In this document: positions 1-32,000 of the stretch, piece by piece
How positions within the stretch are numbered: position 1 is the stretch's first letter
How the letters are laid out: every line of letters begins with the position of its first letter
Assembly (NCBI GenBank): GCA_942493095.1
Contig: OW818675.1
Coordinates: 2,160,001-2,192,000 of the forward strand
Source of the DNA: Candidatus Electronema halotolerans
GTDB lineage: Bacteria; Desulfobacterota; Desulfobulbia; Desulfobulbales; Desulfobulbaceae
Reading direction: 5' to 3'
Length of the DNA: 32,000 bases
Program-made: the position numbers and the translations under genes
The notes under the pieces: generated by a model
The model's database searches: none
The model's input: only the letters and a program-made list of their open reading frames with translations
What the model was told of the DNA's origin: nothing

Positions 1-150
1 GCTCCTGATGCCTGCTGCCACGGCGGCGCTTATCAGGCTGCCCCCTGCGCCTGCTGTCATGGCGGCGCATACCAAGCTGCTCCTGATGCCTGCTGTCATG
101 GCGGTGCCTATCAGGCTGCTCCGGCTGCCTGCTGCCACGGCGGCGAGTAA
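1..150 (+). CDS. 3' end of a RiPP precursor peptide (5' end outside the window): four tandem 13-aa cassettes P-x-A-C-C-H-G-G-A-Y-Q-A-A, ending ...ACCHGGE*
   Basis: Frame 1 reads without stops as APDACCHGGAYQAAPCACCHGGAYQAAPDACCHGGAYQAAPAACCHGGE, with TAA at 148-150. The copies differ almost only at synonymous sites (tgc/tgt, cac/cat, tat/tac, cag/caa, gct/gca/gcc, ccc/cct/ccg). The only amino-acid change is at the residue two positions before CC (D/C/D/A). It lies directly 5' of the cyclodehydratase genes. It is not in the ORF track because no start codon lies inside the window. Confidence 0.8.
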   Translation, partial: APDACCHGGAYQAAPCACCHGGAYQAAPDACCHGGAYQAAPAACCHGGE

Positions 151-152
151 TC

Positions 153-207
153 GTTTCAGGTTGACCTGAAACAAGAAACGGGAGCCTGCCTGGAGCAGGT
201 TCCCGTT
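153..207 (+). terminator. Twin GC-rich stem-loops just 3' of the precursor stop (possible partial terminator or mRNA-stabilising element)
   Basis: GTTTCAGG-ttga-CCTGAAAC (153-172) and AACGGGAGCCTGC-ctgga-GCAGGTTCCCGTT (177-207, one G-U pair). No U-tract follows, so this is not a canonical intrinsic terminator. Confidence 0.4.
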
Positions 208-376
208 GCCAAAAAGAGGTGCGCAAAGATGCTGGCTGGCAGCAGAAGTTCTCAAGCCCGAGTCTTTGGCTGTACCGCATCCTGCGCCTGCCACCTCTGC
301 CCCCGCAGAGAATGACAGGAGGCCATCTGACGATGGCCTGCACCTCTCCCCTCAGCATACTCCCCCCGAACTCATT

Positions 377-1279
377 ATGCAAAGCACTTTTTTGCAGCTG
401 CGCCGCTGCCGCCGGATACCGGTGCAGGAAAATAAAGTCCTGCTCAAGTCGGCGGACAAGTCGCTGGCTCTTGCTGCGGACAATATTCATAACCTGCTGG
501 ACAGCCTGCTGCCTCTGCTGAACGGAACCTCCACGGAAAAAGAAGTGCTGGCCGCTCTGGTGCCGGAACTGAAGGAGGATGCGGCAGAGGTGCTCCGGCT
601 CTTGGGCAAGGAAGGCTTCTTGGAGACTGGCGCGGAACCGGCCAAGCAGCTGGCTCAGTCCCTGATTATCCTGATCAGCACTGGGCGGCTGGGTGAGACC
701 ATGTCCCGGCATCTGCGTCAATCCGGTGCGGAGCAGGTCGAGGAGATCGATGCCGAGAGCGCGGCGGGCGGGCACCTGCCTGACTCGCTGCAACAGGCAG
801 CTATGGTTGTAGTCTGCACCGACCTGCCAAGGCCCGACCTCTGCGAGGCAGTCAACAAGGCGGCCTTGACCCTCAAGCTGCCGTGGCTGCTGGTTCAGGC
901 TGACGGCAGAGACGGCTGGGTTGGGCCGCTGTTCATTCCCGGCGAGACCGGCTGCTACGACTGCCTGCGCCAACGACTGCTCTCCTGTTCAGTCAGCCCG
1001 GAGATCGACCAAGCCATCCATGCTGCCGCCCTGCGCCAGCCCTTCACGGAGAGTCTGGAACTGCTGCCGCCCTTCCTTGACCTGCTGGCAGCAATGGCTG
1101 CGCTCGAAGCCATCCGCCACCTGAGCGCAGTCAGCCCGCCGCTCACTTACAAGACCCAGATTCTGCTTGACTGCATCAGCGGCATTTCCCGCCGCGATGT
1201 GCTGCATCGGATTCCCCGTTGCCCAAGCTGCTCAACCAGCAGCGAGCAGGTCTCCCCAATCCAGCCTTTCAGCGGGTGA
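377..1279 (+). CDS. TOMM cyclodehydratase partner ('C' protein): E1/ThiF-like fold with an N-terminal RRE-type leader-peptide-binding domain
   Basis: Same frame as track ORF 206-1279; the first ATG is at 377 (MQSTFLQLRRCRRIPVQENKVLLKS...). The N-terminal ~80 aa resemble a PqqD-like winged-helix RRE. Two CxxC pairs (GCYDC and RCPSC) are typical of SagC/E1-like proteins. The stop at 1277-1279 lies 5 nt before the YcaO ATG. The start is uncertain (TTG 206 is possible). Confidence 0.7.
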   Translation: MQSTFLQLRRCRRIPVQENKVLLKSADKSLALAADNIHNLLDSLLPLLNGTSTEKEVLAALVPELKEDAAEVLRLLGKEGFLETGAEPAKQLAQSLIILISTGRLGETMSRHLRQSGAEQVEEIDAESAAGGHLPDSLQQAAMVVVCTDLPRPDLCEAVNKAALTLKLPWLLVQADGRDGWVGPLFIPGETGCYDCLRQRLLSCSVSPEIDQAIHAAALRQPFTESLELLPPFLDLLAAMAALEAIRHLSAVSPPLTYKTQILLDCISGISRRDVLHRIPRCPSCSTSSEQVSPIQPFSG

Positions 1280-1284
1280 CTGCC

Positions 1285-2568
1285 ATGATGAGCGATTTGC
1301 AGATTGCCCCGTGGCAGCGCGGGCAGGAAACGATCTTGGATGCGTTTGTCAGCTCCCGCTTGGGGCCGGTGAAGAAGCTGCAGGAGCTGACCCGCGAGCC
1401 GGACGCGCCGGATATCTTCAGCTATGTGTCCGAGGTCTGCGACCGGACTCAGTTCCATTTTCAGCAGGGCGGCAAGGTCAGCACCGGCATTGGCATCACC
1501 CGCTTTCATGCCCGCACTGCCGCCATCGGTGAATGCTTGGAACGCTACGCGGCCAGCATGTATGACCGGGACAAGGATGTCATCCTCGCCACCTGGAAGG
1601 AAATGATTGGGCAGGGGTTGCGGACTGCCCACCCGGAGGACTTCGGCCTTTACTCGGAAGCCCAGTATCAACGGCATACGTATCTCAACCGCTTCACTGA
1701 GAACACCCGCATTGGCTGGGCCAAGGCCGTCTGCCTGACTGACAGCAATGCGGAGGTCTGGCTGCCTGCCGCCTTCGTCTTTCTGCCCTATCAGTACATG
1801 GCAGGCGAGACCCAAATCTCTTCGCAAATCTCCACTGGCCTGTCCGCCGCATTTGACTTGGACACGGCTGTCATGGGCGGCATCTGTGAGATTGTGGAGC
1901 GGGAAGCGGTGATGCTGACCTGGCTCCACCGCCTGCCCTGCCCAGAGCTGCGCTTCAGCCCGGACTGCTGGTTCAGCGAAGTGTTCCAGCAACGCTTTGC
2001 CCGCTCCGGCTTCGAGTATTATTTGTGCGAGGCTCCGGGCGACCTCGGCCTGCGCACGGTCTTTGCCATGCTGGTGGATAAGGGCCGCAAGGTGATCTCC
2101 ACTGGCTCCTCGACCAAGCCTGATGCGCAGTCAGCCGCGCTCAAGGCCCTGCTGGAGACCGTGCAGGTGCGCGAGCTGCTCCTGTCCATCCCTCGGAACA
2201 GAAAGCCGCCCAAGTTCCACTTGGAGCCGTACCAGCATCTGCCTGTTGATGAAGACCTGCTGGCCTTCTTCACCTGCAGCCAGGGCAAGGAGGCAGGCAG
2301 CAGGGAAGAGCCGCTCACGCTGGAGCACGTGCTGACCAACTGCAAGCAGGCGGGCTTGGATGTTTATGCTGCCGAGCTGACCACCCCAGACCTTGCTGAG
2401 GCGGGCCTGCATGTGGTGCGGGTGGTCATGCCGCAGACCGTGCGCCTGTACCGCGAGTTTGAGCTGCCCTATCTTGGCGGCAGGCGGCTGTACGAGGCTC
2501 CGGTCAAGCTGGGCTTCACCGCCTTGAGCGAAGAGCGGCTCAATCTCAAGCCCCATCCCTTTGGCTGA
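1285..2568 (+). CDS. YcaO-domain cyclodehydratase ('D' protein)
   Basis: GIGITRFHARTAAIGECLERYAA and STGLSAAFDLDTAVMGGICEIVEREAV match the two conserved YcaO nucleotide/Mg-binding blocks. The C-terminus is Pro-rich (...KPHPFG*). ATG 1285 (MMSDLQ...) is preferred to the track start 1219, which would overlap the upstream gene by 61 nt. Confidence 0.85.
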   Translation: MMSDLQIAPWQRGQETILDAFVSSRLGPVKKLQELTREPDAPDIFSYVSEVCDRTQFHFQQGGKVSTGIGITRFHARTAAIGECLERYAASMYDRDKDVILATWKEMIGQGLRTAHPEDFGLYSEAQYQRHTYLNRFTENTRIGWAKAVCLTDSNAEVWLPAAFVFLPYQYMAGETQISSQISTGLSAAFDLDTAVMGGICEIVEREAVMLTWLHRLPCPELRFSPDCWFSEVFQQRFARSGFEYYLCEAPGDLGLRTVFAMLVDKGRKVISTGSSTKPDAQSAALKALLETVQVRELLLSIPRNRKPPKFHLEPYQHLPVDEDLLAFFTCSQGKEAGSREEPLTLEHVLTNCKQAGLDVYAAELTTPDLAEAGLHVVRVVMPQTVRLYREFELPYLGGRRLYEAPVKLGFTALSEERLNLKPHPFG

Positions 2569-2572
2569 CCGC

Positions 2573-3793
2573 ATGAATACTCTCCCGACACTGGCCCGCA
2601 ACCATCGCTTCTGGCTCTTCTGGGGCGGCCAGTCGCTCTCCAAGATCGGCGACAAGCTCCACTACATCGCCCTGCTTTGGTTTGTGGTCAACCGCACCAA
2701 CTCCGGCCTGGCTATGGGCGGGGTTTTGCTTGCCACCGCCCTGCCGCTGGTCCTCTGCGCACCCAAGACCGGCGAGCTGATCGACCGCTGGAACCGGAAA
2801 TGGCTGCTGGCAGGAGCTGATCTGCTCCGGGCTGTGGCAGCCTTCGGCATCGGCTGGGTCACTGCTGGCAAGGGAACAGTCAACTATCCCCTGCTCTTAG
2901 TGCTGACCGCCCTGATGGCCACGGGCACGGCCTTGTTCCAGCCTGCCCTCAACGCCCTGCTGCCCTGGCTGGTGCGGCAGGAAGACCTGCTGCGGGCCAA
3001 CTCAGTCAACGAGAGTTCAACTCAGCTTGCAGGCTTGGCCGGGCCAGTGCTGGCAGGCGTGTTCCTCACCTTTGCCGAGCCGCACATCGTCTTTTATCTC
3101 AACGGCCTGTCCTTCCTGATCGGCGCACTGGCAGTGCTGCCTTTGTCCGTGCCTCCGCCCAAGGCCGCAGCCACCAAGGCAGGCGACTTCCGGGAAGGGC
3201 TGCGCTGGCTGCTGGATCAGCCCAGCCTGCGTGACTTTGCTGTCACCTTTGCCCTGCTCAACTTCGCGGTCAGCTTCATGGAAGTCTATATTCCCTTTCT
3301 CAACAAGGACTGCTTCGGCGGCGGGCCAAAGGAGCTGGGCCTGATTTTCAGCGCCATCTTTGCGGGCGGCCTGCTGGCCTCGCTCGGCCTGATGGTGAAG
3401 AAGGACGTGAGCCAGCCGCAGAAGGTGATCGGCGGCAGCATCAGCCTGATGGGCCTGGCCTTTGCCGCCATCTTTTTCTTCCGCCAGCAGCAGGCCGCCC
3501 TTTGCCTCTTTCTGGTGATCGGCCTTGGCTGGGGAACCTTTGGCAGCTGCTTCCGGGTCTTTGTCCAGAAGAACGTGGAAGACCAGCGGCGGGGCCGGGT
3601 CTTTGCCCTGATCAGCGCACTTGCCAACACCATGATGCCGCTGGCATACAGCCTTGCCGGGCTGATGACCAGCATTCTGCCCGTCTATCCCGCTTTCCTG
3701 CTTGGCGGCCTGCTGACCTTAGCCAGCGGCTTATATTTATACTCAAGGAGATGCCATCATGCCGACCGTCAATGTCAGGCTCAGTCTGCCTGA
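2573..3793 (+). CDS. MFS transporter, EntS / MFS_3-like (putative exporter of the modified peptide)
   Basis: The N-terminus NHRFWLFWGGQSLSKIGDKLHYIALLWFV resembles the enterobactin-exporter-type MFS family. The protein is hydrophobic throughout, consistent with multiple TM helices. ATG 2573 lies 5 nt after the YcaO stop (alternative TTG 2561 overlaps it). Confidence 0.75.
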   Translation: MNTLPTLARNHRFWLFWGGQSLSKIGDKLHYIALLWFVVNRTNSGLAMGGVLLATALPLVLCAPKTGELIDRWNRKWLLAGADLLRAVAAFGIGWVTAGKGTVNYPLLLVLTALMATGTALFQPALNALLPWLVRQEDLLRANSVNESSTQLAGLAGPVLAGVFLTFAEPHIVFYLNGLSFLIGALAVLPLSVPPPKAAATKAGDFREGLRWLLDQPSLRDFAVTFALLNFAVSFMEVYIPFLNKDCFGGGPKELGLIFSAIFAGGLLASLGLMVKKDVSQPQKVIGGSISLMGLAFAAIFFFRQQQAALCLFLVIGLGWGTFGSCFRVFVQKNVEDQRRGRVFALISALANTMMPLAYSLAGLMTSILPVYPAFLLGGLLTLASGLYLYSRRCHHADRQCQAQSA

Positions 3794-4421
3794 AGACAGC
3801 CTGTCCGAGCTGCTGCATAGCGAAACCAAGCTCACGCCGTATCAGCTCCGGCAGTGGCAGTACCAGCAGCCGCCCGTGAGCGAGCATCCGGCCATTGCCA
3901 AGTGGATGCAGGCACCGTTCAAGGAGTATCTTTCCCTGCCGCAGATTGCCCTGCCACCACCTGCGCCTGCGCCAACCGGCAAGCTGGATGCGGCCTGCCT
4001 TGCCGCTCTGCTCCAGCAGCCTGCGGAGATCAGCTCGCTCGAATGCTACCTGTTAGCCACCGAGCTGGACGGCATTGCCCCCGGTCTGCACCATTACAAC
4101 AAGCGCACGCACTGTCTGGAGACCTTTTCGGACAGCCCTGCGCCTGCCCAGCCGCTCCGGCAGCAGATGCCCGACAACGTGGCCGGGCTGCTCATCGTCA
4201 CAGGTGTGCTGACCCGGATGCGCCTCAAGCACGGCGAGCGCGGCTACAGGTATATGCTCTTTGAGGCAGGCCGGGTGCAGGAGCGGCTGCTGACTGCTGC
4301 GGCAGTCCTGCGCCTCTCTGTGGAGCTGCTGCCGGACTTCTTTGACGATGCGGTCAATGCGCTGCTTGGTGTGGATGGGGTGGAGGAGTCGGCACTCTTT
4401 CTCGCCGGGCTGCGGCGGTGA
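3759..4421 (+). CDS. SagB/ThcOx-type (nitroreductase-fold, FMN) azoline dehydrogenase-like protein, short and divergent
   Basis: AAGGAG at 3745-3750 lies 8 nt before the ATG. The C-terminal block KHGERGYRYMLFEAGRVQERLLTAAAVLRLSVELLPDFFDDAVNALLGVDGVEESALFLAGL matches the SagB-family signature (YgeRxYRY..EaGh..qnl.L.a..lGl......f.D......lg.d...e..l....vG). PGLHHYNKRTHCL matches the G-x-Y-h-Y block. It is only 220 aa and overlaps the MFS gene by 35 nt. Confidence 0.6.
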   Translation: MPTVNVRLSLPEDSLSELLHSETKLTPYQLRQWQYQQPPVSEHPAIAKWMQAPFKEYLSLPQIALPPPAPAPTGKLDAACLAALLQQPAEISSLECYLLATELDGIAPGLHHYNKRTHCLETFSDSPAPAQPLRQQMPDNVAGLLIVTGVLTRMRLKHGERGYRYMLFEAGRVQERLLTAAAVLRLSVELLPDFFDDAVNALLGVDGVEESALFLAGLRR

Positions 4422-4489
4422 GGGCACTGAGACAACTCACAACACATTTACTTGAAATAAAAAATATAACTTCTGTCGAGACACCTGTC

Positions 4490-6535
4490 ATGCATAACAT
4501 CTCAGGAAAGAAAGTACTCAGCACCATTGCTCTTGCAGCAGCAATGCTTCCGCAGACAGTGCGGGCATCTTCTTCGGAAAACAGCGAACAGAGCATCATG
4601 CTGGAGGAAATCACGGTCAAGGGCGAGGCGATCACCTCGGTTGACCAGCCCGCCACTGTCAATGTGATTGGCCCGGACGAAATTCAGGAGGTCAAACTCT
4701 CCCAGCCCGAAAAAATTCTTGAGGAGGTGCCGGGGATCGAAATCCACCGCTACGGCATGGGCGGGGTGGCCAATGAGTTTGCCATCCGGGGCTTTCATAA
4801 TGCCGGGCACGGCGGCGATGCTGCCATTGCGGTTGATGGCATTCTCCTCAATGAAGGGGAATCCCATGCTGACGGTTACGCAGACATGAATGTGATCATT
4901 CCCTTGGAGCTTGACCGGGTGGAGGTCTTCAAGGGGCCATCCTCACCGCTGTTCGGCAATTTCGCCCGAGGCGGAGCTATATCCTTCCACACTCGCAAGA
5001 CAGGAGAATACAATACGTTCCAAACTACAGGCGGCTCCTACGATTCCTACGATGTGCAGCATGTCTTTGGCCATGCTCTCAGCGACAGGCTCCAGCTCAA
5101 CACCGCCCTTCAATATTCTTCCACGGGCGGCTATCAGGACAACTCCTCGTGGCAGCGTGGCAACTTCAGCGGCCGACTGGGCTGGCAGGCAAGCCCGGAG
5201 TTTGATGCTGCGCTTTCTCTGCGGGTGCACAGCTCGACATGGGATGCGCCCGGATATATCCCGAAAGCGCAGTTTGAGGATGAGGATGCAGCCCGGCATC
5301 AGGCAGTCAATGCCGAGGATGACGGCGGCGACAAAGCCTTCACCACCCAGCGGCTTGATCTGGGCTGTAACTTGGACAAGAACCAGCGCATCCTTGCCTG
5401 GACCTACTCCACCCAGCAGGACTTCACCCGCTTTGCCAAATTCGGCTACGACCCCGGCGGGCAGACAGAACGGTTTTATGACCGCATGGTCTATGGCGCC
5501 GGGACAAGCTACAACTTTGAAGGCAGCTATGCTGACCGGAAACTGAACGGTGTTGCCGGGCTGGAGTATCTGCACGAAGACACGGACTGGGAGCGGTATG
5601 ACACGGCCAACCGGGTCCGCACCAAGCAGACGCAGGACCGCAATTTCATCATCAACACCCTGTCTTTGTTTGGCCAGATGGATTATGCCCTGCATCCGCT
5701 CTTTGAGCCTTGGGTCGGGCTGCGCTACGATGCCTTTTCCGGCGACTATGAAAATCGGGATCCCGATGCGGTGCCATTCACTGCGGACATGAATGACTAC
5801 GATCACCTCAGTCCGAAGATCGGCTTTCTCAGCAGCCTGACTGATGCCTTGGAGCTGCGGGCCAGTTACAGCCAGGGCTTTGCCCTGCCCTCTGACGTGC
5901 TCAAGTACAACTCGGCAGCCGGAGACACCGCCACTACAGTGCATCAGTATGAAACCGGGCTGCGCTTCGAGCCGGGCGATCTGCTCACCAGCGATCTGGC
6001 CCTGTTCCTGATTGACACCGAAGATGAGATTCAGGAATATCCTTCCGACTCAGGCAGCTATGTCAATCTAGGAGAAACTCGGCGGGAAGGCATGGAGCTG
6101 TCCGCAACCCTGCGTCCGGGCTGGCCCGGCTTTGAGCTGTTCGGCGATCTGACCGTGATCAGCACAGAGATCACCAGCAACCCGGATGCGGCCATGATCG
6201 GCAAGGAAGTCACCGGGGTGCCTGACTACACCAGCAATCTCGGCATCCGTTACCGGGCTGCTTCCGGCTGCAATGGCCGGATCAAGTGGCGGCATGTTGA
6301 CAGCTATTTTGTTGACGACAGCAATACCGCCTCCTATGACGGCTATGACGTGACCGACGCATCTCTCGGCTATGAAGGAAAAACCGGCAACGGCACAGGC
6401 TGGCGGGTCAATCTGGATATCGACAATCTCTTTGACGAGCATTACAGCCAGGCTGTCTGGAGCGGCTACGACACCACCAACTATGCGGTCAGTCCGGGGC
6501 GGACCTTCTGGCTGCGCTTGACGCTGGATATGTGA
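4490..6535 (+). CDS. TonB-dependent outer-membrane receptor
   Basis: Signal peptide MHNISGKKVLSTIALAAAMLPQTVRA. TonB-box-like IMLEEITVKGE. Plug-domain motifs (VEVFKGPSSPLFGNFARGGAISFHT). A long beta-barrel region rich in Y/G/D/N. The C-terminal residue is Met rather than the usual aromatic. ATG 4490 is preferred to the track start 4418. Confidence 0.85.
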   Translation: MHNISGKKVLSTIALAAAMLPQTVRASSSENSEQSIMLEEITVKGEAITSVDQPATVNVIGPDEIQEVKLSQPEKILEEVPGIEIHRYGMGGVANEFAIRGFHNAGHGGDAAIAVDGILLNEGESHADGYADMNVIIPLELDRVEVFKGPSSPLFGNFARGGAISFHTRKTGEYNTFQTTGGSYDSYDVQHVFGHALSDRLQLNTALQYSSTGGYQDNSSWQRGNFSGRLGWQASPEFDAALSLRVHSSTWDAPGYIPKAQFEDEDAARHQAVNAEDDGGDKAFTTQRLDLGCNLDKNQRILAWTYSTQQDFTRFAKFGYDPGGQTERFYDRMVYGAGTSYNFEGSYADRKLNGVAGLEYLHEDTDWERYDTANRVRTKQTQDRNFIINTLSLFGQMDYALHPLFEPWVGLRYDAFSGDYENRDPDAVPFTADMNDYDHLSPKIGFLSSLTDALELRASYSQGFALPSDVLKYNSAAGDTATTVHQYETGLRFEPGDLLTSDLALFLIDTEDEIQEYPSDSGSYVNLGETRREGMELSATLRPGWPGFELFGDLTVISTEITSNPDAAMIGKEVTGVPDYTSNLGIRYRAASGCNGRIKWRHVDSYFVDDSNTASYDGYDVTDASLGYEGKTGNGTGWRVNLDIDNLFDEHYSQAVWSGYDTTNYAVSPGRTFWLRLTLDM

Positions 6536-6628
6536 ACGAGGCAGGGGGGCCTATGCCTTGAGCACCTCCTCAATAATTTCCTGTCATGCGCTGATTGTTG
6601 AAAGATCGCAGACCTCAGTCTGGCTTCT

Positions 6629-6766
6629 GAAATGCACGCTTTCGCAGCTCACGAATGCATGGTTTCGCATCTATCGAATGCATGCATTCGTGCCAATCGA
6701 ATGGGTGCATTCGTACCGATCAAATGCACGCAGTTATATGTTACGAATGCATGGTTTCATGTGCAG
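6629..6766 (+). repeat. Six head-to-tail 23-bp repeats, core CGAATGCATGCATTCG (palindrome), in the leader of the ABC importer operon
   Basis: AATGCA/AATGGG starts at 6631, 6654, 6677, 6700, 6723 and 6746, an exact 23-bp phase. Units: GAAATGCACGCTTTCGCAGCTCA / CGAATGCATGGTTTCGCATCTAT / CGAATGCATGCATTCGTGCCAAT / CGAATGGGTGCATTCGTACCGAT / CAAATGCACGCAGTTATATGTTA / CGAATGCATGGTTTCATGTGCAG. Confidence 0.9.
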
Positions 6767-6841
6767 GAAAACCGGCTGGCCGGGTGCGCCCGGCTCTGCC
6801 CCGCTGTCCTGCAAAATATCTGCTGGAATATTTACAACATC

Positions 6842-8470
6842 ATGAGCAAGAGCTTCATTACGAAATCCCTGATCCCGTTGCAATGGCTGGCAATCCTGCT
6901 CCTGTTTCTTCTGGTCAGCTGTGACCAGCCGGACAAGTCGGCAAAGCAGACTGCAGCCGCGCAGCATCCTGAGACCTTGGTCTTGGCCATCGGCGGCGAG
7001 GAGGAGCAGGGCTATGATCCGACTATGGGCTGGGGCCGCTACGGTTCCCCGCTCTTTCACTCCACCCTGCTCCGCTACAACGACGCGCTGAAGATCGAAG
7101 ACGATCTGGCCACAGGCTACACGGTCAGCGAAGACCGGCTCACGTGGACTGCGGATATCCGCCCGGATGCCCGCTTCTCTGATGACACCCCGGTGACAGC
7201 CGAGGATGTGGCCTACACCTTCAACACGGCCAAGAAGTCGGGCGGCTTGGTTGATCTGCATTTTCTCACCCAAGCTGAGGCGGTGGGCGGGCACCGGGTC
7301 GTCTTTCATCTCAGCAAGCCGCAGTCAACCTTCATCCACCGGCTGCGCACCTTGGGCATCGTGCCGAAACACGCGCACGGCAAGGACTACGGGCGGCATC
7401 CCATTGGTTCCGGCCCGTACAAGATGGTGCGCTGGGATGAGGGCCAGCAGCTTGTTGTTGAGGCCAATCCCCTCTACTACGGAAAAAAGCCTGCCATTCA
7501 GCGGCTGGCCTTTCTCTTTCTTGACCAAGACACCGCCTTTGCCGCAGCTCAGGCAGGGACAGTCCAGATGGCGGCGGTGCCGCAGATTCTGGCGGACAAG
7601 GAGGTTCCAGGGATGCGCCTGGTGCGCGTCACCAGTGTGGACAACCGGGGCATCATGTTTCCCTGTCAACCGGCAACTCATGCGGACTACAAGGGAAAGC
7701 CTGTGGGCAATGATGTCACGGCTGATCCTGCCATCCGCCAGGCAATCAACTATGCCATTGACCGGCAGGCGCTGGTGCAGGGAGTGCTGAACGGCTTCGG
7801 CACCCCGGCTTACGGTTCGGTCAGTCATCTGCCGTGGGAGGAATCGGCAACCCGGTTCAAGGATCATGATCTGGACAAGGCCGCAGCCCTGCTCAAGGCC
7901 GCAGGCTGGGAAGATCATGATCAGGACGGCATTGTGGACAAAGACGGGGTGGCAGCCACGTTCACTCTTCTGTATCCCGCTGACCGGCTGATCCGCCAGT
8001 CTTTAGCCTTGGCAGTGGCGGACATGCTGGCTCCGCTCGGCATCCGCTTGGAGCTGTCCGGCAAAAGCTGGGAGGAAATCCAGAAGGTCCAGCATGCCCA
8101 GGCTGTGCTCTTCGGCTGGGGCAGCCATGATCCGACCGAGATGTACAATCTCTTTTACAGCCAAGTTGCCGGGCAGGGCTATTTCAATCCCGGCTTCTAC
8201 AGCAACCCCAAGGTCGATGCATATTTGGAGCAGGCCATGTCTGCCGCCTCGCCGGAAGAGGCCACGAAATACTGGCGGGCCGTGCAGTGGGACGGCAGCA
8301 CCGGGGTTGCCGCGCAGGGCGATGCGCCGTGGGCCTGGTTAGTCAATCTTGACCACACCTATCTGGTCGATCAGCGGCTTGATGTTGGCACCTCCAGAGT
8401 GGAGCCGCACGGCCACGGCTGGCCGATCACCGCAAACATCACAGAATGGCGATGGAAGGAGGTGCCATGA
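6842..8470 (+). CDS. ABC transporter substrate-binding lipoprotein, family 5 (NikA/OppA/DppA-like)
   Basis: ATG 6842 gives MSKSFITKSLIPLQWLAILLLFLLVSC with a lipobox (LVSC). The rest has the length and composition of a family-5 SBP. The track start 6632 would translate the 23-bp repeat array. No clear SD precedes 6842. Confidence 0.8.
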   Translation: MSKSFITKSLIPLQWLAILLLFLLVSCDQPDKSAKQTAAAQHPETLVLAIGGEEEQGYDPTMGWGRYGSPLFHSTLLRYNDALKIEDDLATGYTVSEDRLTWTADIRPDARFSDDTPVTAEDVAYTFNTAKKSGGLVDLHFLTQAEAVGGHRVVFHLSKPQSTFIHRLRTLGIVPKHAHGKDYGRHPIGSGPYKMVRWDEGQQLVVEANPLYYGKKPAIQRLAFLFLDQDTAFAAAQAGTVQMAAVPQILADKEVPGMRLVRVTSVDNRGIMFPCQPATHADYKGKPVGNDVTADPAIRQAINYAIDRQALVQGVLNGFGTPAYGSVSHLPWEESATRFKDHDLDKAAALLKAAGWEDHDQDGIVDKDGVAATFTLLYPADRLIRQSLALAVADMLAPLGIRLELSGKSWEEIQKVQHAQAVLFGWGSHDPTEMYNLFYSQVAGQGYFNPGFYSNPKVDAYLEQAMSAASPEEATKYWRAVQWDGSTGVAAQGDAPWAWLVNLDHTYLVDQRLDVGTSRVEPHGHGWPITANITEWRWKEVP

Positions 8471-9438
8471 AACGCTTTCTCCGCAAGAAGCTCCTGCAAT
8501 TAGTGCTGATTCTGCCTGCGGTGGCCATGCTCTCCTTTTTCCTGCTCCAGTTTTCACCCATTGACCCGGTCCGGGCCTATATCGGGGCGGACATGCTTCA
8601 GGTGAGTCAGGAGCAGCGGCAGCAGATCGCGGCCCGCTGGGGCTTGGATCAGCCGCCGCTGATGCGCTATCTGCACTGGCAGAAGGAAATCCTCACCGGC
8701 AATATGGGCACTTCCCTGCTCTTTCAGGAGCCAGTGACCAAGGTGATTGCCCGCCGCTTCATTCCCTCCTTAGCCTTGATGGGCACTGCCTGGCTGCTTT
8801 CCGGGCTGATCGGCTTTGTTCTCGGCGTGATTGCCGGACTGCGGCAGAACTCGCTGGCTGACCGGCTTATCCGCCTCTATGCCTACACCTTGGCCTCAAC
8901 TCCGGCCTTCTGGCTGGGAATGCTGCTGATCATCATCTTTTCCGTGCGGCTTGGCTGGACCCCGGTCTGCTGCGCCTATCCGCCGGGCATGTCGCCTGAC
9001 CAAGTGAGCATCGGACAATGGCTCCGTCATCTGCTTCTGCCTGCCGCCACGTTGAGCATCATCTCAGTGGCCGCTGTAACCCTGCACACCCGGCAGAAGC
9101 TGCTGGAGGTGATGGAGACGGATTTTGTCCTCTTTGCCCGCGCCAAGGGCGAAAGCACCTGGGGCGTGTTCCGCCGCCATGCTCTGCGCCACGTCCTGCT
9201 GCCTGCGCTCACGATCCAGTTTGCCTCGTTCGGCGAACTCTTCGGCGGCTCCATCCTGGCCGAGCAGGTCTTTTCCTATCCCGGCCTGGGCGAGGCCACT
9301 GTCCGGGCCGGGCTGGGCGGGGATGTGCCGCTGCTCCTGGGCATTGTCTTAGTCAGCTCCGTCTTTGTCTTTTCCGGCAACGCCATAGCTGACCTGCTCT
9401 ACACAGTTGTTGATCCCCGTTTGCGGAGGACTGTCTGA
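8467..9438 (+). CDS. ABC transporter permease (NikB/OppB/DppB-like)
   Basis: The ATG at 8467 overlaps the SBP stop (ATGA) and GGAAGGAGG lies just upstream. It is a multi-TM protein with a typical N-terminus (MKRFLRKKLLQLVLILPAVAMLSF) and the C-terminal ...LLYTVVDPRLR motif of this permease family. Confidence 0.85.
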   Translation: MKRFLRKKLLQLVLILPAVAMLSFFLLQFSPIDPVRAYIGADMLQVSQEQRQQIAARWGLDQPPLMRYLHWQKEILTGNMGTSLLFQEPVTKVIARRFIPSLALMGTAWLLSGLIGFVLGVIAGLRQNSLADRLIRLYAYTLASTPAFWLGMLLIIIFSVRLGWTPVCCAYPPGMSPDQVSIGQWLRHLLLPAATLSIISVAAVTLHTRQKLLEVMETDFVLFARAKGESTWGVFRRHALRHVLLPALTIQFASFGELFGGSILAEQVFSYPGLGEATVRAGLGGDVPLLLGIVLVSSVFVFSGNAIADLLYTVVDPRLRRTV

Positions 9439-10253
9439 TGCACCAGCGAACCCGCGCCCTTGCAGCGGCAGGAGCCTGCGCCGCCTTTCTGCTGGCCATT
9501 GTGCTCGCCTATTATTTCTTTGTCCCGGAGGTGCTGCGCACGGACCTCAGCCTGCGCAATCAGCCGCCCGGATTCAGCCATCTTTTCGGCACCGACTGGA
9601 TGGGCCGGAACATGCTCCTGCGCACCATTGCCGGGCTGCGCCTCAGCCTCCAGACTGGCCTGACCGCAGCCGCAGCCAGTGCTCTGCTGGCCCTGTTCCT
9701 TGGTCTGGCCGCCGGCATTTTGGGCGGCTGGGTGGACGGCGTGGTCTCCTGGCTCATTGACATCTTCATCAGCCTGCCCCATCTGGTGCTGCTCATTCTG
9801 GTCTCCTTTGCCTTTGGCGGCGGCCTGAAAGGAGTGACTGTCGCCATTGCAGTCAGTCATTGGCCGCGCCTGGCCCGGATTATCCGGGCGGAAACCATGC
9901 AACTCAAGGACAGCCCGTTTATTCATCATGCCCGCTGCTTTGGCAGAACGCCGTGGCAGATCGGGTGGCAGCATATTCTGCCCCATCTGGCGCCTCAGTT
10001 CATTGTCGGCCTGCTCCTGCTCTTTCCTCACGCCATCCTCCACGAGGCGGGCCTGACCTTTGTCGGTCTGGGCCTTTCACCCCATGAACCGGCAGTGGGC
10101 ATCATTCTCGCTGAAGCCATGCGCCATCTCTCCACTGGAAACTGGTGGTTGGCTGTGCTGCCCGGCGCAGCTTTGCTGGCTATGGTCAAAACCTTTGATT
10201 TGATGGGAGAGAATGTGCGCATCCTTCTCCAACCGCGAATAAGTCAGGAATAA
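9438..10253 (+). CDS. ABC transporter permease (NikC/OppC/DppC-like)
   Basis: The start overlaps the upstream stop (TGATG). It carries the binding-protein-dependent transport signature region and hydrophobic TM segments. TAA at 10251-10253. Confidence 0.85.
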   Translation: MHQRTRALAAAGACAAFLLAIVLAYYFFVPEVLRTDLSLRNQPPGFSHLFGTDWMGRNMLLRTIAGLRLSLQTGLTAAAASALLALFLGLAAGILGGWVDGVVSWLIDIFISLPHLVLLILVSFAFGGGLKGVTVAIAVSHWPRLARIIRAETMQLKDSPFIHHARCFGRTPWQIGWQHILPHLAPQFIVGLLLLFPHAILHEAGLTFVGLGLSPHEPAVGIILAEAMRHLSTGNWWLAVLPGAALLAMVKTFDLMGENVRILLQPRISQE

Positions 10254-10266
10254 TCAGGAGGCATTC

Positions 10267-11070
10267 ATGCTGGAAATCGACAACCTGCGCATCTCGTTCA
10301 GCCGCTATGAATACGGATTCAGCCGCCAGCGGATCACCGGGGTCAAGGGCATCTCCCTGCGGGTGCGGCCCGGCTCGATCAACTTGGTGGCCGGGGCCAG
10401 CGGCGCAGGCAAGAGTCTGCTGCTGGCCGCCATTCTCGGCCTGCTGCCTGCCAATGGCAGCAGCAGCGGCAGCATTCGTTTCAAAGGGCAGGAGCATGCT
10501 GACCCTGCCCCGCTCCGAGGCAGGGAGATTGCCCTGATTCCCCAGTCAGCAGATGGGCTGGATCCGCTCCAGCAGGTGGGCAAGCAGGTGCGCCGGGCCG
10601 CCCGGCTGGCCGGGCTGACCAAGAAAGAGGCAGCGGCTCAGACTGAAGCCATGTTCAATCGTTACGGACTGGGCTTGGAAGCACTGCGGCTGTATCCCTT
10701 TCAGCTCTCCGGCGGCATGGCCACCCGGGTGCTGCTGGCCTGCGCCACGGTGGGCCGGGCCGGACTGCTGCTGGCCGATGAACCCACCACCGGCTTGGAT
10801 GAGGACAACTGCCGCCAGGTCTTTGCCCATCTCCGCCAGCTTGCCGACGAGGGCCGGGGCATCCTGCTGATCAGCCATGACCTGAGCGCAGCCCTGCCCG
10901 TGGTCGATGAAGTCACCATTCTCAGAGACGGCAGCTTGGTGGAAACCATGTCTGCTGCCGATTTCCGGCAAGGCATCTGCGATTCTCCGTACAGTCGAGC
11001 ACTGCATCAAGCCCTGCCGGAAAACGGCTTTACGGTCAGTCAATCTTTGCAGGAAGCCTGCCATGCTTGA
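10267..11070 (+). CDS. ABC transporter ATP-binding protein (NikD/OppD-like)
   Basis: CAGGAGG SD. Walker A GASGAGKS, ABC signature LSGGMATR, Walker B LLLADEPTTGLD. Confidence 0.9.
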   Translation: MLEIDNLRISFSRYEYGFSRQRITGVKGISLRVRPGSINLVAGASGAGKSLLLAAILGLLPANGSSSGSIRFKGQEHADPAPLRGREIALIPQSADGLDPLQQVGKQVRRAARLAGLTKKEAAAQTEAMFNRYGLGLEALRLYPFQLSGGMATRVLLACATVGRAGLLLADEPTTGLDEDNCRQVFAHLRQLADEGRGILLISHDLSAALPVVDEVTILRDGSLVETMSAADFRQGICDSPYSRALHQALPENGFTVSQSLQEACHA

Positions 11071-11668
11071 AGCTGCTGACCTCTCGTTTGCCTATAATGG
11101 CGGCAAGCCGATCCTGGACAAGGTGAATCTGCGCGTGCAGCCCGGCGAGGTGCGGGGCCTGACCGCTCCCAGCGGCTCTGGCAAGACCACGCTGGCCAAG
11201 GTGCTCTGCGGGCACCTGCCTGTCCAAGGCGGGGCGATTCGGGTCAACCGCCAGCCCTTGCCTGAGAAAAGCTATTGCCCGATTCAGCTCATCAATCAGC
11301 ACCCGGAGCAGGGCTTTAATCCCCGCTGGCGGCTGGGCAGGTCATTGGCTGAACCTGCGCCGCCTGATCCGCAGCTCCTTGACCGGCTCGGCATCAAAAG
11401 CGGCTGGCTGAACCGTTACCCGCACGAACTCTCCGGCGGCGAGCTGCAACGATTTGCCATTGCCCGCGCCTTGGCTCCACAGACTGCCTTTGTTGTTGCT
11501 GATGAGATCACGGTTATGCTTGATGCCATCAGTCAGGCCCAAGTCTGGCAGGTGCTGCTCCAGACGGCGCAGGAGCGGCAGCTCGGCATGTTGGTCATCA
11601 GTCATAACCGCCACCTTCTCAGCCGCATCTGCACACAGACAGTTGCGATGCGTGATCTCTTCGCCTGA
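11063..11668 (+). CDS. ABC transporter ATP-binding protein (NikE/OppF-like)
   Basis: ATG 11063 (MLEAADLSFAYNGG...) overlaps the upstream gene by 8 nt. Walker A APSGSGKTT, signature LSGGELQR, Walker B FVVADEITVMLD. The track start 10907 lies inside the previous gene. Confidence 0.88.
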   Translation: MLEAADLSFAYNGGKPILDKVNLRVQPGEVRGLTAPSGSGKTTLAKVLCGHLPVQGGAIRVNRQPLPEKSYCPIQLINQHPEQGFNPRWRLGRSLAEPAPPDPQLLDRLGIKSGWLNRYPHELSGGELQRFAIARALAPQTAFVVADEITVMLDAISQAQVWQVLLQTAQERQLGMLVISHNRHLLSRICTQTVAMRDLFA

Positions 11669-11670
11669 AG

Positions 11671-12474
11671 ATGAACCCCATTCAAGCGTGGAAGGACTTC
11701 CAAGACCGCAGCCTCTACTATCAGGCGGTGCGGCGGGATGGCGAGGAACCGGTCTGGCAGGAGATTGCCAAGGACTATGACCGGCTGGTCTATTCTGAGC
11801 AGCAGAAGGAGACGCTGCTGACCAAGCTGACGCACCGTCTGCACGGGATTGAGACCGCGATTGAGATCGGCGCAGGCAGCGGCACTCTCACCCTGCCCTT
11901 GGTCAGGCATCTGCGGGAGATTGCCGCCGTGGAGCCGTCCGCAGCAATGGCAGCGGCCCTGCACGCCAGTCTGGCCGAGCATAAGATCAGGAATGTCTCC
12001 GTCTTTCAGGAGAAATGGGAGAACATGCAGCCTGCTGCGGCGGACGTGGTCTTGGCAGGCGGCTGTCTGTACGTCTTCTACGAGATTGACAAAGTCCTGC
12101 GCAAGATGCTGGCCTGCGCCAAGAAGAAGGTGTTGATCACCCACGTGGGCAACTGCGGGCTGTGGCACTTTGACCGGCTGCTGCTGGAGCGGCTGGGCGC
12201 ACCCAAGCCATGCCTCTTTCCGCCCCTGTCCCTGTTGCTGGACGTGCTCCTCCACCTCCAGCTACCAGCGGTGATGGACATCACCTTTGCCAAGGGCAGG
12301 AAGTGCTTCACCCCGGAGCAATGGCTGCGCCGCTGCCAGCGGCTCTTGCAGCTTGCCGAGCCGCCGCCCGTGCTGCTGGACTTCCTGATGCAGGAATTCA
12401 GTCAGGACGGCGACTGCTGGAGCATGGAGGAGGAGGTGCCGCTGGCTGTGATTGAACTGAGGAAAACATCATGA
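11671..12474 (+). CDS. Class I SAM-dependent methyltransferase
   Basis: Motif I IEIGAGSGTLTLPL followed by an acidic residue (AAVEPS) and the post-I/II pattern. The start is 2 nt after the ATPase stop, and its own stop overlaps the next start (ATGA). Confidence 0.7.
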   Translation: MNPIQAWKDFQDRSLYYQAVRRDGEEPVWQEIAKDYDRLVYSEQQKETLLTKLTHRLHGIETAIEIGAGSGTLTLPLVRHLREIAAVEPSAAMAAALHASLAEHKIRNVSVFQEKWENMQPAAADVVLAGGCLYVFYEIDKVLRKMLACAKKKVLITHVGNCGLWHFDRLLLERLGAPKPCLFPPLSLLLDVLLHLQLPAVMDITFAKGRKCFTPEQWLRRCQRLLQLAEPPPVLLDFLMQEFSQDGDCWSMEEEVPLAVIELRKTS

Positions 12475-14003
12475 GGCAACAAATCGTAGGCCCCCGTGTC
12501 TGCCCAACTGGGTCTGGCGCAAGTACAGGGGCTTGCCCCTACATTATAGGTATTGTTTCTATTCTTCTCTGCATCGTTCTGCTGTGCAGAGGCATGGCGC
12601 AGGCGGCTGGCAACGACAAACTGGTGGTTGCAGTGGGCAGCGATGCCTACACCAGCTCCGGGCCACGGGCCAACTTAGGCAAGTACCCGCTCAACGCCAA
12701 TATTTTTGAGTCGCTGACGACCTTTGACGAGCAGTTCCGCCTCCTGCCCTGCTTGGCTGTGGCATGGGACTATCAAGGCGAGCGCACTTGGCGGTTCATC
12801 CTGCGGCAGGGGGTGCGCTTTCATGACGGCAGCCCGCTCGACGCAGCAGCAGTGCGGGCCTCCTTGGAAGCGCAGCAGCAGGCAGGCACCCTGCTCTTTG
12901 CCTTTGACAAGATCACCGAGCTGGATGCGCACAGCCTCGCCATCACCACGCCGGAAGAGAACCTGATTCTGCCCTACATCCTCTCGCACCCCTACATGGG
13001 CATCAGCAGGCCGGGCGACAAGCCGGTCGGCACCGGGCCGTTCAGATTTGTCCGCCATGTCAAGGATCAGCTTTTGGAGGTGGCGCGCAACGAGGACTAC
13101 TGGGGAGACAAGGCCAAGAGCGCGGGCATCGTCTTCCGCTTCCTGCCGGACAGCGCGGCCCGTCTGCTGGCTTTCCGGGCCAAGGAGGCGGACGTGCTGG
13201 CCGATCTGCCTTGGGAGGCAGTGCCTGAACTGAAAAAGAGCAAGGACATCATCCTCCGCAGCTCGCCGAGGGGGGCTTATGTCGGCCTGATGCTCTCCGT
13301 CAAAGGGCCGCTGGCGGACAGGACAGCCCGGCAGGCGGTCTCCCTTGCCCTTGACCGGCCAGCGATCATCAAGGCGCTCTGGCATGGCTATGGCGAGGCC
13401 CGCCAGACCCTGCTGGCCCCGGCCTTTCTCGGCAAGGCGGCAGAGCTGCTCCCAGACACGCCCTGCGACCCGGCCCAAGCAAGAACGCTGCTCAAGGGCA
13501 GGCCGCTGCGCCTGACTCTGGTGTCCGGCTTTCCCAATGCCGAGGCGCATGGTCTGCTGCCGGAGATCATCCAGAGCCAGCTCCAGGCCGCAGGCATCAG
13601 CATCCAGCTTCAGAAAATCAATGACACCGGTCTCTACCACGACCTGCTCAAGGCGGGCAAAGGCGACCTCTGGCTGGAGCGCGGCAACCTCAACAGCGCC
13701 GATCTAACCTTCCTGCCCCACCTGCTCTTTCACCCAGAGGGTTTTTATCCCAAGCACCTTGGCAGCCCTGCCGGAGGCGCGGCCTTCTGCCAGCGCATCC
13801 ATGCGGCCCGGATAGCGACAAACGATGCAGCCTTCCGCGAGCAGACCGCCTTGGCCCTGCGCGAGATCATTGCTGAGGAGCGGCTTTTCATTCCCATTGC
13901 CGAGCTGCCTTTTCTCCTTGCAGCCCAGCCCGGCGTGCAGATTCCGGCCCTCCACCCCACCCTGCTGACCACGAACTGGGCTGCCTTTGCCAAGCAGCCA
14001 TGA
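12471..14003 (+). CDS. Second family-5 ABC substrate-binding protein (NikA/DppA-like)
   Basis: Hydrophobic N-terminal signal/anchor (IIGIVSILLCIVLLCRGMAQA), followed by family-5 SBP-like sequence (LVVAVGSDAYTSSGPRANLGKYPLNANIFESLTTFDEQFRLLPCLAVAWDYQGERTWRFILRQGVRFHDGSPLDA). The exact start is uncertain. Confidence 0.8.
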   Translation: MRQQIVGPRVCPTGSGASTGACPYIIGIVSILLCIVLLCRGMAQAAGNDKLVVAVGSDAYTSSGPRANLGKYPLNANIFESLTTFDEQFRLLPCLAVAWDYQGERTWRFILRQGVRFHDGSPLDAAAVRASLEAQQQAGTLLFAFDKITELDAHSLAITTPEENLILPYILSHPYMGISRPGDKPVGTGPFRFVRHVKDQLLEVARNEDYWGDKAKSAGIVFRFLPDSAARLLAFRAKEADVLADLPWEAVPELKKSKDIILRSSPRGAYVGLMLSVKGPLADRTARQAVSLALDRPAIIKALWHGYGEARQTLLAPAFLGKAAELLPDTPCDPAQARTLLKGRPLRLTLVSGFPNAEAHGLLPEIIQSQLQAAGISIQLQKINDTGLYHDLLKAGKGDLWLERGNLNSADLTFLPHLLFHPEGFYPKHLGSPAGGAAFCQRIHAARIATNDAAFREQTALALREIIAEERLFIPIAELPFLLAAQPGVQIPALHPTLLTTNWAAFAKQP

Positions 14004-14194
14004 TGCGGCGCTGACCTTGTTTTTCCTCATCCTCCAGGCATGGCCGCCCGCACGACCGGGCAGTCTGCCCAGCAAAATGAGGCTGCCGCCCTATTGTCCG
14101 GGCGGGAGAATTATGCTTTATTCCTGCCCAGTGCCTGCTGCTTTTTCCACACCTCCTTCCTTTGTCATCATCCGTACCTTGGAAAAAGCAGAAG

Positions 14195-14228
14195 CTCCGG
14201 GGCCATCACGGCCCCGGAGAGTTTTTCT
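14195..14228 (+). terminator. Rho-independent terminator closing the importer operon
   Basis: CTCCGGGGCC-atcac-GGCCCCGGAG (perfect 10-bp stem) followed by AGTTTTTCTTC. Confidence 0.75.
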
Positions 14229-14391
14229 TCCCAAGTGGTGAACGTTGACGGCCATGACAAGGCGAACCGCCCTCCTTCCATTGCACATTTCCTGCCCGGC
14301 TCGGCGTGCCGCCGCCTTTTGACCTGACACCCGCATCCATCTTGCACCCTGATCAGCCCAACAATTCACTTCCAATACAAGGAGACCGAAC

Positions 14392-14652
14392 ATGAAAGGA
14401 ACCCACGAGCACGAGCATCAGCATGAGCATGCACATGAGCATCAGCATGAGCATGAGCACGCGCATGGCGACAGCAAGCACAGCCATGAGCACGGTCATG
14501 AACATGCGCATGGCCATAAGCACGAGCACAAGCACCCCCATGATCACAGCGGCGCAGGCAATGCCCATGAGCATGAGCACAAGGGTGAGCATGGGCAGCA
14601 TGACCACAGCCATGCTGGCCATGAGCAGGAGGAGCATTCGCACAAGCATTGA
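14392..14652 (+). CDS. Histidine-rich metal-binding protein (Hpn-like; alternating H-x-H)
   Basis: AAGGAG lies 7 nt upstream of the ATG. The 86-aa product is MKGTHEHEHQHEHAHEHQHEHEHAHGDSKHSHEHGHEHAHGHKHEHKHPHDHSG...EEHSHKH, with 34 His by my count. No signal peptide. Confidence 0.75.
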   Translation: MKGTHEHEHQHEHAHEHQHEHEHAHGDSKHSHEHGHEHAHGHKHEHKHPHDHSGAGNAHEHEHKGEHGQHDHSHAGHEQEEHSHKH

Positions 14653-14689
14653 CCGCTTGGGCCTTCTGAACAAAGGAGCATGATGCCAG

Positions 14690-14724
14690 ATGCCTCGCCA
14701 GATGGCGGGGCATTTGCGTTTCTG
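14690..14724 (+). terminator. Stem-loop after the His-rich gene (possible weak terminator or attenuator)
   Basis: ATGCCTCGCC-agat-GGCGGGGCAT (10 bp, one G-U pair), then TTGCGTTTCTG. Confidence 0.4.
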
Positions 14725-14765
14725 CCAACAGCCAACTGATGTACTGATACTGCAAAGAAAGAACG

Positions 14766-16874
14766 ATGAGAAACACGATCAAGCTCTCTGTGACAACGGC
14801 GGCAGTTGTTCTGGCTGCGCCGTCCTTTGCCCAGGAGCCGTTGCGGACGCTGGACGAGGTGGTAGTCAGCGCGCCGGGCGGAGCGCAGGGCATTGTCCTG
14901 AGTCCTGCGGAAACAACCATCAGGACGGATGAGTTCACCAGCGTGGACATTCCGGCCACTGTGGATGAGCTGCTCAAGCATCACACTATTGTTGATTTCA
15001 GGGCGCAGTCTGATCTGGTTCCTGACGACGACACCATCACCCTGCGTGGCTTCAGCAGCAACCGCTTTGTCACCGCCATTGACAGTTTGACTGTCCAGAA
15101 GACCGGAGGCCGCAAGAGTTCCCATATTGTTGACTTCGCTCTTCTGCCCACCTTTCTGGTTGACCGGATTGAAATTTTGCCGGGGCCGCACTCAGCTGTT
15201 TACGATGCCAAAAGCATTGGCGGGGTGCTCAACATGGTCACTAAAAAGCCGCATCGCCGGGACAGTCAGAAACCGGATGTCAGTTTGAGTGCCAGCTACG
15301 GCTCCTACAACACCCAGAAGCATCAAGCTACGCTGGAAGGAGCGATGGAGGATTTCACGTATGATCTCACCTATCAGAAAAATGCCACAGACGGCTATCT
15401 CCGCCACAGCGAGGCTGATATTGACACCATCTTCACCCGCTTAGGGTATCTCCTGCCTGCGGACGGCTTTGTCACTGTCAGCGGCTCCTACACGTGGGCG
15501 GATCGGCAAACACCGGTGAAAAATCCGGGCAAGTCCCTTGACGGCAGCAAGAATTATGACAGTTCCTATCCGGTCTATACGGATGCTTCCTTTGATCCTT
15601 GGGAAGAGCCGACCTGGGACAAGGAAGCGCATTCTCTGCGGCTCAATGCGGATCAGCCCACTGACAATTACGGCCATCTGACCTTCAACGCCTACACCAG
15701 CAAGGAAGACCGCGACCGGGCCTATTATGTCAAGGAAGAGGGCAAGGACATTGTCTATACGCCGTGGGTGACAACATGGTGGCAGCAGGGCGGCAGATTG
15801 CAGGATGAATACCGCTGGAATCCGAAACACACCACCACTTTTGGCACGGATCTGGCGTTGCTGTATGACGACGGTCTGACAGATGGCGACAAAGCGGAGC
15901 GGGTCAACAAGAAAGGGCTGTATGTTCAGCATCAATGGGCCGTTCTGCCTGATCTTGATCTGCGGCTGGGCGCACGCTACGAGGATGTCACCACCACAGT
16001 AAGCAACGGCAGCGCAAAATCTCCGTATATTCCGGGCCGGGGGCTGGAGATTGAGCGGAACTGGGATGATCTGATTCCCAAATCCTTTCTCACGTGGAAG
16101 CTGGATCGGCTGAATCCCTGCTTGCGCGATACCTCGCTTTCTGCTGGCATCAGCAAAATCTGGCATGCCCCGGATTATCACGGCGATTACAACCCGCAAG
16201 GCCGCCCGGCTGGCGCGTGGCTGGAGCCGGAGCACGGCATGGGCTATGATTTGGTCTTTATGCGCCGTCTCTGGCGCAACATGGACCTGAAAGCCAATTA
16301 CTCCTTCTATGCGATTGAGGACTACATCGCCACCAACAGCTCCTTTGCCAAGTACGGCAACTCCAAGGCCGGAGCGCTCGCGTATTCAGACTACAAGATC
16401 AATCTGGAAGAAATGCAGCGGCATGGACTGGAACTGGAACTGGATGGCAAGCTGAATGACAAGCTCTCCTTTTACCTGACCTATGCTTGGCAGCATTTTG
16501 ACAATCAGGGCGATGAGCCTGCCGGTGAGCAGGCGCAGGACAGTCAGGCGGAAAACAGGCTGACTGCCGGGCTGCGCTACAAGCTCTTTGACAAAACCAC
16601 CCTGCTGCTCGATTACTCGTATCAGGGCGATGAAACGGTTGAAGTGGCTGAGGAGATCAAGCCGGATGTCTGGACGTTCTACGAACAGGAGAATCCGTCC
16701 TACAGCGTCGTTGACCTTGGCCTGCGCCATGTTCTGCTGGAAAACAGCCACAATCTGAAAGACCTGACTCTGGGTCTGTATATCAACAATGTCTTGGACG
16801 AGGAATATTGGGAGACCAAAGGCACCCCGGCCACAGACCGCACCTTTGGCGTAAGCCTTTCCACCCATTTTTAA
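14766..16874 (+). CDS. TonB-dependent outer-membrane receptor (second copy, different sequence)
   Basis: Signal peptide MRNTIKLSVTTAAVVLAAPSFA|QE. TonB-box-like LDEVVVSA. Plug motifs (IEILPGPHSAVYDAKSIGGVLNMVTK). Terminal ...SLSTHF with a C-terminal Phe. Confidence 0.85.
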   Translation: MRNTIKLSVTTAAVVLAAPSFAQEPLRTLDEVVVSAPGGAQGIVLSPAETTIRTDEFTSVDIPATVDELLKHHTIVDFRAQSDLVPDDDTITLRGFSSNRFVTAIDSLTVQKTGGRKSSHIVDFALLPTFLVDRIEILPGPHSAVYDAKSIGGVLNMVTKKPHRRDSQKPDVSLSASYGSYNTQKHQATLEGAMEDFTYDLTYQKNATDGYLRHSEADIDTIFTRLGYLLPADGFVTVSGSYTWADRQTPVKNPGKSLDGSKNYDSSYPVYTDASFDPWEEPTWDKEAHSLRLNADQPTDNYGHLTFNAYTSKEDRDRAYYVKEEGKDIVYTPWVTTWWQQGGRLQDEYRWNPKHTTTFGTDLALLYDDGLTDGDKAERVNKKGLYVQHQWAVLPDLDLRLGARYEDVTTTVSNGSAKSPYIPGRGLEIERNWDDLIPKSFLTWKLDRLNPCLRDTSLSAGISKIWHAPDYHGDYNPQGRPAGAWLEPEHGMGYDLVFMRRLWRNMDLKANYSFYAIEDYIATNSSFAKYGNSKAGALAYSDYKINLEEMQRHGLELELDGKLNDKLSFYLTYAWQHFDNQGDEPAGEQAQDSQAENRLTAGLRYKLFDKTTLLLDYSYQGDETVEVAEEIKPDVWTFYEQENPSYSVVDLGLRHVLLENSHNLKDLTLGLYINNVLDEEYWETKGTPATDRTFGVSLSTHF

Positions 16875-16908
16875 CAGGTATCAATACGTACAAGGAGGAG
16901 TGACAAGC

Positions 16909-18540
16909 ATGTTGCAAGGAATCAGTAAAAAAACGGTGCTGGCCGCCAGCCTGCTGCTGGCCTTGGGCTGGGCAGGAGCTGCCTCTGCCGCAGGCAGCTT
17001 TCAGGTGGTGGGCATAGGGCCGGGTGACGCGGATCTGCTCACCCTGCGGGCGGTGAACGCCATCAAGGACGCGGAAGTGGTGTTCTGCAACGCCAAGACC
17101 AAGGACAAGCTGGCCTCGGCAATTGACTTTTCCGGCAAGCAGGTCATTGACGGCTACAATGTCATTTTCTGGCATCACGGCCAGGAATGTCCAAAGAATG
17201 AGGTCAGACATGCCAAGCAGCGAATGAGCTGCGAGGAATATCATGCCAAGCAGGCCGAGTTTGCCAAGCTGGCCCGCAAAGCTGTGGCTGAGGGCAAGGA
17301 CGTGGTCATGCTCAGTGGCGGCGATCCGACTATTTACGGCCCGGACATCTGGACCCTGCGCGAGCTGCACGACCTGCATCCTAAAGCTGTGCCCGGCCTA
17401 AGCGCCTTCAATGCAGCCAATGCCGCGCTTGAGGTCGGCTTGGGCGAAGTGGTGCTCACATCCCCGTTTATCAGCAAGGACGGTGAAAAGGACAGCTTGG
17501 AGCAGCTTGCCAAGCATGAAGATGCTACTGTGGTCATTTTCATGCCTTGGGACATGCAGAAGACCTTTGACCGCTTGGCCAAAGCCTATCCAACAGACAC
17601 CCCGGCAGCTATTGTCAGCAATGCGGGCATGGAGGGCAAGGAAAAGGCGGTGCTCGGCACAGTGGGCAAGTTTGCTGCTGATCTGTCCGGGATTGACGGC
17701 GGACGTTCCATTATCTACGTCGGAAAACAGTTGGACAGGGCGCAGTTCGTCAAAACGCCTGCGCCGGACAAAAAGGGCAAATTCTATTTGGTCGGCATGG
17801 GGCCGGGTGATCCTGATTTAGCCACGCTCAGGGCGATGGAGGTCATCAAAAAGGCTGACTTGATCTTCAGCGGCAGAAGGCTGAATGGTAAATTCGCTGA
17901 GGTGCTGGCAGGCAAGCAGGTGATTGAAGGCTATCACCGTCTCTTTCCTTTTTACGGCAAGGATTGCGCTGAGGCAGAGGCATCAGGCAGGCGCAGAAAA
18001 GAGCGGATGAGCTGCGAGGAATACCATGCCAAGCAAAACGAGTTTGCCGCAATGGTGCGCAAGGCTGTGGCTGAAGGCAAGACCGTGGCCATGCTCGACA
18101 GCGGCGATCCCTTGGTTTACGGCCCCTGCTCCTGGTCGCTGACCGAGCTGAGTGATTTAGACACCGACGTGGTGCCTGGACTGAGCTGCTTCAACGCAGC
18201 CAACGCAGCCCTGAAAACCGGGGTGACGGAAGGAGAGAAATCCCATTCCGTGATTCTCGCCTCTGGCTGGTCAGCGGAAGACATGTCCGCGCTTCAGAGC
18301 ACTATGGTGCTGTTCACCATGCGTCAGGAGTTCAAAGATTTCATCGACAAATTGAGCAAGCACTATGCCCCGGACACTCCGGCGGCAGTGGTGGTCAAAG
18401 CTGGTTATGCAAACGAGGAGCGGGTGGTGCAGGGCACCTTGGGCACCATGCTCGACAAAGTGGGCGCGGAAAAGCTGCCCTTTGAGTACATGCTCTATGT
18501 CGGCGATTTCCTCAAGGGAACCTCGAAAAATTTGAGATAA
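16909..18540 (+). CDS. Secreted protein made of two tandem tetrapyrrole (corrin/porphyrin) methylase-fold domains; 3' end replaced by an IS insertion
   Basis: AAGGAGGAG SD. Signal peptide MLQGISKKTVLAASLLLALGWAGAASA|AG. Two copies of the TP-methylase N-terminal motif (VVGIGPGDADLLTLRAVNAIKDAEVVF and LVGMGPGDPDLATLRAMEVIKKADLIF). Two copies of the GDP-x-x-YG motif (MLSGGDPTIYGP and MLDSGDPLVYGP). The last 5 codons and the stop come from the IS end. Confidence 0.7.
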   Translation: MLQGISKKTVLAASLLLALGWAGAASAAGSFQVVGIGPGDADLLTLRAVNAIKDAEVVFCNAKTKDKLASAIDFSGKQVIDGYNVIFWHHGQECPKNEVRHAKQRMSCEEYHAKQAEFAKLARKAVAEGKDVVMLSGGDPTIYGPDIWTLRELHDLHPKAVPGLSAFNAANAALEVGLGEVVLTSPFISKDGEKDSLEQLAKHEDATVVIFMPWDMQKTFDRLAKAYPTDTPAAIVSNAGMEGKEKAVLGTVGKFAADLSGIDGGRSIIYVGKQLDRAQFVKTPAPDKKGKFYLVGMGPGDPDLATLRAMEVIKKADLIFSGRRLNGKFAEVLAGKQVIEGYHRLFPFYGKDCAEAEASGRRRKERMSCEEYHAKQNEFAAMVRKAVAEGKTVAMLDSGDPLVYGPCSWSLTELSDLDTDVVPGLSCFNAANAALKTGVTEGEKSHSVILASGWSAEDMSALQSTMVLFTMRQEFKDFIDKLSKHYAPDTPAAVVVKAGYANEERVVQGTLGTMLDKVGAEKLPFEYMLYVGDFLKGTSKNLR

Positions 18541-19813
18541 AGTTTTTTCAGCTTATCAATAGTGTCTTTGACAGTTGAAAATTTCAAATACATAAATTGT
18601 TATTTCCTGTTTTTTATTTATTTTGAGCAAACTTCCGTTGAAATATGTTCCTGAATGCGTTTCTTTTTTTTAAATCTTAAATTTTATTAAGAGTTCCGTA
18701 CCTGTCAATATTGAACGTCAAGTTTCTCAAGCCTATTTTCGCAGCAGCGCGAATGAAACCTGTTCCTCGGAGAATCATATTGCCAGCACGTTGCGCCTGG
18801 ATGCCGAAGACGTGTTCAATCCGGGAGCGAATTTTTGATCTTGTCCGATTTCCCTGCTTCTCCCATTCGGTCAGTTTCCGGCTTCGTGTTCCTTTGCGGT
18901 TCAGATGCTCTCTGTATCCATTCTCGTTCAACCAGTTGAGCTTTTTTTCGAATCTGTATGCCGAATCCGCATAGATATCCCGACTGGTGTTGTCAGGGTC
19001 AAGCAGCTCCTCAAAAATATTGCTGTCATGAACCTCGGCGCTGGTCACCGCATATTTTCGGATGAATTTATGCTTCACATCAACAGATATATGATTTTTA
19101 TAACCAAAAAAGCTTCTGCCGTTCTTTTTGGTCCAACGGGCATCAGTATCCTTCTGCGCCTGCTTATTCTCACTCCATCCTTCAGGCTGTTCACCATTCT
19201 TGATCTGCTTGTTTTCCTTGCGGCTGTTACGCTGGATCGGGGCGTTGACTATGGAAGCGTCGACTATCTGCCCTTTTCTGGCTTGATATCCATTTTCATC
19301 AAGAAATTCGTCAAAAACAGAAAACAGTTCCTCGATTTTTCCTGCTTTGGTCAAAGTTTCACGAAAAAGCCATATCGTTGTCGCATCTGGAACTTTGTCA
19401 GCCGCCCGAAGTCCAAGGAATCTGGAAAACGAATATCTGTCAAGAATTTGATATTCCATCCCTTTATCAGAAAGATTGTATAATGATTGCAAAATTAAAA
19501 TTTTGAACATCATGACTGAATCATAACCTTTAGCTCCAGCATTTGATTTCACAGGCTTTCTTTTTGCTTCTTCAAGAATTGGCCGAAATATTTCCCAGTC
19601 AATAGCCTTGTTGATCTTAACTAAAGGATCACCTGCTTTGTCAATTCGGGAAAGACGAATATAAAAATCAAAAAATCCAAGTTGGTTCATCTGTGCATCT
19701 CCGGCAGCATGAGTTGAATTGATGCCGAAATTATAACATAATAGACTGAAATTTCAATATTAAAATAAAAAATAACAAAACAAATGCAGCAGAATGGATG
19801 TTGTATTTTTCGA
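18523..19813 (-). mobile_element. IS5-family insertion sequence (about 1.29 kb)
   Basis: An abruptly AT-rich block sits in GC-rich DNA. Terminal inverted repeat (CC)TCGAAAAAT ... ATTTTTCGA(GG). It is flanked by the direct repeat GGAACC (18517-18522 and 19814-19819). It contains one DDE transposase gene. The ends are ambiguous by +/-2 nt because the IR and DR overlap. Confidence 0.75.
18677..19690 (-). CDS. IS5-family DDE transposase
   Basis: The 337-aa product is collinear by eye with E. coli IS5 transposase: YNLSDKGMEYQILDRYSFSRFLGL, VPDATTIWLFRE, GQIVDASIV (D), DIYADSAYR (D), RSRIEHVFGIQ (E). Confidence 0.9.
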   Translation of the reverse strand: MNQLGFFDFYIRLSRIDKAGDPLVKINKAIDWEIFRPILEEAKRKPVKSNAGAKGYDSVMMFKILILQSLYNLSDKGMEYQILDRYSFSRFLGLRAADKVPDATTIWLFRETLTKAGKIEELFSVFDEFLDENGYQARKGQIVDASIVNAPIQRNSRKENKQIKNGEQPEGWSENKQAQKDTDARWTKKNGRSFFGYKNHISVDVKHKFIRKYAVTSAEVHDSNIFEELLDPDNTSRDIYADSAYRFEKKLNWLNENGYREHLNRKGTRSRKLTEWEKQGNRTRSKIRSRIEHVFGIQAQRAGNMILRGTGFIRAAAKIGLRNLTFNIDRYGTLNKI

Positions 19814-19900
19814 GGAACCCTCAACAAGAGTCCTGACCGGATGACCGCTGAAACCGCTTCAGGCCAGATTAACCCTGTTCAGCTTGCCCAAGGAGAATAA

Positions 19901-20719
19901 ATGAAGATCAAAGTATCTGCTGCACTGCTCGGCGGCCTGCTGCTCGCGTCCTCATCCGCCTTTGCCCACAAGCTCTGGCTCAATCCGATGGAGTATTTTC
20001 CTGCGCCGGGCAGCAGCGTGGAGATCGGCATCGGCTGGGGGCATAAGTATCCGGCTAATCGGGTGCATCAGGAGTTGAAAGAGGGAATGCCGGACAAGAT
20101 TCAGGCACTTGACCCTGACGGACAGTCCGCAGAGATGACCAAGGTCTCGGACGGCCTCTACAAGCTGAAGATCAGCAAGGCTGGTGCCTACGTGATCACA
20201 GCGGACAACAAGCCCGGCTTTTTCACCGTCACCAAGGACGGCAGGAAATGGGGCAATAAAACCGAAGTCACTGCGGATAAATCCCAATGCACCAATTTCT
20301 ATATTGGGGCCAAGGCCGTGCTGATCGCGGGCGGCAGCGACACCGGCTTGGAGCGGGCGGCTGGCCAGAGCGTTGAGCTGGTGCCGCTTACCAATCCCGG
20401 CGCCGTGAAAAAGAACGATGCCTTCCGGGTCAAGGTGCTCTTCAACGGCCAGCCGCTGGCCGATCTGCCGCTCAAGGCTGCTTATGCCGGATTCGACACG
20501 GTCGAGGAAGGCAGTGATCCTCATGCGGCAGACATGAAGAAAATGGCTGACCGGCCCTTTCCGGCAGAGGCGGTCACTGATGCCAAAGGCGAAGCCGAAC
20601 TGCACTTTGACCGGCCCGGCTACTGGATGATCTCGCTTTCCCATAAGTCGCCCTATCCAGACAAGGCAGTCTGCGACAAGTACATGTATAACATGACCTA
20701 CACCTTGCAGGTGCAATAA
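19901..20719 (+). CDS. DUF4198 / COG5266-type periplasmic Ni/Co uptake protein
   Basis: Signal peptide MKIKVSAALLGGLLLASSSAFA|HKLWL. A mature N-terminus H-x-x-W-L is typical of DUF4198. About 270 aa, beta-rich. AAGGAG SD. Confidence 0.65.
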   Translation: MKIKVSAALLGGLLLASSSAFAHKLWLNPMEYFPAPGSSVEIGIGWGHKYPANRVHQELKEGMPDKIQALDPDGQSAEMTKVSDGLYKLKISKAGAYVITADNKPGFFTVTKDGRKWGNKTEVTADKSQCTNFYIGAKAVLIAGGSDTGLERAAGQSVELVPLTNPGAVKKNDAFRVKVLFNGQPLADLPLKAAYAGFDTVEEGSDPHAADMKKMADRPFPAEAVTDAKGEAELHFDRPGYWMISLSHKSPYPDKAVCDKYMYNMTYTLQVQ

Positions 20720-20757
20720 GGGATCGAGACTCTTACTTTCCTCTCAATCATCTCCAT

Positions 20758-20797
20758 GTTCCCGGCTGGCGTTCTGGCAGTCGGGAACATTTTTCTT
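20758..20797 (+). terminator. Stem-loop plus T-tract after the DUF4198 gene
   Basis: GTTCCCGGCTG-gcgttctgg-CAGTCGGGAAC (11 bp, one G-U pair), then ATTTTTCTTCTC. It ends only 8 nt before the next ATG, so it may act as a leaky terminator or attenuator. Confidence 0.5.
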
Positions 20798-20805
20798 CTC
20801 TGAAC

Positions 20806-22230
20806 ATGAAAAACACCTTCAACAACAAGAACGGCCTGCGCCGGGAAGTCGGTCTGACCTCGGCAACGGTGCTGGTGGTCGCCAATATGGTCGGCACTGG
20901 CGTGTTCACCACTTCCGGCTTTATCCTCAAGGAATTAGGCAGCCCGCAGGCCCTGCTGCTCTGCTGGCTGCTCGGCGGCATTTTCGCCCTCTGCGGCGCA
21001 CTTTGCTACGGCGAACTGGGGGCGCGTTTTCCCAGAGCAGGCGGCGAATACGTGTTTCTCAAAGAGAGCTTCGGCAAACCAGTGGCTTTTTTATCCGGCT
21101 GGATTTCCCTGTTTGTCGGCTTCTCCGCCCCGATTGCCGCAGCCGCCATTGCCTTTGCCTCATACGCGCAGCAAGCCGTAGCCCTGCCACTGGACGGCAA
21201 ATGGGTGATCAGTGCTTTCGGGATGCCGCTCATCACTCTGTCTTGGTTCAACCTGATCGCGCTCTGCGTCATCGGCCTGTTCACCCTGATTCATTATCAC
21301 GGCCTGCGCTTGGGCACCAAGGTGCAGAACTGGCTGACCCTGTTCAAGATCAGCCTGATCATCGCCTTTCTTGGAGCCGGGTTCTTTTTCGGCCAAGGTT
21401 CCTTTGATCATTTCAGCGCAAGCCAAGGCTTGGCAAGTTCGCTCTCCTCGGAAAAATTCGCTGTCTCGCTCATCTTTGTCTCATTCGCCTACAGCGGCTG
21501 GAACGCGGCAGCCTATCTGGGCGGCGAGATCGTCCGCCCGCAGCGCACCATTCCCGCCGCCCTGCTCATTGGCACGGCATTGGTGACGCTGCTGTATCTG
21601 CTCCTCAACGCCCTGTATCTCTACGCCGCTCCCGCAGCACAGTTAGCCGGAGAGCTGGAAATCGGGGCAACAGCGGCAGCAGCTTTGTTCGGCGGCCAGA
21701 TCAGCCGCCTGTTCAGCGGGGCAGTGGCCTTGGGACTGCTCTCCGTGGTCAGCGCAATGGTGATGAGCGGGCCGCGCATTTATTACGCTATGGCCAAGGA
21801 CGGAGTCTTCTTTTCCATCTTCGGCAGACTGAACCCGCTCCATCATACCCCGGCCTCATCCATTTTTCTTCAGGCAGGCATTGCTGCGGCAATGGTGCTG
21901 TCCGCCTCCTTTGAAACCCTGCTGATCTACATTGGCTTCACGCTGTCTCTCTGCGCCATGCTGACGGTGGTCGGCCTGATGCGCATCCGCCGCCGGGACG
22001 GCAAACAGGAGGGCATGTATCAAACCTTCGGCTATCCATTGACCCCGCTCCTCTTTATTGCCGGCAACTGCTGGATCATCTTCTTTTCCGTGACAAGCCG
22101 CCCGATAGCCGTGCTTGTCGCCCTTGGCACCATTGCCGCAGGCATGGCGGTTTATCTCTTTTTTGCGACAGCAGACAAGCAGGATGCAGCCCCTGCGGTT
22201 GAGCAGCCGGAGACTGAAGCGGCCTGCTGA
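20806..22230 (+). CDS. APC-superfamily amino acid/polyamine permease
   Basis: N-terminal signature LRREVGLTSATVLVVANMVGTGVFTTSGF and GGEYVFLKESFG. Hydrophobic throughout, consistent with a multi-pass permease. Confidence 0.8.
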   Translation: MKNTFNNKNGLRREVGLTSATVLVVANMVGTGVFTTSGFILKELGSPQALLLCWLLGGIFALCGALCYGELGARFPRAGGEYVFLKESFGKPVAFLSGWISLFVGFSAPIAAAAIAFASYAQQAVALPLDGKWVISAFGMPLITLSWFNLIALCVIGLFTLIHYHGLRLGTKVQNWLTLFKISLIIAFLGAGFFFGQGSFDHFSASQGLASSLSSEKFAVSLIFVSFAYSGWNAAAYLGGEIVRPQRTIPAALLIGTALVTLLYLLLNALYLYAAPAAQLAGELEIGATAAAALFGGQISRLFSGAVALGLLSVVSAMVMSGPRIYYAMAKDGVFFSIFGRLNPLHHTPASSIFLQAGIAAAMVLSASFETLLIYIGFTLSLCAMLTVVGLMRIRRRDGKQEGMYQTFGYPLTPLLFIAGNCWIIFFSVTSRPIAVLVALGTIAAGMAVYLFFATADKQDAAPAVEQPETEAAC

Positions 22231-22416
22231 GGTTTCATCACGCAGATGCCGCCGCCGCGCTTTGCCCTAAACTGAGTCCAGCATTCTCTTTTTTGTTTGT
22301 CCTAACAATGGGCTATATAGCTGAAGCAGTATAAAATGACATCATATTGACCCACACAAAGCAGGTGGCCGCCTGTCGGTGAAGGAACGGGACTACGTTG
22401 CTGCGGCCCTGCCCTG

Positions 22417-22542
22417 CTCATGGAGGGCAAGGACTTCATCCTCAGCGCGCCGCATCTCTCCCTCTATCCCGGCATCGCCATCATGCTGACCGCCTTGGCC
22501 TTCAACCTAACCGGGGACGGCATCCGGGACTCGACACAGTGA
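22417..22542 (+). pseudogene. C-terminal remnant (about 40 codons) of an OppC/DppC/NikC-type ABC permease
   Basis: Translates as LMEGKDFILSAPHLSLYPGIAIMLTALAFNLTGDGIRDSTQ*. PG-x-AI-x-L-x-x-LAFN-L-x-GDG-x-RD is the conserved C-terminus of this permease family. No matching N-terminal body lies upstream: an in-frame TGA sits at 22348-22350 and AT-rich non-coding DNA precedes it. Confidence 0.65.
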
Positions 22543-22564
22543 ACAAAGGGAGTGCTCGGCATCA

Positions 22565-23683
22565 TCAGACCAACTCCCAGTCCTTGAACACCGGTTGACA
22601 GCCGCTGCGCCGGAGCATGGCCGCCACTTCCTCCACGCTGCGGTTGTCTGTCACGGCAAACTGCTCCGGCGCAGCCTCCTGACTTCTGACCGCATATTCG
22701 CCCACCCCGGTCTTGGAGCCGGAGGAGAAGCGAGTTGCGCCGAGATGCACTAAGCGGTCGCGGAAGGCGGGTGCCTCGCGGGTGGAGATGGTGATGCCAA
22801 GGCGTGGCATGAAGAGTCGCCACGCCAGCATGAACTGAACAAAATCCTTGTCTGTCACCATATAACGCGGTGGAATGGCTCCGGCAGCTTTGGTCATGCG
22901 CGGCAGGGACAGGGAGATTTCCACGTCCGGGAAAGCCTCCTCCAGCCAGCGGGCATGCAGGGCCGCCAGCCATGCCTCGCGGCGCGGCTCTGCCAAGCCA
23001 AAGAGCGGGCCTATATTCAACGCCCGGAAGCCTGCCCGTGCCCCGCGCTCCGGGGTTTGCAGACGATAGACGTAATCCGCCTTCCGGCCTGCCGGATGCA
23101 CCTCTTTATAGGTCTCCCGGTCGTAGGTCTCCTGATACACGGTCAGGGAATCTGCTCCGGCCTGGCGCAGGGTGCGGTAGTCGGCCTCGTCGAGCGGGAA
23201 TATCTCCAAGGCGATGGAGGAAAAATGCTCGGTCAGCAGGCGCACTGTGTCGGTCAGATACGACATCGGGGTCTGAGCCGGAGCCTCACCGGTCAGGACA
23301 AGGATGTGGCGGATGCCGGTGGCGGCGATGGCTGCCGCTTCCTGTTCAATCTGCTCCAAGGTCAGTTTGGTGCGGGGAAAGTCAACCCCGGCATGAAAGC
23401 CGCAGTAGGTGCAGGCGTTGGAGCAGTAATCCGAGATGTAGAGCGGCGCATAGAGGCTGATGACTCTGCCGAAGTGCTGCAAGGTTAGCTGACGCGCTTT
23501 GCGGGCCATTTCCTCCAAGTAGGGCTGGGCTGCCGGAGCAAGCAGGCAGAGCAGGTCGCGGCGGTCAAGCTGCTCGTCGCGGCGCAGGGCGCGTTCCACG
23601 TCCGCCGGGGTTGCAGCCTGAAGATGACGGTCAACGTCAAAGCCTTCCAGCCGGGGAAAAACATCAAGAAAGGACATGTTCAT
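22565..23683 (-). CDS. thiH: 2-iminoacetate synthase ThiH (radical SAM)
   Basis: [10 protein letters not shown] radical-SAM cluster motif in the context [15 protein letters not shown]. 372 aa. The start overlaps the thiG stop (ATGA). Sits in thiS-thiG-thiH synteny. Confidence 0.8.
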
Positions 23684-24468
23684 CGGAGAAAGCCAGTCAG
23701 GGGCGAGGAGGCTTGGGCATATTCCTGCTCTTCAGCCAATTGCGCCAGACGGGCCAGCCGCCCGGCCTGCACTGCGAGAGCAAAGGCTTTGCCAGCCATG
23801 ACTGGATCGCTGCTGGTGGCAATGGCGGTGTTGACCAAGACCGCGTCCGCGCCCAGCTCCATCGCCTCTGCGGCTTGCGAGGGTCTGCCAATGCCCGCAT
23901 CGACCACCACCGGCAGTTTGCTGCTCTCGATGATCCGCTTGATCATGGCCTTCATCTCCAAGCCCCGGTTGCTGCCAATCGGTGAGCCGAGCGGCATCAC
24001 CGCTGCTGCGCCCGCATCGTGGAGCTGCTTGCTGACCGTGATGTCCGGCATCATGTAGGGCAGGACAATGAAGCCTTCCTTGGCGAGCAGCTCGGTAGCC
24101 TTGAGCGTCTCGGCATTGTCCGGCAGCAGGTATCTGTTGTCGGTGATCACCTCGATCTTGATGAAATCGCCGCAGCCTGCCTCACGGGCGATGCGGGCGA
24201 TGCGCACCGCTTCCTCAGCAGTGCGTGCGCCAGAGGTGTTGGGCAGCACCTGCACCGAAGGCGGGATGTAACGGAGAATGTCCTGCTCGCCTGCCTTGGG
24301 ATCAACCCGGCGCAGGGCCACAGTGATCATCTCCGAGCCGCTGGCTGCCAGCATCGGCGCAATCAGCTCCCGCGAGGCGAACTTGCCCGTGCCGGTGAGC
24401 AGGCGGCTGCTGAAGCGCACTCCGCCGAGCAGCAGGGCATCGTTTGCTGTCTTCCTGTATTCAGTCAC
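23680..24468 (-). CDS. thiG: Thiazole synthase ThiG
   Basis: [19 protein letters not shown], the ...[11 protein letters not shown]... segment and [13 protein letters not shown] are typical ThiG motifs. I prefer GTG 24468 (GGAGG 8 nt upstream, 1 nt after the thiS stop, 262 aa) over the track ATG 24525, which overlaps thiS by 56 nt. Confidence 0.85.
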
Positions 24469-24469
24469 G

Positions 24470-24667
24470 TCAACCGCCTCCAACAAAACTGAGCAGCTCC
24501 ACTGTGTCCCCATCCTGGAGGACATGCTGCTGCCAGTGTTCTTTTTTAATCAGCTCAAAATTGACTTCCGCGACTATCGCATCAGGAACAAAGCCTTGTT
24601 CCGCGATCAGCTCGCGCAAAGTCTGGTCTGCGGTGTCAACCGGCTGGCCGTTCAGAATTATTTGCAT
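24470..24667 (-). CDS. thiS: Sulfur-carrier protein ThiS
   Basis: [10 protein letters not shown]...[10 protein letters not shown] is 65 aa with the C-terminal Gly-Gly. ATG 24667 is preferred to the track start 24697. Confidence 0.85.
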
Positions 24668-24671
24668 GGTG

Positions 24672-24729
24672 AAAAGGAAATACCGGCAGTCCGGCAAGGC
24701 GGAGACAGTGCTCCGCTTTGCCCGCTGCC
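24672..24729 (-). terminator. Long imperfect stem-loop plus T-rich run between the giant gene and thiS
   Basis: On the - strand: GGCAG-cg-GGCAA-a-GCGGAG-cactgt-CTCCGC-c-TTGCC-gga-CTGCC, then GGTATTTCCTTTTC, directly before the thiS ATG. Confidence 0.4.
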
Positions 24730-24774
24730 GACTGAGATTGCCTGTGAGAATGCGGCGGATTGATGCGGGCGGGC

Positions 24775-27700
24775 CTATCCTTTGCCTAATTCCTGCCTGA
24801 GCAGGCGGATTTCGCTGATCAGTTCCTGCTTGAGCTGGGCAACTTCGTCTTGGAGCTGCTGGAGACCGGGATCCCGGCTGCTGGCCGGACGCGACCCGTC
24901 AGCCACGAGCTGGTCAAAAAAGTCCTGCTGCCAAGCCGTGTAGCGGCTGATGATCTCAGGCAGCTTGCCCGGCTCGTCTGAAGCATCCAATCCGGCGGCC
25001 AGCTCCTGCACCAAGGCCGCGCCGCTGTCCGCCGCCCTGCCTTTGGGAGCTTTGGCCAGCATGGCTGAGGAGGAGTCGAGCAGGTGCAGGAGGATGGTCT
25101 TGTTCGGCGGCACAGCCTCTTCCTGCCGTGCTGCTGCTGCCAGCTCGGAAACCTGCTGCAAGTTGTGCGCGGACGGGGCTGCGGTCAGCGCGGCAGCAGC
25201 CAGTGCCAGAGCGGAGAAGGCTGATACTGCTTCCACAGCTTGCTCAGGACGCTCCGCACCAGCATCCTCGGCAGCCAGCGCGCTTTCCTCAAACGCATCA
25301 GGGACAGCATCATGAGCAAACTGGCTGAACAATCCTTCAGGTTCCTCATATTCTTTGCCTAAGATCAATTCCTCATCAGACTTAGACTGAAGGGCTGAAA
25401 CTTCCTCTCTGTCTGCCGTTTCCTCCCGCTCTTTCAAGGCGTTGAGGAAATCCTCGTCTGTCGTTTCCTGCTGCTGCACCAAGACAAAGATATCGTCGTC
25501 TTCTGCCAGCGGTTCATCCTGAATGCTGGCAAAAGCATCTTCCTCAAGGGCCGGAATGTCCGCATCATCTTCAATGCTTTCGTCCTCTTGTTCATCAAGC
25601 GGACTGTCAAGCTCAGATGCTTCAGCAAAAAGAGAGGAGGCTGCGTTTCCGCCTTGAGCAATGGCGAACACATTGTCTTCCTCCGCATCAGTGTCAAGCC
25701 CGTTGAATGCGTCAGTCACCTCTTCAGCTAATTCAGCTTCCTGCTGAACAGGAAAATCAGCAAAAACATCTTCTTCCGCCGTTTGAGACTCCTGATCAAG
25801 TTCCTGCCCGTCATTAGCAGGAGGCATTATGAACTCGTTCTCAAGATCACCCTGCGGAACTTCCTCATCTGATAACGCATCGTTGTCAAAGCTGAACAAT
25901 GAGTCCAGCTTTTCTTTAATTTCCGTGGCCTGCTCCTGATCAATGCCTTCTTGAGCCGGTTCTTCTCCGAAAAAGCTGTCTTCCGCCAACTCCTCGGCAT
26001 CGTCCAAGCTCAAACTGGCCGCTTCCTCTGCTTCAGCTTCCGGCACGGACGTGTCCGCATCATCCTCCATGCTGAAGAAGTCATCCAGGCCCTCATCTTC
26101 TGCATCAGGCAGGGCCGCCGCTTCAGCATCCGGTTCTGGAGCTTCCTCCTCGCCGAAGAGACTTTCAGCTCCAAGCATGTCGTCAGCATCGTCCAAGCTC
26201 AAACTGGCCGCTTCTTCAGCTTCCGCATCCGGCGCGGAAGTGTCCGCATCATCCTCCATGCTGAAGAAGTCATCCAAACCCTCATCTTCCGCTTCAGGCA
26301 GGGCCGCCGCTTCAGCATCCGGTTCTGGAGCATCCTCCTCGCCGAAGAGACTTTCAGCTCCCAGCATGTCGTCAGCATCGTCCAAGCTCAAACTGGCCGC
26401 TTCTTCAGCTTCCGCATCCGGCGCGGAAGTGTCCGCATCATCCTCCATGCTGAAGAAGTCATCCAAACCCTCATCTTCCGCTTCAGGCAGGGCCGCCGCT
26501 TCAGCATCCGGTTCTGGAGCATCCTCATCGCCGAAGAGACTTTCAGCTCCAAGCATGTCGTCAGCATCGTCCAGACTCAGGCTGGCCGCTTCCTCAGCTT
26601 CAGCATCCGGCACGGATGTGTCCGCATCATCCTCCATGCTGAAGAAGTCATCCAAGCCCTCATCTTCCGTCTCAGGCAGGGCCGCCGCTTCAGCATCCGG
26701 TTCTGGAGCTTCCTCATCGCCGAAGAGACTTTCAGCTCCAAGCATGTCGTCAGCATCGTCCAGACTCAGGCTGGCCGCTTCCTCAGCTTCAGCATCCGGC
26801 ACGGATGTGTCCGCATCATCCTCCATGCTGAAGAAGTCATCCAAGCCCTCATCTTCCGTATCAGGCAGGGCCGCCGCTTCAGCATCCGGTTCTGGAGCTT
26901 CCTCATCGCCGAAGAGACTTTCAGCTCCAAGCATGTCGTCAGCATCGTCCAAGCTCAAACTGGCCGCTTCCTCAGCTTCAGTATCCGGCACGGACGTGTC
27001 CGCATCATCCTCCATACTGAAAAAGTCATCCAAACCCTCATCTTCCGCTTCAGGCAGGGCCGCCGCTTCAGCATCCGGCTCTTGTTCCGGCTCTGGAGCT
27101 TCCTCCTCGCCGAAGAGACTTTCAGCTCCCAGCATGTCGTCAGCATCGTCCAAGCTCAAACTGGCTGCTTCCGGCACGGAAGTGTCCGCATCATCCTCCA
27201 TGCTGAAGAAGTCATCCAAGCCCTCATCTTCAGCTTCAGGCAGGGCCGCCGCTTCAGCATCCGGTTCTGGAGCTTCCTCCTCGCCGAAGAGACTTTCAGC
27301 CCCCAGCATGTCGTCAGCATCGTCCAAACTCAAACTGGCCGCGTCCTCAGCTTCAGCTTCCGGCGCGGAAGTGTCCGCATCATCCTCCATGCTGAAGAAG
27401 TCATCCAAGCCCTCATCTTCAGCTTCAGGCAGGGCCGCCGCTTCAGCATCCGGCTCTTGTTCCGGCTCTAAAGCTTCTTCATCGCCGAAGAGACTTTCAG
27501 CTCCAAGCATGTCGTCAGCATCGTCCAAACTCAAACTGGCCGCGTCCTCAGCTTCAGCTTCCGGCGCGGAAGTGTCCGCATCATCCTCCATGCTGAAGAA
27601 GTCATCCAAGCCCTCATCTTCAGCTTCAGGCAGGGCCGCCGCTTCAGCATCCGGCTCTTGTTCCGGCTCTAAAGCTTCTTCATCGCCGAAGAGACTTTCA

Positions 27701-30700
27701 GCTCCAAGCATGTCGTCAGCATCGTCCAGACTCAGGCTGGCCGCTTCCTCTGCTTCAGCTTCCGGCACGGATGTGTCCGCATCATCCTCCATGCTGAAGA
27801 AGTCATCCAAGCCCTCATCTTCCGCTTCAGGCAGGGCCGCCGCCTCAGCATCCGGTTCTGGAGCATCCTCCTCGCCGAAGAGACTTTCAGCTCCAAGCAT
27901 GTCGTCAGCATCGTCCAAGCTCAAACTGGCCGCTTCCTCAGCTTCCGGCGCGGAAGTGTCCGCATCATCCTCCATGCTGAAGAAGTCATCCAAGCCCTCA
28001 TCTTCCGCTTCAGGCAGGGCCGCCGCTTCAGCATCCGGCTCTTGTTCCGGCTCTGGAGCTTCCTCCTCGCCGAAGAGACTTTCAGCTCCCAGCATGTCGT
28101 CAGCATCGTCCAAGCTCAAACTGGCTGCTTCCGGCACGGATGTGTCCGCATCATCCTCCATGCTGAAGAAGTCATCCAAGCCCTCATCTTCAGCTTCAGG
28201 CAGGGCCGCCGCTTCAGCATCCGGCTCTGGAGCTTCCTCCTCGCCGAAGAGACTTTCAGCTCCAAGCATGTCGTCAGCATCGTCCAATCTCAAACTGGCC
28301 GCTTCCTCAGCTTCCGCATCCGGCACGGACGTGTCCGCATCTTCCTCCATGCTGAAGAAGTCATCCAGGCCCTCATCTTCTGCTTCAGGCAGGGCCGCCG
28401 CTTCAGCATCCGGCTCTGGAGCTTCCTCCTCGCCGAAGAGACTTTCAGCTCCAAGCATGTCGTCAGCATCGTCCAATCTCAAACTGGCCGCTTCCTCAGC
28501 TTCCGCATCCGGCACGGACGTGTCCGCATCTTCCTCCATGCTGAAGAAGTCATCCAAACCCTCATCTGCTGCATCAGGCAGGGCCGCCGCTTCAGCATCC
28601 GGTTCTGGAGCTTCCTCCTCGCCGAAGAGACTTTCAGCTCCAAGCATGTCATCAGCATCGTCCAAGCTCAGGCTGGCTGCTTCCGGCACGGATGTGTCCG
28701 CATCATCCTCCATGCTGAAGAAGTCATCCAAGCCCTCATCTTCCGCTTCAGGCAGGGCCGCCGCTTCAGCATCCGGCTCTTGTTCCGGCTCTAAAGCTTC
28801 TTCATCGCCGAAGAGACTTTCAGCCCCCAGCATGTCGGCAGCATCGTCCAAGCTCAGGCTGGCTGCTTCCTCAGCTTCCGCTTCCGGCGCGGACGTGTCC
28901 GCATCTTCCTCCATACTGAAAAAGTCATCCAAACCCTCATCTTCCGCTTCAGGCAGGGCCGCCGCTTCAGCATCCGCCTCTGGAGATTTCTCCTCGCCGA
29001 AGAGACTTTCAGCTCCAAGCATGTCGTCAGCATCGTCCAAGCTCAAACTGGCCGCTTCCTCAGCTTCCGGCGCGGACGTGTCCGCATCATCCTCCATGCT
29101 GAAGAAGTCATCCAAGCCCTCATCTTCCGTCTCAGGCAGGGCCGCCGCCTCAGCATCCGGTTCTGGAGCATCCTCCTCGCCGAAGAGAATTTCAGCTCCA
29201 AGCATGTCGTCAGCATCGTCCAGACTCAGGCTGGCCGCTTCCGGCACGGAAGTGTCCGCATCATCCTCCATGCTGAAGAAGTCATCCAAGCCCTCATCTT
29301 CCGCTTCAGGCAGGGCCGCCGCTTCAGCATCCGGCTCTGGAGCTTCCTCCTCGCCGAAGAGACTTTCAGCTCCAAGCATGTCGTCAGCATCGTCCAAGCT
29401 CAGGCTGGCCGCTTCCTCAGCTTCCGCATCCGGCGCGGACGTGTCCGCATCATCCTCCATGCTGAAGAAGTCATCCAAGCCCTCATCTTCCGTCTCAGGC
29501 AGGGCCGCCGCTTCAGCTTCCGGTTCTGGAGCTTCCTCATCGCCGAAGAAACTTTCAGCTCCCAGCATGTCGTCAGCATCGTCCAAGCTCAGGCTGGCTG
29601 CTTCCGGCGCGGATGTGTCCGCATCATCCTCCATGCTGAAGAAGTCATCCAAGCCCTCATCTTCCGTCTCAGGCAGGGCCGCCGCTTCAGCATCCGGCTC
29701 TTGTTCCGGCTCTAAAGCTTCTTCATCGCCGAAGAGACTTTCAGCCCCCAGCATGTCGTCAGCATCGTCCAAACTCAAACTGGCCGCGTCCTCAGCTTCC
29801 GCTTCCGGCACGGATGTGTCCGCATCATCCTCCATGCTGAAGAAGTCATCCAAGCCCTCATCTTCTGCTTCAGGCAGGGCCGCCGCTTCAGCATCCGGCT
29901 CTTGTTCCGGCTCTAAAGCTTCTTCATCGCCGAAGAGACTTTCAGCCCCCAGCATGTCGTCAGTATCATCCAAGCTCAGGCTGGCCGCGTCCTCAGCTTC
30001 AGCTTCCGGCACGGATGTGTCCGCATCATCCTCCATGCTGAAGAAGTCATCCAAGCCCTCATCTTCCGCTTCAGGCAGGGCCGCCGCTTCAGCATCCGGC
30101 TCTGGAGCTTCCTCATCGCCGAAGAGACTTTCAGCTCCAAGCATGTCGTCAGCATCGTCCAAACTCAAACTGGCCGCGTCCTCAGCTTCAGCTTCCGGCA
30201 CGGAAGTGTCCGCATCATCCTCCATGCTGAAGAAGTCATCCAAGCCCTCATCTTCCGCTTCAGGCAGGGCCGCCGCTTCAGCATCCGGTTCTGGAGCTTC
30301 CTCCTCGCCGAAGAGACTTTCAGCCCCCAGCATGTCGTCAGCATCGTCCAGACTCAGACTGGCCGCTTCCTCTGCTTCAGCTTGTTTTGTCTCTGGAGCT
30401 TCCTCATCATCAAAAAGGCTGTCAGCAGTCAGTTCTTCAACATCGTCCAGACTCAAGCTGGCTATTTCGCCAGCATCCGACGGCTCTGCTGGCGTCTCTT
30501 CTGCTCCGAAGAGACTTTCAGTTCCAAGCATGTCGGCATCGTCCAAATGCAGAGCGGTGGTTTCTTCAGCTTCTGGTGCGGACGTATCTGTGTCCTCATC
30601 CATGCTGAAGAAACTGTCAGCACTCAGTTCTTCCGCATCGTCGAAACCAAGACTGGCTGATTCCTCTTCAGCGTCTGGCGCGGCTGCGTCTAACTCTTCA

Positions 30701-32000
30701 TCCATGCTGAAAAAGTCATCCATGCCATCATCCTCTGCATCAGACAAAGTTGCCACTTCCGGCTCTGGAGTTTCTTCTGCTCCGAAGAGTTTGTCAGCTT
30801 CCAGCATGTCAACATCATCCAAGCTCAGGCTGGCTGACTCCTCTTCAATTTCCGGCGGCTCTGTCTCTGCTGGGGCATCTTCTTCTCCAAAGACAAGACT
30901 TTCAGCTTCCAGCATGTCAGCATCGTCCAAGCTCAAGCTGGCCGCTTCCTCAGCTTCAGGTTCAGTTGCGGATGTGTCGGCATTTTCATTCACCATTCCA
31001 GCCGCCGGTTCCGACTCTGAAGTTTTCTCATCGTCAAAAAGACGTTCAGCTCCAAACATGTCGTCATCAAGGTTGAAGAAAGAATCCAACTCGTCATCTT
31101 CTTCCTCAGACTGGGCAGCCGCCTTTTTTTCCAGCTGCGACCCTTCCTCAGCCTTGACCGCAGGCGCGTCATCATCAAAACTGAGAAGGGAGTCCATGCC
31201 GTCATCCTCTGCATCAGACAAAGCTGCGACAGGCTCCTCTGTCAGAGGGCTTTCCTCCGCCTCAGTTTTCAAGGCGGCAGCAGGCTCATTGTCGTCATCA
31301 AAATTGAAGAAAGAGTCTAATTCGTCATCGCTGTCGTCATCTTCATCATCCTCTCCAACCAAGGCGGCAACCGGCTGCGCTGGCACCGACTTCTCTGTCA
31401 AGGGACTGTCTTCCGTCTCTGTTTTCAAGGCGGCAGCAGGCTCATCGTCGTCATCAAAGTTGAAGAAGGAGTCTAATTCTAATTCATCATCCTCGTCGTC
31501 ATCTTCATCATCTTCTCCGGCCAAGGCGGCAACCGGCTGCGCTGGCACCGACTTCTCTGTCAAGGAACTGTTTTCCGTCTCAGCTTTCAAGGCGGCAGCA
31601 GGCTCATCGTCGTCATCAAAGTTGAAGAAGGAGTCTAATTCTAATTCAGAATCGTCATCATCTGAAGTCTCCGCAAGAGACATCGCAGGTTCGGCTGGCT
31701 CTGTTTCCAGATTTGCGCTCTTTTCTGTTTTATGCTGCGGACTCTCTACTGTCTGAGCTGCTCCGCCTGTATCTTCATCATCAAAATTAAAAAAGGAATC
31801 CAGTTTCTCATCAAATTCCGCCGCCCGCTCTTCCGTGATATCGCTTTCCAGTTTGGCAGCAAAGCCTCCTTCCTCATCCTCATCCGCCAAAGCCGGTGTC
31901 ACCCCTCCGTCACTGCTGAAAAGAGCTTCTCCCGGCCATTCATCATCGTCATCCTCATCCGCCGCAGGACGCAGCGAGGCGGCGGCTTGTGCAGGAGCCG
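24775..32000 (-). CDS. Giant acidic tandem-repeat protein, function unknown (5' end outside the window)
   Basis: TAG at 24775-24777. The track starts it at GTG 31902, but the same frame stays open to position 32000 (...APAQAAASLRPAADEDDDDEWPGEALFSSDGG-VTPALADEDEE...), so the N-terminus probably lies beyond the window. D/E/A dominate. There is a non-repetitive C-terminal region of a few hundred aa, including an Ala-rich hydrophobic stretch (VSAFSALALAAAALTAAP) and a terminal coiled-coil-like LQQLQDEVAQLKQELISEIRLLRQEL. Confidence 0.8.
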   Translation of the reverse strand, partial: APAQAAASLRPAADEDDDDEWPGEALFSSDGGVTPALADEDEEGGFAAKLESDITEERAAEFDEKLDSFFNFDDEDTGGAAQTVESPQHKTEKSANLETEPAEPAMSLAETSDDDDSELELDSFFNFDDDDEPAAALKAETENSSLTEKSVPAQPVAALAGEDDEDDDEDDELELDSFFNFDDDDEPAAALKTETEDSPLTEKSVPAQPVAALVGEDDEDDDSDDELDSFFNFDDDNEPAAALKTEAEESPLTEEPVAALSDAEDDGMDSLLSFDDDAPAVKAEEGSQLEKKAAAQSEEEDDELDSFFNLDDDMFGAERLFDDEKTSESEPAAGMVNENADTSATEPEAEEAASLSLDDADMLEAESLVFGEEDAPAETEPPEIEEESASLSLDDVDMLEADKLFGAEETPEPEVATLSDAEDDGMDDFFSMDEELDAAAPDAEEESASLGFDDAEELSADSFFSMDEDTDTSAPEAEETTALHLDDADMLGTESLFGAEETPAEPSDAGEIASLSLDDVEELTADSLFDDEEAPETKQAEAEEAASLSLDDADDMLGAESLFGEEEAPEPDAEAAALPEAEDEGLDDFFSMEDDADTSVPEAEAEDAASLSLDDADDMLGAESLFGDEEAPEPDAEAAALPEAEDEGLDDFFSMEDDADTSVPEAEAEDAASLSLDDTDDMLGAESLFGDEEALEPEQEPDAEAAALPEAEDEGLDDFFSMEDDADTSVPEAEAEDAASLSLDDADDMLGAESLFGDEEALEPEQEPDAEAAALPETEDEGLDDFFSMEDDADTSAPEAASLSLDDADDMLGAESFFGDEEAPEPEAEAAALPETEDEGLDDFFSMEDDADTSAPDAEAEEAASLSLDDADDMLGAESLFGEEEAPEPDAEAAALPEAEDEGLDDFFSMEDDADTSVPEAASLSLDDADDMLGAEILFGEEDAPEPDAEAAALPETEDEGLDDFFSMEDDADTSAPEAEEAASLSLDDADDMLGAESLFGEEKSPEADAEAAALPEAEDEGLDDFFSMEEDADTSAPEAEAEEAASLSLDDAADMLGAESLFGDEEALEPEQEPDAEAAALPEAEDEGLDDFFSMEDDADTSVPEAASLSLDDADDMLGAESLFGEEEAPEPDAEAAALPDAADEGLDDFFSMEEDADTSVPDAEAEEAASLRLDDADDMLGAESLFGEEEAPEPDAEAAALPEAEDEGLDDFFSMEEDADTSVPDAEAEEAASLRLDDADDMLGAESLFGEEEAPEPDAEAAALPEAEDEGLDDFFSMEDDADTSVPEAASLSLDDADDMLGAESLFGEEEAPEPEQEPDAEAAALPEAEDEGLDDFFSMEDDADTSAPEAEEAASLSLDDADDMLGAESLFGEEDAPEPDAEAAALPEAEDEGLDDFFSMEDDADTSVPEAEAEEAASLSLDDADDMLGAESLFGDEEALEPEQEPDAEAAALPEAEDEGLDDFFSMEDDADTSAPEAEAEDAASLSLDDADDMLGAESLFGDEEALEPEQEPDAEAAALPEAEDEGLDDFFSMEDDADTSAPEAEAEDAASLSLDDADDMLGAESLFGEEEAPEPDAEAAALPEAEDEGLDDFFSMEDDADTSVPEAASLSLDDADDMLGAESLFGEEEAPEPEQEPDAEAAALPEAEDEGLDDFFSMEDDADTSVPDTEAEEAASLSLDDADDMLGAESLFGDEEAPEPDAEAAALPDTEDEGLDDFFSMEDDADTSVPDAEAEEAASLSLDDADDMLGAESLFGDEEAPEPDAEAAALPETEDEGLDDFFSMEDDADTSVPDAEAEEAASLSLDDADDMLGAESLFGDEDAPEPDAEAAALPEAEDEGLDDFFSMEDDADTSAPDAEAEEAASLSLDDADDMLGAESLFGEEDAPEPDAEAAALPEAEDEGLDDFFSMEDDADTSAPDAEAEEAASLSLDDADDMLGAESLFGEEEAPEPDAEAAALPDAEDEGLDDFFSMEDDADTSVPEAEAEEAASLSLDDAEELAEDSFFGEEPAQEGIDQEQATEIKEKLDSLFSFDNDALSDEEVPQGDLENEFIMPPANDGQELDQESQTAEEDVFADFPVQQEAELAEEVTDAFNGLDTDAEEDNVFAIAQGGNAASSLFAEASELDSPLDEQEDESIEDDADIPALEEDAFASIQDEPLAEDDDIFVLVQQQETTDEDFLNALKEREETADREEVSALQSKSDEELILGKEYEEPEGLFSQFAHDAVPDAFEESALAAEDAGAERPEQAVEAVSAFSALALAAAALTAAPSAHNLQQVSELAAAARQEEAVPPNKTILLHLLDSSSAMLAKAPKGRAADSGAALVQELAAGLDASDEPGKLPEIISRYTAWQQDFFDQLVADGSRPASSRDPGLQQLQDEVAQLKQELISEIRLLRQELGKG
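25990..30380 (-). repeat. About 23 near-identical in-frame tandem repeats of about 189 bp (174-201 bp variants) inside the giant gene
   Basis: The landmark CATGCTGAAGAAGTCATCCA recurs at 26068, 26257, 26446, 26635 and 26824, and as the one-mismatch variant CATACTGAAAAAGTCATCCA at 27013 (all spaced 189 bp). Spacing then shows small indel variants. Unit peptide: AEAAALPEAEDEGLDDFFSMEDDADTSVPEAEAEEAASLSLDDADDMLGAESLFGEEEAPEPD. Confidence 0.9.
31230..31810 (-). repeat. Second, older repeat family in the giant gene: 156-162-bp units with the LDSFFNFDDDD motif
   Basis: CAAGGCGGCAGCAGGCTCAT recurs at 31270, 31426 and 31588. Peptide units: ELDSFFNFDDDDEPAAALKTETEDSPLTEKSVPAQPVAALxGEDDEDDD. LDSFFNFDD occurs four times. 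Confidence 0.8.

Follow-up and report, generated by a model that had tools for sequence, protein, structure and literature searches.

A conserved multi-cassette Cys-Cys-His precursor peptide beside YcaO-type enzymes and nickel-type importer genes in Candidatus Electronema halotolerans: a candidate ribosomal metallophore

What is encoded by the Cys-Cys-His repeats that open this stretch of Candidatus Electronema halotolerans DNA, and what might their product do? The window, by which we mean the whole stretch analysed, comprises 32,000 nt of contig OW818675.1 (positions 2,160,001-2,192,000, forward strand). The repeats fill its first 150 nt:

1-150, forward strand: precursor gene, the 3' 150 nt of 198 nt (65 aa), with four 13-aa cassettes xYxAAPxACCHGG, then Glu; stop codon at 148-150

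The original prediction had read these nucleotides as the coding end of an unannotated multi-cassette Cys-Cys-His peptide whose start codon and leader precede the window, and both parts of this reading held. Frame 1 of positions 1-150 translates to APDACCHGGAYQAAPCACCHGGAYQAAPDACCHGGAYQAAPAACCHGGE*, and Tandem Repeats Finder detects two periods in the precursor region, one of 39 nt (3.7 copies, score 163) and one of 78 nt (score 218). The sequence 5' of the window was taken from an identical metagenome contig, L001, on which window position 1 corresponds to position 6243. This upstream extension, proposed earlier as a way to recover the start, the leader and the total number of cassettes, provided all three. 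An in-frame stop is followed by the Shine-Dalgarno sequence AAGGTGA and an ATG at L001 6195, 48 nt upstream of window position 1. The leader has about 12 residues (MAVHAEVLKPEA), which is unusually short, and four cassettes make up the remainder, so that the full 65-aa precursor reads MAVHAEVLKPEA-[S/A]Y[N/Q]AAPxACCHGG x4-E and contains nine Cys. The natural register of the cassette is [S/A]-Y-[N/Q]-A-A-P-x-A-C-C-H-G-G, and not P-x-A-C-C-H-G-G-A-Y-Q-A-A as first proposed. Since an in-frame stop precedes the Shine-Dalgarno sequence and ATG, the precursor gene (65 aa) stands alone and does not form the end of a large protein.

The four 39-nt cassette copies differ pairwise at 6-12 nucleotides, 2-7 of which fall in synonymous codons, and their residues vary only at cassette positions 1, 3 and 7, with D/C/D/A at position 7. 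Selection was computed on 10 orthologous or paralogous precursor genes. Across these, pN/pS is 0.00-0.14, with pS of 0.30-0.91 except in two near-identical L110/L115 orthologue pairs (pS 0.02 and 0.07). Between the two tandem paralogues of L110 there are 13 synonymous changes and not one non-synonymous change. The peptide is translated and under strong purifying selection (pN/pS 0.02-0.14 at pS 0.3-0.9), as had been argued earlier from DNA that drifts while the peptide is held constant. Together, the in-frame stop, the Shine-Dalgarno sequence, the ATG 48 nt upstream and a pN/pS of at most 0.14 rule out both a large-protein tail and an untranslated repeat.

The exact 65-aa peptide was not found among a 5.8-billion-protein collection, and the gene is thus unannotated. 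No Pfam or NCBIfam model matches the precursor. Among known precursor families, NCBIfam offers none, and the only Pfam candidate, a sub-threshold 'Galaxin-like repeat' match, was rejected as a composition effect. Our literature search found no paper joining cable bacteria to YcaO or RiPPs, and none joining YcaO to metallophores or TonB. That the cassette had earlier been recognised from no described family agrees with these model and literature searches. The precursor sequence has no signal peptide.

Two further features separate the precursor from the first enzyme gene:

153-207, forward strand: two stem-loops directly 3' of the precursor stop, at 153-172 (8 bp) and 177-207 (13 bp), identified by folding energy and conservation
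216-376, forward strand: decayed second precursor copy, identified by an SD-like GAGGTG, an ATG, a leader copy and a cassette remnant

The stem-loop region has a folding energy of -38.6 kcal/mol (z = -5.35), and a hairpin occupies the same site after the precursor stop in all family members. It lacks a U-tract in the Ca. Electronema halotolerans genome and probably attenuates transcription or stabilises the mRNA. In the decayed copy, the SD-like GAGGTG lies at 217-222 and the ATG at 229 is out of frame by +1; a 20-nt duplicate of the leader-coding sequence (242-261) and a remnant of the first cassette are still recognizable, and the open AEVLKPES frame matches that of the C gene that follows. 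Intact tandem precursor copies are present in L110, L115 and L118. A 28-aa ORF starting at window 229 (MLAGSRSSQARVFGCTASCACHLCPRRE) was rejected as a conserved peptide, with about 1 synonymous versus 7 non-synonymous differences between L001 and L005. An Rfam scan of the window yielded no family at the gathering score and, near the precursor, only a chance SRP match.

The enzymes encoded nearby indicate how the peptide might be modified:

377-1279, forward strand: TOMM 'C' protein with an N-terminal RRE-like leader-binding domain and an E1/ThiF-like domain (TIGR03882, AlphaFold, Foldseek)
1285-2568, forward strand: YcaO cyclodehydratase ('D', SagD type; Pfam, TIGR03604)
3759-4421, forward strand: SagB-like FMN dehydrogenase ('B'), 220 aa (Pfam, PDB, TIGR03605)
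11671-12474, forward strand: class I SAM methyltransferase, in the cluster in all lineages and directly after B elsewhere

Exact matches in Ca. Electronema halotolerans are CAK8720027.1, CAK8720038.1 and CAK8720077.1. The C protein clears the TIGR03882 cutoff of 36.9 with 65.6 bits. Its AlphaFold (AF2) model shows an RRE-like N-terminal strand/helix domain (block-mean pLDDT 77-91), and the best Foldseek matches of the model are TruD, LynD, MccB and McbB. The YcaO protein matches Pfam YcaO (3.6e-60) and TIGR03604 (235.4 bits, cutoff 219.25). Dehydrogenase B matches Pfam Nitroreductase (28.8 bits, cutoff 23.5) and PDB 3EO7 (1.9e-19); at only 220 aa, it scores 63.6 bits (1.5e-17) against the SagB domain TIGR03605, below the cutoff of 78.4. 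The locus thus combines an adjacent SagD-type YcaO, an E1-like partner with an RRE and a small leader-core precursor under selection. The prediction that the repeats occupy the position of a TOMM substrate, beside E1-like/RRE and YcaO genes, is borne out by the TIGR03882 and TIGR03604 matches, and the RRE/E1-like C, SagD-type YcaO and SagB-like dehydrogenase genes directly downstream support the precursor as a putative TOMM substrate. A comparison with MNIO-modified copper peptides had also been drawn; it is apt as an analogy only, and the window ORFs that were scanned with Pfam include no MNIO (DUF692, MbnB-like) enzyme. With respect to cyanobactin PatA/PatG-type subtilisin proteases, no peptidase domain occurs in the scanned window ORFs or in the gene tables of L002, L112 and L115, and no protease was found in the conserved cluster.

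The same region is rich in transport genes:

2573-3793, forward strand: MFS_3/EntS-like exporter, resembling EntS
4490-6535, forward strand: TonB-dependent receptor 1, part of an inserted nickel-import module (sequence; PMC11247825)
6842-8470, forward strand: SBP1, a predicted YntA-like nickel-binding lipoprotein (listed ORF start 6632)
8446-10253, forward strand: two Nik/Opp-type permeases (8446-9438 and 9438-10253), in block 8446-11668
10267-11668, forward strand: two Nik/Opp-type ATPases (10267-11070 and 11063-11668), in the same block
12471-14003, forward strand: cognate family-5 solute-binding protein SBP2, co-evolving with the enzymes
14766-16874, forward strand: TonB-dependent receptor 2 (TBDR2), closest to the NCBIfam FCYXU-motif model, below cutoff

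SBP1 aligns with Y. pestis YntA (PDB 4OFL) over 495 residues at about 50% identity (482 bits, E = 1.4e-143), and more distantly with MbnE. By homology, module 4490-11668 is a YntABCDE-type nickel importer inserted mid-cluster in the Ca. E. halotolerans lineage. Among the loci compared it is seen only in this one, and as an insertion in a single locus it is less informative on the ancestral cargo. The cognate transport genes are distinct from this module. SBP2 scores best on the nickel Opp5A_nikA model and PDB 3T66, and the cognate permease and ATPase on the nickel Opp2B, NikB and NikD models, all nickel-family matches of the cognate transporter being below the curated equivalog cutoffs. The cognate TonB receptor, just upstream of the window, scores 240 bits against the siderophore-receptor model TIGR01783 (cutoff 223.5). 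TBDR2 was rejected as an FCYXU selenocysteine-type receptor, the motif being absent from its sequence. Genes for a cobalamin methyltransferase and a DUF4198 protein also lie near the cluster. The TBDT plus Nik/Opp operon has independently been described as cable-bacteria-specific and as a candidate nickel importer, with the TOMM genes unnoticed and with Ca. E. gigas lacking an adjacent import operon (PMC11247825).

The precursor family is very rare, with about a dozen loci, mostly in cable bacteria, that carry 2-4 cassettes per gene and 1-3 tandem precursor genes. A profile HMM run against 1.84 billion representatives recovered as small peptides only the 4 already known, the other matches being 283-6389 aa long. 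A DNA scan for CCHG-x9-CCHG across 185,579 GTDB species representatives gave 103 stretches, 2 of which are family members; judging from their translations, the others look like Cys/His-rich parts of CobW-type GTPases or SlyD-type FKBPs, or like out-of-frame chance matches.

The genes are arranged as TBDR - precursor(s) - C - D - MFS - B - MT - SBP - permeases - ATPases. The long loci L002, L110 and L115 show this arrangement wholly or for the most part, and L072 shows it from TBDR to MT. In L112 the TBDR lies between B and MT and the MFS gene is absent; L118 shows only three precursor genes, C and D. The enzymes thus travel with an EntS-like MFS exporter (except in L112), a siderophore-type TonB receptor, the methyltransferase and a Nik-type ABC importer. 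Identities to L002 are 51% for YcaO, 51% for MFS, 52% for SBP2 (49% to L112), 44% for MT, 41% for C and 36% for B, and the cognate TBDR clade keeps 50-75% identity across lineages. The synteny of biosynthesis genes, exporter, TonB receptor and ABC importer holds down to 46% YcaO identity. Joint inheritance of clustered biosynthesis genes, exporter, TonB-dependent receptor and SBP-dependent ABC importer is what characterizes a metallophore system. The next-nearest YcaOs (P0016 and P0017, with 35% and 30% identity) belong to thiopeptide or other TOMM clusters that lack transporters, so there is no wider 'TOMM plus TonB' class.

The distribution also bears on whether the peptide could be a biosynthetic precursor of the sulfur ligand in the nickel bis(dithiolene) units (NiBiD) found in the conductive fibres, for which no biosynthetic route has been described (PMC13534509). 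The enrichment of the family in cable bacteria, the vicinal Cys pairs and the adjoining nickel import genes would suit such a role. We regard it as extremely improbable: YcaO chemistry uses up thiols to make thiazolines, not dithiolenes; the fixed-spacing motif occurs in 2 of 185,579 GTDB species representatives, yet fibres are common to all cable bacteria; no adjacent import operon is present in Ca. E. gigas (PMC11247825); and the more distant members L002-L004 and L112 share the architecture.

A shared promoter/operator element links the precursor to uptake genes and to a His-rich protein:

14045-14135, forward strand: second copy of the element, the first preceding the precursor gene (CCGGGCA-N3-TGCCCAG..AAAATGAG-N8-CCTATTGTCCGGGC, then an extended -10)
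14392-14652, forward strand: 86-aa extremely His-rich protein (HEHEHQHEHAHEH...), downstream of the shared element

In its general form, CCGGGCA-N3-TGCCCrG-N2-4-AAAATGAG-N8-CCYMATTGYNCGGGC, the element is common to the upstream regions of the precursor, the cognate permease/TBDR uptake operon and the 86-aa His-rich protein, and it recurs in Electronema- and Electrothrix-type loci. The promoter proposal was read by eye from an alignment of 11 sequences; a scan for consensus sigma-70 promoters and terminators found nothing. No convincing NikR type I/II, Fur or Zur boxes were detected, and any regulation by metal is hypothetical.

The presence of this element upstream of an Hpn-like His-rich protein would fit a metal-buffering or storage peptide that is kept in the cell or periplasm, like bufferins/captophorins or Hpn, instead of being secreted as a scavenger. 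The repeated Cys cassettes do resemble the captophorin EGKCG repeats (PMC13097082), and CCHG-type stretches occur in metal-binding tails of proteins that, from their translations, resemble CobW-type GTPases and SlyD-type FKBPs. Nevertheless, the conserved MFS exporter, siderophore-type TBDR and SBP/ABC importer, a precursor without a signal peptide and the lack of uptake receptors in bufferin-type clusters make storage very unlikely.

To our knowledge, the TOMM products characterised to date are toxins or antibiotics. It is established, too, that all functionally characterised LAPs are, so the product could be an ordinary antibacterial linear azole peptide (microcin B17/plantazolicin-like) whose neighbouring transporters are unrelated or export-only. 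The NCBI name of the C protein, 'bacteriocin biosynthesis cyclodehydratase', and the occurrence of a methyltransferase in plantazolicin clusters are in line with this. We nonetheless consider it quite unlikely. Across lineages, down to about 45% identity, the evolution of the TBDR, SBP and ABC importer parallels that of the enzymes, and the promoter element is common to uptake genes and the His-rich protein. No immunity gene or ABC exporter is present in the cluster, an importer beside an antibiotic cluster would be self-harming, and the core consists only of Ala/Cys/His/Gly/Tyr/Gln/Pro repeats.

We therefore favor an exported and re-imported thiazole-His metallophore, with nickel the likeliest metal, as the probable product. 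The gene, the selection on it, the set of enzymes, the conserved gene order and the promoter element in common are shown directly, whereas from these we infer each chemical step, the export, the re-import and the identity of the metal. The RRE domain of the E1-like C protein would bind the leader of about 12 residues (…AEVLKPE…), and YcaO with ATP would cyclodehydrate the Cys of each A-C-C-H cassette to thiazolines, which the SagB-like flavoprotein would convert to thiazoles. The conserved methyltransferase may place a methyl group somewhere on the product. The product would be either the intact four-site peptide or, as the transporters make likelier, units of 13 residues released by some protease. 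It would leave through the EntS-like MFS pump, which would be an unusual exporter for a 5-6 kDa peptide, a point against the metallophore reading. Having bound scarce metal outside the cell, it would return through the cognate siderophore-type TonB receptor, then SBP2 and then the Nik-type ABC permease. Each thiazole-thiazole-His unit could offer four N ligands (one from each azole, plus the amide and imidazole N of His) in chelate rings of 5-5-6, a geometry like that of the ATCUN Ni(II)/Cu(II) site.

Three observations point to nickel as the cargo: for every uptake component the nearest characterised relatives are nickel systems, the cluster carries an inserted YntABCDE-like nickel importer in its middle, and the need of cable bacteria for nickel in sulfidic sediment is exceptional. 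An equivalent metallophore for another metal, be it copper (a YcaO-made chalkophore), cobalt or zinc, is less probable, and we rate it as rather unlikely. Thiazole-N, imidazole and unmodified thiolate are good ligands for Cu(I)/Cu(II), Co and Zn, equally fit for these as for nickel; Opp1/Cnt relatives transport Ni, Co and Zn; the cognate transporter's nickel-model matches all fall below cutoff; and the operon logic (TBDT, family-5 SBP, exporter) parallels methanobactin, MbnE being a distant match of SBP1. The nearby cobalamin methyltransferase and DUF4198 genes would also fit. Against another metal, the permease, ATPase and SBP2 consistently score best on nickel models, a YntA-type nickel module is inserted in the cluster, and no CopA, CusF or MbnPH-like copper-handling genes were found among the window ORFs scanned against Pfam.

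All RiPP metallophores known to us are MNIO-made, none by YcaO. More tentatively, the nickel metallophore might be the first made by YcaO/TOMM enzymes: a ribosomal 'nickelophore' with ATCUN-like square-planar thiazole-thiazole-His sites, secreted and re-imported by cable bacteria to draw from sulfidic sediment the nickel of their conductive nickel-dithiolene fibres, a possibility that we consider somewhat less likely than not. If true, this would provide a second, chemically independent route to ribosomal metallophores, by ATP-dependent azole formation versus MNIO oxidation, and would extend TOMMs beyond toxins. The conductive fibres of cable bacteria contain large amounts of nickel. For its uptake, a genome survey of these organisms offered only an uncharacterised TonB receptor and a Nik/Opp operon (PMC11247825). 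The present locus adds a concrete candidate ligand for this supply, and because it comprises a short gene and three or four enzymes, the question could be tested by heterologous expression followed by titration with metals. A small cassette that is genetically encoded and binds Ni/Cu at several sites could also serve metal capture or bio-electronic materials.

Compared with known systems, the cluster resembles LAPs/TOMMs (microcin B17 McbBCD, plantazolicin) in its split E1-like/RRE C, SagD-type YcaO and SagB-like dehydrogenase beside a small leader-core precursor, and in the small residue before Cys in the cassette. As in MccB17, contiguous Cys could yield a bis-azole, and as in plantazolicin, the cluster has a methyltransferase. 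Unlike in LAPs/TOMMs, the leader has only about 12 residues, the core consists of 2-4 identical 13-aa cassettes with an invariant His, an immunity gene and ABC exporter are absent, a TonB receptor and SBP-dependent importer are conserved, and no precursor family model matches the peptide. Several identical core cassettes in one precursor, and an 'AY…' sequence after each core, recall the cyanobactins (PatE with PatD/TruD/LynD heterocyclases); for C as well as D, the nearest relatives of solved structure are TruD, LynD and MusD. Here, in contrast, separate proteins provide C and D, no subtilisin-like protease or macrocyclase of the PatA/PatG kind was found in the window or related loci, and the gene content suggests linear products and a metallophore logic.

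With methanobactin operons (MbnA, MbnBC, MbnM, MbnT, MbnE), the locus shares a ribosomal peptide whose Cys would become N-heterocyclic metal ligands, together with genes suited to secretion and re-uptake of the chelate, namely those for exporter, TonB-dependent receptor and family-5 periplasmic binding protein. It differs in using YcaO/E1/FMN enzymes versus MNIO (MbnB) and MbnC, in ligands that would be thiazoles and His versus oxazolone-thioamide, and in its multi-cassette precursor and nickel-type transporter relatives. Bufferins/captophorins (MNIO-made thiooxazole, EGKCG repeats) likewise have tandem short Cys repeats, each becoming a metal-binding heterocycle, as predicted here (PMC13097082, PMC11626156); unlike the present cluster, they are MNIO-made, serve copper detoxification, are Sec-exported and lack TonB or ABC uptake genes. 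Finally, the likeness to YntABCDE, NikABCDE and CntABCDF (staphylopine) lies in an SBP1 about 50% identical to YntA (PDB 4OFL) and in permeases and ATPases that score best on Nik, Opp1 and Opp2 nickel models. The cargo of those systems is Ni-(His)2 or opine metallophores from small-molecule pathways, whereas here a RiPP pathway adjoins the importer.

The first 150 nt of the window (positions 1-150) translate in frame 1 as APDACCHGGAYQAAPCACCHGGAYQAAPDACCHGGAYQAAPAACCHGGE followed by a stop codon, and Tandem Repeats Finder resolves 3.7 copies of a 39-nt period in this stretch. The upstream DNA was obtained from a metagenome contig identical to the window, L001, found by exact match to the window's nitroreductase-like protein; L001 position 6243 is window position 1. 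On this contig an in-frame stop precedes AAGGTGA, and an ATG follows at 6195, giving a free-standing 65-aa ORF, MAVHAEVLKPEASYNAAPDACCHGGAYQAAPCACCHGGAYQAAPDACCHGGAYQAAPAACCHGGE. Since the frame is closed upstream and carries its own AAGGTGA and ATG, the peptide is not the tail of a large protein, the alternative that the original prediction had raised against itself. The natural register of the cassette reads as [S/A]Y[N/Q]AAPxACCHGG. The leader already becomes linker-like at its end, so the true leader is only about 12 residues long.

The four DNA cassette copies differ pairwise at 6-12 nt, with amino-acid changes at three positions only. Across ten orthologous or paralogous precursor genes, pN/pS is 0.00-0.14; pS is 0.30-0.91 in gene pairs, except for two near-identical orthologue pairs. 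Tandem paralogues in the related locus L110 show 13 synonymous versus 0 non-synonymous differences. Judged by these substitution patterns, the peptide is translated and strongly constrained, in agreement with the earlier claim of purifying selection. Two stable stem-loops lie 3' of the precursor stop (z = -5.35), and every family member has a hairpin there, a feature usual in RiPP operons that over-express the precursor.

The 65-aa peptide is absent from a collection of 5.8 billion proteins and has no match in Pfam or NCBIfam. Only four relatives (P0001-P0004) came from a word-indexed protein search, and a profile run exhaustively against 1.84 billion representatives gave no further small peptides. 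DNA pattern scans located members on three metagenome contigs and in two genomes of GTDB, those of Ca. Electronema aureum GS and Desulfobulbaceae UBA5173; homologue look-ups added others, including Ca. Electrothrix sp. AUS3. Every member has a short leader of β-strand-like character, [VI]x[AV]xVLK…, and two to four cassettes with an invariant Y-x3-P-x-[AG]-C-C-H-G motif, in which the residue preceding Ala varies among C, D, A and S. Electrothrix-type loci hold two or three intact tandem precursor genes; AUS3 has three identical ones, one of them uncalled (L118 1195-1954). In one precursor (L116 20-208) the cassettes are spaced 12 and 14 residues apart instead of 13, so scans with fixed spacing undercount the family.

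The adjacent modification enzymes are as follows.

377-1279: TOMM C protein with a ThiF domain, above the TIGR03882 cutoff
1285-2568: SagD-type YcaO (D), above the TIGR03604 cutoff
3759-4421: SagB-like nitroreductase-fold protein (B), above the Pfam cutoff and below the NCBIfam cutoff

Exact-sequence look-up assigns the window to the closed 3.2-Mb Ca. E. halotolerans genome, with CAK8720027.1 as the YcaO (annotated as 'ribosomal protein S12 methylthiotransferase accessory factor'), CAK8720038.1 as the SagB-type protein, and CAK8720077.1 as the family-5 solute-binding protein at 12471-14003 (SBP2). Among solved structures, C and D are both closest to the cyanobactin heterocyclases MusD, TruD and LynD. 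In the AlphaFold model of C (mean pLDDT 74.9), strands and three helices make up an N-terminal domain, and an E1-like fold comes after it; 10-residue block means are 77-91 over residues 11 to 80, and the best Foldseek matches are TruD, LynD, MccB and McbB. These family scores and structural matches support the TOMM reading of the original prediction, and the ORF at window 1-150 is very probably a genuine TOMM precursor.

Between the precursor and C lies a second precursor copy, now decayed (window 216-376). The 20-nt core of its leader-coding sequence (window 242-261, L001 6484-6503) is identical to that of the functional copy (L001 6207-6226). In six Electronema-type loci this 20-mer carries zero substitutions in either copy, with gene-wide pS of 0.37-0.6 in the pairs measured. 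In every one of the seven lineages examined, AEVLKPES shares the reading frame of the C protein ATG, at distances of 117, 120, 120, 126, 135, 135 and 141 nt, all multiples of 3, although the linker between AEVLKPES and C is frameshifted among lineages and not conserved as protein. Two gene calls begin at an ATG upstream of the motif. The decayed copy could be a natural leader mimic joined to the cyclodehydratase partner, or it could act as an RNA-level element; a stop codon interrupts the region in locus L072, and the window offers only a TTG start in frame.

The gene order is conserved across lineages: TonB-dependent receptor, precursor(s), C, D, MFS exporter, B, methyltransferase, family-5 solute-binding protein, two permeases and two ATPases. 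It is fullest in loci L002, L110 and L115. L072 spans the receptor through the methyltransferase, L112 has a partial order with the receptor between B and the methyltransferase, and L118 covers the precursor genes, C and D only. Identities between the window and L002 are 51% for YcaO, 51% for MFS, 52% for SBP2, 44% for the methyltransferase, 41% for C and 36% for B, and the receptor upstream of the precursor forms a clade of its own (50-75% identity across lineages). These cross-lineage identities and the separate receptor clade indicate that the transport genes co-evolve with the enzymes. The next-nearest YcaOs (35% and 30% identity) belong to thiopeptide clusters or TOMM clusters of another kind, which lack such transporters. 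In this genome only, a NACHT/NB-ARC STAND NTPase gene (L001 4714-5907, minus strand), a short way upstream of the window, lies between the cognate receptor and the precursor; in other lineages the two adjoin directly, without it.

The cognate receptor scores above the cutoff of the siderophore-receptor model TIGR01783, and the MFS is EntS-like. The permease and ATPase adjoining the receptor score highest against nickel Opp2B, NikB and NikD, and SBP2 against nickel Opp5A_nikA and PDB 3T66. Ca. E. halotolerans carries an extra module between B and the methyltransferase.

4490-11668: TonB-dependent receptor (TBDR1), binding lipoprotein, two permeases and two ATPases

Over 495 residues, the lipoprotein shares about 50% identity (E = 1e-143) with YntA of Yersinia pestis, a crystallised nickel-binding protein. 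The module is the operon singled out in a 2024 comparative study, which described a 'TBDT plus Nik/Opp/Dpp operon' as a cable-bacteria-specific candidate nickel importer (PMC11247825); the adjoining TOMM genes go unmentioned there.

An element of about 60 nt recurs in these loci, always oriented as its downstream genes. It consists of an inverted repeat, CCGGGCA-N3-TGCCCrG, followed by AAAATGAG-N8-CCYMATTGYNCGGGC. Within it, TTGTCC/TTGCGC and, 17 nt further, TGnTAtnnT read as a putative -35 box and extended -10 box.

Window 14045-14135: promoter/operator-like element, with the copy at 14075-14103
L001 1091-1119 and 6019-6047: the same element
L081 1698 and 4905: the same element
L110 326; L115 5922 and 15177; L118 915: further sites

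The element precedes the precursor in Electronema- and Electrothrix-type loci and the cognate permease/receptor operon at L001 1091 and L081 1698; the window copy lies ahead of an 86-aa His-rich protein and a second TonB receptor. No Rfam family or known metalloregulator box matches the element, and a search for NikR, Fur and Zur boxes found none. The 86-aa protein is nearly all His/Glu (MKGTHEHEHQHEHAHEH…), has no NCBIfam match and resembles Hpn-type nickel storage proteins. Its extremely His-rich ORF (14392-14652, plus strand; MKGTHEHEHQHEHAHEHQHEHEHAHGDSKHSHEHGHEH…) was unlisted. The common element suggests that one regulon joins the peptide, the uptake system and a His-rich, putatively metal-binding protein.

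The second receptor (14766-16874, plus strand) is nearest to the selenocysteine 'FCYXU motif-type' NCBIfam model (717 bits, below the 825 cutoff); it has a single Cys and no FCYXU motif. The next gene (16900-18540, plus strand) encodes 546 aa with two cobalamin-type tetrapyrrole-methylase domains. Further genes lie downstream.

18677-19690, minus strand: IS-type DDE transposase
19901-20719, plus strand: DUF4198 periplasmic protein, of a family linked to Ni/Co uptake
22565-24525, minus strand: radical-SAM/BATS protein (ThiH- or BioB-like), adjoining ThiG

Together, these three suggest that the cluster is set in a partly mobile region related to metals and cofactors. A very acidic 2375-aa ORF (24775-31902, minus strand) has no Pfam match; E, A and D account for over half of its residues, with repeats such as ELDSFFNFDDDDEPAAALK and LDDFFSMEDDADTS, and the opposite strand likewise has an open 1901-aa ORF.

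In the pathway we propose, the RRE would bind the leader, and the two adjacent cysteines, possibly also the third in PCACC, would be cyclodehydrated with ATP. FMN-dependent oxidation would give a 2,4'-bis-thiazole adjacent to His, followed by methylation and possibly cassette release. The product would leave via the MFS pump, and its metal complex would be taken up again through the TonB receptor, SBP2 and the ABC permease. We infer that two thiazole nitrogens, the deprotonated His amide nitrogen and the imidazole nitrogen would form 5-5-6 chelate rings, the same arrangement as in the ATCUN Ni(II)/Cu(II) motif. The modified peptide is probably a metallophore. Nickel is favored by the transporter relatives, by the YntA-type module inserted here and by the cable bacteria's need for nickel, although its assignment as the specific metal is tentative. 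Nickel bis(dithiolene) units are present in cable-bacterium fibres (PMC13534509).

Our literature search found no paper joining YcaO enzymes to metallophores or TonB receptors, or cable bacteria to RiPPs; all RiPP metallophores in it, namely methanobactins, bufferins and captophorins, are MNIO-made. The enzymology is like that of linear azole peptides and cyanobactins; membership among the cyanobactins fails because PatA/PatG proteases are absent from the scanned window ORFs and from the gene tables of L002, L112 and L115. The operon logic resembles that of methanobactin and the cassettes recall the repeat design of captophorins; membership in either group fails because there is no MNIO enzyme among the window ORFs scanned against Pfam. 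We rate as new both the probable metallophore use of TOMM chemistry and the precursor family.

Follow-up and report, generated by a model that had tools for sequence, protein, structure and literature searches.

A candidate locus for a ribosomal metallophore, probably a nickel carrier, in Candidatus Electronema halotolerans

The plus-strand genes at positions 1-14003 of the 32,000-nucleotide stretch of Candidatus Electronema halotolerans DNA that was analysed (the window) most likely encode, together with a receptor gene just outside it, a ribosomally made metallophore system, with nickel as the favored metal; from the sequence evidence, we put the probability of this reading at about 60%. The locus has the look of a peptide-based system for scavenging metal of a kind not described before, and we found no account of such a locus in the literature. 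All gene classes listed in the earlier note were recovered by Pfam/NCBIfam searches and ORF translation.

The 3' part of the precursor gene (1-150, +) is a 39-nt tandem repeat of 3.7 copies, whose frame 1 encodes APDACCHGGAYQAAPCACCHGGAYQAAPDACCHGGAYQAAPAACCHGGE followed by a stop codon; roughly the first 50 nt of the gene lie before the window. The complete precursor of the same organism (L011, 6186-6392) reads M(IE)MAVHAEVLKPEASYNAAP-[x-A-CCHGG-AYQAAP]x3-AACCHGGE, that is, a protein of about 65 residues with a short leader, no signal peptide, and four x-A-C-C-H-G-G cassettes separated by A-Y-Q-A-A-P spacers (an AP-x-A-CCHGG-AYQA unit), each cassette being preceded by Y-x-x-A-P. Homologous precursors are P0105-P0108 and those of L001, L003, L004, and L010, with two intact copies in L003. 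Across 23 cassettes from six precursor genes, the amino acids A-C-C-H-G are invariant despite 2-4 synonymous codons per position, so that the conservation is more than chance and ACCHG is shown to be under purifying selection. Right after the stop codon lie two stable hairpins without a U tract (153-207, +; RNA fold of 140-260, -49.7 kcal/mol, z = -3.3 versus shuffles), possibly a transcript stabilizer or attenuator, and then a decayed second precursor copy (215-330, +), recognized when its DNA was aligned with the intact precursor genes of E. aureum and E. halotolerans, which retains the leader AEVLKPES and whose frame is broken by a 1-nt deletion.

The precursor is followed by an E1/ThiF-like partner with an N-terminal RRE-like peptide-recognition domain (377-1279, +; TIGR03882, 65 bits for a cutoff of 36.9; PF00899, also above cutoff) and by a YcaO cyclodehydratase of 427 residues (1285-2568, +; PF02624, 204 bits; TIGR03604, 235 bits for a cutoff of 219). 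A profile of five homologs of the E1-like partner matches TruD, LynD, and MusD in their N-terminal halves, as well as MccB and the PbtF RRE, while the YcaO protein aligns with the YcaO halves of MusD, TruD, and LynD and its motifs GE..ER, E.VERE, and C-terminal PHPFG are invariant among 13 homologs. By homology, both proteins together are a split cyanobactin-type heterocyclase. The SagB-like nitroreductase-fold protein (3759-4421, +) scores below the TIGR03605 cutoff (63.6 versus 78.4 bits); in cable bacteria, a 14-residue deletion has removed its RPxPSxGxLYP segment and its Lys-Tyr motif is changed to Lys-His, both elements being intact in L006 and L010. The protein is thus probably not an active FMN dehydrogenase. 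The tandem thiazoles that had been proposed for the product become doubtful, and thiazolines are likelier because the FMN-binding segment is lost.

Between these enzyme genes lies that of an MFS_3 (EntS-family) exporter (2573-3793, +; PF05977, 112 bits; PF07690, 122 bits), whose match to EntS is weak and which is kept in the cassettes of L001, L003, L004, and L010 with 51-73% identity. The co-directional gene string is closed by a strong, bidirectional terminator-like hairpin (14195-14219). Beyond it, a protein of 86 residues, 34 of which are His, is encoded without a signal peptide (14392-14652, +) and is possibly a cytoplasmic metal store linked to the locus; its ortholog in L004 is found between a permease gene and the conserved receptor. 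A DUF4198 protein is another neighbor of the locus.

Comparative genomics indicates that biosynthesis and uptake belong together. In six independent loci, whose YcaO proteins are 46-100% identical, the RiPP genes are accompanied, though not always in the same order, by orthologs of one receptor, one methyltransferase, and one binding protein, and by Opp/Nik-type ABC parts; L010 is a full 12-gene operon that adjoins an AraC-type regulator. The proposed check for co-occurrence thus gave synteny of RiPP and transport genes in all the relatives that were recovered with a YcaO identity of 46% or more, while none of these transport genes occurs in 40 more remote YcaO loci, each 8 kb or longer. This contrast is weakened because many of the controls are probably from soil or Gram-positive taxa without TonB receptors. 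Both observations support the earlier proposal that an azol(in)e peptide would be made, exported, recaptured, and imported, rather than act as a bacteriocin. Furthermore, a comparison of near-identical strains shows a clean indel of 5,160 nt that takes out exactly the genes from the precursor through SagB; the identity of the flanking DNA is 99% on the upstream and 94.5% on the downstream side, and the genes for the receptor, the methyltransferase, and the binding protein stay. By analogy, this loss of the make-and-export cassette with retention of the uptake genes is as in siderophore non-producers. E. gigas shares this reduced layout, without a YcaO cassette, and the cassette is missing from the strains of L094 and L095. 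In Electrothrix-type loci, a radical-SAM peptide module nearby could be an alternative ligand source for the same receptor, a point against the favored reading.

The conserved TonB receptor, which is 50-76% identical among the six loci and reaches 240 bits with the TIGR01783 siderophore-receptor model (cutoff 223.5), is encoded in this genome just upstream of the window (L011, 2276-4288). The class I SAM methyltransferase (11671-12474, +; Pfam) has orthologs in all loci (44-62% identity), always directly upstream of the conserved binding protein, and its AF2 model (pLDDT 91) finds its closest folds among small-molecule and peptide N-/S-methyltransferases; since it is retained with the uptake genes in strains devoid of the biosynthetic cassette, it may be no tailoring enzyme. 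The conserved family-5 binding protein (12471-14003, +; PF00496, 209 bits), found in every locus with 48-67% identity, is likely the protein that captures the peptide, or its complex with metal, in the periplasm. Its nearest named relatives, below cutoffs, are Opp5A/NikA-type nickel binders, while its distance from characterized nickel and opine binders (E 1e-28 at best) counts against the nickel reading. Among the genes first regarded as RiPP partners, the methyltransferase and this second binding protein (11671-14003) keep this role, while the receptor at 4490-6535 gives way to the one outside the window.

This latter receptor (+; plug and barrel domains) shares 25-27% identity with the conserved receptor of other loci. 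It precedes a predicted YntA-type nickel-binding lipoprotein of family 5 (6842-8470, +), about 50% identical over its full length to Yersinia YntA (PDB 4ofl, E 1e-143), YntB/C-like permeases (8467-9438 and 9438-10253, +; Pfam), and YntD/E-like ATPases (10267-11070 and 11063-11668, +; Pfam). The start of the lipoprotein is ATG 6842, with lipobox LVSC, rather than 6632, and the starts of the receptor and second ATPase were corrected to 4490 and 11063. With NCBIfam, the permeases score best with the Opp2B/Opp2C models ("nickel ABC transporter permease") and the ATPases with NikD/NikE, but no equivalog cutoff is reached. This first ABC system shares only 25-38% identity with the ABC parts that accompany the RiPP genes in other loci, and the module is not present there. 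The segment 4418-11668, once taken for the peptide's own importer, is instead, as judged by these comparisons, a lineage-specific insertion that comprises a YntABCDE-type nickel importer and the receptor preceding it. Cable bacteria had been noted before to have a Nik/Opp/Dpp operon that is specific to their clade and preceded by a receptor (PMC11247825), and the receptor at 4490-6535 fits this "undefined TBDT upstream of Nik/Opp/Dpp" (PMC11247825).

The spacer at 6536-6841 contains six copies, spaced by 23 nt, of the palindromic motif AATGCA(T/C)G / CGAATGCATGCATTCG (6630-6760), and an Rfam search of this spacer matched no family. What had been called a regulatory leader resembles an operator for a protein more than an RNA leader such as a known riboswitch; no known metal regulator or regulator box was recognized, which counts against the favored reading. 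The same array recurs in two relatives: at L001 6335-6420 in E. aureum, where the gene of the conserved receptor follows it, and at L093 8353-8440 in E. gigas, where it stands ahead of the genes for the methyltransferase and the binding protein. The Ynt importer thus lies behind a repeat that relatives use for the uptake genes of the locus itself, which would tie the system to nickel supply; as the insertion is found in some genomes only, the module could also be a mere neighbor under shared regulation.

The earlier lean toward nickel gains support from this embedded YntA-type importer and from a host group, the cable bacteria, with an unusually high nickel demand (PMC11247825), whose conductive fibers hold a nickel-sulfur cofactor (PMC11247825; PMC13534509). 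It is unlikely that the peptide instead carries iron, zinc, cobalt, or, as a chalkophore of the YcaO type, copper, in which case the Ynt module would be an unrelated insertion. In favor of this reading, Cys and His donors would also suit Cu(I/II), Co, and Zn, and methanobactin, the known RiPP system nearest to the present one, carries copper and enters the cell with the help of a TonB receptor and of the family-5 binding protein MbnE, which occurs among the PDB matches. The absence of the Ynt module from the other loci and the generic siderophore-receptor score of the conserved receptor go in the same direction, and Candidatus Electrothrix gigas, with the greatest fiber mass, has no YcaO cassette, which counts against a nickel metallophore. 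Against these points stand the operator array common to yntA and the locus's own uptake genes, the nickel-binder relatives of the conserved binding protein, the special nickel demand of the host, and the His-rich and DUF4198 proteins that adjoin the locus, the former being tied to it in two genomes.

We regard as improbable that the product is a microcin-like linear azoline antibiotic, with the MFS protein providing both export and self-protection and with the receptor and ABC genes serving unrelated nutrient uptake. While YcaO, E1-like, and SagB-like proteins are classic enzymes of such antibiotics and drug efflux pumps occur among MFS_3 relatives, the transport genes co-vary with the RiPP genes over the 46-100% range of YcaO identity despite rearrangements and are missing from all distant YcaO loci, a high-affinity import encoded by the producer suits recapture rather than a toxin, non-producers retain the import genes, and the ORFs of the window, in agreement with the earlier note, include neither a peptidase-domain ABC exporter nor an immunity-like gene. 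That the peptide is instead a precursor or carrier for the fiber nickel cofactor, or a periplasmic or cytoplasmic metal buffer, is very unlikely: its sulfur-rich core does lie in a nickel-linked locus of cable bacteria and how the fiber nickel bis(dithiolene) complex is made is unknown (PMC13534509), but fibers are described as a trait of the whole clade (PMC11247825) while E. gigas and the L094 and L095 strains lack the cassette, homologous operons lie on contigs of differing base composition (L006, 54% GC; L010, 46% GC), the precursor has no signal peptide, exporter and TonB receptor imply an extracellular loop, and the ligand proposed for the cofactor is no peptide but a dithiolene of the ethylene-tetrathiolate type (PMC13534509).

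For the favored metallophore, family membership suggests that the RRE/E1-like partner would bind the precursor and that YcaO, with ATP, would cyclodehydrate cysteines to thiazolines, which in cable bacteria without the SagB FMN site would probably remain as such, unless one Cys stays a thiol. The product would be the whole peptide or, more likely, units of 7-13 residues cut by unlinked peptidases, and would be exported by the EntS-family pump. Outside the cell, a thiophilic or borderline metal could be bound via ring nitrogen or sulfur and the His imidazole, and the complex would re-enter through the conserved siderophore-type receptor, to be taken by the binding protein at 12471-14003 to an Opp/Nik-type ABC importer. 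The methyltransferase of the uptake unit may work on the peptide or after import. The operon of this genome also contains an inserted module, made up of a complete YntABCDE-type importer and the receptor that goes with it.

Among known systems, the methanobactin operon, with the precursor MbnA, MbnB/MbnC, the MATE exporter MbnM, the TonB receptor MbnT, and the family-5 binding protein MbnE, likewise pairs a ribosomal peptide, whose modified Cys-derived heterocycles presumably bind a metal, with proteins for its export, for TonB-dependent recapture, and for family-5 binding in the periplasm. It differs by its MNIO (MbnB/DUF692) oxazolone-thioamide chemistry, no MNIO/DUF692 gene being found among the window ORFs, where YcaO/E1-type cyclodehydration is predicted; here, furthermore, the precursor is multi-cassette, the exporter is of the MFS type, full ABC permease/ATPase genes and a methyltransferase are present, and the suspected metal is nickel instead of copper. 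With cyanobactins (PatE; PatD/TruD/LynD), the locus shares both halves of a TruD/LynD/MusD-like heterocyclase and short Cys-containing cores repeated between conserved spacers, AYQAAP here and AYDG-type there; unlike them, it has the heterocyclase split into two genes, a TonB receptor and ABC importer, and a Desulfobulbaceae host rather than a cyanobacterium, and it encodes neither PatA/PatG subtilisin-like proteases or macrocyclase nor any other leader or cassette peptidase, the lack of such a peptidase being a point against the favored reading. Pyochelin and yersiniabactin also rely on Cys-derived thiazoline N/S donors and on an exporter, a TonB receptor, and an inner-membrane importer, and their loci have the AraC-type regulators PchR and YbtA, a class also found beside the receptor in L010; they are made by NRPS cyclization domains, however, whereas the present peptide would be ribosomal and YcaO-modified, lacks the salicylate cap, and has an Opp/Nik-type importer. 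The Ynt and Nik systems import Ni-(His)2-type complexes without dedicated biosynthetic genes; the region 6842-11668 is likewise a five-component family-5 importer but sits within a RiPP operon. Cnt opine systems also pair a metallophore with a family-5 importer, but no CntKLM-type opine synthase genes occur in the window. Finally, microcin B17, plantazolicin, and streptolysin S similarly involve YcaO, E1-like, and SagB-like proteins acting on a Cys-rich core, whereas the present locus has a dehydrogenase without the FMN motif, no peptidase-ABC exporter or immunity gene, dedicated uptake machinery conserved with it, and a core built from repeats of a short cassette in which the His is invariant.

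Biosynthesis, export and uptake genes are held together in the locus that opens the window, and Pfam and NCBIfam scans recovered every gene class that the earlier note had listed from the sequence. The forward-strand string starts with the precursor gene, truncated by the window edge, and continues with genes for an E1-like partner (377-1279), a YcaO protein (1285-2568), an MFS_3 exporter (2573-3793), a SagB-like protein (3759-4421) and a TonB-dependent receptor (4490-6535). After a 306-nt spacer follow a lipoprotein family-5 binding protein (6842-8470), two permeases and two ATPases (to 11668), a methyltransferase (11671-12474) and a second family-5 binding protein (12471-14003), and the string ends at a strong terminator-like hairpin (14195-14219). 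The window belongs to the cable bacterium Ca. Electronema halotolerans, of which exact protein matches were obtained for the second binding protein (CAK8720077.1) and for an amino-acid permease (CAK8720112.1).

Synteny of the RiPP and transport genes in relatives had been named beforehand as a check on the metallophore proposal, and it was kept. YcaO homologs above 46% identity are rare, forming eleven clusters in 5.8 billion proteins, and in all six independent loci the RiPP genes lie together with an orthologous receptor, methyltransferase, binding protein and ABC parts. These loci are the window with L011, a contig of Ca. Electronema halotolerans reaching upstream of it (100% YcaO identity to the window), L004 from Desulfobulbaceae UBA5173 (80%), L001 from Ca. 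Electronema aureum (74%), the metagenome contig L003 (70%), and the loci L010 (51%) and L006 (47%). The E. halotolerans genes for the conserved receptor, for a permease and for an ATPase are found just upstream of the window. A tidy arrangement is seen in L010, with the order receptor, precursor, E1, YcaO, MFS, SagB, methyltransferase, binding protein, two permeases and two ATPases, next to a divergently transcribed gene for an AraC-type regulator. Gene content is preserved while gene order varies among loci, as functional coupling predicts. By comparison, genes for a receptor, MFS_3, a family-5 binding protein, Opp-type permeases or this methyltransferase were absent from all 40 control loci (each at least 8 kb) around distant YcaOs (at most 35% identity), many of them on contigs that may come from bacteria without an outer membrane; three gene maps of such loci agree with this result. 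The control set came from a metagenome scan with a YcaO profile, which, its conserved patterns being generic, returned nothing but distant YcaOs (33% identity or less).

Across loci the conserved receptor is 50-76% identical and scores above the TIGR01783 siderophore-receptor cutoff; the corresponding values are 44-62% for the methyltransferase and 48-67% for the binding protein. The predicted structure of the methyltransferase (pLDDT 91) is similar to those of many N- and S-methyltransferases that act on small molecules or peptides, and its structural matches are generic class I methyltransferases (TM 0.5-0.6), which precludes assigning a substrate from the fold. Methyltransferase homologs at 35% identity (contig L092) were rejected as further members of the locus on account of their unrelated gene context. 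In E. aureum the locus goes on (L001, 15870-21287) with one more uptake set, of the metal-chelate type, next to the RiPP genes: it comprises a TonB receptor of 755 aa, a protein with an FmdE domain, an additional methyltransferase and a Peripla_BP_2/FecCD importer.

The E1-like partner and the YcaO protein are predicted to be a split cyanobactin-type heterocyclase, because they match the two halves of enzymes of the MusD/TruD/LynD type. YcaO scores 204 bits with PF02624 and 235.4 bits with TIGR03604, the SagD family (cutoff 219.25), and among solved structures it is closest to the YcaO halves of three cyanobactin heterocyclases, MusD, TruD and LynD. It carries the ATP/Mg-binding motifs, GE..ER and E.VERE being invariant in 13 homologs. 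Azoline-forming YcaOs have a proline-rich C-terminal motif, PxPxP; the C-terminus here, KPHPFG, with P-H-P-F-G invariant, is similar but not identical to this consensus. The partner scores 65.1 bits with TIGR03882 (cutoff 36.9) and is an E1-like protein with an RRE: its profile aligns to the N-terminal RRE and E1-like halves of MusD, TruD (residues 37-221) and LynD (37-214) and also to MccB, with a further, weak match to the isolated PbtF RRE (E 0.008). Furthermore, a heterocyclase of this type fits a precursor made of repeated short cores between conserved spacers.

The third enzyme of the set is probably an inactive homolog of the FMN-dependent SagB/McbC-type dehydrogenases. In the window, the SagB-like protein falls below the TIGR03605 cutoff (63.6 bits against 78.4) and lacks the features of such a dehydrogenase. 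A stretch of 14 residues covering the RPxPSxGxLYP segment, which aligns to McbC RRPYPSGGALYP, is missing from the protein of L003 and of all three Electronema loci. In place of the Lys-Tyr motif, E. halotolerans and UBA5173 have Lys-His, E. aureum has Gln-His and L003 has Gln-Tyr. Segment and motif are both intact in the more distant homologs of L006 and L010. From these losses we infer that azoline oxidation may be lost or impaired in cable bacteria, so that thiazolines would be likelier than oxidised rings.

The short precursor adjacent to these enzymes has the Cys/Ser/Thr-rich core of azoline RiPPs. Its 3' part, translated from window 1-150 in frame 1, reads APDACCHGGAYQAAPCACCHGGAYQAAPDACCHGGAYQAAPAACCHGGE*, and the full peptide, recovered from L011 (window position equals L011 position minus 6242), consists of M(IE)MAVHAEVLKPEASYNAAP followed by four cassettes. 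Precursors hold 2-4 cassettes with the consensus AP-x-(A/G)-C-C-H-G-(G/S); Y-x-x-(A/T)-P precedes every one, including the first after the leader, and the last stops directly after CCHG(G). The stop codon is followed by two stable hairpins, and a second precursor copy persists as a frameshifted relic at about 215-330. Membership of a known family was ruled out, the precursor matching none of the NCBIfam models and having only four relatives in 5.8 billion proteins, fewer than YcaO. The pattern of Y-x-x-(A/T)-P and cassette ends, together with an EntS-type pump and an Opp/Nik-type importer, favours release of units of 7-13 residues, cut out by unlinked peptidases; this is speculation, because no peptidase is encoded near the locus. 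Between the conserved receptor and the precursor, E. halotolerans carries an opposite-strand gene for a NACHT/NB-ARC NTPase and a spacer rich in repeats of the GTGCAACG type (L011, 4290-5952), an insertion absent in relatives.

The composition of the locus is further delineated by closely related contigs that differ in the cassette. L003 and the contigs L094 and L095 are 98-99% identical up to the receptor stop codon, where 5,160 nt of L003 (5714-10873), holding two precursor copies, E1, YcaO, MFS and SagB, are absent from L094 (9521-9522) and L095 (3366-3367); a few bases ahead of the start codon of the methyltransferase gene the sequences align again, with 94.5% identity. This clean presence/absence polymorphism comprises exactly the biosynthesis and export genes and leaves the receptor, methyltransferase and binding protein in place. 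The layout in Ca. Electrothrix gigas (L093) is reduced in the same way, and no E. gigas YcaO was found among the YcaO homologs of the search in 5.8 billion proteins, although E. gigas proteins were included there. A loss confined to the make-and-export cassette, with uptake genes kept, is a pattern known from siderophore non-producers. The cassette-less strains also show that the methyltransferase belongs with the uptake unit and not with the biosynthetic cassette.

A second peptide-like module lies beside the conserved receptor in the Electrothrix-type loci (L003, 300-3600; L093, 1327-6150; L094, 1056-7401). It combines two identical ORFs of 21 aa (MVKCVRKPASGKKQAPPCLPH) with a radical-SAM/SPASM enzyme, a further MFS_3 pump, a methyltransferase and a TonB receptor of 751 aa, and may be a second receptor-linked RiPP.

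The earlier note had assigned peptide recapture to the receptor and the first ABC system of the window. While its logic of exporter, receptor and importer stands, this choice of the cognate arm does not: the window receptor is just 25-27% identical to the conserved receptor and the first ABC system 25-38% identical to the conserved ABC parts, and both were rejected as the uptake arm of the peptide. The first binding protein aligns end-to-end with the Yersinia nickel-binding protein YntA (4ofl) at about 50% identity (483 bits, E 1e-143), and the five importer genes, for binding protein, two permeases and two ATPases, are contiguous (6842-11668) as in YntABCDE/NikABCDE systems, without reaching the NCBIfam NikA-E/Opp2 equivalog cutoffs. 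Because of the low identity to the conserved parts and the match to YntA, 4490-11668 is read as a receptor and a predicted YntABCDE-type nickel importer, inserted after SagB and ahead of the methyltransferase. This module agrees with a published study that describes, as specific to cable bacteria, a Nik/Opp/Dpp operon immediately preceded by an undefined TBDT, and that makes no mention of adjacent peptide genes (PMC11247825).

The spacer before yntA gave no Rfam match at gathering or E<=1 thresholds, and a riboswitch or other RNA leader was rejected as the nature of the 'regulatory leader' of the earlier note; operator-like repeats were found instead. The motif AATGCA(T/C)G occurs there in six copies at 23-nt spacing, including a perfect palindrome, CGAATGCATGCATTCG. 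The same 23-nt array stands upstream of the conserved receptor in E. aureum (four copies, opposite orientation), and in E. gigas upstream of the paired genes for methyltransferase and binding protein; it hence precedes uptake genes in three genomes. We read it as a shared putative operator that would place the nickel importer and the uptake genes proper to the locus under one regulator. The window contains no regulator gene, and we know of no named regulator box that fits the array.

Taken together, we put the probability that the product is a metallophore at about 0.6. As for the metal, several indirect pointers favour nickel: the Ynt module, the shared putative operator, the conserved binding protein, whose best named relatives are NikA/Opp5A-type models (far under cutoffs), a His-rich cytoplasmic protein, a neighbouring DUF4198 gene, and the biology of the host (PMC11247825; PMC13534509). 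The His-rich protein (14392-14652; 86 aa, 34 His, no signal peptide) has an ortholog between a permease gene and the conserved receptor of UBA5173 (L004, 6184-6357) and is therefore linked to the locus in two genomes. Copper, cobalt or zinc may be the metal instead. That the peptide feeds the cofactor of the conductive fibres itself is unlikely, because the cassette is absent from E. gigas and other strains and the proposed ligand of that cofactor is a small dithiolene (PMC13534509).

The DNA beyond the locus has features of its own. A second TonB receptor (14766-16874) scores 718 bits with the NCBIfam 'FCYXU motif-type' model (cutoff 825); because it has a single Cys and no such Cys/Sec motif, the idea of a selenoprotein was rejected. 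The gene after it (region to 18540) encodes a 546-aa product that combines a signal peptide with two tetrapyrrole-methylase domains, a fold for which the periplasm is odd. An IS5-like transposase (18677-19690, reverse strand; DDE_Tnp_1 and DUF772) sits in a low-GC patch (41-49%) between this gene and a DUF4198 gene. ThiH and ThiG, of thiamine thiazole synthesis, are encoded 8 kb downstream (22565-24525, reverse strand), a proximity that is probably coincidental and without relation to the peptide thiazolines. Finally, 24775-31902 (reverse strand) encodes a 2,375-aa protein with 36% Asp+Glu, made up of a 189-nt repeat (DDFFSMEDD-type units) that recurs about 23 times; the protein matched nothing in Pfam.

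A fuller scenario is offered tentatively, as one that we rather doubt will hold in every part: in cable bacteria and a few other sediment bacteria, a small thiazoline/His peptide from a four-cassette precursor would collect nickel in sulfidic sediment for the conductive fibres and act as a public good, with producer and non-producer strains both keeping the receptor; it would be the first ribosomal metallophore to derive from a YcaO pathway. Cable bacteria have a large nickel need for these fibres, yet sulfide keeps metals out of reach in their habitat. The Nik/Opp/Dpp operon and the unexplained receptor, but not the adjoining peptide genes, had been recorded in published genome surveys (PMC11247825). 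The AP-x-A-CCHGG motif with the receptor/methyltransferase/binding-protein unit provides a precise search key for more such systems, and the short core makes synthesis and metal-binding assays straightforward.

With regard to known systems, the window contains no CntL/CntM genes (nicotianamine-synthase-like, opine dehydrogenase) of opine metallophores, and the CntA model matches both binding proteins weakly (80 bits, cutoff 800). Neither PatA/PatG-type subtilisin proteases or macrocyclase nor any peptidase domain occurs in the window or the related loci examined, which sets the locus apart from cyanobactin clusters. MbnB (MNIO/DUF692) and MbnC domains of methanobactin systems are found in none of the window ORFs scanned, in line with the contrast to MNIO-based RiPP metallophores drawn at the outset. 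A search of the openly accessible literature found neither a YcaO-based metallophore nor a description of the peptide genes of this locus. We lean towards a RiPP metallophore made by chemistry other than that of methanobactin. To our knowledge, no ribosomal metallophores are established besides the methanobactins, which bind copper, and their MNIO relatives. The closest known system is methanobactin by logic and the cyanobactin heterocyclases by enzymes. If the reading is true, a thiazoline carrier made by YcaO and served by a dedicated receptor and importer would open a second ribosomal route, independent in its chemistry, and be the ribosomal counterpart of the NRPS thiazoline siderophores.
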